Source: Pavona decussata
Lineage: Eukaryota
Direction of reading: 5' to 3'
Length of the DNA stretch: 64,000 nt
Assembly: GCA_977016875.1 (NCBI GenBank)
Contig: CDRNST010000251.1
Span: 1,302,001 to 1,366,000 of the forward strand
Position 1 is the first letter of the stretch. Each line of letters starts with the position of its first letter. The position numbers were made by a program, and so were the translations under genes. The notes under the pieces are model-generated. The model saw nothing but the letters and a program-made list of their open reading frames with translations, did not search any database and was not told where the DNA came from. Positions 1 through 64,000 of this stretch are shown here, one piece after another.

Positions 1-2595
1 GGATGGACACCACTTCATTTGTCTGTTTCGCGAGAATTCTTCAAAGTTTCCAAAGTGCTTATTGAGTCAGGATGCAACATCAACCTTCAGAAGGATGGAA
101 GTACCCCGCTACATGACGCAGTCCGGAATAATTACGAAGCACTCGTCAAATTATTGCTCATAAAAGACGCAGATGCAAATATTTCGGACACGTCTGGCTG
201 TATTCCACTTCACAGGTCTGTTGAGCGAGGATTCTTCAAAGTGTCCAAACTTCTTGTTGGTTCAGAGTGTAACATCAATTTCCAAAACAAGAACGGACGC
301 ACCCCGCTACATTATGCAGTTTGGAACAGCGATGAAGCACTCGTCAAATTGTTGCTTGAAAACAACGCAGATGCAAATATTCCAGGCACTGATGGATGTA
401 CACCACTTCATGCGTCTGCCGACCGTGGATCTTACAAAGTTTCCAAACTTCTTGTTGATTCAGGGTGCAACATCAACTCTCAGGATGAGCACGGAAGTAC
501 CCCGCTTCATAACGCAGCTTGGAGCAGTAACGTAGAACTCGTCAAATTGTTGCTGGAACAGAACGCAGACGCAAATATTCCAGATTCTTACGGAACTACT
601 CCACTTCATAGGTCTGTTGAGCGAGGAGTTTTCAAAGTTTTCAAACTTCTTCTTGAGTCAGGGTGCAATATCAACCCTCAAGTTGAGCATGGAAGCACTC
701 CGCTACATAACGCAGTTGGAAGGAGGAACGAAGCACTCGTCAAACTGTTGCTCAAAAACAACTCAGATGCAAATAAACCAGGCACTGATGGATGCACACC
801 ACTTCATATGTCTGTTGAGCGTGGATCTTACAAAGTTTCCAAACTTTTTGTTGATTCAGGGTGCAACATCAACCCTCAGGACGAGCACGGAAGTACTGCG
901 CTACATGATGCAGTTTGCAACAATGATGAAGCACTCGTCAAATTGCTGCTTGAAAACAAAGCAGATGCAAATATTCCAGGCATTGACGGATGCACACCAC
1001 TTCATGCGTCTGAGGACCGTGGATCGTACAAAGTTTCCAAACTTCTTATTGATTCAGGGTGCAACATCAACTCTCAGGATGAGCACGGAAGTACCCCGCT
1101 CCATAATGCAGTTGGCAATAATGATGAAGCACTCGTCAAATTGCTGCTTGAAAACAACGCAGATGCAAATATTCCAGGCACTGGTGGATGCACACCACTT
1201 CATGTGTCCTCTGATCGTGGATTATACAAAGTTTCCAAACTTCTTGTTGATTCAGGGTGCAACATCAGCTCTCAGGATGAGCACCGAAGTACCCCGCTAC
1301 ATAATGCAGTTGGCAATAATGATGAAGCACTCGTCAAATTGCTGCTTGAAAACAACGCAGATGCAAATATTCCAGGCACTGATGGATGCACACCGCTTCA
1401 TGCGTCTGCTGACCGTGGATTATACAAAGTTTCCAAACTTCTTGTTGATTCAGGGTGCAACATCAACTCTCAGGATGAGCACGGAAGTACCCCGCTACAT
1501 AATGCAGTTGGCAATAATGATGAAGCACTCGTCAAATTGCTGCTTGAAAACAACGCAGATGCAAATATTCCAGGCACTGATGGATGCACACCACTTCATG
1601 CGTCTGCTGACCGTGGATTATACAAAGTTTCCAAACTCCTTGTTGATTCAGGGTGCAACATCAACTCTCAGGATGAGCACGGAAGTACCCCGCTTCATAA
1701 CGCAGCTTGGAGCAGTGATGAAGAAGTCGTCAAATTGTTGCTGGAACACAACGCAGACGCAAATTGTCCAGATTCCTATGGACGTACTCCACTTCATAGG
1801 TCTGTTGAGCGAGGAGTTTTCAAAGTTTCCAAACTTCTTCTTGAGTCAGGGTGCAACATCAACCCTCAGGATGAGCACAGAAGCACTCCGCTACATAACG
1901 CAGTTGAAAAGAGGAACGAAGCACTCGTCAAACTGTTGCTCGAAAACAACGCAGATGCAGATATTCCAGGTACTGATGGATGGACACCACTTCATGTGTC
2001 TGTTGAGCGTGGATCTTACAAAGTTTCCAAACTTCTTGTTGATTCAGGGTGCAACATCAACCCTCAGGATGAGCATGGAAGTACCCCGCTTCATAACGCA
2101 GTTTGGAGCAGTAACGAAGAACTGGTAAAATTGTTGCTTGAACACAACGCAGACGCAAATATTCGAGACTCGTGTGGACGTAGTCCACTTCATAGGTCTG
2201 TTGAGCGAGGAGTTTTTAAAGTTTCCAAAGTTCTTGTTGATTCAGGGTGCAACATCAACCTCCAGGAAAAGAACGGAAGTACCCCGCTGCATAACGCAGT
2301 TTGGAATGTTGACCAAACACACGTCAAATTGTTGCTTGAAAACAACGCAGATGCAAATATCCCTGACACTTATGGATATACACCACTTCATTTGGCTGTT
2401 TTGAAAAAAGTTTCAAGAGTGTCCAAACTTCTTATTGAATCAGGGAGCAACATCAACCTAAGGGACAAAGACGGGAGCACCCCACTAGATATCGCAGAGC
2501 AAAATAATGAGGCATCTCTTCTCAAATTTTTGAAACAAAACATCGCAAAATTCATCTCTGCAAGAATCGGGTCCAAAGTGGCGTCATTTCGCTGA
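1..2595 (+). CDS. 3' part of the terminal exon of a long ankyrin-repeat gene (paralogue 1; runs off the window start)
   Basis: Frame is open from base 1 to TGA at 2593-2595. It carries about 26 ankyrin repeats with G-x-TPLH motifs in a 66-aa (198-bp) dimeric period and is nearly identical to 15243-18035. Confidence 0.93.
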   Translation, partial: GWTPLHLSVSREFFKVSKVLIESGCNINLQKDGSTPLHDAVRNNYEALVKLLLIKDADANISDTSGCIPLHRSVERGFFKVSKLLVGSECNINFQNKNGRTPLHYAVWNSDEALVKLLLENNADANIPGTDGCTPLHASADRGSYKVSKLLVDSGCNINSQDEHGSTPLHNAAWSSNVELVKLLLEQNADANIPDSYGTTPLHRSVERGVFKVFKLLLESGCNINPQVEHGSTPLHNAVGRRNEALVKLLLKNNSDANKPGTDGCTPLHMSVERGSYKVSKLFVDSGCNINPQDEHGSTALHDAVCNNDEALVKLLLENKADANIPGIDGCTPLHASEDRGSYKVSKLLIDSGCNINSQDEHGSTPLHNAVGNNDEALVKLLLENNADANIPGTGGCTPLHVSSDRGLYKVSKLLVDSGCNISSQDEHRSTPLHNAVGNNDEALVKLLLENNADANIPGTDGCTPLHASADRGLYKVSKLLVDSGCNINSQDEHGSTPLHNAVGNNDEALVKLLLENNADANIPGTDGCTPLHASADRGLYKVSKLLVDSGCNINSQDEHGSTPLHNAAWSSDEEVVKLLLEHNADANCPDSYGRTPLHRSVERGVFKVSKLLLESGCNINPQDEHRSTPLHNAVEKRNEALVKLLLENNADADIPGTDGWTPLHVSVERGSYKVSKLLVDSGCNINPQDEHGSTPLHNAVWSSNEELVKLLLEHNADANIRDSCGRSPLHRSVERGVFKVSKVLVDSGCNINLQEKNGSTPLHNAVWNVDQTHVKLLLENNADANIPDTYGYTPLHLAVLKKVSRVSKLLIESGSNINLRDKDGSTPLDIAEQNNEASLLKFLKQNIAKFISARIGSKVASFR

Positions 2596-2933
2596 GATGG
2601 TGAAAGGAGGTCCTCTCCTACATAAACTAGCAAGACCCTGACGTCTTGGCATGGAACAGAAACCAGAAATACCAGGATCAGACAAAGGAGACGTATTACG
2701 GTCTAAATCTGCTGGAATACCTCATGATATTATCACAGAAACACTAGAAATGTCCCTGGTGAAACAACAAACGCCAGAGTTAGAGACAAATGTAGGGCAA
2801 GAAGGAGAAGAGCCAGAATTGTCAGAGGAAATGCAGATAAACAAGAAAAAACGCAGGCCAGAGTAATAGCGTTCAATCATGGTAATAGGAAAGAGTAGAT
2901 TCCAGTTCAGTCTGTAATAACATGAGTCCTTAG

Positions 2934-3790
2934 AGTGCCCATAACGGAATTTTTTTATTTTCTCATCTGAATCTTTACATCACGCGAAGAACGTCCGCGA
3001 AAAAATTTTTCGATTTGCATGAAACGCGAATTTTTTATGAATTTAGCAAATCTCTAAAATCCTATTTTATTGCGGTCCACCCGCCCCGCTGATGAGAATG
3101 CCGACGGCTCACAATAGGGCCACGTGACATGGTCTGTGACGTACATTCAGGAACTCTCGTGTCTAAAGAAAAAAAAGAAAGAAAATCGTCAGATTCACCG
3201 GTAGGAAGGAAAAACTTAGCTCCAAATAAGTATATTCCATGGCAGAAAACTTATCTGACACGGAAAGTGAGCAAACCACTGAAGAAAGCAGCTAGAACGA
3301 ATTTGAAAGCGTCGAAGTCGAGGCGATAGATGGCGTCCACGAAACAAGTAATACGTGTGAAGATGATGATACACTCGAACCGTACGCGGACGAGCCGATA
3401 GCAGACGAAGAATGGCTAAAAACATATCACAAGGAACAAGAGGAGAAGCGACGACTCAAAGAAGATTTAACGAAACGCTTGGAGAATAGAGTGCGTGTTA
3501 GTGAATGGTAAAGTTCTCACCTTGCATTTTGCATACGCGCTCTTCATTATCATCTGTCAAAACTATGGCCAAGTACTCACATACATTCGAACGAATTATT
3601 TTCCATGTAGATGTACTTGTGGTAACTGTAGCCGTGATCTGCTAGCAAATATCAGCGAGTGCTACTGCTGCAAGGAACTCGAAGGCGATTGGGAAGCGCT
3701 GACTAGCGACATTGTTCTCGTGGAACTACAGGAGAGACACGTGTTGAACTGTGATAATAATAGCTTGTCTCGTTCTCTCAAATTTCGGCC
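2934..3790 (+). mobile_element. Truncated Kolobok-like DNA transposon end with a KolX / P2X7-ballast-like pseudogene (exons 3239-3507, 3611-~3790)
   Basis: Homology with the paralogue-2 3' flank stops exactly at its TTAA (TTAG here, 2930-2933). The element then begins AGTGCCCAT, like the TTAA-flanked MITE at 63010. Translation gives EPYADEP...EW-CTCGNC...ECYCCKE, the Cys pattern of the P2X7 C-terminal/KolX domain, with two in-frame stops. Confidence 0.7.
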
Positions 3791-3879
3791 GTAAATTTAA
3801 TTGTAGGATGGAAGTTGTTAGCTTGTCCAATGAACAGGTTAATTTCCTTTTTGTCACTGTCCCACAGTTTACCAAATCC

Positions 3880-4420
3880 ATTGTATCTTTTAGGCGCATA
3901 CGTCTTGCGAAATGTTCGAAGTCTCACAAGAGTTGGCGTCTAATGTAATTGGTGTCTGTCACCGGTGTCGCCGGGGACAAATTTGAGCCTTTAGAAATAA
4001 CGCTAACAGGCTGTCGCTAAGTTGTTTGTTTGAAAAATTCTTTATGAATTTCTCGTGTTTTTCTCTTTGTGTCTCAATCCGTTTTTAGTCAATTTTTTTC
4101 TGCGCTCTTTGCGCTTGTTATTTGTTTTGTGCCCTTTTTTATTTTGAACCCCCGTTGTGGTGGTAAGGTTTTCAGAGATAACGCTGTTATACTTTTCAAC
4201 ATTTTTATTGTTTGCAGAATTCTGCAACACATGTGCGTACAATATTTGTTTGAGCTCGTTGAATTCTTGCTGCAGTTTATCTAACTTATCTACATCGTGG
4301 TTTACAATGTTTTCTGTGTTCGCCGAGTGCGACTGTTCTCGCATCGATCTATTTACATCAGTGGTAGCATTTGTGCTAGTATTTTTTGAGAGCTTGGTCT
4401 CAACGAAACTTCGCGGATCT
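3880..4420 (-). mobile_element. Degenerate Penelope-like retroelement, N-terminal ORF fragment
   Basis: Minus-strand translation with a frameshift and a stop: basic stretch, then KNFSNKQLSD..VSVISKG....TP...DFEHFARRMRL. This matches the NLS...LxKGLxFxP...F.RRMRL motif that precedes the RT in Penelope-like elements. Confidence 0.65.
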
Positions 4421-4659
4421 CACGATCTATGAGAATATATACCAAAACAATTACGCCATATTTTATAAAACTTGCGACTGAGTTAACAGTGAGGTCAAAC
4501 TATAAACCTCAGAAGGTTACAACACTAAGAATGTCACAAGCGGTTGTGAATATTCAGTATCGAAAGCTTACCATTCGCTTTTCCCTGCTCCTCTTAGAAG
4601 TTGGCTCTTGGTCTTCGTCTTCCTTTCGCTTAGCTGTTTTAAAGGATAAACACAAATGT

Positions 4660-7378
4660 GTGAAGCTTGGCCGGCAAGTACAATTCATAAAAGGTTCTGC
4701 CCAGTTTTCCAATTGCAAATGGGTGCAAGTGGTGCATACTGCTCCAGAAGACCTCAGTAGGTACAAAGGCTACTCTGATCCCATTTCAAAGGGTGAAAAG
4801 AAACATCAGGTTGAAGTTGATCTCTGTAAAATGGCTGATCTGGTTGTGCCTGTTGGACCAAGGCTTGAAGGTTCTTACTCTTCATATCTCCGACGATGCA
4901 AGGAGAATCAGGATATTTTCACTGTAACGCCAGGTCTTTTTGAGAGGGAATTTGGGGACTTAAAACAAGCTCCTAATGAGAGTGGTGACTTTAAAGGGAT
5001 ACTCTAGACCCCAAAACAACTTTCGCTTAAAAGGTAGCATTTGTACTATAATAAAGGGTAAACGGCACATAAAGTTCAAAAGAAACAAGTAAAAGGCCTA
5101 AAATTGCCGGAGAAAGGCGAAATTTTCCCCTTTTTGAAGACCGGAAGTAAAAATCGACTTTAGTGGAGCACGTGATCGATGACGTAGAATGAAGAACCGC
5201 TATTGTTTACAACACTGAAGAGAATATGGATTCTGGGGATTAGCGCAGTTCTTTTGCTTGTTTTTCTTCCGAACAAAATAGTACAATCGAAATTGCCGAC
5301 GGAGCTATGTTAGCAGAGCTATGAGGGCGCTCTGTCGTATGTGTTTAGCCGTGTAACAGCGAAGTGAACTCGGTTACGGACTCTACAAAACGAGTGCAAA
5401 GAGGTGTTTAAGAGCGGATTGGTAAGCGACCAGTTATGCATTCTATCGCGAATTCGGTGTGTTTCACATCCGCAATGAGATTTCATTGGCGATTGAATAC
5501 GTTTTGAGTAGCATTAAAGTTTCCTTTTTATGGTACGGCGTTGTTATTTGAAATCCAGTTTAGTTACATTTTTAAAAAAAATCCACGTAAATTTTACCCC
5601 GGGAATTGGCCTGTTAGAGACACAGCGTACAAAGCTCAGCGAAAGCTTGGAGATGTGGGCAGCTTTCATTATAACGATTCACACTTTACAGGAGCGGTAC
5701 CTGTACAAACAGCAATACTACGACGAAGTCTAAGCCCATAAATAAATTCGGAAGTCATTGTGTTGTGCTGGGCCTTTTGGGACATTAAAGTTTATACCTT
5801 TCCTTCCATATTGCATATTGCGTTCTATTAATACCGCATTCGAGCTCACTTTACAGGGATTTTTTCCGCTAAGTAATGATACCGGCAATTTTTCATTGTT
5901 TGCCATTTTAAAGCAAAATAAGGCCTTTACCTTTGATATTATGCTGATTTAGAAAACGGTGTTCACCTTTGTTGGTCATTTTGCCCTGTCGCGCCGTGTA
6001 TACAGCGACTGAGTCGCGTACCTGAACTGAACAAGGTTAATGAAATAACTGCGATACTACGCGTGTTCGAAAGGTAAGCTTAAGTATCATTATCGGCTTA
6101 TGCTAGTTTTCTTCAGGCTGCACTGCAATAACAATTTCTTATTATTTTTCAAACATACAGTGAACCATAGCTAGTTCTGGTGGAGTAGCTTGTTTTGTAA
6201 TCTGTCTGGCGCGAGCGGCTTCATTGGACGTGCTGTCCTCCATCGGGCCTATGCTCTTATTTTCTGATAGTCCTTCTTTAAAACAAGATTGAAATGGCGT
6301 TTTGTGAGCTTTTCATCTTTCCACAGACACAGCTGTGATAATTTGTGGTTGAGAACAGTCTTCAGAAAAGTGAGCAGCGGTCGTGAGGTCAGCAAACAAA
6401 TCGAATCGCGTGTGTCCGAACCACCCGTACAAAACCCGAAAGAAATGCGAATTATTAAGACCTTCACCGTTGTTACTAGAATTAAGCATAGAGCAACCAT
6501 AAATCGATACGGTATTATTGAATTTTCCCCAAAACTTGAACTATACATTTTATTTTGGAATTTTAAAATCAAGCCATTTACCGAAACTTGCTAAAGAAAT
6601 CCAGAGGAATCTAACCGGAAAAGGTTTGGCGAGTTCTTCTTTCTACGTCATTTCCGGTTTTCGGCCCAAGCGCTGCTTCGAATCCCGTGACGAGAAACTT
6701 TTCGCTTTTCTAGGCAAAATAGCGGAGATCGAACTCCAAATTTGGTAAATATCTTTTATTTGGGTCATAAGCTTTCTGAATTTGGAAAGTTGTTTTGGGG
6801 GCTAGAGTATCCCTTTAAAGTGTTGTTATGTGGTCGTGGTGATGATGAAGACTTTGAACTAAAGGGATACAACATTGCTGTTGAAGCATTTTTTGATCCC
6901 CGGCTGAGAAATAAACTTTATCATCTGCTCTTTGTGGGTGCACCTGACGGAAAGCAGGATGCTGTAAGAGAAAAACTCCTCCAACGTGGTGTCGCTGAAG
7001 AGCAACTGACTGTCAGAAAGTTTGTGCAAAATAGAGAAAAGATGAAAGACTTACTGAATGAGGTTGATCTTGCTATTATGCCATCCAGATCAGAGGGATT
7101 TGGTCTTGTTGCCCTTGAAGCCCTGTCAGCTGGTTTACCTATTCTTGTTGGTAGCAAGTCTGGATTTGCTAGAGCATTAGAGAGCATTCCTTATGGAAAA
7201 TCATGGATAGTTAACTCAGATGACCCTACAAAGTGGGCAGAGGCAATTGGAGGTGTCCGTGCCAGTCATGCAGTGCGGCTTGACGAGATCAAATTTCTGA
7301 GAGCTTCTTATGACAACAAGTACAGTTGGAAGGAACAATGTGAAGCCTTTGTGGAAATGATGTGCAGAATGGTTCAAG
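4660..7378 (+). pseudogene. GT-B fold family-4 (Glycos_transf_1) glycosyltransferase exon, split by a MITE at 4995-6814
   Basis: VKLGRQ...CKWVQVVHTAPE...ADLVVPVGPRL, then IMPSRSEGFGLVALEALSAGLPILV (E-x7-E motif). Removing the insert and one TTAA restores ...SGDFKVLLCGRGDDEDFELKG. Confidence 0.88.
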
Positions 7379-10300
7379 GTATGAGTTGTTACTTGGTGTT
7401 TTTCGTTTTAATTCCAAATGCAACTGCAAATTCAGGCAGAGTAACAGACACCCTGTAGTAATTGTTATAAACACTGTTAACTCCAAGAGTAAAATTTATG
7501 GTCCTGTATCAGTTGGTTCTAACCGTTCAGTCTGTTAAAGAAATCCCATTGTGTGACTGCTAAAATGAAAATGAAAGCTATTGACCAGTACAATCTGAAA
7601 TAGTGGTTGTTTATCAAGATCGTAATAATAGTTATAGAACTTTGGATATAAAGAAAAGAATTAAAAAGTTGACACTGGCTAAAAATATATATACTGGACG
7701 TTTCGGCCACTACTGTTGCCTTCTTCAGCAAAGATAAAAATGCAAATATCTAACGGCGTCCTGCTTGGAATATGTACACGATGTGTGATAAATAAATAAA
7801 TCACACCTCGACGGAATTTCAAAGTGTAACAGTGGTCTCTAGAGTATCGTAAAGACTAAAAACTCTTAATGTTATTGTATACGTTTGGTAGCGCTATACG
7901 TTCATTTATAGAGTTTCTATCACGCACGTCGATGATCTGTCAATGATTTCAACATTCATTATTTTCAAGTGTTCAATGGGCACCATCTATATCTATTACT
8001 TGCTGATAGTGTTATTGCCCAATTGTTAAGTTTGAAATCTCATTCTTTCATGGCTCCATTAATTTTTTAAGCCTTTTACCCCTTATATCAAAGAACGTAT
8101 TCTCCTGTCTTGTCCCCATACTTTTCTTCTCAAAGTACTGGGTAGAAGCTATTAAAATATAAGCATTGATGCTGATCACTGTTAGGGAATAAAGGGCGTA
8201 GAATGAACCCAAAATATTGAATGATAGTGTCTATTTTATTTTACAGGCCCTTCCAGCACCACTATTAAAACTGCAAGGGAAGAGTCCCCTGCTGAACCGA
8301 TGCCAGCTGCAGTCACACTAGATAAAGGTCCTTCACAGAAACGTCTTCGTCTTGATGAAGAAGCGAAAGGAAAACCAAGCATTGCAGGAACCTCTTTTGA
8401 CCCTATAGGTATGGAGCTTGTTTCTTTTAGATATAAATTTAGTTGTCATCGCTCCATGAAGAAGCTTATATGTTGGGTTTCAGTTGTATTTAAGTCTGTT
8501 CCTTGGACTACCTTTTCCCTGGACTGGTCCACGGAGTTACATAAACTACAAGTAACGATTGAGCATGGTTTGAGCATGTTATATGGGGAAAGACCAAAAG
8601 AAACAAGAAAAGACAAAAAAGTGATTAATCTTTCTGAGCAGCGAAATTTGGCAAATATGAACTACATGTATGATGGTGTCTCGATCACACGATCGGAAAT
8701 TACGGAAGGTGGTAGGACTTGGTTCTATCTTCTGCAGTTGTCTGCGATCATATCATTGCGATCTGCGATAGGTCCGATAGCTATGATTCAGACTACGAGA
8801 GAGGCATTGCTGTTGTTTTTGATTTTCTACATGGAAGTGCTTATAGTCAAACGTAGCACTCAACTTCCGTTTTGGATATATTCCTTTCCTTGGCTACCGA
8901 GTCCTCCATCTTTGTGTAATTGTGAGTCATCCAAGCCGTGATTTTATGGCAACACGACGGAGCCATCACCTTTTCGCTGTAGCGCATAAGAAAAAAAAAA
9001 ATAAACATGGCATGCTAATGATTACATGTAACATTCCATGTGTGAGAGAGGTTATGGCATAGTGGTGAGAGCACTGGCTATTCAAAAGTGTGGCACGGGT
9101 TGGATTCCCGTATTTCACGTAATATATGGGTTTAGTTTGTTGTTGTGACTCGTCCTTGCTTTGACAGTTTGTCTCCAGATTCTGCAGTTCTCCTCCTTCC
9201 ACAAGAGGCAACTATGTGAATTCCAAGCTGAGCAGGAATCTGAGGACCAGTTGTTAGACTAGCTGCTTAGTAACACCCTCGTTAAATTAATATTAATCAT
9301 TTCATTTTAATTTTTGCAGAGAAGTACATGTATATCTACAAATGAAATGGCTAGGTCAAATGACTCAACTCAGCCAACAGAATGGAAATATTGCACTTTA
9401 GAGACAGCTTAATTCATGTACAGTATTTGGACATGTACATATAAGAAGGTCTATAACACTTACGTGAATTTCACGTTGATTTCAGATACTCTTATCAAGC
9501 TTTTCATCAGCACCCAAGGTCTAAATGAAGAACAACAACAAACAGTCCATGCAATGTTAGCACTTCAAGCACAGACGTATGTGAAATCCCACAACCTTTC
9601 CACAGCTGAACTGGAACCAGTGGGAGCCCTGATTGAATTTTTAGAAAAGGCTTACCACTTGGCCCTTGTGTCCGTTAACGTGGGCTCTTTGGAAATTGTA
9701 GTGCGATGCCCTAACCTAGAAAGTCTTCAGCGTCTGTGGAGTGACTATCTCTCTGGTCGCCTCAATGAAGAAGTTGAGAGGCACCTTATGACTGAGGAAA
9801 TCAAGAGGAAACTGAACCTGGAGACGGTTAGATTGAAGACAACCATAGAAGAGGGAAATTACTTGATGTGCAGGAAGGCTTTCATGGAAATGTCAGGTAC
9901 GTTTTAGTGATAGTTCAAGGAGTTTTTTATTGAATGGAAATCAGAAGCTCAGCTGTAGCATTTTAAGTAAAGAAACAATTTAAATACCTGTTTTTTCGAG
10001 ACGTACCGCAGGGAAACGAAACGTAACGCGTTGTGGTCAAATGGCCAAAATAATATCTCCTCGGTTGCCACGGTAAGGGAAAGTCACGGAAACTGATTTT
10101 TTTGAAGGTCTAGGAAAAGTAGGGCAATACTGCATGAAGTCAGTAAAATTTTCGTTCTACTTAAAGTCAGTGAAAAGAAAATGAATTTTATTTTTGGCTA
10201 GCCGCTAGGTTCGTGAAAGAGTGTTCTTGTTGTCAAAGGTAGTGGATCCTAAAATTACAAAAGGAAAAGGTCCAATAGTTAGCGTAGTTAGCGGGGTGGT

Positions 10301-13300
10301 AAATCAAGTCTTATAAAGAAGGTGGGGCATGATTTTATTTCAGATCTGTTGGCTATGGATATTTAACACACATTGACCAAATATTGAGCTCTTAATTGAA
10401 TCTTGTGCCACATGCTCTCCTGCAATAGCCGGGAAGACAAAACTAGCGCGTTTACGTTTTTGTTGACTATAATTACAAAAATACAAAGTAACTGGCATTA
10501 TTGGTATCTGTAAAAGGCGTCTGATATATGTGATGGTGCATTTTTGCATAGTGTCGGCTTCAAAATGCATCCAATGAAAGCGTGTATTTATTCACTGACT
10601 CATACTCAGGTTCTTTACAAATCACATAATTTTCAATTTTTTAAGGTTACCATATACCTTTAGAGCTGTCCCGCGTTCAAGAGATGTAGCGCGTCCGGTT
10701 TAAACTGAACTCTTATATCAAATTAAAGCTCATAGGGTTGGCTATCAAAACTATACCAAGAATTTTGAAATAAAGTCAATTGTCGAATTTTTCACGACCT
10801 CTAAATGTGAGCGTCCGAATCACCTTTTGAAAGCTACAAGTCGAGCGAATTTTATTTTTCGCTAATTTAATTTGCTCCTCAGTTGCTGGAACCAAAGCGC
10901 TAAAAAAACGTGTCTGCGTTTTGCCATATTCAATCGCAGTGAAAAGTTACAGAACATTTTCGAAATAGGATAAAAAAAGTGTGGAGTGTTCGTACAAAAA
11001 TCGCTCTCGGAGAAAAAATATTTTGAAAGAAAATAATCGCGGAAACGGTTTTGTTCTTTATATGTTAAACTAGCTACTGTCCAAATATGAAGGCAAGCGA
11101 ACAAATTCCCTGTGAGTTTTAGCTCTTTAAAGTGTCTCCTCCAAGTAAAAAAAATTGATTCGAGAAAACAGTGCTAAACATTCGGCAATTCATTTTATTT
11201 CAAAATTCTTGGTATAGTTTAATAGCCAGCTCTACATGTATAAGCTTTAATTTGATATATGGGTTTAGGTATCTACAGTTTAAACTGGACGCGCTACATC
11301 ACCGCTACATCGCTTGGACGCCAGACACCTCTGATGGTATAGGGTAACCTTAAAAGCCAAAACGTCTCCGTATTACTAGACATGGCATTTACGTGATATG
11401 TAGGTTACCGTATTCTTTTACATAATCTTCTAAATTGAAATTATGAAAATTTAGTTTGAAACACTTATAGCAACCGTCCTAGCAATCAGTCGGCTTCTGG
11501 CACAATAGTGATCATGGTGTTTGGGAAATTATCATGCTTGAAAATCAATTTTTGTACTCTTTTTGCTGCAATATCTAGAGACCAAAGCAATTATTCGGTG
11601 TTTGTTCTTAGATCTGTAAAATCAAGGTAATTTAGGACATGGAACTCCATTTTGCTCAAGGTTTCCCTGCTATATAAAATTTACTTTTTGGTTCCTTAGC
11701 AGAAACCTTGTAAATATTTCCTCAGTAGGTCGGTTTGTATGTTGCCCCCCTTTTTAGTTTCTACCTCCGAAAAAGTCGAAGGTTTACAGTGCAGCAGCCT
11801 ATCCTTTGTTTTTCTCAGTTGCCCGTGCTCTTTGACTCCATTTTTAACTTTCATGTAGCGTTTAGTGGTTGAACCAGTTGAAATATGCACTTTTTCTGGC
11901 CCTTGTAAATGTCTTCCAAGGCGTATCCAGGACTACTGAATACAGTTCCGACATTTTGAGCTCTTTTACTGTTTCTATATTTTTTTTTTATATCCAAACG
12001 TAGCAGACAGAACTCACTTTCCACCTCAACAAACTGAGCCAGATGGGGAAGCGAGCACAAGTTCAGATTATCAGGAAGTAAGACGTTATGTTTTTGTTCA
12101 TTTTTAAATAACTATTGAAAAGTACATTCAGGTATGAACTGGCTGAGTAGTGTGCAAGTCGAATGCCGAATTGTTAGAAACCTGCACTGTTTCATCACCT
12201 TAAATGGATACTTAAAGTCAAAGTTTACCATCATCACATTCATCATCTATATTATTATTTGCTACTTTGTGCATTCTCTTTTAATTCCTATTCCGAGGAG
12301 GGTACCCTGCAAGAAGAGACGCCTTATCCGTGTTTTGTTTCACTCTCAGTTATACTATAATTTGTCGTATACCACCATCAGTAATGACGGGGTGTATTTG
12401 TCAGTCATGGTGATGATGACTATAGCTATAACGGAGTGCAGAGCGCATCATCGGTTTTAAATTATCAATAGAATTCCTTGTGTCAAGTTTTTGTTATGCC
12501 ATTTCAGGAGAAGAAACAGGACATGAGCTGGATAATTAGAGGTGAAAAGGCCAAAGTGAGTTCCAGTTGATAAAAAAATATATATTTGCTTTGTTGTTTG
12601 GAACTTTAAGTTTATCGCGGTCGACAATAGGAGACCGCAAGTCTAACTTTGTGTTTGCGTTCCGCTCCCTGTGCAAGTGCATGCGGAACAAATCGAGGTT
12701 GGCGGCCATTTTGTTTCTCTGTCACGCAAATTTACCTCGTTTTGATGCAAGAATCTGGCCTCATTTTCACGTGAAGATATGCGGTCTATCAAATTGGCAT
12801 GTCGACCGCACTTTTTAATCTGTGATTACTATTACTATTTTAAGGGTATTTCCACCTTAATTTTATGTAGAGTTGAACTCAGATTCAGAATATCACGTTG
12901 GGAAACAATTAATTTTTAAATGGGCAGTAACCAGAAGGTTTACAAGTAGGAAATAGGGAGGAGTGGAATTAGTGGATTATTTTTTTAGGATTTGAAGTTC
13001 TTATATGTTGGTTTTTTTTTTTTTAACAGTCATCAAGACGTGCACTGCACAAAGCTGCCATTAATGGACAGTACGAGACTGTGAAAATGCTTCTTTCCAG
13101 TGGTGAAGATGTGGACCTAAGAGACCAGGTTTTAATTTCCTTCGATTCTGGTTGTCACTTTTTTCTCATGTTTTCTTTTTTTCCGGCTTTTTATGTGCAT
13201 AAAATCTTGCACAATGTTTCCGTATCATCTGTACTTTACTGTGCCCGTATCCTTTGTTAAATATTCTTTATTCAAACATACCCGCGCCCGTATCTTTGTA

Positions 13301-16300
13301 AGTGTGTAAATGTTTCCTCTCGTACGACACGTAGTAGGTTGTGCATTGTTTGAACCTAAACTTTCTGCTCATTGTTGATTTTTATCGCAGTTTTCTTTGA
13401 CACCTCTTCACCTTGCCTGTTGGTATGGACAGGAATCTGTTGTCAGACTGTTGTTAGAACATGGTGCAAACGTCAATGCTGTAGACAGGGTGAGTTGGTT
13501 AGCTAAGTTAAACCTCTTCCATTACCTTGTTAGCCTGTTCATCAATTTTTTTATTGTTACAGAAAGGCAACGTAGTTTTCAACTCCTGTCAGATGTCCAG
13601 TAGCCAAGACCTGTGTTGGGGGTGCTATTACATCTTTAAAGAGTGCCGCCAATTTATCTCAAGCTACAGTATTTCGTAAAAGCTCCACAGCATTCTTTAG
13701 CAACTGTAATTTCCAGTGTTTGCTGAAAACTGTGCATCCTTCACGTGCATATACCCGCACAGGAAATATAAAAGTGTGTTGGCCCGTCTACTTGACATTC
13801 TTCGTTTGTTTTTAGTTTCAACGTACACCTATGCAGAAAGCTGAACGTCACAATCATCAATCCATAGTGCAGTTGCTTCTGAAGAATAATGCGAGACCAA
13901 GTTATCAACAGCCGGTAAGTTATAAAACCGTTTTCTCGCCATTGCCTCTTTGCGAACTATCCTAGGATGACTAGAGCAGAATCCTGTTGGTATTTATTAG
14001 TTATAGGTTGAATATAGTTTGACTGCTTACTAAAATTAAGCTGCCATTCAGATTTCTGTACACAACACAGGGAAACCGCTAATAATTGGCTGGGATACAA
14101 ACTGGTGTTATTTCGGTCTCTTGTGAATCACCATCAAACATAAGCGACTTCTCTTTCTAATCTTGTGTGGAAGCTTTCCAGACCTTTATCTGCAACTTAA
14201 AAAGTATTCAGGTGTTATTGCTCTTCATAAAATGACTATAATTCAACTCTTTCGTGCCGGCAGTTGTTGTTTCTGTTGCCAGTTTCAATTGTCACCATCA
14301 ACAGGTAGTGCGTGATGTTATGCCGATTTTACACTATCTTGAACGTTTTCATTGCAGCCCAGTCTGAAGACATTAGCACGGGAGACTATTTTGCGTGTGG
14401 AAGGACGGTCGGGTTTTAATCTGCTACAAGCAGCTGTCTATGAAGGGGACTATGGTATGGTTGTCAAACTGCACGTGTTTCTTGGTAACGTCGTAAAAAT
14501 GATGAAGTTAGAAACCACAGGAAACGACGCCAAAGTTTTTCCGAGAAAGACTGCAGTTGATATGCTATTAAGCATTGACGACAAAAAGCCAGGCCATGAT
14601 GAGATCTGCACACTCTACCAAGACATGGTCGAGAAAGTCAACACACTATCAGAGTTACACTGCTGTGCACGGAGTGATGATGCAGAAAAAGTGATAGAAC
14701 TCGTGTTGAATGATGGTATGGATATTAATGTTCCCGCAATGTGCAATATTACACCTCTGATCTTAGCGAGTCCATCGTCTTCAAGTATGTTGATCAAGAC
14801 CCTCATTGATCTTGGCGCTGACGTTAATGCCCAAAGAACCGATGAGAGGTGGGTACCTTTGTTGTTGGCGGCGTCTTGGAACAACTACACTACTGCTCGC
14901 CTACTTTTGGAGCATGAGGCTGATGCTAATATTCAAGCTCTTGATGGATGTGCCCCATTGCACTACTCTGTCCGTCATGAATTTGTCAAGGTTTCTCAGC
15001 TTGTTGTTGATTCAGGATGTAACGTCAACCTACTGAACAAGAACGGACGCACCCCACTAGATATTGCAGTTGAGAACATTGATGAAACGCTCGTCCGTTT
15101 GTTGCTAAAAAACAACGCAGATGCAAATGTTCAGGACACTTGTGGATGCACACCACTTATTAGGGCAGTTTTGGAGAATAATGAAGCGCTCGTCAAATTG
15201 TTGCTTGAAAACAACGCAGATACAAGTATTCCTGATCGTGATGGATGGACAGCACTTCATTTGTCTGTTTCGCGAGAATTCTTCAAAGTTTCCAAAGTGC
15301 TTATTGAGTCAGGGTGCAACATCAACCTTCAGAAGGATGGAAGTACCCCGCTACATGACGCAGTTCGGAATAATTACGAAGCACTTGTCAAATTATTGCT
15401 CATAAAAGACGCAGATGCAAATATTTCGGACACGTCTGGCTGTACTCCACTTCACAGGTCTGTTGAGCGAGGATTCTTCAAAGTGTCCAAACTTCTTGTT
15501 GAGTCAGAGTGTAATATCAATTTCCAAAACAAGAACGGACGCACCCCGCTACATTATGCAGTTTGGAACAGCGATGAAGCGCTCGTCAAATTGTTGCTTG
15601 AAAACAACGCAGATGCAAATATTCCAGGCACTGATGGATGTACACCACTTCATGCATCTGCCGACCGTGGATCTTACAAAGTTTCCAAACTTCTTGTTGA
15701 TTCAGGATGCAACATCAACTCTCAGGATGAGCACGGAAGTACCCCGCTTCATAACGCAGCTTGGAGCAGTAACGTAGAACTCGTCAAATTGTTGCTGGAA
15801 CAGAACGCAGACGCAGATATTCCAGATTCTTACAGAAGTACTCCACTTCATAGGTCTGTTGAGCGAGGAGTTTTCAAAGTTTTCAAACTTCTTCTTGAGT
15901 CAGGGTGCACCATCAACCCTCAGGATGAGCATGGAAGCACTCCGCTACATAATGTAGTTGGAAGGAGGAACGAAGCACTCGTCAAACTGTTGCTTAAAAA
16001 CAACGTAGATGCAAATAAACCAGGCGCTGATGGATGCACACCACTTCATATGTCTGTTGAGCGTGGATCTTACAAAGTTTCCAAACTTTTTGTTGATTCA
16101 GGGTGCAACATCAACCCTCAGGATGAGCACGGAAGTATTCCGCTACATAATGCAGTTTGCAACAATAATGAAGCACTCGTCAAATTGCTGCTTGAAAACA
16201 ATGCGGATGCAAATATTTCAGTCACTGACGGATGCACACCACTTCATGCATCTGCTGACCGTGGATCTTACAAAGTTTCCAAACTTCTTATTGATTCAGG

Positions 16301-18035
16301 GTGCAACATCAACTCTCAGGATGAGCACGGAAGTACCCCGCTACATAATGCAGTTGGCAATAATGATGAAGCACTTGTCAAATTGCTGCTTGAAAACAAT
16401 GCGGATGCAAATATTCCAGGCACTGATGGATGCACACCACTTCATGCGTCTGCTGATCGTGGATTATACAAAGTTTCCAAACTTCTTGTTGATTCAGGGT
16501 GCAACATCAACTCTGAGGATGAGCACGGAAGTACCCCGCTACATAATGCAGTTGGCAATAATGATGAAGCACTCGTCAAATTGCTGCTTGAAAACAAGGC
16601 AGATGCAGATATTCCAGGCACTGATGGATGCACACCGGTTCATGCGTCTGCTGACCGTGGATTATACAAAGTTTCCAAACTTCTTGTTGATTCAGGGTGC
16701 AATATCAACTCTCAGGATGAGCACGGAAGTACCCCGCTACATGATGCAGTTGGCAATAATGATGAAGCACTCGTCAAATTGCTGCTTGAAAACAACGCAG
16801 ATGCAAATATTCCAGGCACTGATGGATGCACACCACTTCATGTGTCTGCTGACCGTGGATCTTACAAAGTTTCCAAACTTCTTGTTGATTCAGGGTGCAA
16901 TATCAACTCTCAGGATGAGCGCGGAAGTACCCCGCTTCATAACGCAGCTTGCAGCAGTGACGAAGAACTCATCAAATTGTTGCTGGAACACAAGGCAGAC
17001 GCAAATTTTCCAGATTCTTATGGACGTACTGCACTTCATAGGTCTGTTGAGTGCGGAGTTTTCAAAGTTTCCGAAGTTCTTCTTGAGTCAGGGTGCAACA
17101 TCAACGCTCAGGATAAGCACGGAAGAACTCCACTACAAAACGCAGTTGAAGAGAGGAACGAAGCACTCGTCAAACTGTTGCTGGAAAACAACGCAGATGC
17201 AGATATTCCACGTACTGATGGATGGACACCACTTCATGTGTCTGTTGACCGTGGATTATACAAAGTTTCCAAACTTCTTATTGATTCTGGGTGCAATATC
17301 AACTCTCAGGATGCGCACGGAAGTACCCCGCTACATAATGCAGTTGGCAATAATGATGAAGTACTCGTCAAATTGCTGCTTGAAAACAACGCAGATGCAA
17401 ATATTTCAGGTAGTGGTGGATGCACACCACTTTATGTGTCTGTTGAGCGTGCATCTTACAAAGTTTCCAAACTTCTTGTTGATTCAGGGTGCAACATCAA
17501 CCTTCAGAATGAGCATGGAAGTACCGCGCTTCATAACGCAGTTTGGAGCAGTGACGAAGAACTGGTAAAATTGTTGCTCGAACACAACGCAGATGCAAAT
17601 ATTCCAGACTCTTATGGACGTACTCCACTTCATAGGTCTGTTGAGCGAGGAGTTTTCAAAGTTTCCAAACGTCTTGTTGATTCAGGGTGCAACATCAACC
17701 TCCAGGAAAAGAACGGAAGTACCCCGCTGCATAACGCAGTTTGGAACGTTGACCAAACACACGTCAAATTGTTGCTTAAAAATAACGCAGATGCAAATAT
17801 CCCTGACACTGATGGATATACACCACTTCATTTGTCTGTTTTGAAAAAAGTTTTAAGAGTTTCCAAACTTCTTATTGAATCAGGGTGCAACATCAACCTA
17901 AGGGACAAAGGCGGGAGCACCCCACTAGATATCGCAGAGCAAAATAATGATGCATCTCTTCTCAAATTTTTGAAACGAAACATCTCAAAATTCATCTCTG
18001 CAAGAATCGGTTTCAAAGTGGCGTCATTTCGCTGA
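4660..18035 (+). CDS. Multi-exon GT4 glycosyltransferase - TRADD-N-like - ankyrin-repeat gene (paralogue 2), 5'-truncated and MITE-interrupted. Exons: ~4660-4994/6819-7378, 8247-8408, 9486-9896, 12004-12077, 13030-13128, 13391-13489, 13816-13914, 14358-18035
   Basis: All introns are GT-AG with matching phases (1,1,1,0,0,0,0) and the joined frame is open once the MITE is removed. It contains a GT4 signature, a GSL...LWxDY.SG.L domain, three 99-bp single-ankyrin exons and a 3.7-kb ankyrin terminal exon. Confidence 0.75.
4995..6814. mobile_element. Non-autonomous TIR DNA transposon with TTAA TSD (Kolobok-like, purine termini)
   Basis: TIR AGGGATACTCTAG(A/C)CCCCAAAACAACTT at both ends; TTAA at 4991-4994 and 6815-6818; interrupts an open exon. 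Confidence 0.92.
7694..7731 (-). ncRNA. Minimal type-I hammerhead ribozyme motif (Penelope-associated type)
   Basis: Minus strand reads ttg-CTGAAGA-aGGC-aacagtagtg-GCC-GAAA-CGTC-cag: catalytic core, stem II, palindromic ACGT stem III and a GUC cleavage triplet. Confidence 0.6.
9055..9290 (+). mobile_element. Degenerate tRNA-derived SINE in an intron
   Basis: A-box-like ggcatagtggtgagagcact and B-box-like gggttggattccc, followed by a SINE-core-like body. Confidence 0.5.
9486..9896 (+). CDS. Exon encoding a TRADD-N-like (DEDD C-terminal-like) domain
   Basis: LEKAYHLALVSVNVGSLEIVVRCPNLESLQRLWSDYLSGRLNEEVERHLMTEEIKRKLNLETVRLKTTIEE. The GSL...L..LW.DY.SG.L pattern is typical of this fold. Phase-1 splice sites on both sides. 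Confidence 0.7.
10645..11349. mobile_element. MITE with long TIRs and TTAA TSD
   Basis: ttaa-GGTTACCATATACC...GGTATAGGGTAACC-ttaa, with about 140 bp of imperfect inverted arms. Confidence 0.85.
14358..18035 (+). CDS. Terminal exon with ~33 ankyrin repeats
   Basis: 1227-aa ORF; acceptor ttgcag at 14352-14357; 198-bp higher-order repeat over about 15.3-17.9 kb. Confidence 0.93.
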   Translation, partial: PSLKTLARETILRVEGRSGFNLLQAAVYEGDYGMVVKLHVFLGNVVKMMKLETTGNDAKVFPRKTAVDMLLSIDDKKPGHDEICTLYQDMVEKVNTLSELHCCARSDDAEKVIELVLNDGMDINVPAMCNITPLILASPSSSSMLIKTLIDLGADVNAQRTDERWVPLLLAASWNNYTTARLLLEHEADANIQALDGCAPLHYSVRHEFVKVSQLVVDSGCNVNLLNKNGRTPLDIAVENIDETLVRLLLKNNADANVQDTCGCTPLIRAVLENNEALVKLLLENNADTSIPDRDGWTALHLSVSREFFKVSKVLIESGCNINLQKDGSTPLHDAVRNNYEALVKLLLIKDADANISDTSGCTPLHRSVERGFFKVSKLLVESECNINFQNKNGRTPLHYAVWNSDEALVKLLLENNADANIPGTDGCTPLHASADRGSYKVSKLLVDSGCNINSQDEHGSTPLHNAAWSSNVELVKLLLEQNADADIPDSYRSTPLHRSVERGVFKVFKLLLESGCTINPQDEHGSTPLHNVVGRRNEALVKLLLKNNVDANKPGADGCTPLHMSVERGSYKVSKLFVDSGCNINPQDEHGSIPLHNAVCNNNEALVKLLLENNADANISVTDGCTPLHASADRGSYKVSKLLIDSGCNINSQDEHGSTPLHNAVGNNDEALVKLLLENNADANIPGTDGCTPLHASADRGLYKVSKLLVDSGCNINSEDEHGSTPLHNAVGNNDEALVKLLLENKADADIPGTDGCTPVHASADRGLYKVSKLLVDSGCNINSQDEHGSTPLHDAVGNNDEALVKLLLENNADANIPGTDGCTPLHVSADRGSYKVSKLLVDSGCNINSQDERGSTPLHNAACSSDEELIKLLLEHKADANFPDSYGRTALHRSVECGVFKVSEVLLESGCNINAQDKHGRTPLQNAVEERNEALVKLLLENNADADIPRTDGWTPLHVSVDRGLYKVSKLLIDSGCNINSQDAHGSTPLHNAVGNNDEVLVKLLLENNADANISGSGGCTPLYVSVERASYKVSKLLVDSGCNINLQNEHGSTALHNAVWSSDEELVKLLLEHNADANIPDSYGRTPLHRSVERGVFKVSKRLVDSGCNINLQEKNGSTPLHNAVWNVDQTHVKLLLKNNADANIPDTDGYTPLHLSVLKKVLRVSKLLIESGCNINLRDKGGSTPLDIAEQNNDASLLKFLKRNISKFISARIGFKVASFR

Positions 18036-18529
18036 GATGGTGAGAGGAGGCCATCTCCTACATAAACCAGCAAGGCCCTGACTTCTAAGCATGGAAGAGA
18101 AGACAGAAACACCAGGATCAGACAAAGGAGACGTATTACCGCCTAAATCTGCTGGTATGCCCCATGATATTATCACAGAAACACTAGAAGTGTCACTGGT
18201 GAAACAACAAACGCCAGAGCTAGAGACAAATGTAGGGCAAGAAAAAGAAAAGCCATAATTGTCAGAGGAAATGCAGATAAACAAGAAGAAACACAGGCCA
18301 GAGTAATAGCGTTCAATCATGGTAATAGGAGAGAGTGGATTCCAGTTCAGTCTGTAATAACATGAGTCCTTAACCCCTCAGAGTCAACAACATGAACGGA
18401 AGTCCGATTAGTTTACCTAATTACTCGTAACAGCTCTGCAGTGTTGATTAAATTTTTGGACTTTTGCTGGAGCGCTTATTGGAGGCGCTAATTTAATGCC
18501 GCTGTTTTACAAGCCGCAATTTACGGCTT

Positions 18530-18920
18530 TCCATTCCGTTTCTGGTAACTGGAGAAAATCTGGACCTTTTTGCCATGGACTGCTATAATCGATCTCGTCA
18601 GGTCTCTTGCCTCGCATGAGCCAATCTGCGAGGTTCTACTCGTGCTCAATCCAGTACCAGTTTTGAGGCTTCATGCCATCTTGGATCTCTCCAATGCACC
18701 TACCTCAAACTTGCTGAATCCATAGGACTCCTTACGGACCATGACATACACTATCCGTGAGTCAACAATGTGGAAGCACGTGGTGAACTGATATCGGGAC
18801 TCTCTCCGTCAGTTGTTTCAGTCGCTTATTCAGCACTGTTCCAAACAACTCGATCCGGTCAATGGACATTCTCTTAATCGGAGCAAGGCGATTTTTGGAT
18901 ATGACAAGATAACTGTCTAA
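18530..18920 (-). mobile_element. BEL/Pao LTR-retrotransposon RNase H-region fragment (degenerate)
   Basis: SYLVISKNRLAPIKRMSIDRIELFGTVL matches the Pao consensus L..SK.RVAP.K..TIPRLEL.GA.L. Confidence 0.8.
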
Positions 18921-19164
18921 TCTTCCCCCGTCCGTCCCCGTCAGAATATTTTCATTTTTGTGTAATTGTTTGCCATATTCCATAGTGATTTTGCATTAGT
19001 TTTTCTAATTCAGATATGGAAAGCGCAAAATTCACGATTTACTGATTTCAAGTTTTTTTTCTTTATCGTCGTCATCCTAATATCGTTTTACCGAGATATT
19101 AATGCTTACAAACTTCAGCCCAAAACCAGTAACTAGTATAAATTTCACATCAATCGGTATCAGA

Positions 19165-20170
19165 GATAATAATATACAAAAATTTCTGCAATCTGGTTGG
19201 TGAAGAGCGGCTCAATTTATCCTAAATGTAGCGCAGAAATGTGAAATTGAGTAGACAAAGTTGAAATTATTGCAACGATGGTGGAATTAAAATGATTGAC
19301 AGGTACGCAAATTTGCAAATAGGCTGTCTCGAAACAAAATGGCGAACAGGTTTGAAGAGAGTAACAGCATTTTGATTCGAAGTTTAAAGGAAATTGCAAA
19401 GAAACTCAACAAAGCACAAACAACAGGCTAACATTTTGGAGGTCTTGGACAGCACAAAAGGGCTACGACCAAAATATTGAAAACTATGAACCGGAGGTAG
19501 TCAACAAAATTCTCGAGGATTTCCACGCAACAGTGCGTGAAGAAGACGGGAAAGACTACACAAGCATGGCAGTCTTCCCACTGCAATTGAACGTTACCTA
19601 AGAAGGTAAGGTTACAAATACTCCACAATTAAAAGGCTTTGAAGTACAATTCCTGGTACAAACAGTTTGGTAGCTCCTTACTCAACATTTTGGCGTAGGG
19701 CATCATGTTGAAGATTTCCATGTCGGCTTGGACGAAAACAAACGTTGAATTCATTGAGGACGAGACTAAAACACGCCAGTCTAGACTGTCTGCAAAACCC
19801 CGGCTCCTGAAATCCAGTCAGTTCGAAAACATGCAGAGGACGGTGATTGACTTCAGACTTCTTTTCACATTGACTTAAAATTATGCTTTGTGATTTGAAA
19901 ACTGTTAGGATGATGGTATTTTTAGCATGTTTTCTTATGTCAATCAAGCTTGTCATTTCTGAAACCAATCAAAGATATGTAGGCGGAGCATTAGCTGACG
20001 GACAAGAAATAAACAAAAGCTCATTTGAAATTTTTGTATGTATATTATTAACAAGTAATCACATGATTTCTCTCGTGTAATTTGGAATAAATAAGCACTT
20101 GTAAAATTTTTAAAGACCGCAAATTGCACTCGCCCTACGGGCTCGTGCAATTTTCTTAGCCATTTAAAAT

Positions 20171-20201
<31 letters not shown>

Positions 20202-20225
20202 TCGGAATCATGTGATTACCTATAC
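19165..20225 (+). mobile_element. Degenerate Crypton-like (DUF3504 tyrosine-recombinase) element
   Basis: Broken reading ENYEPEVVNKILEDFHATVREEDGKDY...AIERYL...VEFIEDETKTRQ; terminal ~110-bp palindrome at 20082-20193. Confidence 0.6.
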
Positions 20226-21548
20226 AAACTGCGTAATAGGCAGTTGAAAAAGTGAAGTATGGTCCCTCAAAGATTGTATCGAAACACCTTAAAAATCTGT
20301 TACAAACTGAAATGGAACTTTCTTTAGTACCAGTAAGGTAGCTGGGAGATGATGACAGCTCTCGGCCAAAAGACAACTTTTGAATGCCAATCTTTGTTTA
20401 GATTTAAATCTAGATTTAAGACATTTGATTTCAAATTAACACCTTTATTTCCATTTTAGTTGTTATCCTTATCTTGCAAGTTAAAAATGTCTTTATTTTA
20501 ATATTCCTTGGTTATCATAATCCCTATGAAGGCTTGTGAAACCTGGACTTCTTATCTCAATAAAGCTGTCTCCCTCGTCTTCCGTTCAAAACCTCTTTAA
20601 AAATGAAAACGGAAAGGATGATTTGGTTTCCACTAACGAAAATTTTCTATACCAAAGTAATGTTTTGAGCGTGGATTTACCTGCCTCAGATCGGCTTTAA
20701 GATTAAACTCCAGACAGTTGTCCTCGACATATCAATGGCTTAAACCATCTAGTGCTTTTTCAATTAAATTATTGCACTGAGATTACAGAGCACGAATTCG
20801 AGAAAACTGAGAAATCCTTTGTTTACGTTGCAGTTTATTGGTGCGATCAAATGTTTTTTAGACTTTCTTAAGCTAATTAGTAATTAATGCAGAGAAAACA
20901 AAGGCTACCGCGGAGGAGGTTTGGAGAAATTAATAAGAGGTTAATAATCATAAAATTTGGTGAACTATCGCTTTGAATTTCTCCAAGAATTTTTTTTGGT
21001 TTTGAGAAGCTATATCAAACATTCGCAGGAGTGTTTCATCCGATTTCCAAACACCTCGAAGTTGGTTGAAAAAACTCCAACGGCTGCGCCTCGTTTTGTT
21101 GGACTTCAGTTGAAACACTCTTCCTCGAGTTTGATACATTCTGCCCAACACCTGCTTGCTTGCCAAGTCGCCTCCCTTAGGGTTAGATCTCCCTTTTAGC
21201 GGGCGTCTTGCGAACTCGTCAAACCAAAGCCTTCCTAATCACGTGCCCTTGTCCCTGTCAGTCCCTAGTGAGTTTCATCCAGGTTAGTTTTCAAAATGTT
21301 GTTAGTAAAATTATTTCGGATTATACTCTAATTAGAGGATCACGATTACGTGAGTGTAGTAGTCTAAACGTTTGCTTGAAAGTTTTTGACACGCCTGTCA
21401 ACGCGATGCTCGCTCACGAAATGTGTTCAAATATCTTGGTTATTGTATAAAACAAAAAGATTTCATCTTGCTGTCGGTCTATACTCTGTTAGCATTCCTC
21501 AGTGACCGACTATCACGTAAACACGCAATCTGAGATGGTCAATCTTAA

Positions 21549-22519
21549 AGGCTGGTTTCCATATGATCGCAGATCGCAATAAGGACAATAAGGTCTGCGA
21601 TCGTCTGCGATCATATGGAAACATACTTCTGCGATCGTCTGCGATCACGATCGCAGACGATGGCAGAAGATAGAACATAAAGGCTGGTTTCCGTATGATC
21701 GCAGATCGCAATAAGGTCTGCGATCATATGGAAACATACTTCTGCGATCGTCTGCGATCCTGCGATCGTGATCGCAGACGATAGAACCATGTTCTATCTC
21801 CTGCGATCAATGGCGATTGTGCGATCATATGGAAACCAAAGTTTTGCGATCCGCGATCCATCCGTTTGATTGTAGGAACGGTCTACGTAGCAACAATCAT
21901 TTCGTTGTCATTTCGAGGAATTTATGGAGGAAGTTGCTCGTTATGAACGTGTTTACAATCGCAGCAGCAAAGATTTTAAAGACAAGAACAAAAACGCCAA
22001 CTGTTGGGACAAAATCGGGCAGAAGTTTAATTTATCGGCCGGGGAAGCGGAGGCCAAATTTCGCAACATAATAGCTGCGTACGGTCGTTATCGAATTCAA
22101 AACCGATGTTTTTGACGGTTTTGGAGCTGACGACGACTCGCTTCATGACAAACAGAAGAAGTAAATTTGCTTGCGGCAAAATTTCCGCTCTTCCACGTTG
22201 CGATGTTGTTTGCTTTTCAGCCTACACGCGCGTGTAACTATATTTGACATTTCCGCTGACCAAAACGTATGGCTACGGTCGGCTCTGCGATCGTTGCGAT
22301 TATATGGAAACAGCCTTTTCTGCGATCGTCTGCGATTGTTTGCCATCTGCGATCGTCTGCGATCATATGGAAACCAGCCTTTAGATAGAACATGGTTCTA
22401 TCTTCTGCGATCGTCTGCGATCACGATCGCAGAAGTATGTTTTAGATGTTTCCATATGATCGCAGACGATCGCAGACCTTATTGCGATCTGCGATCCGCG
22501 ATCATATGGAAACCAGCCT
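21549..22519. mobile_element. Nested PIF/Harbinger non-autonomous elements; the inner copy (21681-22380) has a MADF/Myb-SANT fragment at 21921-22090
   Basis: TIR AGGCTGGTTTCCATATGATCGC with TAA TSD (21546-21548, 22520-22522). A second pair of the same TIRs lies inside. FMEEVARYERVYNRSSKDFKDKNKNANCWDKIG...KFRNI..AYGRY is MADF-like. Confidence 0.85.
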
Positions 22520-22935
22520 TAAACGTGCAGCGTCAGTGCAACCATCGAGTTATGGATGCACGCGAGAGGTTGTTAAGCACGAAAGAAGAGTAAGAGTACG
22601 CCTTAAGCAACTCTAGCTTCTTGAGTGCTTAGCAAACCTCCCAAGTGCATCAATAACTCGATGGTTGCACAGCTGGGGTGTTTACGATTTCTTTTATAAC
22701 ATAAATTAATCTGCAAGTTTCTTAATTTCAATCCTGGTATTATTCACGCGTGTAGTTGACTTTACGGACTTATATGCTGTCAGAAAAAATACTTAACACA
22801 TCTTAACTTAAGAGGGCTTTGTGAATCTAGCCCCAGGGATGTATTAAGGAGCATTATTTGCTGTAATGTCGTATCCTAGAGACATTGATTGTAAAGCGCT
22901 GTTGATCTGTCTTAAATGGCGCTCCAGAAGTAATA

Positions 22936-22936
22936 A

Positions 22937-22988
<52 letters not shown>
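22936..22988. repeat. (TTA)n microsatellite
   Basis: Perfect trinucleotide run. Confidence 0.95.
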
Positions 22989-22990
<2 letters not shown>

Positions 22991-23134
22991 TAGTTACCTG
23001 TGGCATGTCTGCGCGGCTTCCTCTTGTCCTGCGTACGAGATATTTTCTTCAAGCTGCACTCTCAGCATTTGGGTTAATTGGACTATATAGACTTGGTTTT
23101 TAACTAACTCTCAACCTGGAGTATGTTCTTACTA

Positions 23135-23733
23135 CAGTCAAACCTGTATATAACGGCCACCCTCGGGACTTGAGTAACTGGCTGCTTAATACAGGTGGCC
23201 GCTTAATACAGGATCACTAAAAATACTCACTGGGTGTGGTGTAATGTCAATTTTAATGGCGTATCATACAAAAACACTTCATGCAAGGAAACAAAAGGAC
23301 AATCAACAAATGTTCAATGTCACATGGCTGAAGAACAAGTTAATTTAAGAGGAATTTCTTGCTAAAGAGTGAAGCATATTTAAAACAAACTTTTTTTTTT
23401 AGCGTTCGTGATATAGTACTGTACTTCAGCACATTGCCGACATCTGAAAAGCGTTAACTTTATAGTGATGCTGGATTGCATTTTAAACACAATAAAATAC
23501 CGCATAAAATAACATATGGCTTAGTTTCCATTCAAGGGTGGCAGCTTAATACAGGTGAAAATAACAAAGAAAGACAAACATAGGACTGCTACAGGGTGGC
23601 TGCGGCCGCTTAATAGAGGTGGCCGCCTAATACAGGTAACAAATACAGCGTTTGTATGAGCAAACAATCAGGACTTTAAAAACTGGCCGCTTAATAGAGG
23701 GTGGTACAAGGCCGTTATATACAGGTTCGACTG
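23135..23733. mobile_element. Tc1/mariner-pogo type MITE
   Basis: TA-CAGTC(A/G)AACCTGTATATAACGGCC TIRs with TA TSD; internal ggccgcttaata repeats. Confidence 0.9.
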
Positions 23734-23809
23734 TATGTTCTTAAATTTTGGTCAATCTTAGCCTCAACGAGTCGTTATAAAACAAGGTTATTATAAGAAA
23801 AGACTACGT

Positions 23810-25560
23810 GATCATTATCAGTAGCTGGGCACAGACCCTTATATAAAAAGGGCTAGTAATATAACAAATGACCACCGTATATAACTCAGTGCCAACAAAC
23901 AACCCTATATAAATACATAACTGAAAAAAGACCATATATAAGTAAACGGCTTTTATAAGACATGCGGCGATTATGAGACATATTACAAACGGCGATTATA
24001 AGACGCCTTATAAACGGCGCTTATAAGACGCCTTACAAACCGCGATTATAACACTCCTTATAAACCGCGATTTTAAGACGCCTTATAAACGGCGATTATG
24101 AGACATATTTCAAACGGCGATTATAAGAACGCCTTATAAACGGCGATTATAAGACGCCTTATAAACCGCGATGATAACACTCCCTATAAACCGCGATTTT
24201 AAGACGCCTTACAAACCGCGATTATAAGACGCCTTACAAACCGCGATTATAAGACGCCTTATGAACAGGGATTATAAGACTCCTTATAAACCGCGATTTT
24301 AAGACGCCTTACAAACCGCCATTATAAGACTCCTCATAAACCGCGATTTTAAGACGCCTCACAAACCGCGATTATAAGGCGCCTTATGGACAGGGATTAT
24401 AAGACTCCTTACAAACCGCGAATGTAAGACTCCTTATAAACCGCAATTTTAAGACGCCTTATAAACCGCGATGATAAGACTTCAAGACTCCTTGAACTCC
24501 TTATAAACGGCGCTTATAAGACTTATGAACAGGGATTATAAGACTCCTTACAAACCGCGATTATAAGACGCCTTACGAACAGGGATTATAAGACTCCTTA
24601 CAAATCGCGAATGTAAGACTCCTTATAAACCGCGATTTTAAGACGCCTTATAAACGGTGATTATAAGACGCCTTATGAACAGGGATTATAAGACTCCTTA
24701 TAAACCGCGATTATAAGGTGCCTTATGGACAGGGATTATAAGACTCCTTACAAACCGCGAATGTAAACGCCATTTTAAGACGCCTTATAAACGGCGATTA
24801 TAAGACGCCTTATGAACAGGCATTATAAGACTCCTTATAAACTGCGATTTTAAGACACCTTACAAACCGCGATTATAAGACTCCTTATAAACCGCGATTT
24901 TAAGACGCCTTATAAACAGCGATTATAAGACATCTTACAAACCGCGATTATAAGACATCTTACAAACCGCGATTATAAGACTCCTTATAAACCGCGATTT
25001 TAAGACGCCTTATAAACAGCGATTATAAGACATCTTACAAACCGCGATTATAAGACATCTTACAAACCGCGATTATAAGACTCCTTATAAACCGCGATTT
25101 TAAGACGCCTTACATACCGCGATTATAAGACTCCTTAAAAACGGCGATTATAAGACTCCTTATAAACCGCGATTAAAAGACTCCTTACAAACCGCGATTT
25201 GAAGACTCCTTATAAACAGCGATTATAAGACAACTTACAAACGGCGATTATAAGACGCTTTATAAACGGCGATTATAATACTCCTTACAAACCGCGATTA
25301 TAAGACTTCTTATAAACGGCGATAATAATACTCCTTACAAACGGCGATTTTAAGACTCTTTACAAACGGCGATTATAAGACTCCTTATAAACGGCGATTA
25401 TAAGACTTCTTATAAGCGGCGATTACAAGACGCCTTATAAGCGGCGATTACAAGACGCCTTATAAACGGCGATTATAAGACTGCTAATAAGACTCTTTAC
25501 AAACGGCGATTGTGACTCCTTATCAGCGGTGATTCGATTATAAGACTCCTAATAAACGGC
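23810..25560 (+). repeat. Left arm: ~125-bp terminal inverted repeat plus 25-bp tandem array (TTATAAGACGCCTTATAAACCGCGA)
   Basis: About 60-65 units; reverse complement of 58100-59928. Confidence 0.93.
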
Positions 25561-26827
25561 GATCATCCATAAACGGCGTCTTTACGTCTTTAACGCCGTT
25601 TCTAAGATTTCTTATCAAATTGATCGTAAGAACGCTAAACCTTATGAACGCTTTTGCTAATTCCATACGAAAACTGTTCTTTCGGAACACGTTTTCGTTA
25701 CGAAAATCGACTTTTAAATCGCCAGATTAAGGGTCCTTACGCTTTAAGATTTGTCGATTTACGAACCCGTGAAGTCGTCTGCCCCCATAGCACACAATTA
25801 CCATATCTTTCATGTAGGTTTTGTTAAGTTTTATTTCTTAATACTAACCCATTATTACATTAATAAATAGTAAATAAAACAAAGTAATCAATAGTGTTTC
25901 TTTTAAAAATGCCTAATTTAGATTCAAATGTCAACCCATCAAAAAGCATGAAATTTGATTTTCGGTTCTTTTCAGAAAAATAAGTGGACATTGTTATCTG
26001 TTTTAGGAAAGTTACAATTAAATATTGGAGATACCGTCACAAAAATCTTATCGGGTGAGATGATTTAAGCATCTTTGTGCTTCTAATAATCTGGGCGTTT
26101 TTCACACCCAAACCCTGGGTTACCGTAAACTTTAATTCTAAGTTAATAACTAGTCAATACGGATGATGCACAAGAGTCTGTCATATGGTATCGAGAATAG
26201 TAAAAGTTAGACTATTTTGTGGCATCTCCAATTGGGTATTTATTACTGGTACATAAACAGTGGATCTCGATCGAATCGCACAATCTTCAAAAAAGAACTG
26301 AAGTGAACATCTAAGGAAAGCCAAACAAAATACAATGGAAACAGGGCCTGGTTTTTCGAGTAACGATAAACCGAGCTTTACGATGCCTTTGGCAAGTGTT
26401 CTAGATGAAAAAAAAAGTTATTTACATAAATGAACAGCAAAAGGCGTAATGCGTTGTAATAAAAATACTGTAATTATGTTTCTTGGTTGTTGAATGTCAC
26501 CTATGAAGTAAAAAAAAAAGAGAGAGAGAACATACGGCATGAGTCTATTGTAGTTTTCGTGTTGGGTATTTCATCCTTATTTTACTTACATGAACAAATG
26601 TACAATCAAATTGTTTTTCAACTAATTTTGACTTTTGCACCGAATTTAAGCCCTCCTTGCCCACTAGATGGTTTTGCGAAATCAATGCTCGTTTAATGGC
26701 AGGATCCTTGTTGCTAAGGCCTTATTCACGGAGAAAAGAACAGTACTGCACATTTAAAAAAAAAAAACAGAAAAACCCATAGTGAGTGATGCACGTAGTG
26801 ATACTTACAGCTCCGCTGTTGTCTTGG

Positions 26828-26873
26828 TCATCATTGTCATCATTGTCATCATTGTCATCATTGTCATCATTGT
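26828..26873. repeat. 9-bp tandem repeat (GTCATCATT)n, reads (DND)n on the minus strand
   Basis: Five perfect units between minus-strand splice-like sites. Confidence 0.85.
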
Positions 26874-28429
26874 CCAGTCGGGGTCGTTTAGAGGTTTCTC
26901 CCTAAAAGGAATTAAAAAACAAAACCCAAAGAAACTCATTACGTATACAACACGACAGTACAAAAATGTGGAGTTCTAACATCTTAAAACAGTTCTCATG
27001 CTATCACTAAAGCACATCAACATAACAATTCCTTTTGCATTTTGGAAGAGAAAGTCACTGTAACGTGGCTTGATGGCTAGCTGGCTATCCTAACCACACT
27101 TTTCGACAGCTTAAAAGTTAAGACGAGTGGGAGAACTTGCTATTCTTACAGTTTTTAAGATATCCTGGGAATACTTTGTGAAATGGTTGGTCTGACAATG
27201 CAACGAATGTCAGAAGGCCAGTCACTTCTTAGATTATGCTTTGCGTTGATTTTATGTTTCTTTCAAATTACTGACCTGCTTTTGGATAGCAAGGAGTCTC
27301 TTCTGTCGCACCTGAAAAATATTCCCACAAATTATCAGCTTACATTCAAGCAACAAGTTCACCTCAATACCATTTGAGTGTACCGCATTGATGAAAAAAT
27401 AAGATCGTTTAAAGGTGAGTATTGCATGCTGTATACAACACATCCCCAAGTCTCATCTCCTTCTTCGATTTCTTTTCATTTCCTATACTCTTCTCTTAAA
27501 AAATAATTTCTCTATGTGTAAATAGAGTACATGTAAATAAATTTTACACAAAATCTCTGTAGCTTGTTATACTGGTCTCCTTTTAAAGTTATATGATGTC
27601 ACTTTTTATTGATTTAGACAAAAGATTATTTAGTACCTGCTCATATTCAGGGCTGTCCCTCTCAGTTTCATCCAAATCTTCCTGAAAAACACATTTTTTA
27701 TTTGCATATAAATAACTAGAATATCCCTCAGAATAATAGTTTATGTTTTGTTTCTGCACAGAGCAATACTCTGTGCCCCCACGTTTACTCCCAATCAAAG
27801 GGAAGGGGAGTGGACGACTAATAGAATTGGGGCTCCATCTACAAGTGTTTATTCATTAATCAGAAGAAAAAAATTCATTATAAATGTGGTGTTACGTACA
27901 AGACTTAGTAGTGACCAGTGACTGTCATTTACTTCGGACCATTTTAAATATATAAGTGGATGTTAAAATTAATTATCCCCTAAGGAATACAATTTTCTAG
28001 CGAAAGTGTGTCTAGCAATTTAATTAGTTAAGAAACAGGACCGAATCAAGATAGCACTATTATCTTCAAGGTTATTCATTGGCATCACTTGCCATATAAT
28101 AGTCACCGGATTCAAATACTTAAAGACTCCCTTTGCAATCGAGTTATTGAAGGCCATCGGAGTCAGGCTTCTCAAAACCCGCTAGCACGTGTACAGCTAC
28201 TTTCTCTTATTAAAAAGTGACTGATCAGGGGAATCTGTGATTGAATCTCGTGTTTGAAGGTGGCTCTTGCTTCTGAAACATTGTACATAAACGCTAGGCG
28301 GTTACTAGCCAACTTTTCGTTGGCTCATGTTGTGCTGCAATCTTACAATGTGGAAATCGTGTCATTTGGACCAACACGTCAGATGCATGTTCAGCAATGT
28401 GGGAAATAGCATTTTTGTGATAACAAAGC

Positions 28430-29690
28430 GTCGCGATCAAGTTCCTTAAAAACGCCATTGAGATCAGATTTTTTAAACATGCCATCGCTATCAAGTTCTT
28501 AAAAACACCATCGCGATCAAGTTTCTTAAAAACCCCATTGAGATCAGGTTTCTTAAAAACGCCATTGAGATCACATTTCTTAAACACGCCATCGCGATCA
28601 AGTTCTTAAAATCGCCATTGAGGTCAGATTTCTTAAACATGCCATCGCTATCAAGTTCTTTTAAAAAACGCCATCGCGATCAAGTTTCTTAAAAACCCCA
28701 TTGAGATCAAGTTTCTTAAAAACGCCATTGAGATCACATTTCTTAAACACGCCATCGCGATCAAGTTCTTAAAATCGCCATTGAGATCAAGTTTCTTAAA
28801 AACGCCATTGAGGTCAGATTTCTTAAACATGCCATCGCTATCAAGTTCTTAAAAACGCCATCGCTGTCAAGTTTCTTAAAAACGCCATTGAGATCAGGTT
28901 TCTTAAACATGCCATCGCTATCAAGTTCTTAAAAACACCATCGCGATCAAGTTTCTTAAAAACACCATGGCGATCAAGTTTCTTAAAAACACCATGGCGA
29001 TCAAGTTTCTTAAAAACACGATCGCGATCAAGTTTCTTAAAAACACCATCGCGATCAAGTTTCTTAAAAACACCATGGCGATCAAGTTTCTTAAAAACAC
29101 CATGGCGATCAAGTTTCTTAAAAACGCCATTGAGATCAGGTTCCTTAAACATGCCTTCTCAAACTCATTAATAATTCAAAAGCCAAAGACAAAGGAAATC
29201 ATACACCGTGACGTGTTTGGATATCTGATGAAAAACTTCTCGTTTTTGCATCCTTCATTTCTCCTTCAAAATCGGTTTGTTTGAGAAGTTATATCAAACC
29301 CTCGTCACAGTGTCATCACAATATCAAAAATCTCGAAGTTCGTCAAAAAAACTCCGCTAAGCGTCGTATTTTCAACTCTCTTCTCGGTGTTTGATATGTG
29401 ATGAAACACTGTGTCTCGTGTTTGATATATTACATCGCGATCAAGTTCTTAAAATCGCCATTGAGGTCAGATTTCTTCAACATGCCATCGCTATCAAGTT
29501 CTTAAAAACGCCATCGCGATCAAGTTTCTTAAAAACCTCATTGAGGTCAGATTTCTAAATATGCCATCGCTTTCAAGTTCTTAAAAACACCATCGCGATC
29601 AAGTTTCTTAAAAAACACCATGGCGATCAAGTTTCTTAAAAACGCCATTGAGATCAGATTTCTTAAACATGCCATCGCTGTCAAGTTTCT
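28430..29690. repeat. 26-27-bp minisatellite (AAAAACACCATCGCGATCAAGTTTCTT variants), interrupted at ~29155-29433 by an interspersed repeat
   Basis: Direct tandem units. The insert resembles 20940-21140 (atatcaaac...gtttgatat family). Confidence 0.9.
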
Positions 29691-30494
29691 TGTAAAAAAA
29701 GCAACGCGAAAAAACCTGGCGCGTTCAATCCGAGAAAAACTCCAATAATAACGAACGAACAACATTAATCATTACAAACTAGGGCCAACTTGCGACGTCG
29801 AATTAAATTGGTTATTGCATTCTTTCTCCTGAATCTCTAAGGTTGATGAGACAAGCGTACGACAGTCAATGTTCCCAGGAATGGTTTTGGTGGTGTTCAC
29901 GAACCATGTAAAACGCTTTCAGGATGAGATTATGGTTTCAGTCAATTACAATGTCGTGAATTAGCCTGTACCACGAACCATGCGAAGGGAAACGTTGCTA
30001 AACCAAAATGGCGCGAAATGGAACTGGAGGTTACGCGCTATACGGTTACACGGTTGCAACAATTTGCTGTTTTCGACATACCAAGTTTGAAAGGAATAAT
30101 TTGTTTTCTTCGAAATTATTGACATTTGTTCTCTAAATAATACGTATAACGCGCCAGTTCTTTTCTCTGTAACCACACAACAAGCATCAGATACTTAAAA
30201 CGCCATTGGACCATCCAATACGACTCATTTACGGTCATAATTAAGCAGTTTGCATCCAAATTCTTATCCCCTCCATACGAGTGTGGGCCATTAACCATCA
30301 CATTAAAAAAGCCCTCGAAATCCGTTGCTTGGAACTCGACAAAATTAAGCTTTCAAAATGTTTCAAGCTTTCAACACAGGACACCCGACAACTCAAAGAA
30401 ATAGCTAGAAATGTTACCTCTTTGTGCGTTAATCTTCTCAAAACATCAAGTTCTTAAACATGTCATTGGGTTTGTTAGTGGGGAACTTATACAG

Positions 30495-31452
30495 TGTAGA
30501 AGAACATTTTTTTTACCTCCTCCTCGTTGTTATCTTGTGCTCCAGCCTCATTGTCACCCTATAAGTAGACAACAAAATGAATCATTCACAAAGTTCGTTG
30601 AAATAAACATTTTCAGGCCAGAATTTTTGGATACAATTTTTTGTTGTAGTAAATAAGTCCGTGAGTTTTAATGTGAAACGGTTATTTTACGGGCAATGAC
30701 CTACATTCAATGTCGAGACAGACTATTTCTCTCTCAAGTCTTCCATCAAGTAACATAATTGAATTGTTTCGCTTGAGATTCTTTATTCTTGTTCTTTATT
30801 TTTGCTTTAATAGAGCTTCAAAACCGCGGCATGCATCATCAAGTTTTTAAATTTGGTTCACGTTTCTTCAAAGCGCTCGCTCTTTAAAGAGGAATAGGAG
30901 GCTAGAGCCGCTTACGGATTACAACATTGTCAGCCGGAAACTAAACAGAAGAACATTTCTTTTACCTGTTCCTGGTTGTCTTCCTGTGCAACAGTTCCAT
31001 GTTCACCCTACAGGTAGCAAACAATATGAAACATTCACAAAATTGGTAGAAAGAAACATTTTCGGGCGGAATTTTTTGTTGTAGTAAATAAGGTCGTCAC
31101 TTATAATGTAATGCTTTTGTTTGTTTGTTTGTTTGTTTATAGTGGAAATGCACTTAGCTACCCAAAGCTAGTTTACAGGCATTCCACTCAGAAATAACAG
31201 GACACAAAAAAAAAAATCAAATCGTACACAACATGTCAAAAAATCCCAACTAGCAGGAGGCAAACCAGCTGGCTATTTACAAGCGTGGCCGAGGCGGGAC
31301 TTGAACCCAGGACCTCCGGAATTCAAGTCCGGCGCCCTTGCCACTAGGCCAACTTCTTAGCAATGACCAAAATGCCAGTAGAGATAATTTCTCTCTCAAG
31401 TCTTCCATCAAGTAACATATAATTATAGTATTTTGCTTGAAATTCTTTATTT
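30495..31452 (+). repeat. Diverged local tandem duplication (~30495-30790 vs ~30948-31452), the second copy interrupted by a SINE
   Basis: Shared blocks agaagaacattt...tttacct, cattcacaaa, tgttgtagtaaataag and ctctctcaagtcttccatcaagtaacat. Confidence 0.8.
31120..31351 (-). mobile_element. tRNA-derived SINE
   Basis: Minus strand TGGCCTAGTGG (A box)...GGTTCAAGTCC (B box), then a body and an (AAAC)n tail. Confidence 0.75.
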
Positions 31453-32569
31453 TTGTTCAAAGAAATGAAAAATAAAAGAATGAAGACCCTTAAGACCGTT
31501 CAGAAGGCAATTGGCAATTACTGCCAGTATTTATATTTTGTGCAAGAAGCATCTTTTAACTTACAGTTCCTTCCTTTTTTCTTCTGTCTTCCCTTTCCTA
31601 AGACGAATAATGCGAGTTACTCTTGTTTCTGCTTCATTTCCAAACAAAACTCGTTGAACAGGGAAATGCATAATAGAAGATCTATATGTACATTGCACAG
31701 CGTACACTGTGCATGTACATCAATTACATTTGCGGGCATCATACACTGTATTTTCTGACTAAACTGACATGAGAGAGCAGATTCAGTGGACGATTTCTGG
31801 GATTTAACATCATAATGCCTAAGGGGAAGCATATATTCAATTAACTCCAGCCGACCCTACAATCATTCTCTTATCTGGCCTCTCATTTTACTGATAGATC
31901 CTGTCAATGCAGTAGATTCAGCTTCAGCTTGTGACCCTGGAAGGGTGTCCGTCTTAGAGATCTTAAGGTGCCCAATACTAAACAACTTTTACCATAACCA
32001 CATTTTGCATACATGTACATATTTTGATGCATTTGAACAACCTCTGTCAATCACTTTTGCCAATAAATGTATTTTTTTTTTTTTCTGAACCATTACAAAG
32101 TTTTGTGAATATTGTTAATGCGCATTGGGTCTACATGTACATGTAGTATACTGAATCTGCAAAGATATGCAATTTAAGTGCCTTTTTGGGGGGCCATTTT
32201 AAACAAGAATTTTCTTAAGATGTCAAGTGTCTCCTAATGCCTGCCCTAAAGTGTGTCCGTTCGGGGACTGTTTATGTAACATCGTGTCTAGATGCATACT
32301 CATCTTTTTGCAAGTTTACTCACCGATTCTTTCAATTGCCGATCTTGTTCTCGGCGTAACTCCCTGTTTTGCTGGAGAAAGGCCCTGTTATGAGAGAGCA
32401 ATGTTCAATGCATCAACAATCTAAAAAAAACTATATGTACATGTACCGATAACAATGGACCAGCACTAATACATGAATGTGTTGTGAACAATAAAGAAGG
32501 TTTTAAGTAGAGAGGCACACAGTATAAAATAGGCAGTTCATAAATATCACCTAATGGAGAGTAACTAAC

Positions 32570-35500
32570 CTGGGATAAGACTCCTAAATTTGAATGGTAT
32601 ATAGGTAGAAGAGAAAAATTTAGCTTTGCTAAGCTCGCCTCTCTTCGCTCTATGCGCCGCTTAAGAGCTTGTTTACAGGCTGGAGAATCACAAAATCCTG
32701 GATCTCCATAAGTGCAGTGACTCCACTTTAATGTATGATGGTTTGCGTGTGTTGTCATGACAGCAACGTTGGGATGGCAATGTGTACAGGGTCCACAGTA
32801 AGATTATCTTCACTGGGAGTTAACTTCCATTTTCATGTAAGCTATGTGAACAGATTTTCTTTTGTTTTGTCCACCAACAAGGCTGTTACGCAATCCATCT
32901 GGTCAGTATAGAGAAATTAAGTGCATATTACCTTTGCGCCTGCACTGCCTGCGCAGCATGACAGGCCTCTGTTACTGCAGACCCAAGATGAGTTATAGCC
33001 TCATGTCCTAGAAAAAAGACAAGTTCAAAATAAATTTCTGTTTCCACAGTCCTAGGTTAAAACACAACTACTCAAACAATACAAAAATGGTAACATCCAC
33101 ATTTGAAAACACACCTGCAATTATGTCGCCCACAACCAACCTAGCTGACGACATTGTGGGCTGCATTATTCTTATTTCGACGTCTGGTGTGCCCAAGCTC
33201 CGTCTCTGTTTTCCACAGGCTATCAATATAATAACAACATGTTTTAAAGATCTCACATTTGACTTAACAATGGCTTCCATTCATTCTATTTCTTATTAAC
33301 AATGTTTGGATAGTACATGTACTTTCTATTTCCACCATAACAATCTCTTTTTGTTTACAAGATCATTTCATAAAAATGTCACAGTAAAGTGCATATGTAT
33401 GTACATACCTTGCTCATCAAATTCAGATCCCATGAGAGCAACATGGACATTGCAATCTTGCAATCTGGCGACGCCTTCTGACATCATAAGGGTTCTGTAG
33501 TTGGATATATTATAACAAATGAGGCAATAGTTAAAAATGTATACATGACTTAAGTCTAAATCCTCTGCCTTGTAAAAATATTCACAATGACTCATGTGAA
33601 TATCTGCACAATAATTTCATGATGTTTTTTTTTTTCAAGAGTCACCAGGGAGTAATGTTCTTTGAACACTCAGGCACATCAATCAAGATAAGATTAAGTT
33701 AGCATGTACATTCAAATTTACATCCAATGATAACTTCTGTAAATAGTCCCATCTTCTCTAGGTTATTTTAAACGTACATTTCAAATTCAAACAAAGTACC
33801 AAAATGTCATCAAAAACCTCATCATTAGTGAACCCTGCTCCCTAACTACCAACCTTAACAGATCAGCAGCCTTTTGTGTCAGTCTGTATCTGATTAGACA
33901 GACAGGGGTTCCATCGAAATGACTCTGGAGCCGCATCTGTTTTAATTAATAATATACTTTCATGAATATTAACACTGATTTGTCAATCAAAATAATTTAA
34001 TGCATGCATTCCTATTGAATGTTTACAAATATATAAAGGAAAGCAAAATACAATCCACTGGACAGTTTACACTTGTAAGCATCCATTTGTGAAATTGCAT
34101 AATAAGATCACAGCAGCCCTAAGAACAGATTTCCTACAAAAAAACTTGACGGCAATCCACAAAACTTTATAATTTACAAACATAAATAGATACACGTACG
34201 TAAACATAGATCTACGCAGTACACACCAGTCCTCTAACTCAACGACATTAATTATTTTGTACAATACAAACAAACAAACAAAAAAAAGCAACTTCAGCCT
34301 GTATGCAAAAAATATGATATACTTTATGGTTGCGACTATATTTTTCTCATATCACAAGAGGTCTAGCAATGTTGTGTGCAGGATGCTATAAATGGGGAAG
34401 TACAGTACCGCTCGAATAAATTATTGAAACTTGAAAAAATTAATGTTAATCTACATGTAACGTTTTTCAAGTTTTTGCATTTTTGTTTCCAAAACAAGCT
34501 ACAACAGATCATGAGTTGTTCCTTTCAATAATTGAGTTGATTTCTTTCCTTTCGTTGTTCTAGAATTATTTTGTAGCTATGTGAAGGTCTTACATTGTAT
34601 TTCAAAGAGGTCAAAAACCCCATGACACTTCCCCGTTAACAAAGGGCAGCCTGGCAATGTTTTACAGATTGCATTTACAGCATGTGTTATTTCATCAAGA
34701 TGTTGTCCAAATTCTCACGTTGTATGCCCAGAATGGCTTAATGTATCAGTAAATAATTGAAACCCTGACCCTTGATTCACGGTCACCTTGATTCATCTTG
34801 TCTAGTTCTAAAATACAATTGAATTAAAAGACAAATAATAACGGAGGGGGGAGGATCATTTGATTGACGCATTAATTATCAATACAGTACTTGTATCGTT
34901 GTTGCGCACCCACTTGCGGGAAAACAAGTATGATCAACTATCAAATTAAAAGTACCATATGAAGCTTCGTATTCTTATGTACCATTAAAGTATAATCTGT
35001 TCATGTTGTCCTTCAGCAGCATGGTTAAAAATATATAAGACTGTTCTATTGAGGCCTTAAACTGCTGTTTAAAAGTTAAAACTAAAATCCAAGCTTTCGC
35101 CCATCAACGGCATGCAAGTGTCTATACTGTAAGTAACTACAGTACCTGTGTTGCTGTTAGGCACAGGGGAGTAATTGGTTGCCTAATGTTGTTGGCCCTT
35201 AAGAAAGTGTCCAGCACTCCAATGTCAAATAAGGGACCACTTCTTGGATCTATACAAAAACAAACACAAAAATTTCCTCTTGTGGCAATTACAGAAACAT
35301 CAAGTTAATTCGCTCAAATTGAAATACTGTATAATCCTAGTAACTTGAACTCCGAAGGGAGACAAAAAACTGTTTGAGTTAACAGAGGTTCGAGTTATCA
35401 GGAAGCTGAGGCTTTCGGGTAGAAAAAAACTTTGTCAACATTTTAAAGAAAGAATTGGAATTGAGATGTGAGCATTATGAACTAAAATTTGTAAATGTGA

Positions 35501-38500
35501 CAGCTTAACAGGAAGTGCATGTGGTTTGACTAAAGAGATCTGAAATGACTATCAAATGCGTATGTTGGTGCAATTAGGAGCATTGACAAAAAAGTTGCAT
35601 GATGTTTTCAATAACGGTTGATAAGTTAACATCAGTAAATGTTTGCAAACTGTTAATCCAACTCTTCATGTACACTGCATGTGTTAATAGTGTTTCAAAC
35701 CATATCGCTCACTCTCCAGTCTTCAATTTTAGCATAAACCTCTAAGCTAACTGGAACAAGCCAAGAAACAACTTACCTGTTTCAGCTGCTATTAGCACGT
35801 CTGGCATCTCTTGTACTTCTCCAACTTTGCAATTAAAGAGTTGTTGTTTATATTAAACAATTATTTATATTCATTTGAAATTATTCATATTTTAAAAAGT
35901 GCTTAAGTGATACAAAGCACTTATTGCAAGTGTACGTTTCCATATTAAACTTAGTATTATGGTGTCTGCAATAACCATGTGAACTCTACTGGGAATTCCA
36001 GCAATTATAAATCCTCAGGAGATGACTTTATACATGTAAATCTTTAGGTAACTCAAAGAGTTACGTTCTACACCCGTCAATAAAATTTAATGTTTTGAGT
36101 GCGCATGCCACAAATGAAACTCTACCAACTGGTACAGCCAAAGGTCATAAGCTTGATCAGCAATATACATGTACTCCAAAGCAATTAAAGTACTAGAAGT
36201 TCTTCAAATATGAGTCTCGGATAATGGTTACACAACTCACCCTCTCTAGCATCTTTATCCCATGTTGACCTATCATCATCACGCCAGGCGATACTGACCA
36301 TGGGCACATTTTCAATTTTATCTACAAAATTGCAAACAGTGAAAGGCAACATGATTTTCTCTCTGCCACTTCATCAGACATGGGCATCAATAATCTTTGT
36401 TCTGGACTGTATACATGGCAGTTTGCTCAAGTGGTTTGCAGACTTTATGCATAAGTGACTTAAATCCCATCTAAGCTCACTCCTTGGATATGTTTCTTTA
36501 CTATTGTTAGTTGCTTTCTTCTACATCACTTAAAGCTATACAGTGGTGCATTTGGATTGAATTCAATTATTGTTCCATGTTTTTTCTATCTAAAATGGGT
36601 TCCAAATTAATTAATACACTGTTACCGTAGCAAGTAACAAAAATTTGACAAACTACCATTCATAATAATTGTGATTGTTTTGTTTTCACTACTCTTGCCA
36701 AGAAAACAGACCACTTACCATATGATCTTCGATAAAGCTTTTCCACATCTGAAATGAAAGGACCTTCAAGTAAAATAAAAAAGCAAAGTCTGTGATTGCA
36801 TGATAGAGTGTCCATACTGACTTTTGTCTTAACATGTACTTGTCTCCACCAAGTACTACCTATTACTTGCCAATAATAAATTTTATTTATAAATTTTTAT
36901 TTATTTTAAAAAATACTGTCTGTTGAGTGCTGATTTACCTTACAGGTGTAGTTTATGTTGTGAAGCCCAGACACAAACTTCAAAGTTGACTAGTACTGTA
37001 TTAAACAATATAAGAGTCATTGGGATTGGCTTGCAAAGAGCTCAATATCAACTTTTAAAAGGTATCACCTACATTTTCAAATTACATCCCCCACAGTTCC
37101 AGAGATTTCCCTGGATTAGTTATTTTCAATATTGGGTTGATCACACTGGTCTGTTATTCAATTGTGGAGCCAACAACTGTTAACATTCAAACTTATTTGG
37201 TGTTCAGAAGTGAATAGGCTTACAATCGTGCCTTAGAGCTAGTGCAATTTTGCAGAACCTTCCAAAACTTCACTTGCTTCAGGGTGGTTACACGATAAAG
37301 GTTAACTTTTGAAAGTAGGTTGGTTTGTGCATTGATGATTTGGAATACATTTTCAAACTTTTTATACACTGCACCTGATAATTGCTGCCTTGGAATTGGC
37401 GTTGATTGGTGTACATGAACGTCGTCTTCACTATCACTGACGTCAACTGAAAAGACAGTGAAGCAGCTAAATACTGTTGCTGTATATGTATTTACAATGT
37501 ACTGGCCTTATTGTTCTTAAAGCATTTGATTTTCATTGAAGAGTGACAGCTAGAATAAACATGTATGTTGAAACTGTAGGACATTGATGAAAGTTGTTGA
37601 TTAAGTGGTCCATCAAAATTAGTTTCCACTTTGCCTATACAAAAAAAACAAAATGACATGCCTTTTACAGTAGAGTTATAATCTCAATGGTATTATTCAG
37701 ACAAGGTACTACTTTTCAAAGACAACATACAGTAGAAAGTTAACTTGTGTCTTATCACGTGCATTCCAGTCTGAGTAGTACATTCACATATACTTGAATC
37801 TTGTACTTTTAATACAGTCACTCAGAGATTTAATGTATATTTGTAAACGGATAATCTTACAAAATTACAACATTAAATGAGCAGTGCGCATTAACATACA
37901 AGTATTTACCAATGAAAAATTATTTTATTACCTGTATCTTGCCTTGGAATTCTGTTATAACCTGATATGTAACCGGCAAAAATAGTATGATCACATTTTG
38001 TTTTATTTTAGTTTTTCTTTTTATCTCAGAGATAGAAATTAGCACCAGCCCACTCACCTTGGTGAGTGTCAAATCATTGTAGTTGTGAATGTTTTGGTAC
38101 CAAGATCAATCACCCATATAGCTAGTACTGTCAAAATTCATAGTTTCCAACCCTGTATATCATGAATGTAGTTGTGATTCTACAAGGAATAATCTTAGAA
38201 ATAAGCTGACAAAGTTCAAATGTAAGGACAAAAAAGTTGTTCAAATGCTCTCAGGCAGCTCATCGACAATGTTTTAATTTTCTATTTTTTATTTCAAGAC
38301 TTACCTACAATAAAATAGGATTGAAAATAGGTCATTTTGCAACTCTAGCATCCCATTTACTTCCTGTCTAGATGTATTCTAGAAGAAACTTACTGAATTT
38401 GCCAAAGTATGGGTCATTGGCCCGGGGGGGTTACTTCCTTATAAGAGGCTAATGGGGATGCACCGCTGGATGGGGTCGCATTTTCTACCTGGATTGACTA

Positions 38501-40580
38501 GAATTGGGTCGCATTTTCAATAGAGTTTCTAGAAAGGGGTCGCACATTTTCGGATTTTTGGGGTGAAAAAATTCTATTAAGTAGGGATTCAAAATGGTCT
38601 TGGTTAAAAAGTTCAGAAAGTTGTTGTTTATTAAATGTAACAATCACCTTGCATTACATTCCGTTCTTCAAAGTAGATGCATAAATTGAAAGTGACTTAG
38701 TGGGGATCGCAAAAATTACATTTTTCCAAAAAGTGACTAAGATGGGGTCTATAACTGGCCACAAAATAGACTATAACTACCCCCCCCCCCCCCCCCCCCC
38801 GTGCTCATTGGGAAGATACAACTTATGAAATGGTCAATTGACCCGGGAGTAATTACAACGTAGGTGAATGAAGGCTTATGCCAGATCCCAAGATGAAAAG
38901 AATGCAAAAATTTCCCACTATTCCAGCACTATTGCCCTAAGTGAGAAAGGGGGGAGGGGGTGGGCATAGCCGGAATTGACTGATTCATAATGCAAAGCCT
39001 TACTGAGTCATAGATTTATCTTGCAAATTTTTCAAATAAAAGCGGTTGTTGTTGTTGCTAATAACCATCACCGCATCGATGAAATTTGGAAATGTTCCAA
39101 TGACATTATTTTACGCTTCAATAAAATCAAAAACATGCTGAGATTATGTTGCAATTTCCAATTTTCATGTTGAAGCATTCCGAAGACCCCCAAAAGGACA
39201 GCACCCTCAGTGTTTTTTTTTTTTGTAAATAAGTTACATGCAATAACTTATTAACGCTATTAGTTTAAATTTATAATAACTTAAGCTTACTTTGGCCTGA
39301 TGGTCCAGCTTGTTGATGATCTTCTTCGATCTCCACTTGATCGTCGGTGACAACATCTAGGCGTACGGTAGCATGAAAGAAAGTCAGAAACGCTATCAAT
39401 GATTCATTGTAGTTCACGTTTTAAACTGATAAAACGATATAAACATTAGCCTACCCTCAATAATTTGCCTATTTTCGTCTTGTCGATTGTCGATTTCTTC
39501 CTCTTCTTGTACTGGCTCTTCCGTTTGTTCTGAAGAGAGAATAAGAAGTTGATGTTACAATCATCACCCTTTTAAACAAATACATGTAAATTAAGATCTT
39601 AATTCAATGTTGGAAAGATGAATGCAACAAGCACAACAAATTAAAATGTTTTCTGTTTCCCCAAATAAGCATTTCCCAATGCAATGATAACGCAGTTCCG
39701 ATAAGCAGTTCCGATGTCACCAGGTTGCAAAGCCAAACGTAACCTCGTGATCTTCTGGGGTTTTCCCGCCAAAACTTACTCTTGTATTAACTTTAAATTG
39801 GAAACGAGTGAAGGTATCAAAGTAAAAAATGAGAAAATAATATTTGTATCAAACTTTCCTGTCTACTTACATCGAGATATGAAATTAAAATTACTTCATC
39901 TCAGTACAATTTCATTTTGAATCAGCCTATAATGCTCTCTGTTGAGTGAAAAGTCACCTATTGGCGTGAAATAAAAAGATGAACAATACCTTCCGAGCGT
40001 TCAGCTTGCTGGTTTTGTGCGGCGTTTTGTGCAGTGTCGTCGGCCCCATCTGTGAATTGAAAGAATACAAATAGAAAATCGGCTTTCCTCATAGTACTGA
40101 GAAAAAATTACTGTGTACTGTAAAAGAAGTTATTACCTAGTAAGTTGAGCCTCATGTAAATCTTCCTTGGGTTTCTACTGAAATGGAGTTTCAAAGTTGG
40201 CCCGCAGACCTCTCCACCGGAACATATTCGGTCGAGGAGTGTGGTGCTCCCGCACGATTTGTAAAAATACAATCTGAAAATTAGATAGATGTTATATTGG
40301 TTTATATGGAAGGCGAAGGAATCTTTAAAGTGATTTAAATTGTATATATTTACCTTGAAAAATCTTCCGCTTCGAGTTGTGAACGGAAAGCGTGCACAAG
40401 CACCTCCTTCATGTGCTCGTTGGTGGCGTTGTTAGGGAAAACGATCTCTTTTACTCGCCCTGACCTTTCAAGAACATCGAAAGTTCTTGCTTGAGGGACC
40501 CGAAGAGGATCTATCCACCTCAACAGAACGGCTGTTCTTTTCAAGTTCCTGGCGCGTGTAGCTTGCGTCCTTTCAGCCAT
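32570..40580 (-). pseudogene. Multi-exon gene of unknown function, divergent from the Merlin transposase. 5' exons are intact (40580-40354, 40273-40137, 40049-39990, ~39529-39456, ~39356-39293); downstream exons look partly degenerate
   Basis: Phase-compatible GT-AG exons give MAERTQATRARNLKRTAVLLRW...RVKEIVF...LYFYKSCG...GPTLK...KIYMR plus an acidic linker. Many further small minus-strand exons run to ~32.6 kb, some with stops or frameshifts. Confidence 0.55.
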
Positions 40581-41016
40581 TGCTCTTTGCTCCAACTGCT
40601 TTCTCGCGGTAAATGGAAAACTAAAGTAAGGACGCGTAATCGTTGTCTTATTGTTTATGCACCCATAAAAGGTGTCAACGAACAATGAGCCATGAGGGTG
40701 TCAAGACTCTGATATCTTCTCACTCGAGTGTGAAAAGAACATTTGAAACGAAAGCTTACGCAGCTACTAAGTACTCTTATGGATATCATCAGGATTGCTT
40801 ACTATAAATTTAAATTTGAAAAAATGAAAACAAGCAATCGCTGCGAGCACGTACCCGTTCAACGCTTCGCTCGCGCAACCTTGGGTGTAACCGATTAATT
40901 AGTCAACTTTGAATGAAATTAAATGTATCACATATCATTCGGCATGATTGTGTTACGAAAATCGAAAGTACGCTGCTGGAGATAAGAGTGCAAGAAGAAA
41001 AAAAAACTGGTCCATT

Positions 41017-42829
41017 ATGAATCTCTTGGAGGTAGCCGCTCTTTCCAATGGTCCTACCTTAGAACTGATTCGATGGCTACAGGGGCAAAATTTACTAGCC
41101 AATCCACTGAGATGTGTACCCTGCAATCAAGCGATGGAATTATCGGAAAGAAACCGAGAACATGTCGATGGTTATATATGGTGAGTTTAGTAGGATCTTG
41201 GTTAGAGTGGGGTTTTCGTTCCTCTTATTCATCTGCTCATTGTTTATAATGAAACTAGTACAGACGCTAATGTATGCCCAATGGCAAAAAATAATTATTA
41301 TAGTTGTCGTCCTAAGGGGTAGAAATTTGAAAAAGTATTTGTTGCGAGCGCAATTCCCGCGGCGAAGGCGCAGCAAACGGGCTCCTAGAGCTGAAGTTGG
41401 ACTAGAAGAGGGATTTTTAGACATAACTTGCGCAACTTCTGGTATTTACATAGTTGTAGAGGAATCTTAGTTTTCGAGGTGTCTTGCATCTGCAAAGTTG
41501 TCTTAGCGGCTTTCAAGACATCCCATTCACATGTGTGATGCATCCGGTCAAAGTAGCTAAATGTAGCGAGACCTCGTTTGACCAAGTAAAAGCACGCAAT
41601 GTATTCAGTCTACAGCTAATAACTTTGCTGTTAAATCGTTTTTCATATTTAATTTTATTTTTTTTAAGGAGGTGCTCCAGATGCCACTGCAAAAAATCTC
41701 TCCGCAATGGAAGCTTATTTGCAGAATTTCCAAGGCTCCCATTGGGAAAACTCTTGCTTTTACTATTTCTGTGGAGTGTCCGCGAGTTAAGAAAAACTGC
41801 AGCCGAGATGCTTGGTTTAACTAATAATACAGTTGGCAACGTTTATGGAGTATTCAGGCATTATTGCAGAAGAGATCTACAAGACCGTCCAATTATTCCA
41901 TTTGGCGGGAACGTCTACATAGTAAAATGTGACGAGAGCCAATTCAAACATCAGTCAAAAGTGAGTACCAAAGCACTGACTATTTTGTCCAACTGTATGT
42001 TGCGGTAGCGACAACCCCGCTATCTCTAACACGTTTAAAGATTTTGTCGACGTTACCAAGGAAAACGAGTTTTAGTTGGAGTATACGGGAAAGCCGGACT
42101 TTTAAAAGCCTTCTAATACAGAAGTTTGCAGTATGTTTGCGCAGGATATATCCATGCGAATCAAGGTAGATCTTAGCAAGTGATTTTAAAATACAAAAAC
42201 TTAGGAAATTGCGGGTATCATATTAAGCACTGAACAATTCAAAAAGCGAGGAAACCAGACCCAAGGGAACGGCGAAAATGTCGAGCCTTTGAATTTTCCG
42301 ATGGACGAAATTTGTTTTATCTGACTAGGTTGCAACCAGGAATTAAATTTAATACGTAGTTTATGTCTTCCTTGTTCAGAATCAAAGAGGACGACGACCA
42401 AGGGACGACGTTTGGGTGTTTGGAATTATTTCAACCGAATACCGCCCTTGTCGTGGTTATTTCCAAGTGGTTCAGCAAAGAGACCGAGCTACTTTGGCCC
42501 CAATCCTACAGCGCGTTCTCCTTCCAGGCTCAGAGGTACACTCAGATGACTGGGCTGCTTATCGTGGCTTGGAGAATCATGTTGCTAATGTTCGTGTACA
42601 TAGGACTGTTATCCATCGCGATAATTTTGTTGATCCTGTCACCGGCATCCACACCCAAGAAATAGAGTCCGCATGGGCAAGACTTAAATATTTCATTAAA
42701 AGGGAGAAAGGGATTCGACGAGAGGATATCCAAGGTTTTCTCGACGAACAAATGTGGAGAGACTGGAGGGGCCAAGATAACAACTTCAATAATTTTATTT
42801 CAATTCTGCCTAATTATTATCCATTATAG
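41017..42829 (+). CDS. Merlin / IS1016 (IS1595-ISXO2-like) DDE transposase, 3 exons (41017-41180, 41669-41960, 42380-42829), ~301 aa
   Basis: N-terminal CxxC...CxxC Zn ribbon; IVKCDES, RGR...WVFG, VHSDDWAAY, VIH..NFVDP.TG.HTQEIESAW. GT-AG introns join in frame (906 nt). Confidence 0.93.
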
Positions 42830-42842
42830 AAAACAGATACAG

Positions 42843-43075
42843 TCTGGAAACTAATCGATGATCAATGACGTCAGTGAGTAATGGATGGGAAATCAATGAA
42901 AAATAAAAAGATCAGTCATTGATTATTGGCGATAATCAATGAGTAATTGATGACTAGTCGATGTACAAAAATTTTGTGGCCTATCCGGATTACTCATCGA
43001 TAACATTGATTCCTCATCGGTTACCTATTGATTACCCATCGATTACTTATTGCTAACATTATTAGCTTATCACAA
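42843..43075. repeat. ATCGAT-rich dispersed repeat remnant
   Basis: Starts ctggaaa..atcgat, like the copy at 50557; related to 56930-57250. Confidence 0.55.
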
Positions 43076-44759
43076 GCAGTAATGGAGGTACTTTTTTTTT
43101 TTATTAAATAATCAAGTTTTAATAGACAAAGAAAATTTTTTTTTTTCATTTTTAATTTTTGAGAGAAACATTTTCATGTAATTATTGATATAATATGTTT
43201 GCAATGCCTTATTTTCTATTTTAATATAATACTTTTGCGATGTTTTAGTAACGCACCTATCAATGTCTAGCGCCAATGAGGGGAGTGCAAGCATACCCAG
43301 GGGCTATTGACGATTGACATTTTCAAATATTTTGGTCAATAAATTTCAAATTCCACAGCCTCTGCCATTTCAAACCTTAATTCTTGTTCAAAATGTCCCC
43401 TTCCTTGGACAAAGTTCACAGGTCGAATGCCCCACTTATGCCCGCACTCTCCCTGTTGGGGCAAGATATTGATAGGTGCAAAAAACGTAGCTGTATATTT
43501 CATGAATAAAATTGTGCTGCAAGATAAAAATTAACAACAACAATGAACATGGCTGAAAACTGCAACTGTGTCCAATCAGTAATGAAGCTATTCTATGATT
43601 GTCACATACAAGACAACTGTGACATTAGAAACTTATTTTTTTTTTTTAATATTTATATTCAGTATAAAAAGAAACAGATCCAAACCTTTCCTGTTGTCAA
43701 CTATAAATAAACAGGAAAAAAAATCCTGCAAAGAAATGAGGAGGGGAAAAAATATCCTGCAGAGCATTTAGAAGGGAAAAAATATGCTGCCCACCAGGCT
43801 GTTAGAAAAAAAAATTCTTGCTGACCAGAAATCACCCACCCTCCCCCCCCCCCCCCCCTCAAAGTTAAATGGTCGGCCCTTAAAATGAACATTCAGCCAT
43901 GAGTCGGTTCCATAGAAGTTTTTACTGGCACTGCAATCGGAAATTTCTTTTTCTAGAACCTTGAGGCTGACATTACACGAAGTTATAAGATAACTGGCGA
44001 TAATTGTTTGAGCCATAACGTGCCGCTGTGATTTAGCTATTGGTTCATCGTATATTGACCATATTTGGGGATTTTTGATATTGAAAAGCCAATAATTGAT
44101 CCGGAACGTGATAACGTGTAATACTAATAACCATTCTGATTCACTATAGCGTGCTAAAAAGAAAACAAAAATAAAAAGGGACTTCACTAATGACTGCACT
44201 AATGAAGGTCGTGCATGAGTTTCACGATATCCCACAACGGCTGCGACAACCACTGACCAAAAAATCGTAGCCTCTGGTAACGAGGATGCCTAATGATCCA
44301 GAGACTTTTTGGCGTGGTCATACAGAGAAAGCAGAATTACGCAATTACTCTTTGTATCCAAAAAAGTAACCGGGGAGAACCATGCTTTTTCAGAGATACC
44401 GTACAATTTCGAAAGTAACGGCCCTCGTTACTTTCGTATTAGTGCTGGCCAAAGGGGCAGCTACTATCGGGTAGCCGCTACTTTCGGATGGTTAATACAC
44501 GTTTGTAACTTGTTAAAGGCGTCAACCCACTTATGCATGTTGTGAACTCTCCTCGTGAACATAGCAAACTGTAACACCAAAGAAAAAAAAAGGCCCAAAT
44601 ATTCGGCAAGTAGGAGTTCCAACTCGTCCGAAATCAGTCACTAAAGGTAGTTCAATTATAAAGCGGTTGAGAAGGTATGCCCATGTCAAATTTACATGGC
44701 AGCATCAACGTCAATATCCTGTTCAAAGTGAATGTTCATGACAGAAAAAAAAGTTTCTC

Positions 44760-45616
44760 GTTTACTAGACATGTTGCCCGTAAGTAAGTCCGGCTAAGTA
44801 AGTCCGGCTTCACTCGGCGTGCGCGTAGAGTACTAAAATATCGCTCGCATTCTGCAGAGGGTCGGAGGTTATTGGCAGGGTGCAGAGGATACGTAACAAC
44901 TTGTGAGTGTTGCATTCAGCTAGAGCTTTAACCACGTTGTCAGGAGTTCAACGTCTGCGTCCTGAGGCGATGGGAGGTCATCAGCATAAGACTGAAGTGC
45001 ATCTTACAGCTAATCGAGTTCTTGAGAGACGACCAGCTTTGGAAAAAGCAGAGGCAGAGCAGAGAGGACAGTGTTTTGTCATTTTCAAGGCTGAAACAAA
45101 TGTCCGTCTGGGTACTTGAGCTAAGTGCTCTAGTGAGGAAACCGCAAGGGCCTTCTCGTAATACATCTTTAGGCGTTATGGCCTCCACGTTATTGCGGTG
45201 CTCCTGTTGGCCTGCCTACTCTCCTTGAAATACAAGGCTCGATGCCGAATTTCCTTTCAGGATTAGCAGCTTTCTCAAACAATTGTGGAAACTGGCAAAT
45301 TGCGAACATTAACTCGCTTTACTTTCGCCATCCCAGTTCCATGGAGAGCTGCTGTACTGGTTTTGGACTGAACAGTTGGTCATGAGAGATGGCCTCAAGT
45401 GTCTCAAGTGACGATAGAAGGTAACATACCAAGAAAAGCCTCACTGAAATGCTTCATGTGGTTCGTCCCATCTTGTACGGCAAAGACTCAACAAAAATGT
45501 TAATTTTGCATTGGGAGCCTCCTTTTCTGTGACTGCGCGCAAAAGCTGGTTTTATTAAGAGGGGGAGGGGGGGGGGGTTCCGGAACCCCTGGACCCCTGC
45601 GCTGGGTAAGCCACTG
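44760..45616 (-). mobile_element. Degenerate hAT transposon (P52rIPK/THAP12-like transposase C-terminal fragment)
   Basis: Broken minus-strand reading PRR.GR...NVEA.TP.DYY..ALA..LEHL...RF...YADDLPSP..DVEL..W; CAGTGGC terminus at 45616. Confidence 0.65.
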
Positions 45617-48600
45617 TGTATCATTTGACCCTGCTAACACTGCTGCTTTTAAATGATAGTTTTCAGTAGGACTTCTTTAACAAATCACATCAGTAACTTC
45701 CTTAAATTCAGAAGGTCGTTCTATGTTATTTAATGCAATGTTGATATAGATTGAACAGTAATTAGTACGATCGAGGGCGCAAGCCTGTTGGTGATTTTCA
45801 CCGTAAGAAAGACGACACAAATGTTTCTGTTCCAGTCACTTTTGTTACGCTTAATACTCCAACCGCATTGTAAACCGATCGAAATGGACAGAATTTATTT
45901 GTAAGATGGTATAATAGAGTCCAAAACTATATTACTTGAAACATTACATCAAATGGAATACGGCATTTTATCATGGTGGAATTGTCATTTTCGAATGGCC
46001 ACCACTTTCGGGTGGGCCGTTACTTTTTTTTAGGAGGGGGGGGGGGGTACTTTTGGACTTCAATAGGAGGATTAACAATTAACGCTACTTTCGGAATTCT
46101 ACGGTAGTTAGGCTTCCATTTAGGAAAAAAGAACATACATTGCTTTGTATTTTGGTCTGCTTTCCTCTGCATATTCATAAACCATGCACAAATGACTTCT
46201 ATGTTAGTAGGAATCACCCTTGAATACGAATTCGAATGCACGACGATTTCTGCCATCAGCTTTTCCCGTCCATTTTAAACTAAAGCGACCCTTAACTTTC
46301 TTAGACACCTAACGAACTAGGCATATTATAAATTTACGCAATGGTGGTCATATGAACTTCCGCTTACTTGTGTATTGAGGCTTTTGCGAAGAAAGCGGCA
46401 GTTGTTAAGTGAGGGAGAGAGATGATATGATATTGATGACGATAATACCTTATTTACCCACAAGAAGTTCCACTGTTTTGTCTTAATCGGGCGAGCATTA
46501 AAATTACAACTGTGTAGTTCAAAGGCATTCTATGAAGAGTGTAGATATATATGTATTTACAAAAAAGACATCACGGATAACTGTGTAAGGCCTAACAGAT
46601 CATTTGTAAGCCCTCATTTAAGTGAAGTTTGACATCTGTTTCAGAGACTGGGACTCGGAGGTCATTCTTTCCGGCTTAGGGTCGTTTCACATCTTAAGTC
46701 CGAGGTGTACAAACAAACTTTCTTGTCAATAATTCGAATATTGTATTCCGTATTTATTGCGAGTTTGAAGAGTTTTTAGGGGACAGTGCATAATTGTTAT
46801 TCTGAATTCTACACATCATGAACGCTTAGTGATTAAAACGTCATTTTACGAGCATGTAAAATTGAGTAGATATATAGGGAAGGTTTGTATCGGGAGAACA
46901 CTGACAGGACATGTTCCTTCATTTTTTTCTGTACAGGTTTCCTCAGCCACTGGCGTGTTTCCCACTCTACATTAAAATGGTTCTTTTGTTTTCGATGTGT
47001 TCTAAAACATATAGGAAAACAGGGAGTTAAAATGCTTTCTAAAAAAATTGGTATGTTTTCAATATATACGATTTTGTAAACAAAAAGTGATGAAAGTAAA
47101 CGAAATACTTAAATCTCGAACGTTCTGTTTTTCCTCCCTTTCCAAAGAAAATGAAAAATGGAAACGTGTGTTTGTGGGTGTTTTTTTTTTTTTTTTTTTT
47201 TTTTGGGGGGGGGGGGGGTGCCTGTTGTAGAACGTCAAAACTTTTGGCCACACCTTTTCCACAAAGTAGATCAAGGTGATTTAACCATCAATACCATTGG
47301 CTCTTTCTGGACGGTCGCTCAACTGGAGAAGCGTTTACTTGTAGTAGAGTAGCCAACCCAACCGAAAAAAAAATGGCCTATTCGAGTTTTTTTTTCTGCC
47401 GAATACTCTAATAAAATTCTCGTAACAGTTATTTATGATTTTTCCACCACCAATTTATGATAAAAGCCGGTTAGTTTCTAAACCAACAGCTCCCGGTTGC
47501 CATACAGTCAAGCTTATCGTCAAGCATTATAAATACCCGCGCAAAAGTAAACGCAAAGTATACGGAAATGAACTTTAAAACAAATAACTCAAACCCCGAG
47601 ACGTTTAGTCAATCTTCCCTTGGAAATTCCACACTAAATTGCAAAAACATTCTACCCTCACAGCACCACATAACGATATACCGCAAATATCGAAGTATTT
47701 CCCGCCCTCCCTCGAACCAAGAATCAGAGGGGGGGGGGGGGGGTGTACAAACCTTCCCTGTGCACACAGCAAAACTTGCACGCATGTTATTCCTCTGTTT
47801 TTATACGAAGCTCGTATTGCAAAAATCCCATAGCAATAGCACATTTTTATTAATTTGTTTATAATTCCGCAAGGCCTGTGGATATGTAGCCTTCTCTGCA
47901 ACTGAGCAACTTGTTGGACCTCACTGGCTCTTAGGCTTCCTCACTGTCAATGCGTAGCCTAACTGGGCGTACTACCTTTGCAACCGTAAACATAACAACT
48001 GGGGATGAGCGACTGTATTGAAACAGGAAGCCCAATACTACAGCCAGTGAACAATAATACCCTCAAGGAAGCTCTAGCTTCATAGGCACATGTATGTTCT
48101 CCGGAATAGGCAAAAAGGCCATAAGCTGAACAAGTTAAATTACCAACATGGCTCACATAAGTCTTCTAGTAAAATGTGTGCAACAAAAGTCGGCAAGCAA
48201 AGACTTGGCTTTGTGAGAGATCTTCCATAGTATTGTTAGATGATAAAATTGCCAATGATGACAAATATTTACAGCGCAATTATTTGAGGTTAAAATAGTT
48301 AAAGGAATTTTATTTGGTGTTTGGACTCATTACAAATTATATTTCGGTTTTGGGAATATCACAGAAAAAGACCAGTTAACTCGTTATGCATCTCTCTAGA
48401 AATAATACCTTGTAGTTCGACTTAGTTATTCTTAATGTATGATTAACGCATAAATTCTCCTGTCATGAATTCGGTATGAGCAGCTGTACGTTTCCGCGGA
48501 AACACTTGTGATCGTAAAAATATTTTCAATTAAGTTTCCTACAAAAGATAACATCTTGTTTACCTTTACTTTTTATAAGTTTTTCCTCAACTTGACCTTT

Positions 48601-50556
48601 CGACGGTTTATTCCAGGAAATTGTTACTGTTCTTATTTTTAGTCAATTTTGGTAGATTTTCTGAGGTTCTTTTACCGAATTCATGGTAGTTGGTGTTCAT
48701 TTTAAAGAGGAATATATGTAAATAATAATATCGGTTATTTTAGGGTCAGTTTCGAAAGTAAATACTATGGTGTTAGGGTAATTGTGAAGATAAATATCCA
48801 TTTTTGTAATTCTGCTATTAGCCACGTACTGGATGTATAATTCGAGCTTTAAATTTATTTTGACCACGTCCCCCTTTAATTTATGGAAGCTTTTAACCAA
48901 TCACTTTCGATGAAGAAGGCTAACACCTTCATTCAACTTTTACTGTTTTTCAGATTATCTTTGTGAAACCTTATTGTATAAGTCCGAACTTTGTAATTTT
49001 TATATTGGTCTCCCTGTTTTGTATTGACTGGACAACTCAAGTTTCATGATGATATTTCTCTAGAAAGATGTCTTTGACTTGGTTAATAGATCAAAGGCAC
49101 GGATGCAAATAAGTTTCTTGCAGCCAATCACAGAAGGCTTGCGTAAGATTTAGTTTGCGTTAAGCGGATGGTTGTCGAGCCATCTAGTTTTAGTAGAGAA
49201 GTGATTGTTGAGCAGAGTAAGCTGAACTTATGTCAGAGTAATAAAGAATAGCAACTGAAGAAGCTATTGGATCTTTGTTGAAGTGAACCCAGCTAATTCC
49301 CCGTAATAGGTTCTCTCAACAGTATGACTAAGAGAGGATGAGCTATGAGCCATGTTTCGACACGTACACTTTATTCACGAGTTAGCCACACTGAGGCATC
49401 CTTGGATTTTTTAAGTAGGCTAAATAAACGTTGCATTTGTTATATTTATATTAGAATAGCAATTGTTAACAAAAGTTCTATCATCCTGTCAATATTTACC
49501 ATTCTCCTGGTCATTCCCAAGTAATATTCTCCGAAATTCGTCATTCCACGTTCCTCTCCTTCAAGCGAAGACAAACCTGGGAAGGTTATTAAGCAAGGGA
49601 AACCTTATCTTTGTCTTTGCGACCACTCTCGTAGGCGACGACCAGCTGTAGTTATGACCACCATTGCAAAACCCAGTTCGAATTGTCACTGTTAAGCTGT
49701 CTCTATAGCTAATCAAAAGAAAGCCGAAGCGACCGCGACCACTTTTTGAAATTACCAACCGCGTCTTTTCCTTTGTTTTTTAGTCCTCGTAAGCCGACCA
49801 GTTAAAGATTTTGATACGTATTACGGCAACTCGTTAATAAAAGTATTTTTACTGGCTTAAGAACATAACTTATACTTTCCTAAAATTTCAACATGCTTCC
49901 TTTATGACGCCAAAAACCAAAGAAATCGGTTAATGTTCGCGTTACTTGTACTACATTACAGGTAGAAATTACATTGTAAGCTCTTCTTGCTAACACTCTC
50001 GTAAGCGACCATCATTGTGAGACCCCGCTTGGATTTTCACTTAAACTTAGTAAATCAAAAGCTCATAGGCAATTTACTCTTTTTGTATTATGTAATGTAG
50101 ATATATACTTTAAGGGGTGTATCTTATTTTTTCTGTACTGCTTTTGTATATTATAAGTTCAAAAAAAAAAAAATCACGTTTGTAGTGAAATGTAAGTAAT
50201 TACGCGTAAGTTATATTGTTATCTATATAATGTGAGTATTGTATTATGAGTAAAAGTGTAAGTACAGTAGGTTATTGTAAGTACTGTAACGTGTGTGGTT
50301 GAAAAAAAAAAAGTCAAAAGCTTTCGTAAGCGACCACTCAAAGATTCTGATACGTCTTAAATAAAAGTAAACTCTTCGTGATCACATTTACAGAAATATA
50401 GTACTGCCTAATGATGTTCGTCGGCAGATAAAGATCTTGAAATAAAATTCAAGATGATTTACCGCTCTGGTTAGTGACCAGCTTCTATTGTTTCAGCCTT
50501 TGGTCGCTAACGATCGCGAGTTTGCATGTAAGCGAACAGCTCTCCTCGTGACGTTA

Positions 50557-51466
50557 CTGGAAACCGATAATCGGAAATTCAATCGATCAATCGATATCAA
50601 TCGATAAAATTAGTTAATTGGTATCGATTGGTATCGGCCAATCGATGACCAATCGATAACCACGCAAAAACCGTTCATCGATTGCTATCAATTGGCTTAG
50701 CAACTTTGAACAGACGTCACGCACGCTACCTGTTCGATCATCCGCCATTTTTAGGAAACACCAAAACTAAAATGGCTCATCGCTTACTACTATGATGAAA
50801 AAGAGGAACGTCTTTTTTATCTTTTGCTGCATATTTTATTTCTTTTAGACGCGATTGGCGCCTTTATAGATTTTTTAGCTTGTATGTATGTGATCCTTGT
50901 TCTAAGTACGATTAGCCTCGAAATTATAAGGCTTGGTATTGCTGCTTTTTTAAGTTTCATTATTTTGCAGCAACTCATGCCGCTGCTGTTGGTAATTTCA
51001 TTGTTTGCAAAAGTACAACTTCTGTTACCAGAATTTTTCGGTGAAGGCACGATGTAACCACTTTCCGTTTTTTGACGTGTATAGATTGGCCCATGGAACA
51101 AACTTTTGAATTTGTAAAAAAAATAAAATTAAATAATGACCGGATTCCTGTGGACGGGGCATTAACGTTAAAGAAAGAGAAGAGAGCATTGTTTTCCTGT
51201 TAACATTAAATTGAAATGTGTTTATTATCACTGCGTACAAAGTTGTGCTTTTTATGCGTCGATTCCGGTCCCGTCAATCTGCATCCAATCGGTACCAATT
51301 TACCTATCGATTGGTATTGATAATCGATACCAATCGATAACCACACGAATCTTCGCCATCAATTGGTCATCTATTATCAGTATCAACCGATTAATTGATA
51401 TCAATTGGTATCAATTGATCAATCGATTGTCATCGATTATCGATTCCATCGATTGGATACCCCGGG
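50557..51466. mobile_element. Non-autonomous element with ATCGAT-rich, self-complementary ends
   Basis: Dense ATCGAT/ATTGAT motifs at 50560-50700 and 51285-51460 around a unique core; ends in ccccggg. Confidence 0.6.
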
Positions 51467-51697
51467 TCTTACTAATCTCGTTTTTTCGGTCCGCATCTAA
51501 AAGGCTTCAGGAATTGATAAACATGATAACCAGAGCTGGTACCGTAGCGACAGAAGCAGTTAAAATATCTTCCTTAAGTTTAATTGCCATTATAATTGTT
51601 TTTTCCATACTTGCCTCATTAAAAAATTCTCGACACTTGTGAAATCACCCATGCGCGCGTTAAGTTAAAATTAATTAGTATGATTGTAAAGTCAAAA

Positions 51698-51700
<3 letters not shown>

Positions 51701-51731
<31 letters not shown>
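51701..51731. repeat. (AT)n microsatellite
   Basis: Perfect dinucleotide run. Confidence 0.95.
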
Positions 51732-51735
<4 letters not shown>

Positions 51736-52865
51736 GCCATACCCCCAACACCCCCTTCCGCCCGCATCAAAAACAACGAGTAAGTACAATCAGTTTGAGC
51801 GCTAAGCAAAAGAAAACACATAAGACAAAGTTATTTTTTTATCTGATCGAGTGAGACAACTGCGCAAATTATCTTACCAATCACAGAGCGAAGTAAAAAA
51901 AAAAGAAGAAAAACCAAAAAAAAAAAAAACGCGAATTAAATTCTTTTGAGGCTCAATATACCCATTCGGGTCCATTCGGCTAACGCAATGTTGTACCCAA
52001 TTCAAATCCTTTGGGCATAAAATGTGTTGTTCTAAGCATTTCCATATCGTTGAAATGTGAATGCTACATTATAATGCAAATGTAATAAACAAATAATCTT
52101 AACCCCGGGGGATTTGAATTGAGTAAAACATTGCGTTAGCCGTATGAGTCTATTGAAAACGGTCTATGTGCTGCAATTTAGTGGTATTTTTGAGGTCTCG
52201 AAAGATACGCAATTTTTTTTTTTCTATTTAATTACACAATTTGGTTTGTCTAATTTGATTCTGAAATACTAACACATTTATTGTGACCCAAAACTTGCAG
52301 TAAAACGAAGTTCACGTTTTTGTAGTACCCGTGTATATCAAATCACTACTTAATTGCTAAGTAATAACTTAGTTTTTAATATTGAGGACGATGCCTACTA
52401 ATACAAAAGGTTTTTTGTGCGGCTTATGAATATGCGGGAAAAGCAGATCCTAATTTTCTTTTTCGATGTTAAAAGCAGTTACTAAGTTCTCTTTTCTCCG
52501 CATAAATACCGCGTAAAAAAATCACTGTAAGGCACCATCCATAAGGAAACCTGAGATGCGTAAAAGTAGACACCGTAATAATAACAAGTTTTCGAGCAGT
52601 TTTCCTTTTACCAGGAGCCAATCAAAAATGGCACATCACCCATGTTTTCACTGCCGAACTACGTTTTGATATCAACAAACTGTAATCGCATTACAATGTT
52701 GAAAGCGGCGGAATTTTGAAGAGTCGTACTTGGAAAAGAACATCCGGTTTGATCATCTCTGCGTTCATCATTAACTTGCGAAAAGCACAGTTCAACTAAT
52801 CACAGCTAATCAAATCCTCTTTCAGTTTCGCATTACGTTGTTGATGTAACAGTCCCAGTGTAATC

Positions 52866-55364
52866 ATGTCCCGAAGAGTTTTCGACAGCGTTGATTTGAG
52901 CGATTTCCCTCCTGATTTTGCTTGCGAGGTTTGGTAAGTCAAGAAAACTGAAGTTCCCTTTTCAATTCAAAAACCGATTGAGAGTATTTTCTTGTGTTCG
53001 TTGCAGTACGTATCCAATGGTTAACGCACAAACATCCAATCCATGTGGCCACTCAATTTGTGGTCACTGCTCCGAGGAACTTAAAAAAAAGGGGAACAAA
53101 ACCTGCCACAAGTGCCGACAGCAAAGGATTGGTTTTTGCCGCAATATTTTCGCGGAACAGTTGTTAGAAAAGATCAAAGTTAAATGCAATGGATGCAGCG
53201 AACAAGTTGCCGTAAATGACGTGGCCGTCCACGTGCGACAGTGTACAGAGGTTGAAATCGAGTGTGATCTTTGCAAGCATACAATGAAACGAAGTGAGGA
53301 AGAAAGGCACCAGGAAACATGCCCCAAAGGAGAAGTGAAGTGCAAGTGCGGGCTTAAGTTGAAGCGCGAAGAAGAAGAGCTGCACAAAGAAACCATGTGC
53401 AATATGACCAAAGTCCCTTGCCCCCTGGGCTGTGAGCTAATGGTAGAGAGGTATGGCGGTAACAGAAATCTCTCTGTATTTTGCCTTAATCTTTTGTTTC
53501 TGCGTTACAGTTGCGCTGAACTAAAACAGCGTTTCTAAAATGATATAGCCTTGGCATTTAGAAGATCGATAAGTTATACTGTATCACAGTACCTTAGCGG
53601 GGATCACACAAAGCCGCAAACCGCGGGCCAGTAAAGTAACAAGTTAATAGTTTCACCGGGCCATTGTTGTTCCTGCATTACAACCAGATCCTTCTCTGCA
53701 GACAAAATCGCCTTTCCGGCAAGTGCGAATGTCGGACATTTGATTAAAATTGTACGTTATGGCTAAATTAACGTTTTATTGGCGGCCTAAAACCACGCTT
53801 AGGAAGTTGTTTCCTCATAGTGGTGACCGCAGTTCTAGAGAGAGTTGATTATAGTCCTACTCGTTATCTTTGCTAAATATGGCTATGCGAAATAACAATC
53901 TTAAGCGTCGATTAAATCTATTATAGAATGTGGATCATTACTGGAAAACTTTTCAAGAAACTTATCAATTTATTTGAACGCGACTTTTCTGCTAAATCAG
54001 TTGGTAATTTTGACTTCCTGATTCTTACAAAAAAAATGTGTACACGAATTAGTAGCCTTTTTAAGGATGTCTTCAATTTCGTATTTTCTCATAATAACAA
54101 GCTAAAACAAACAAACTAACATTGAACAATATTTTATGATCCCCTCTCTCAAGATATCTAGTGCCGTCACATTGTTTGACATGCAAGAAAACGATTGAGG
54201 AGTGCAAGGTGGCTGGCTGCGGCCACAATGTAAGACGACAAGATTTGCAAAAGCACACCGAAGACCAGCAGCAAAGACATCTGCGACTTTTACAAGCCGA
54301 GAAATCAAGCATCCTGTGGAACGCGGAGAGGGTAGGCGAGAGAAACTGAAAACATATATAGTATATTTACATATAATGAAATAATGAATTGAAGACTTCA
54401 TCAGCTATTAACGTGCTCAATAGATAAACTAGGGTAATATGTAGATTTTCATAGTTGGATTATTTGGTCGAAGACATTTATTGCTACTCAGAGTTTCATG
54501 GGGATAAAACATAGTGGAAAATAACTATGTACAAGACTTACATAGCCTAATTCAAAAACGAAGTTTAAATTCTACAGGAAAATTTTGAATTCATGGCATG
54601 ATGAGGTCTGTAAATTATTTTATTGCTCGTGGAATGGTTGCCCCGAAAATTGGACGAGAACGAAAACATGCGTTAAAAAAAAACCGTTTACAAAATGGAA
54701 AAAAGAGACGCCAACAAATAACAGAGACACGGATAATAAAACAAATGCACTAAAATTCCAGTACGAAATCCCGGGACGGTTGTTTTGTGTATTTTGTTGT
54801 TTGTGTTTTCCTAAACATTTTAGGTTGGTTTGGGCTAACTATCGGATTTGCTTGATAGTCAAGAGTTTAAAATCAATAGGCCGTGTTACCGGGAGGAAGT
54901 CTGTGGGAGTGAGTGACTGTATTGATAATTCTGAAATGTAGCGAATATGTAATGGTAAAATAAGAGGTGGAAATTTTGTAGCAAGTTAATGAAAATCTAT
55001 TTCACACACAAACACACCATACTTTGCGCAGACGAAGCTACAAAACAAATAATGAACAATTTGCGTTTATTGTAGGGGTTATTAGGTGTTAAAGCAATCC
55101 GAACCAGCCAGAAATGCGTTTTCCAGTGGAAAATTCCTACGGGGATGAACGGCAAAGTAAAGTCTCCCATCTTTACAAAATTTGAGAGGCGGTGGCAACT
55201 TTTATGTGACGGGAGAGAAATCAGTTTATGTTACGTTCAAGGCCTGGAACCTATAGCGGTTGTCCTGACGTAAGTTTTTACTGCCATAATAATGATAATA
55301 ATTACTCCATCCCCTGACACCATCCTCGAGCCAAAAATGTCCACATAATGTACTGATACTGAAA

Positions 55365-55411
<47 letters not shown>

Positions 55412-56275
55412 AGATATAACTAATATAGAGAAATTGTTAACACTTCATTTTGTCCCTGGACCAGCTTGTTAGTTTGCTTTAATTGGACAACCGTCTTACC
55501 TCGCAGATTTTTCTCCACTGTGCCATGGAATTATCTTGTTGGCCGTTAAGTTATTAAAAAGGAAATATTAGAAGAAATATGGCACACCATAAGTTGCAAG
55601 AAAAAACACCTCAAAATAAACCTTTTATGGCTATATTCTATATAACTCCCAAAAAATAGATGGCATTCAATTAAATACCAAGAGCACTTGCTAAAATCTA
55701 CCTTCTCGGCATAGTTTTAATTTTAAACAGCGCAAAAATATCCCTGTATTAGTAGGCACCACCCATAGGACACCCGAGTGCTAGGGATGCACAGAACGTA
55801 TGGGCAGTGATAAGCACAAGCGCTATCGTATCATCGACTTTGTTGTTTTAAAAAAAGAAATTGGCGTAACCATGCATTTTTCAGAGATATAAAGCTTCGT
55901 AGTGATCAGTACTATACATTCCTTAGTATTCTATCACTCTAAGAATTACTGTTTCTTATTTTTCACATAAAAAGGATTCCCATAGCCCTGGCTAAAATCT
56001 GCTTTTTTTCTGCATAGTAATAAACTGCGCAAAAATACCTCTGTATTTGTAGGCACCATCCTTAATACTCAGAAACAAAAGAGCTTAATAATATCTCTTT
56101 CAACAGTTTCATTGTGAAGACCAGTGGCGGCCGGAAGCTTTTATTCAGAGACGGCATGGCGTTCAGGGTGATAATGAAAGAAGGGGAAAAAGTGGATATC
56201 CAGAATGTAGATGACCCGGAAGTAATCACCGTGAAAATTGAGGTGACAGAGCCCGCATACAGGAAAAATCTGTAA
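52866..56275 (+). CDS. TRAF-like E3 ligase (RING + TRAF zinc fingers + short coiled coil + reduced MATH-like domain), 5 exons (52866-52933, 53007-53450, 54154-54331, 55076-55269, 56107-56275), ~350 aa
   Basis: C3HC4 RING CEVC...CGHSICGHC...CHKC; repeated C..C...H...C fingers; C-terminal CVFQWKI...KSPIF...RRWQL. GT-AG introns give a 1053-nt open frame. Confidence 0.88.
55362..55412. repeat. (AAAT)n microsatellite in a TRAF intron
   Basis: Perfect tetranucleotide run. Confidence 0.95.
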
Positions 56276-56929
56276 TTCACAAGTCTATATTTTTTCTCCT
56301 TTTGTTTCAAATTTTGGATTTTTTTACGATCATTTTTTCTTTTCTTTTCTTTTGAGGAGGGAAACAGATTTCTGTTTTAATATTGTTTTGCACATAATGA
56401 TTTTGGCTACTCCATTTTATAAGCCTCCTCGTTCAAATGATAAATGTATACTTGTGAACAGGGCCACTGTCATTTCAATTTTTCTCAACACGCTACGAAG
56501 TCCTCTATTAAAATGGCTTCCAGTAAAATTTCCTCTAATATCGTGTAGTAAATCTACTAATCAAACTTGCCAGTCTACAGAATAGAGCGGTTTTCAATTG
56601 TGTCGACAGTACTTTCGCGTTTGCCTTGGTTTAGCTTTAGTACGCTCTGTGATTACTTACCAAAATTCGGGCCATTTTCTCAACCAAGCAAAACCGAGTA
56701 TGAATATCTGTCGTGGGTCGTGGGTCGTGGGTCGTGGGTGGGGGTAAAAGTCGTGGGTAAAAACCAAAACCAATCATGCCTCGTTCGTACGAGTTTTCGC
56801 GCGCGTGGCATGTATTTGCCTTGTGATTGGTCAACGCAATCGTTTTACTGATTTTACGAAACTAAATTGAAAACCCTTCTCGTCTGACTAGATTAAGAGA
56901 TAAAAAGTAGCATCAATTATAAATAATAG

Positions 56930-57250
56930 ACTGATTATTCATTGATAATCGATGGGTAATCGATAACTAATTGACAAGTTTTCTCTCGGAGTAAACGTTT
57001 CCCCTCTAAGGCCGTTGTTTTGACCTATATACATGTAAATAAAAAATTACTTGTATTTCTTTATTTTCCATTAAGTATGGTTTGTGTAGCCACGAGAATT
57101 ATATCGATCGCTAAAAAATACAATCAACAGCTAATCGCTGGCTGCCAATTTCGTGGCCTATCGATTTCCTGTTACTCATTGATCACCAATCGATTACACA
57201 ATTAATACTCAATGATTTCATTGACGTTGAATTGACAGTTAGTCTATACC
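56930..57250. repeat. ATCGAT-rich dispersed repeat remnant
   Basis: gataatcgatgggtaatc is the reverse complement of gattacccatcgatta at ~43030. Confidence 0.55.
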
Positions 57251-58099
57251 GGAAGTATTAATGTCAGAGAAGTAGTAAGCTGAAGAGATTTCAATTATTA
57301 GTTGACTTTGCGTACATCAGAAGTAGTTGTTATCGTACACGCTTTCTGGTGAGCTCAAGTGTTGAAGTACATGCCAAGGTCCCCTAACTCGTCTAAACAC
57401 GTCACTGGCACCCTGGCATAAGATAATGGATGTGAATGCGTTCCCTGTAGCTCGTAATATGCACGTTTAATAGTCCTTCCATGTTTCAAAATCTTAACAA
57501 TGGTATACTTGACTGCTTATCTGCATTAATAATCTGTATATAGCTGTACATATGTACATGTTTACTGTTGTGTTCTAAAGTCATAACAATGACCTATCAG
57601 ACTGGATATCTACATGAATCTTTTGTATATAGATGTACGTACTATTTGCAACATATTTTGCACCAGATTACTCATTTCATTACTCATCATTCATTACTTT
57701 CAATGGTTCGCATCCTTTCATCGGTATGATATCCAAATTTCAAAAGGACCCAATAATCAATGGATTAGGCATACTAATCTGCACAAAAGTCTGCGAATAA
57801 ATTGCACGTTTTGTTTATACGCTTTGGTCTCTAATGTTTCTGTCTTTATAACACAGTTATCGCTTCTTGATAGTCAGTTTGGATAGAAATCAAATTAAAA
57901 TAACATTAGCGTTGGCCGTAAACGCGAAGCTACATCTCTCTATTGTAGCTTCAAACGGATGCTTCAATTAGTAAAGTCTCTGCGTCATACGGTGGCAGTT
58001 TTATTAAGTCAGCATTTTTGAAGAGTCTTGAAGACTGTGTCGGCGTTTTAAGGACTAGTATAAACGAAGTTGTAAGGGAATGTTTTTATAATAATCTTT

Positions 58100-59928
58100 T
58101 TTTTTATAAACGGCGTTTATAAGGCGTCTTATAATCGCCGTTTATAAGGAGTCTTATAATCGCCGTTTATAAGGAGTCTTATAATCGCCCTTTTTATAAG
58201 GCGTCTTAAAATCGCGGTTTATAAGGCGTCTTAAAATCGCAGTTTATAAGGCGTCTTAAAATCGCCGTTTATAAGGAGTCTTATAATCGCCGTTTGTAAG
58301 ATGTCTTATAATCGCGGTTTATAAGGCGTCTTATCATCGCGGTTTATAAGGCGTCTTAAAATCGCGATTTATAAGGCGTCTTAAAATCGCCGTTTATAAG
58401 GCGTCTTAAAATCGCAGTTTATAAGGCGTCTTAAAATCGCGGTTTGTAAGGAGTCTTATAATCGCGGTTTATAAGGCGTCTTAAAATCGCCGTTCATAAG
58501 GCGTCTTATAAGCGCCGTTTTTAAGGCGTATTATAATCGCGGTTTATAAGGCGTCTTAAAATTGCGGTTTATAAGGCTTCTTAAAATCGCGGTTTATAAG
58601 GCGTCTTAAAATCGCAGTTTTTTAAGGCGTCTTAAAATCGCCGTTTATAAGGCGTCTTAAAATTGCGGTTTATAAGGCTTCTTAAAATCGCGGTTTATAA
58701 GGCGTCTTAAAATCGCAGTTTATAAGGCGTCTTAAAATCGCCGTTTATAAGGCGTCTTAAAATCGCAGTTTATAAGGCGTCTTAAAATCGCGGTTTGTAA
58801 GGAGTCTTATAATCGCGGTTTATAAGGCGTCTTAAAATCGCCGTTCATAAGGCGTCTTATAAGCGCCGTTTTTAAGGCGTATTATAATCGCGGTTTATAA
58901 GGCGTCTTAAAATCGCGGTTTATAAGGCGTCTTAAAATCGCAGTTTTTTAAGGCGTCTTAAAATCGCCGTTTATAAGGCGTCTTAAAATTGCGGTTTATA
59001 AGGCTTCTTAAAATCGCGGTTTATAAGGCGTCTTAAAATCGCAGTTTATAAGGCGTCTTAAAATCGCCGTTTATAAGGAGCCTTATAATCGCCGTTTGTA
59101 AGATGTCTTATAATCGCGGTTTATAAGGCGTCTTAAAATCACCGTTCATAAGGCGTCTTATAAGTGCCGTTTATAACGCGTATTATAATCGCCGTTTATA
59201 TAATCGCGGTTTTTAAGGAGTCTTAAAATCGCGGTTTGTAAGGAGTCTTATAATCCCTGTTCATAAGGCGTCTTATAATCGCCGTTTATAAGGCGTCTTA
59301 AAATCGCGGTTTATAAGGCGTCTTAAAATCGCGGGTTATAAGGAGTCTTACAATCGCGGTTTGTAAGGAGTCTTAGAATCCCTGTTCATAAGGCGTCTTA
59401 TAAGCGCCGTTTATAAGGAGTCCAAGGAGTCTTGGAGTCTTATAATCCCTGTTCATAAGCAGTCTTATAAGCGCGGTTTGTAAGAAGTTTTTTAATCGCC
59501 GTTTATAAGGAGTCTTATATTCGCGGTTTGTAAGGAGTCTTATAATCGCCGTTTATATGGAGTCTTATAATCGCGGTTTGTAAGGAGTCTTACAATCCCT
59601 GTTCATAAGGCGTCTTATAACCGCCATTTGTAAAATGTCTTATAATCTCCGTTTATAAGGCGTCTTGTAATCGCCGTTTGTAATATGTCTTATAATCGCC
59701 GTTACATAAGGCGTCTTATAATCGCTGCTTATGAGAAGTCTTATAATCAAGGACTATTACAATTCACGTTTATAAGGAATGTTGGAAGCCGTTAACGTTC
59801 ATAAGGTCTTTTTTCAGTTATGTATGTATATAGAGTCGTTTGTTGGCACTGAGTTATATACGGTGGTCATTTGTTATATCACTAGCCCTTTTTATATAAG
59901 GGTCTGTGCCCAGCTACTGATAATGATC
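58100..59928 (-). repeat. Right arm: 25-bp tandem array plus ~125-bp terminal inverted repeat
   Basis: Reverse complement of 23810-25560; ends ...GGGTCTGTGCCCAGCTACTGATAATGATC at 59928. Confidence 0.93.
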
Positions 59929-60028
59929 CTTTTCGTGTCTAATCAATACGGGGTTTTAGGAAGACGGGGCACTAGTGTAGCTGAGAATGAAAGATTATCC
60001 GAGTATCTTTATTGTGTCAAAATATTTA

Positions 60029-60807
60029 GGGCCTGTTCACATGGCGGTGGGGGACCCCGGGAAGGTGAGGTACCCCATCTACCCGGGGTCAGAAAAAAAC
60101 AGGCCTTCAAATGCAACCCCGGGGCGCTGGGGTGAGGTTTAAAAAGCTATTGCGTGGTCGCTAAGTACATATATCAACAAAGAATTCAGAGACAATTGCC
60201 CGGACGAACATCACCCCACCCCACCTCCAGCATTCACACGGAGAAAACTCACCCCAGCTAAGCGGGTTACCCGCCTCGGCTGACCGGGCAATATGGCTCG
60301 GTGAGGTACCCCACTTTTTGTGAACGCGACCAAGAAATAAAGAGAGATTGTATGGAGAGATTGGTAACCCCACCGAGGCGGGGTACCTCACCTTCCTGGG
60401 GTCCCCCACCTCCATGTGAACAGGCCCTTAGGGGGACCCCGGGAAGGTGAGGTACCCTGCCTCGGTGGGGTTACCAATCTCTCCATACAATCTCTCTTTA
60501 TTTCTTGATTGCGTTCACATGTGAAGTAGGGTACCCCACCGAGGCGGGTTGCCCGGTCAGCCGAGGCGGGTAACCCGCTTAGCTGGGGTGAGTTTTCTCC
60601 ATGTGAATGCTGGAGGTGGGGTGGGGTGATGTTCATCCGGGCAATTGTCTCTGAATTCTTTGTTGATATCTGTACTTAGCGACCCCGCGATAGCTTTTTA
60701 AACCTCACCCCAGCAACTCGGGGTTGCATGTGAAGGCCTGTTTTTTCTGACCTCGGGATAGGGTACCTCACCTTCCCGGGGTCCCCCACCGCCATGTGAG
60801 CAGGCCC
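60029..60807. mobile_element. PIF/Harbinger MITE inverted dimer (60029-60427 plus 60431-60807)
   Basis: TIR GGGCCTGTTCACATGG; TTA at 60026-60028, 60428-60430 and 60808-60810. The second unit is an inverted copy lacking ~20 terminal bases. Confidence 0.88.
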
Positions 60808-61384
60808 TTACACTGACAACAAATGACAAAATCGAAGTAGCTACCTTTGATTGATTACCAGGAAAACCACAGAGAATAAGAAATGAATTCAAGTGTCGTT
60901 AAAACAAAAATAACTGAACGTTTTTGGGATGCTACGATCAGACTTCTATGCGAGTTAATCCTTTCCAGCTGTAATGGGGTACGGAGATTGGTAGAGAGCA
61001 GTGACTTAACGACATGGAAAATTTCAAGACTTTGGACCTGTAAATGGACAATGTTATGGTGGTTTACATTTATTTCGAGAAATTATTGCTGTCTTTTTTT
61101 TCCATGGAAATACTCAATTTTCTAAACTGCCATAAAATTTCACTCGTGAAAATCCGTAGGGTCAAAACTGACAGTCGTGCTCATTTCACTGTATAGCCTT
61201 TGAACAGACTCCTTAGTGGGGTGTAGAACGAGGAGAAACTATATCCCTTTTGGGAGGTTGTTTACCGGCTAATTTCACTGCGTTCTATTTATTTGTAACT
61301 TTACAGCTCATTTTAGAACGGTCGAATGATATCTTGCCGGACTTTTTAAAATCGTTGTTGTTACGTAGCTATTAATTTGATTAA

Positions 61385-62374
61385 CCCTTTCACTGCCAAA
61401 TTTCTTGGACCCTCTGGACAATTATCTCGAAGTAGATGACCAAAACGGATTTAGCTGTCCTATATGAAGATCTCCTTTGAAATGTTCGCTGTTCTGCAAT
61501 AACGAGGACTCAAGTTTATTTGTGACGTTACCTATTTGAACCGTTGTTGTTACAAACACATTCTAATCGGTAAGTTGTCGGTTTATAAGTGTACTTTCGG
61601 GCCATTTTCCACTGCAGAAGCTCCCAGGCTGGCATCATAAAGCTGGAATGGAGAGTAGAGGCAATTCTCTGAAAGAATCCAGAGGTGAGAGATGATTTCA
61701 TAGCGACTGGGACGCCAAAAGTGTTCGTATCGAGTCATGGTGGCTCACGAGTGAAGTTGTCTCTCTGGCCGTTCTGTGGGTGGATTCTCGGACCTACCTA
61801 GGCAATTTGGAGGAGATTTGACTTGCAAAGAAAACGATATGTGCGATATTTTGCCAGTAGGACCGGGTGGCTCGACACTACTGAATTAAGATGGCGGAAC
61901 CTCCATTTCGTCGTTGTATCGAAATTACCCAGAATGCAGCTCGGGCGGCAAAGGGGAAATCATGGGCTTTGAAAAGTGGCTCGAATCAAATAGCTGATGT
62001 TCGAACAGCTGTACGCGTGAAGGGCAAAATTGGAGATAAATGCTTAGTCATGAGATTAAGGTTTGCTGCCATGAAGGAATTTTGGTTTTAAAATGAGAGT
62101 TTGAATTAAAAAATTGGAAGGAAAGATGTGTGTTTTTCAGCTTTGTCGATGCAGCAGAAAACGGGCATTTTTGGTTTTGCTTGAAAATAAATGTTGATAT
62201 GGAACGGCAAACGGAAGATAAACTCAGTTTATTTGCTCTTAAAGCCTAAAACACTTACTAATTAACACTATTAGTAGACCATAATAACCAGATTTCTGGA
62301 TTTTAGAACGTGGCCAATCTTGAAAGTGGTAGCCTCTAAAACAGCGACATTAGTCGCCTTTAGCGGTGAAAGGG
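61385..62374. mobile_element. piggyBac-type MITE
   Basis: TTAA-CCCTTTCACTGCCAAA...TTTAGCGGTGAAAGGG-TTAA. Confidence 0.9.
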
Positions 62375-62545
62375 TTAACAGACTGATTTTGAAGCTTAAG
62401 GAAGGTGTCTCATAATGCAGAGGTCTTTTTGCACAGTTTATCACCCGGTTACACGAGAAAAACAGATCTTAATTAGTAAGGGTTATAGAAATTCAAAAAC
62501 AAAATAATTCTAAAACGCTTTAAAATGCAAAACAATGTATCGATT

Positions 62546-62834
62546 GCGCAATGGAATAAATGTGATGGAATTTTTTTTAAGACTGGTGATTAAATGAGGA
62601 TGATGTATTATTCAGTAAGTAACACAGGCATACTCTGAAAAAAGTCCGAGTGCTCCTATCAGGAGTCGAACCTAAGACCTTCCAGTTGCTAGTTCGGATA
62701 ATCTACCACTGAGCTACAGAAGACTCATGGGAGCTAAGGCCATTAAACTAGGTTCTTGGGGCAAACAACCTGCATACTGCTAGGATAGGGATGTCATGTG
62801 TGGCATACGCGCAATGGAATAAATGTGATGGAAT
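62546..62834 (-). mobile_element. tRNA-derived SINE-like unit bounded by 26-bp direct repeats
   Basis: Minus strand GTAGCTCAGTGGTAGA...GGTTCGACTCC; gcgcaatggaataaatgtgatggaat at both ends. Confidence 0.7.
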
Positions 62835-63009
62835 AATGTATGCCGATTAATATTATGTTCCAAAAATGGAAGTTGAAATAACTTAGAAGAATTCGTGCTT
62901 AACCCCCCACCACCCCAAATTTATTATTTCAATACCCCCTTGTGATCTTTTTTTTTTTTTTTTACTTAGTCATGATCCACGCAAAACTACTTTCAATTAC
63001 CTTCGTTAA

Positions 63010-63419
63010 AGTGCCTATGAAGTGGAAAATTTCTTGTTCTAATATGATAGTTTATTATTTTCTGATTCTTAATATCTAGGTTTTAGGCGGTAAAATATTC
63101 ACAACGCAAAATAAATCGAACCGAAAGTCTCAAATTTGGTACCTAAAAGTGTCTCCATCTTGCGCGCGGCCAAAACGATGCATTACAAAGCTATGACGTA
63201 GTAAATACTTCAGAAGTGAAAAGTAAACAACTCTTCGAGCCATTTGCTACGTCATCAGCATTGTCTTGAGTCCACGGGACACGATTTAGTGAATTTTGAG
63301 GTTCTTCGGAGGGCGAAAAATGTCGGTTTTAGCCGCTTTTGACAAGTTTCTTTTGTCATTTCGTAATCAGAACATAACAAGCTTCAAAAATACGATAAAA
63401 AATTTACTTCAGAGGCACT
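63010..63419. mobile_element. Kolobok-like MITE with TTAA TSD
   Basis: TTAA-AGTGCCTATGAAGT...ACTTCAGAGGCACT-TTAA. Confidence 0.85.
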
Positions 63420-64000
63420 TTAAGAAATCAGAGTTTCTCGGACAAGGTGCGCAGAACGTTTGCGCAGTAGAAAAAGGAGACACCGTCCTTAATTCAATGA
63501 ATGCCCTTAGTAACCTACATTGATTGCTGTTCATTATTATCATTTGCCTTAAAACATTAAGTGTAAGACAATTCATTAATTTGTTTACCCACTGCCCCGT
63601 CCCCTAGGGTAAATTGCCTTTAGTGTAACTTTCGCGAAAACATGAGCATGCGATCTCATTGAGTTGCTCGTTAGTCGTTGTAACTCTCCAAAACTTTGCT
63701 TTGATAGCGTTGTTTGTTAATGGGGTGAGATAAATTAAATATCATCGGTATAAAGACTTAAAACGCTTTAGTCTGGTCCCAGTAACAAAACCTTCGTAAA
63801 CAATCAAGTACCTCCAGGATTTTGAACGAAATAGGGAATCCACTGACGCTACGGCTACCGACGGGCCACAAAGCGCTTGCCGGGATAAAGCGCGGGGACC
63901 GGCTCTTAATTTGTTATAGACAGGGGCGTTTCTCTCGCGCGGCAAGGCATGTTTTATACTGTCGAATCTCCCTTTGCGACCACCTCTCCTTAGCGAGTAG

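Follow-up and report, generated by a model that had tools for sequence, protein, structure and literature searches.

The most probable reading (roughly 0.8) of one locus in the window, the 64,000-nucleotide stretch of Pavona decussata analysed here (C251:1302001-1366000), is that it contains a copy, either recently disabled or enzyme-less, of a gene family that has expanded in corals. The family combines a GT4 glycosyltransferase, a TRADD-N domain of the DEDD2 type, and ankyrin repeats; it has no STAND module, and is probably of the innate-immunity or conflict type. In the window copy, two transposons have broken the GT4 exon, whereas the exons for TRADD-N and the ankyrins are undamaged and seem to be under constraint. 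This contrast is the basis for reading the copy as a disabled member or an enzyme-less variant.

Exon structure

The initial annotation joined eight exons in phase, from a glycosyltransferase to a giant ankyrin array. The splice sites hold (Table 1). AG precedes all seven acceptors (8247, 9486, 12004, 13030, 13391, 13816, and 14358), the GT4 exon ends at the donor 7378|GTATGAG, and enumeration of donors finds in-phase sites at 8408, 9896, 12077, 13128, 13489, and 13914. However, the GT4 exon is broken, and a 48-nt exon (12508-12555) was overlooked. This mini-exon is kept both in the upstream duplicate described below (copy A) and in a paralogue at C251:~1221.5k; its residues are those directly preceding the first ankyrin of the RefSeq model P0003. 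All eight exons downstream of the GT4 remnant (~1,550 codons) are open and have intact splice sites. Within the linker open stretch, residues ~2-69 alone remain open in paralogues.

Homology searches were run exon by exon, not with the joined protein, and genome-wide counts were drawn from the 602-Mb assembly. RefSeq coral proteins match the window exons in collinear order. Identity with P0003 and P0005, for example, is 74-77% for the second single-ankyrin exon and 68-75% for the third.

Table 1. Features of the locus, in window coordinates
Feature	Position	Strand	Observations
Copy A giant ankyrin exon, 3' part	1-2595	+	Stop-free 1-2592, then stop; Ank_2 2e-220
5'-partial transposon copy in place of the GT4 exon 5' end	2934-4656		Dispersed element
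GT4 exon remnant, part 1	4658-4996	+	PF20706 profile ~102-197, 1.6e-17; without homologous start codon
Non-autonomous DNA transposon (1.8 kb) inside the GT4 exon	4997-6812		Dispersed repeat, missing from paralogues
GT4 exon remnant, part 2	6813-7378	+	PF20706 profile 197-385, 1.1e-37; donor 7378|GT, phase 1
Linker exon, 54 codons, low complexity	8247-8408	+	Phase 1 to 1; donor TAG|GTATGG
Duplicated segment	8490-18372	+	blastn, ~96% identity to C251:1295296-1304932, 15.2 kb upstream
TRADD-N-like exon, 137 codons	9486-9896	+	PF20694 21.5 bits; RNA joint 9896>12004
Acidic spacer exon	12004-12077	+	Phase 1 to 0; donor GAA|GTAAGA
Mini-exon, 48 nt	12508-12555	+	Phase 0 to 0; AG|..|GTGAGT, open frame; RNA joints
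Single-ankyrin exon 1, 99 nt	13030-13128	+	Ank 4.5e-6; phase 0 to 0; exact RNA contig coverage
Single-ankyrin exon 2, 99 nt	13391-13489	+	Ank 1.7e-11; donor AGG|GTGAGT
Single-ankyrin exon 3, 99 nt	13816-13914	+	Donor CCG|GTAAGT, phase 0
Terminal exon: ~125-residue spacer, 33 ankyrin repeats, stop	14358-18035	+	Ank_2 6e-280

Ankyrin array and TRADD-N domain

The predicted array of three ankyrins, a spacer, and about 33 more ankyrins is confirmed by Pfam and by its own regularity. Single ankyrins were found in the plus-strand open stretches 13027-13257 and 13379-13600, and a 1230-residue open stretch (14343-18032) is packed with them. After its spacer, the large exon encodes 33 regular repeats of 33 residues each, and its DNA has a period of 198 bp, repeated 13.7 times. 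The C-terminal array therefore comprises 3 + 33 repeats. The spacer, which has ankyrin-like helices with an insert, is 46-65% identical to 11 coral proteins; its AF2 model, built from a 12-sequence alignment, was rejected as unusable (pLDDT 46.6).

The TRADD-N-like domain scores 21-21.5 bits against TRADD-like_N in the plus-strand open stretch 9413-9904, below the Pfam cut-off of 23.7. Two further lines of evidence bear on its identity: relatives and predicted fold. The exon has 463 relatives, and PF20694 matches 46 of the 50 that were aligned (best 1.5e-12). The AF2 model (pLDDT 89.6) finds its best structural match in human TRADD-N, 1F3V chain A (Foldseek probability 0.98, TM 0.51); comparison with 1F3V (VIA) gives a Z of 8.8, with an rmsd of 3.2 over 110 residues, and this Z exceeds those for generic ferredoxin-like folds by two units. 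The alignment profile matched nothing among PDB sequences, even at E=10. By the Pfam matches of its relatives and its predicted fold, the exon qualifies as a putative TRADD-N domain, as the initial annotation had supposed.

Absence of a STAND NTPase

The family layout is GT4, TRADD-N, and ankyrins, without any trace of a STAND NTPase or space for one. TRADD-N and the first ankyrin are only 24 + 16 = 40 residues apart. Pfam finds no NACHT or NB-ARC match in plus-strand open stretches of at least 60 residues across the locus; the sole Walker A strings in the window are bounded by stops, so that none lies in an open frame; three NACHT ORFs from the same genome match nothing in the window below E=1 (tblastn); and a whole-genome search with PF05729 places no match within the window. 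The claim that no P-loop NTPase exon is present is thus upheld. Relatives of the TRADD-N exon co-occur with GT4, ankyrins, HEPN, or polyubiquitin, and NACHT is present in none of the ten scanned. With respect to NLR and other STAND proteins, then, the locus has the C-terminal repeat sensor and an N-terminal effector or adaptor, but not the central P-loop NTPase. In the window copy, that N-terminal part consists of the GT4 remnant and TRADD-N, upstream of the ankyrin array.

Two transposons in the glycosyltransferase exon

Three paralogues (C251:~1216k, C170:~127k, and copy A) encode the whole GT4 domain in one stop-free exon of ~450 codons. In the first two, this exon has ~446-449 codons and begins MSQEVPEPK or similar. 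In the window, GT4-conflict (PF20706) matches lie in the plus-strand open stretches 4390-5004 and 6691-7455, and the second remnant also matches Glycos_transf_1 (7e-17). The identification as a GT4 glycosyltransferase is correct to that extent, but the exon is truncated at its 5' end and then split by a transposon that carries a stop. Only profile positions ~102-385 are present. The window copy accordingly lacks a complete N-terminal GT4 (GT-B) domain; of the two Rossmann-like halves that typify GT4 in CAZy, most of the N-terminal one is missing.

Homology to the paralogues begins sharply at 4658, so that ~108 codons and the ATG are gone. The element at 2934-4656 stops exactly where GT4 homology starts. 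It represents the initial 1.7 kb of a ~2.3-kb element with 112-bp terminal inverted repeats; other copies extend ~550 bp more, to an inverted copy of the initial 112 bp. At least 439 candidate copies were found, and the 40 that were scored are 93-96% identical. The possibility that 4390-4657 is a degenerate GT N-terminus was rejected: the segment is part of this dispersed element, and tblastn with paralogue ORF residues 1-125, a stretch that takes in the start codon and the N-terminal glycine-rich loop, matches nothing in the window. The N-terminal ~108 GT-B residues were not found in the 38 kb upstream either, except in copy A's own exon.

The remainder of the exon is interrupted at 4997-6812. 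In alignments to paralogues, 4996 directly adjoins 6814, their sequence being uninterrupted at the insertion site. The insert has terminal inverted repeats of ~27 bp. The same 8 bp, CTTTAAAG, stand in direct orientation on either side of it (4989-4996 and 6813-6820), and other contigs contain at least 30 copies of its full length, 87-96% identical. Because of these three features, we identify it as a non-autonomous DNA transposon. It introduces an in-frame stop at 5005-5007. An intron spanning 5005-6810 was considered and rejected, since the paralogues are continuous and the insert, with its inverted repeats and 8-bp duplication, recurs as a dispersed repeat; the ends of 4997-6812 have no canonical intron boundaries.

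What is left of the exon has changed little. Part 1 of the remnant is 89-94% identical to the intact paralogue exons, dN/dS against intact paralogues is ~0.28-0.29, and private amino-acid changes are ordinary in number. No excess of amino-acid change was found in the remnant, nor any lesion beyond the two transposons; because of this, the GT4 lesions are probably young, or they could be specific to the assembled haplotype.

Upstream duplicate and family arrays

Tandem amplification, inferred at the outset from the sequence, is evident at a larger scale. TRADD-N exons form head-to-tail arrays, with ~20 on the plus strand of C251 (1.02-2.11 Mb) and ~10 on the minus strand of C170; GT4 candidates number at least 205 genome-wide.

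Inspection of the upstream paralogue identified copy A, with which the window copy shares the duplicated segment. Copy A has an intact GT4 exon (C251:1269730-1271046) and a linker exon (1271750-1272046); ~23 kb of mobile or viral-like ORFs separate the latter from its TRADD-N exon. Its ankyrin exon enters the window, where positions 1-2592 are 93% identical to 15243-17739. Introns of the two copies are 2.5-4.6% diverged (~3.5%), and their exons differ by 12 synonymous and 11 nonsynonymous changes (dS ~0.03, dN ~0.008). The resulting dN/dS is ~0.26, where ~0.6 would be expected had one copy drifted neutrally since duplication. The TRADD-N and ankyrin exons therefore look constrained, with the proviso that the counts are small and that gene conversion could mimic the effect.

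Transcript evidence

Four RNA runs (X1, X2, X3, and X5) were compared across positions 7130-13129. Read depth in X2 and X5 tracks the exons, falling to zero within introns (8530-9329, 11530-11929, and 12130-12329). X1 and X3 are metatranscriptomes that cover the introns and contain no spliced joints, and so are uninformative. Contigs from X2 and X5 contain the joint 7378>8247, an 868-nt skip, as well as 8408>9486, 9896>12004, and 12555>13030, which have GT..AG ends and equal the predictions. Of the junctions first proposed, those from the GT4 exon to 12004 are thus seen in RNA, albeit unassigned to a copy, whereas the exon at 12004 joins 13030 by way of the mini-exon: the joint 12077>12508 connects the acidic spacer to it, and one 271-nt X5 contig comprises the end of the TRADD-N exon, 12004-12077, the 48-nt piece, 13030-13128, and 20 nt more.

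These contigs are attributable to the family, but cannot be assigned to the window copy. Of the four GT>linker joints, two have 'T' or 'GAT' between the exons and so differ from the CAAG of the window copy; the 'T' joint yields CATG, as in paralogues. Contigs for the TRADD-N exon mix letters of the copy A type and the window type. Letters specific to the window copy include 7377A, 9715C, 9728C, 12015C, 12522C, and 13106A.

State of the window copy

If the gene were dead as a whole, a lost start codon and promoter-proximal exon and a transposon that brings a stop would be expected. Copy A, with its intact GT4 exon, and other paralogues could then be the sole source of the RNA, as the departing GT>linker joints (one with the paralogue CATG) would suggest. 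That the entire window copy is a pseudogene is a possibility to be taken seriously, if a somewhat doubtful one: the eight downstream exons remain open with their splice sites intact, and dN/dS lies below the expectation for neutral drift, within the limits of small counts and possible gene conversion.

It is quite unlikely that the GT4 remnant is transcribed apart from the TRADD-N/ankyrin exons, with no fusion of the two. Such a division would agree with the intronic cover and missing joints in X1 and X3, and with the observation that no single RNA contig in 7130-13129, where contigs are short, runs from the GT4 exon through the ankyrins. Yet the parts are linked in X2 and X5 by an overlapping chain of joints (GT>linker, linker>TRADD-N, and TRADD-N>spacers>ankyrin), albeit in short contigs that are not copy-assignable; all phases are compatible; and three coral species have single-gene RefSeq models.

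Least credible is an intact gene, with a working GT4 effector fused via TRADD-N to an ankyrin sensor: the C-terminal Rossmann half is present and conserved, with an EX7E motif (6813-7378, read by eye), an ATG at 4531 within the first element reads in frame into the remnant, and a cryptic in-frame pair (4984|GT .. AG|6821) is predicted to be able to excise the second transposon at a cost of four codons, but ~108 N-terminal GT-B residues are absent, a stop stands at 5005-5007, and the insert has no canonical intron ends.

The direct coupling of effector to ankyrin sensor, as the initial annotation had it, thus fails for this copy, with its truncated and split GT4 exon. A disabled or enzyme-less family member remains the preferred reading.

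Proposed mechanism and implications

Human TRADD-N binds the MATH domain of TRAF2. A TRAF-like gene lies 35 kb downstream. An intact family member would comprise the ~450-codon GT4 exon; small exons for the linker, TRADD-N, and two spacers; three 99-nt ankyrin exons; and the 3.7-kb exon. Following Kaur et al. (2021), we infer that the variable ankyrin array would bind ligand, that TRADD-N would recruit partners by analogy with the human TRADD-N-TRAF2 MATH interaction, and that the putative GT4 effector would glycosylate a target. In the window copy, this effector is presumably disabled: the ATG and the ~108 codons nearest the promoter have given way to the first transposon, and the second splits the rest with a stop. 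The copy may now be en route to becoming a pseudogene, or it may be expressed as an enzyme-less TRADD-N-ankyrin protein.

GT-less relatives with TRADD-N and ankyrins are predicted in other corals (P0006, P0009, and P0060). It is conceivable, as a speculation, that transposons have repeatedly removed the enzyme module in this family and so given rise to effector-less TRADD-N-ankyrin proteins, which might act as decoys or regulators of full-length GT4 receptors. If so, the window copy would represent such a loss caught in the act, in a gene still under constraint.

The family as a whole is a large, lineage-specific expansion of immune type in reef corals, and its sensor-adaptor-effector arrangement without a STAND motor is already published. 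This locus adds, modestly, an exact exon map that includes the 48-nt exon, along with RNA-supported junctions. Moreover, transposons and a 10-kb segmental duplication remodel individual array members, which bears on copy-number and pseudogene counts for coral immune genes.

Comparison with known systems

Coral NLRs with an N-terminal Glycos_transf_1 domain exist (GT-NACHT-LRR). They share with the window family an N-terminal module of GT4 type and repeats arrayed at the C-terminus; unlike them, the window locus has no NACHT or NB-ARC, carries TRADD-N in the middle, and has ankyrins in place of LRRs. Elsewhere in the same genome, on contig C64, GT4 exons are found with NACHT exons 13-15 kb away on the same strand. 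These exons fit the view that classical GT-NACHT coral NLRs are a separate branch.

The N-terminal domain of human TRADD (PDB 1F3V and 1F2H) has an α/β sandwich in common with the modelled coral exon. The coral exon is, however, only 16% identical to it and lacks an attached death domain.

Closer relatives are found in other reef corals. A search for the layout among cnidarian proteins finds GT4-conflict and ankyrins in one RefSeq protein (1005-1659 residues) in Montipora capricornis, Acropora digitifera, and A. muricata; TRADD-like_N matches the N-terminal part in all four models scanned (E<=0.002). The initial annotation had expected pipelines to divide such genes into glycosyltransferase and ankyrin parts, but these models keep the two together. 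Three models from M. capricornis (P0002, P0003, and P0005; 1386-1659 residues) share the exon-by-exon layout of the window copy, including the residues of the mini-exon. In contrast to the window copy, their GT4 is intact (profile 3-385). At 48-69% identity, they are paralogue-level relatives from another genus.

The layout is not new. The architecture 'GT4-GTase+TRADDN-DEDD2+Ankyrin' is tabulated for A. digitifera LOC107355329 (Kaur, Burroughs, Iyer & Aravind, eLife 2021, PMC8195603, Fig. 4 source data), and two further A. digitifera loci, LOC107333936 and LOC107344415, have it too. According to the same study, GT4 and TRADD-N are paired in cnidarians, amphioxus, and hemichordates, with GT4 as a proposed effector. 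Isoform X6 of LOC107355329 (1388 residues, P0007) has the domain order of the window family, also without an NTPase; the DEDD2-clade label used here comes from the table row for this protein. Its identity to the window exons is 50% for the spacer, 46% for TRADD-N, and 62-71% across the GT pieces. P0007 has about ten ankyrins before the spacer, as against three in the window copy, which in turn has the longer array (33 repeats) and the truncated, transposon-split GT4 exon.

Gene clusters of this kind have also been described. In Acropora, glycos_transf_1 genes that carry ankyrin or TPR repeats are clustered on one chromosome, most of them without NACHT (DNA Res 2025, PMC12314368). That cluster resembles the C251 and C170 arrays in its tandem layout, a likeness in organisation; TRADD-N goes unmentioned for it, unlike in the window family. 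With the architecture tabulated in one study and glycosyltransferase-ankyrin clusters stated in the other, this locus is a further, damaged member of a family already known.

The Spacer and the Linker

The most conserved protein part across coral relatives is the helical spacer, which opens the terminal exon ahead of the 33 ankyrin repeats: mean column identity among these relatives reaches 70% in the spacer, versus 41% in the TRADD-N domain. From its sequence, the spacer reads as ankyrin-like helices flanking an insert of about 55 residues. Among relatives, the precomputed Pfam lists include PF28177. Translation of the linker exon reveals a basic stretch of the KRLRLDEE type, which resembles a monopartite nuclear localisation signal.

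Repeats, a Transposase Domain, and a TRAF-Type Neighbour

Two regions within the gene's introns display RNA contig depths from hundreds to more than ten thousand in all four runs (X1, X2, X3, and X5), and probably represent expressed dispersed repeats. Elsewhere in the window, two DNA blocks repeat internally at many offsets (about 80–87% self-identity); these are short-unit tandem arrays. An open stretch encodes a transposase domain. Downstream of a TRADD-N gene array, at a distance of 35 kb, is an ORF for a TRAF-type zinc finger. Its closeness may be of interest because vertebrate TRADD-N binds the MATH domain of TRAF2.

Coordinates of features within and beyond the window
Feature	Location	E-value or remark
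Helical spacer	window 14358-14732	
Basic stretch, linker exon	window 8330-8365	
Intronic RNA peaks	window 7930-8129; 10530-11330	
Internally repeated blocks	window 23943-25563; 28431-29155	
ISXO2-like DDE transposase domain	window 42353-42826	1e-15
TRAF-type zinc finger ORF	window 52900-53535	2.5e-8
Long-ORF region, copy A (loci L008, L001)	G000:C251:1275399-1293779	outside window
HNH_3 endonuclease ORF	copy A linker-TRADD-N gap	8e-17
Parvovirus-VP1-type phospholipase A2 domain	copy A linker-TRADD-N gap	6.7e-10
830-aa ORF	copy A linker-TRADD-N gap	weak T7-tail-like stretch
Integrase + chromodomain	copy A linker-TRADD-N gap	
Same-strand GT4 and NACHT exons (examples)	G000:C64:3164146-3178870; 2447225-2463699	

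Apparent Insertions in the Upstream Paralogue

In copy A, the upstream paralogue, the linker and TRADD-N exons stand about 23 kb apart, with long ORFs in between. Together with the matches tabulated, this gap holds a 1314-aa ORF for which no Pfam match was found. The ORFs look like nested insertions, mobile or viral-like.

GT4 and NACHT Exons on a Second Contig

Contig C64 of the same genome carries GT4 and NACHT exons on the same strand, 13–15 kb apart. These pairs probably represent the classical GT-NACHT-repeat branch of coral NLRs.

Follow-up and report, generated by a model that had tools for sequence, protein, structure and literature searches.

A giant Merlin-superfamily DNA transposon with foldback-type ends as the probable source of a 36-kb insertion in the coral Pavona decussata

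Merlin elements are among the least studied superfamilies of DNA transposons and are generally only a few kb long. Elements with foldback-type ends, such as FB, Galileo and Tetris, belong to the MuDR/Foldback or P superfamilies and produce 9- or 7-bp target site duplications (TSDs); none is known to reach 30 kb as a single autonomous unit. Merlins are eukaryotic DNA transposons related to bacterial IS1016/IS1595 (Feschotte 2004, summarised in PMC8101967). That summary defines them by terminal inverted repeats (TIRs) starting with 5'-GG and by 8- or 9-bp TSDs, and, for the elements it covers, gives TIRs of 24-462 bp, an element size of 2.57 kb and, in some families, internal tandem repeats (PMC8101967). 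In Ising's TE and the composite giants (PMC6431247), large gene-bearing DNA is mobilised between inverted foldback-type ends that belong to two complete elements placed around unrelated host DNA, while Polinton/Maverick, Teratorn, Starship and Helitron/Helentron elements reach tens of kb with a capacity for passenger genes (PMC6431247). Merlin was not found in that review of giant eukaryotic transposons, and the literature searched gave no giant or foldback-type Merlin.

The window analysed here is a 64,000-nucleotide stretch of the P. decussata genome. We interpret its positions 23809-59929 as a single insertion, one copy of a giant Merlin/IS1595-superfamily DNA transposon that measures 31-36 kb and has foldback-type ends, and place the probability of this reading at roughly 85%. 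The element is about ten times the usual size of a Merlin and is copied as a whole unit to several sites in the coral genome; its giant, foldback-type architecture is new within an already known superfamily. It is a Merlin by its DDE_Tnp_IS1595 domain with a DDE triad, its 5'-GG TIRs and its 8-bp TSDs, and has internal tandem repeats as well. Unlike published Merlins, it has arms of ~1.75 kb each, consisting mostly of ~60 copies of a 25-mer, a length of 31-36 kb, a second, divergent open reading frame (ORF) and, in some copies, a complete intron-containing host-type gene (TRAF-like, with putative later exons). Structurally it groups with Drosophila FB, Galileo (P superfamily, PMC4168063) and Tetris (PMC4079207), sharing with them very long inverted arms in which short tandem repeats predominate, a unique terminus of small size, derivatives reduced to the arms and a tendency towards nested or rearranged clusters. 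It differs from them in transposase superfamily and TSD length: the sole transposase domain found in it is of IS1595 type and its TSD is 8 bp, which sets it apart from MuDR/Foldback and P (Galileo), where MULE-type or THAP/P-type transposases go with 9- or 7-bp TSDs. It resembles Ising's TE in bearing genes between inverted foldback-type ends, but these are the ends of a single element with a family-specific interior. It shares size and passenger capacity with the Polinton-like, Starship-like and Helitron-like giants, but would move by plain DDE cut-and-paste, and no gene for a polymerase, integrase, tyrosine recombinase or Rep/helicase and no viral gene turned up in it.

The arms consist of the following parts.
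23809-23945, plus strand: left terminal unique TIR of ~135 bp, with four TATATAA motifs, starting with T in place of the family's G
23967-25490, plus strand: left subterminal array of ~58 units of 25 bp, each containing TTATAAG and its complement CTTATAA
58104-59748, minus strand: right subterminal array of ~63 units of 25 bp
59795-59929, minus strand: right terminal unique TIR, its GG tip intact; the plus strand reads ...GATCC

An earlier note on this DNA had proposed inward-facing inverted arms with termini at 23810 and 59928, each backed by ~1.6 kb of a 25-bp array, and this arrangement is confirmed. Aligned globally, the arms match fully over the 48 bases that follow the terminal nucleotide, as had been stated for the outer 48 bp, and differ at 4-5 positions over the first ~125 bp, where about 4 had been counted. 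The match between the arms is not due to chance, since the 131-bp terminus is found at at least 40 places in the 602-Mb genome. The description of the termini as starting with GATC instead of GG has to be corrected: a G precedes GATCATTATC, the GATC start, in all but two of the ~25 ends read across the family, which makes GG the true terminus, in agreement with Merlin. At the left end of the window a T takes the place of this G.

TIR pairs enclosing the same interior occur elsewhere in the genome, as had been predicted. A copy of 31.4 kb (C282:300089-331478) is colinear with window positions 23810-51541 at ~98% identity over 27.7 kb, Merlin gene included, with a divergence of 2.04% over 21.8 kb. 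It is flanked by a perfect 8-bp TSD, GGTTTTTG, as is a 2.3-kb copy at C36 that consists of arms only (TCGTCTTC); both agree with the duplications of 8-9 bp anticipated for other copies. Shorter derivatives with the same ends are present at C18 (6.1 kb, flank bases matching at 5 of 8) and, in another assembly, at L065 (8.06 kb, with 99% identity across the Merlin region). Between differing flanks, large parts of the interior also occur at C414, C421, C83 and C195, whose structures, like those of C379 and C13, were read mostly from match coordinates and short loci. Comparison of the copies indicates at least several transpositions of the element in one piece, at 31 kb or more.

The transposase gene consists of the following parts.
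41538-41960, plus strand: transposase exon, 141 codons from the first Met, ending ...VKCDESQFKHQSK with the first catalytic D; donor GTGAGT
41961-42379, plus strand: intron of 419 nt, GT..AG
42380-42829, plus strand: last exon, 149 codons and stop, containing the DDE_Tnp_IS1595 domain as well as the second D, in HSDDW, and the E, in QEIESAW

These two exons comprise ~290 codons. The DDE_Tnp_IS1595 (PF12762) match at 42353-42826 has an E-value of 1e-15 and 58.5 bits (cut-off 27) and covers profile positions 26-151 of 153; the exons of this gene and of the TRAF-like gene were searched separately, not as joined spliced proteins. The catalytic residues, assigned by motif reading and not by structure, are intact (CDES in the first listed exon, HSDDW and QEIESAW in the last). 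One assembled contig of run X10, whose kind was guessed as RNA, is spliced in frame from 41960 to 42380 with GT..AG borders, and the intron is contiguous, unspliced, in the DNA run X4; the transposase is probably expressed. Its coding sequence differs between the window and C282 at 2 of 873 nucleotides, both changes being synonymous, and the Merlin gene together with the divergent ORF is four-fold more conserved than the other interior (0.5-1.0% divergence at 40-43 kb vs 2.04% overall). As judged by conservation, the transposase is under constraint. The last exon is unbroken in two copies only, those of the window and C282, and is interrupted by a stop codon in C414.

The giant unit could be real and yet be moved in trans by another, unrecognised enzyme, with the Merlin gene as a passenger. 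Room for such an enzyme is left by a screen limited to open frames of at least 75 aa and to Pfam, by a largely unexplained interior and by the absence of a known function for the divergent ORF. On the other side, the ~55 frames of that screen gave Merlin and TRAF only, in keeping with the earlier observation of a sole transposase, and a search of 38.5-45.5 kb gave the Merlin gene no closer TIRs, which upholds the claim that it lacks ends of its own. In addition, GG termini and 8-bp TSDs are Merlin hallmarks, the Merlin gene is the one strongly conserved segment between copies, and the remaining Merlin families of the genome have at most 75% amino-acid identity. We consider movement by a foreign enzyme improbable and retain the Merlin transposase as the candidate mover.

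The window region sits in a segmental duplication. Its paralogue on the same contig, 125 kb off (C251:1485632-1488841), is element-free and matches window positions 22207-23808 (92%) and 60361-61385 (95%); there 11 bp separate the two flanks, and the 36 kb is missing altogether. The empty site that had been proposed as a check therefore exists, as a paralogue and not as an allele, and together with the colinear copy at C282 it bears out a single giant element between the arms. Because both flanks are adjacent in it, two separate insertions with host DNA between them, raised earlier as a caveat, are ruled out. It also largely refutes a composite or macro-transposon, in which two short foldback elements would flank host DNA with ordinary Merlin and TRAF genes and use their outer ends jointly, like Ising's TE of Drosophila: the entire 36 kb is missing from the paralogue, hence no host DNA lies between the arms. 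A composite would find some favour in the arms-only mobile element at C36 with its perfect TSD, in the tandem or nested arm fragments at C195, C44 and L065, and in a window copy without TSD. However, each window arm is a single end with one terminus and not a complete two-ended element, the copies at C282, C421 and C414 share the interior behind the same arm, beginning directly at the array, and deletion derivatives retain the arm-proximal interior, all of which makes a composite very improbable. Least credible is the view that segmental duplication or ectopic recombination made the copies and that the arms are a repeat marking duplication boundaries: the locus does lie in such a duplication, with its paralogue 125 kb away, and C414 and C379 have a flank in common, but homology between the window and C282 stops to the base at the arm tips, perfect 8-bp direct duplications stand at C282 and C36 in otherwise unrelated flanks, and the older duplicate of the window locus is without the element.

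Within the single-insertion reading, the window copy has no TSD. Its 8-bp flanks had been reported as mismatched, and we agree (AGACTACG vs TTTTCGTG); neither the 8-mers of the earlier note nor those set by the GG terminus match. The right flank has an addition relative to the paralogous empty site.
59930-59937, plus strand: eight extra bases, TTTTCGTG, of TSD length, which are not a copy of the left flank
A one-base shift gives a match at 5 of 8 positions (ACTACGTG vs TTTTCGTG), and since this shift was picked after the fact, the match is not evidence. The window copy may have ceased to be mobile, since its left tip is mutated, T replacing G, and it lacks an intact TSD.

Between the left arm and the TRAF-like segment, the interior contains the following features in addition to the transposase gene.
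25491-28430, plus strand: arm-proximal unique segment, retained by the giant copies as well as the deletion derivatives of 6.1 and 8 kb
28431-29691, plus strand: internal 27-bp tandem array, present in C282, C421 and C414
29692-40110, unstranded: family-specific interior with no Pfam-recognisable open frame, ~2% divergent from C282
38421-38776: 357-bp high-copy repeat nested in the family-specific interior
40353-40700, minus strand: open frame of the divergent ORF (40353-40580 from Met, 76 aa in this exon), head-to-head with Merlin
42849-43500, unstranded: two nested repeats, found elsewhere in the genome too
43771-44289, minus strand: orphan open frame of 173 aa with no Pfam match
48229-49327, unstranded: nested ~1.1-kb repeat with many genomic copies (82-91%), already in C282
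50558-51467, unstranded: nested ~0.9-kb repeat with few other copies (85-86%)

The head-to-head gene described beside Merlin corresponds to this minus-strand ORF, which shows full identity in C282 and 99% in C414, and its homologues stand head-to-head with Merlin homologues at C47 and C144; in the protein atlas it met unnamed clusters only. The 173-aa frame was considered as a conserved gene and rejected: a relative exists in another assembly, but the C282 copy carries a frameshift, so that it is probably not a gene; the other cargo ORFs suggested besides the TRAF-like gene are likewise not conserved, this one being broken in C282. Nested repeats common to the window and C282 were transposed along with the element. 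Most of the roughly 27-kb interior looks like non-coding filler, unconstrained and interspersed with nested repeats.

The TRAF-like gene lies in a separate segment next to the right arm.
51542-58103, plus strand: 6.56-kb segment, missing from C282; C421 has it in rearranged form and C83 in part
53017-56275, plus strand: TRAF-like gene; exon 1 at 53017-53451, with RING and zf-TRAF, within the open frame 52900-53535
54140-54346, plus strand: frame of the probable exon 2, with a weak zf-TRAF match (E 6e-4)
~55076-55270 and 56066-56272, plus strand: putative later exons

Exon 1 matches RING at E 0.005 and zf-TRAF at E 2.5e-8. No MATH domain was matched in the candidate last exons, each searched separately, and a search for exon 1 homologues returned short unnamed predictions only. 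The claim that the element carries this gene stands for the window, for C421 and in part for C83, and fails for C282, where the gene is deleted. A paralogue of the segment at C13 (80-90%) was rejected as its intact parent: the exon-1 frame there has a stop codon, which makes it a decayed paralogue or relic and not a demonstrably functional source.

These observations can be combined in a tentative scheme of movement. The Merlin transposase would cut at the GG termini and paste the whole unit elsewhere, duplicating 8 bp of target, with the TATATAA/TTATAA motifs of termini and arrays as its putative subterminal binding sites. Internal deletion has produced short derivatives (2.3, 6.1 and 8 kb) that use the same ends. 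A 6.6-kb genomic piece with the TRAF-like gene, introns included, was probably taken up next to the right arm; some copies carry it, while C282 lost it through a deletion.

The size of 31-36 kb, the perfect 8-bp TSDs and the two intact, probably transcribed transposase copies together suggest that a simple DDE enzyme is able to move units ten times the usual size, and that a foldback architecture has arisen in yet another superfamily. It is a further possibility, which we regard as rather unlikely, that a still-active cargo-carrying 36-kb Merlin, kept in one piece by its foldback arms, brings a TRAF-like immune-signalling gene, intact and functional, to new loci. If true, this would give cnidarian innate-immunity gene families a direct way of expanding and being reshuffled, and would mean that cargo size sets no practical limit to Merlin transposases. 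For gene transfer with large cargo in cnidarians, the natural transposase together with the arms is a candidate tool, and the TRAF-like gene present in some copies offers a testable route by which coral immune-signalling genes may be duplicated and dispersed.

The 36 kb between the inward-facing arms (window 23809-59929) are a single insertion. Both short unique flanks of the element match one other place on this contig, 125 kb further downstream (C251:1487132-1487341), to which window 22207-23808 aligns at 92% and 60361-61385 at 95%. In this paralogue the two flanks lie 11 bp apart, with no element sequence between them. The earlier note had allowed that the arms might derive from two separate insertions, and had suggested looking for an empty site; the paralogue is such a site, and its adjacent flanks exclude independent insertions on either side of a stretch of host DNA. 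The locus as a whole is duplicated there (C251:1485632-1488841 versus window 22207-62849, 92-95% identity), and this segmental duplication probably also takes in the neighbouring ankyrin-array gene cluster. Two arrays outside the element (1-2457 and 15183-17897) consist of 12-14 copies of a 198-bp unit, each unit having two ankyrin repeats. A ~600-bp MITE-like element (23133-23735) lies close to the insertion site on its left side and is shared with the paralogue; its terminal inverted repeats read TACAGTC(A/G)AACCTGTATATAACGGCC, and its interior has GGCCGCTTAATACAGG motifs. To the right of the element is a G+C-rich, near-perfect palindrome of ~790 bp (60026-60811, a foldback MITE), only one arm of which is found in the paralogue.

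Inverted-repeat and tandem-repeat searches recover the inverted arrangement proposed for the arms, with a ~135-bp unique terminus at each of positions 23810 and 59928 and a 25-bp array behind each.

Features of the element (window coordinates)
23967-25490, left subterminal array, ~58 units of 25 bp (tandem-repeat search)
40353-40580, minus strand, divergent ORF
42353-42826, DDE_Tnp_IS1595 domain of the Merlin transposase (Pfam)
53017-53451, exon 1 of the TRAF-like gene, RING and zf-TRAF; three base differences from the C421 copy, all synonymous
58104-59748, right subterminal array, ~63 units of 25 bp (tandem-repeat search)

The left and right termini share 48 identical bases, with 4-5 differences in all over their first 125. 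Each 25-mer unit contains TTATAAG and its complement CTTATAA, and four TATATAA motifs occur in the unique terminus. A search of the genome (602 Mb, 1180 contigs), in which the window occupies C251:1302001-1366000, places the 131-bp terminus at no fewer than 40 sites. The tips had been described as starting with GATC instead of the GG usual for Merlin. Of ~25 ends read, all but two have G immediately outside GATCATTATC; the exceptions are the left arm of the window, which has T, and a single short copy that has diverged. The true element end is therefore GGATCATTATC, and the family end is GG. The copies on contigs C282, C421 and C414 also conserve a second, internal array (28431-29691, two blocks with ~36 units of 27 bp in total). 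Some loci carry the unique terminal piece of the arm in tandem: it occurs four times with 405-bp spacing on C195 (C195:3021000-3030999, locus positions 1194-2618), and it is doubled on C44 (locus positions 1001 and 1448) and in L065, a derivative from another public assembly (reverse strand, 3833-3988). The arm tip on C421 is bordered by 25-bp array sequence. These duplications and the C421 context suggest that other arms received nested insertions or were rearranged.

GG termini and 8-9-bp target-site duplications (TSDs) are the hallmarks of Merlin (PMC8101967). With GGATCATTATC as the element end, the flanks of four terminus pairs read as follows.

Terminus pairs and their 8-bp flanks
C282, 300089..331478, 31.4 kb, GGTTTTTG on both sides, perfect
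C36, 3378133..3380478, 2.3 kb, TCGTCTTC on both sides, perfect
C18, 6.1 kb, CAAAAGTT and ATCAAGTT, 5/8 matching
Window, 36.1 kb, no match

The expected duplications are therefore found at two terminus pairs elsewhere, and the mismatch first noticed at the window flanks persists under the GG boundary. The window reads ...AGACTACG, T, element, C, TTTTCGTG, TCTAATCAA..., and the empty paralogue ...AGACTACG, C, CTAATCAA.... With GG taken as the terminus, exactly 8 bases of the window belong neither to the element nor to the empty site, which is the length of a TSD. They do not copy the left flank, and a further 9-bp indel lies a few bases beyond them. The extra bases possibly arose by imprecise repair after abortive end cleavage, or as small indels in an indel-prone flank. 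Given its left tip (T for G) and scrambled TSD, the window copy may be immobile.

Terminus pairs elsewhere enclose the same interior. Window 23810-51541 and the C282 copy are colinear, with homology ending at the arm tips and a divergence of 2.04% over 21.8 kb of unique interior. Nested repeats at 38421-38776 and 48229-49327 are common to both copies and were therefore already aboard at the element's last move; on sequence evidence the element moved as a unit. Large parts of the interior recur with different flanks on four further contigs, mapped mostly by match coordinates. On C414 an arm and 24002-30873 were read directly, and the interior and Merlin region are 93-97% identical to the window; a single stop codon interrupts its last transposase exon. 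C379 has the C414 flank and therefore probably represents the alternative haplotype or a duplicate. The C421 copy has an arm and the interior up to window 36636, followed by an inverted piece (57192..52376); in that on C83, at 91-95% identity, a deletion brings window 39403 next to 55258; and that on C195 extends over at least 24 kb at 91-92%. Short derivatives retain the arms and have lost interior: arms only on C36, a 6.1-kb form on C18, and the 8.06-kb L065, in which window 27668 abuts 41727 and identity over 41727-44726 reaches 99%.

The claim of an intact Merlin transposase between the arms holds for a two-exon frame. The open frame before the Merlin domain ends ...VKCDESQFKHQSK, and the last exon contains HSDDW and QEIESAW. 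Contigs from public sequencing runs were compared over 40001-46000 only. One contig of run X10 (kind of run guessed as RNA) joins 41960 to 42380, omitting 419 nt with GT..AG ends, and the DNA run X4 is contiguous across this interval. The junction is in frame with canonical donor and acceptor, giving exons of 141 and 149 codons from the first Met. Over the 873 coding bases the window and C282 differ at two positions, both synonymous, and divergence across 40-43 kb is 0.5-1.0% versus 2.04% overall. The last exon is unbroken in these two copies only; other Merlin families of the genome share at most 75% amino-acid identity. As the earlier note had remarked, the gene lacks nearby ends of its own: no closer inverted repeat able to serve was found in 38.5-45.5 kb.

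C282 has an identical copy of the divergent ORF, and C414 one with 99% identity. Weaker homologues at C47:2120290 and C144:642491 lie head-to-head ~4.2 kb from Merlin homologues (C47:2115737-2116063 and C144:637952-638275, 67-69% identity). The ORF matches nothing in Pfam and only unnamed clusters in the protein atlas. Its ~70-aa domain occurs three times in tandem, with 384-bp spacing, at C45:36039-37021 and C222:494747-495733, which are perhaps host genes built of this repeated domain. Among ~55 open frames of at least 75 aa inside the element, no Pfam families besides Merlin and TRAF were detected; a 173-aa frame (43771-44289) was rejected as a conserved gene, being frameshifted in C282; and only 40-43 kb is unusually conserved per kilobase between the window and C282. 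For these reasons most of the interior looks like unconstrained filler.

That the TRAF-like gene is cargo of the element is upheld for the window copy and C421, and in part for the older C83 copy. It fails for C282, where 51542-58103, the segment holding the gene, is the one segment missing: homology reaches 51541 and then directly meets the right array. We read this as a deletion in C282 rather than an insertion in the window, because a paralogue at C13:842108-848490 (80-90%) covers window 51467-57553 and crosses the breakpoint. C421 is 97-99% identical over 52376-55414, on the same side of the 49-50 kb region. Its exon-2 frame equals that of the window, a later candidate frame carries a 2-nt indel, and exon 1 on C13 has a stop codon; the window may therefore hold the only intact copy. 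Candidate last exons, searched separately, gave no match to a MATH domain. A ~183-bp repeat at 51972-52154, with thousands of candidate genome copies at 91-95% identity, matches its own opposite strand at 70-75% and is thus a palindromic MITE.

The arms proposed as ends of one giant Merlin element bound a single insertion, a colinear C282 copy with its TSD, and derivatives with the same ends; we infer that the transposase acts on these ends. This is a multi-copy unit of 31-36 kb, bounded by GG termini with 8-bp TSDs, that has a single Merlin transposase gene, conserved and spliced, and has given rise to deletion derivatives. The transposase would bind the terminus and the repeated TTATAA-type motifs, pair both arms, excise the unit and integrate it through an 8-bp staggered cut, with the arrays helping ends separated by 36 kb to synapse; uptake of the TRAF segment next to the right arm would have taken place at the DNA level.

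Merlins are in general a few kb long. A Merlin element of 2.57 kb is given in PMC8101967, in contrast to the 31-36 kb found here. The present element also differs from described Merlins in its arms (1.75 kb versus 24-462 bp), its second, divergent ORF and its apparently complete intron-containing passenger gene. The architecture resembles that of foldback elements from other superfamilies, such as FB, Galileo and Tetris. Searches of a literature with few subscription journals and Repbase entries gave no giant or foldback-type Merlin, and an earlier description is possible. By every sequence-level criterion tested the element belongs to Merlin, and we rate this giant foldback-type Merlin as a new form within a known superfamily.
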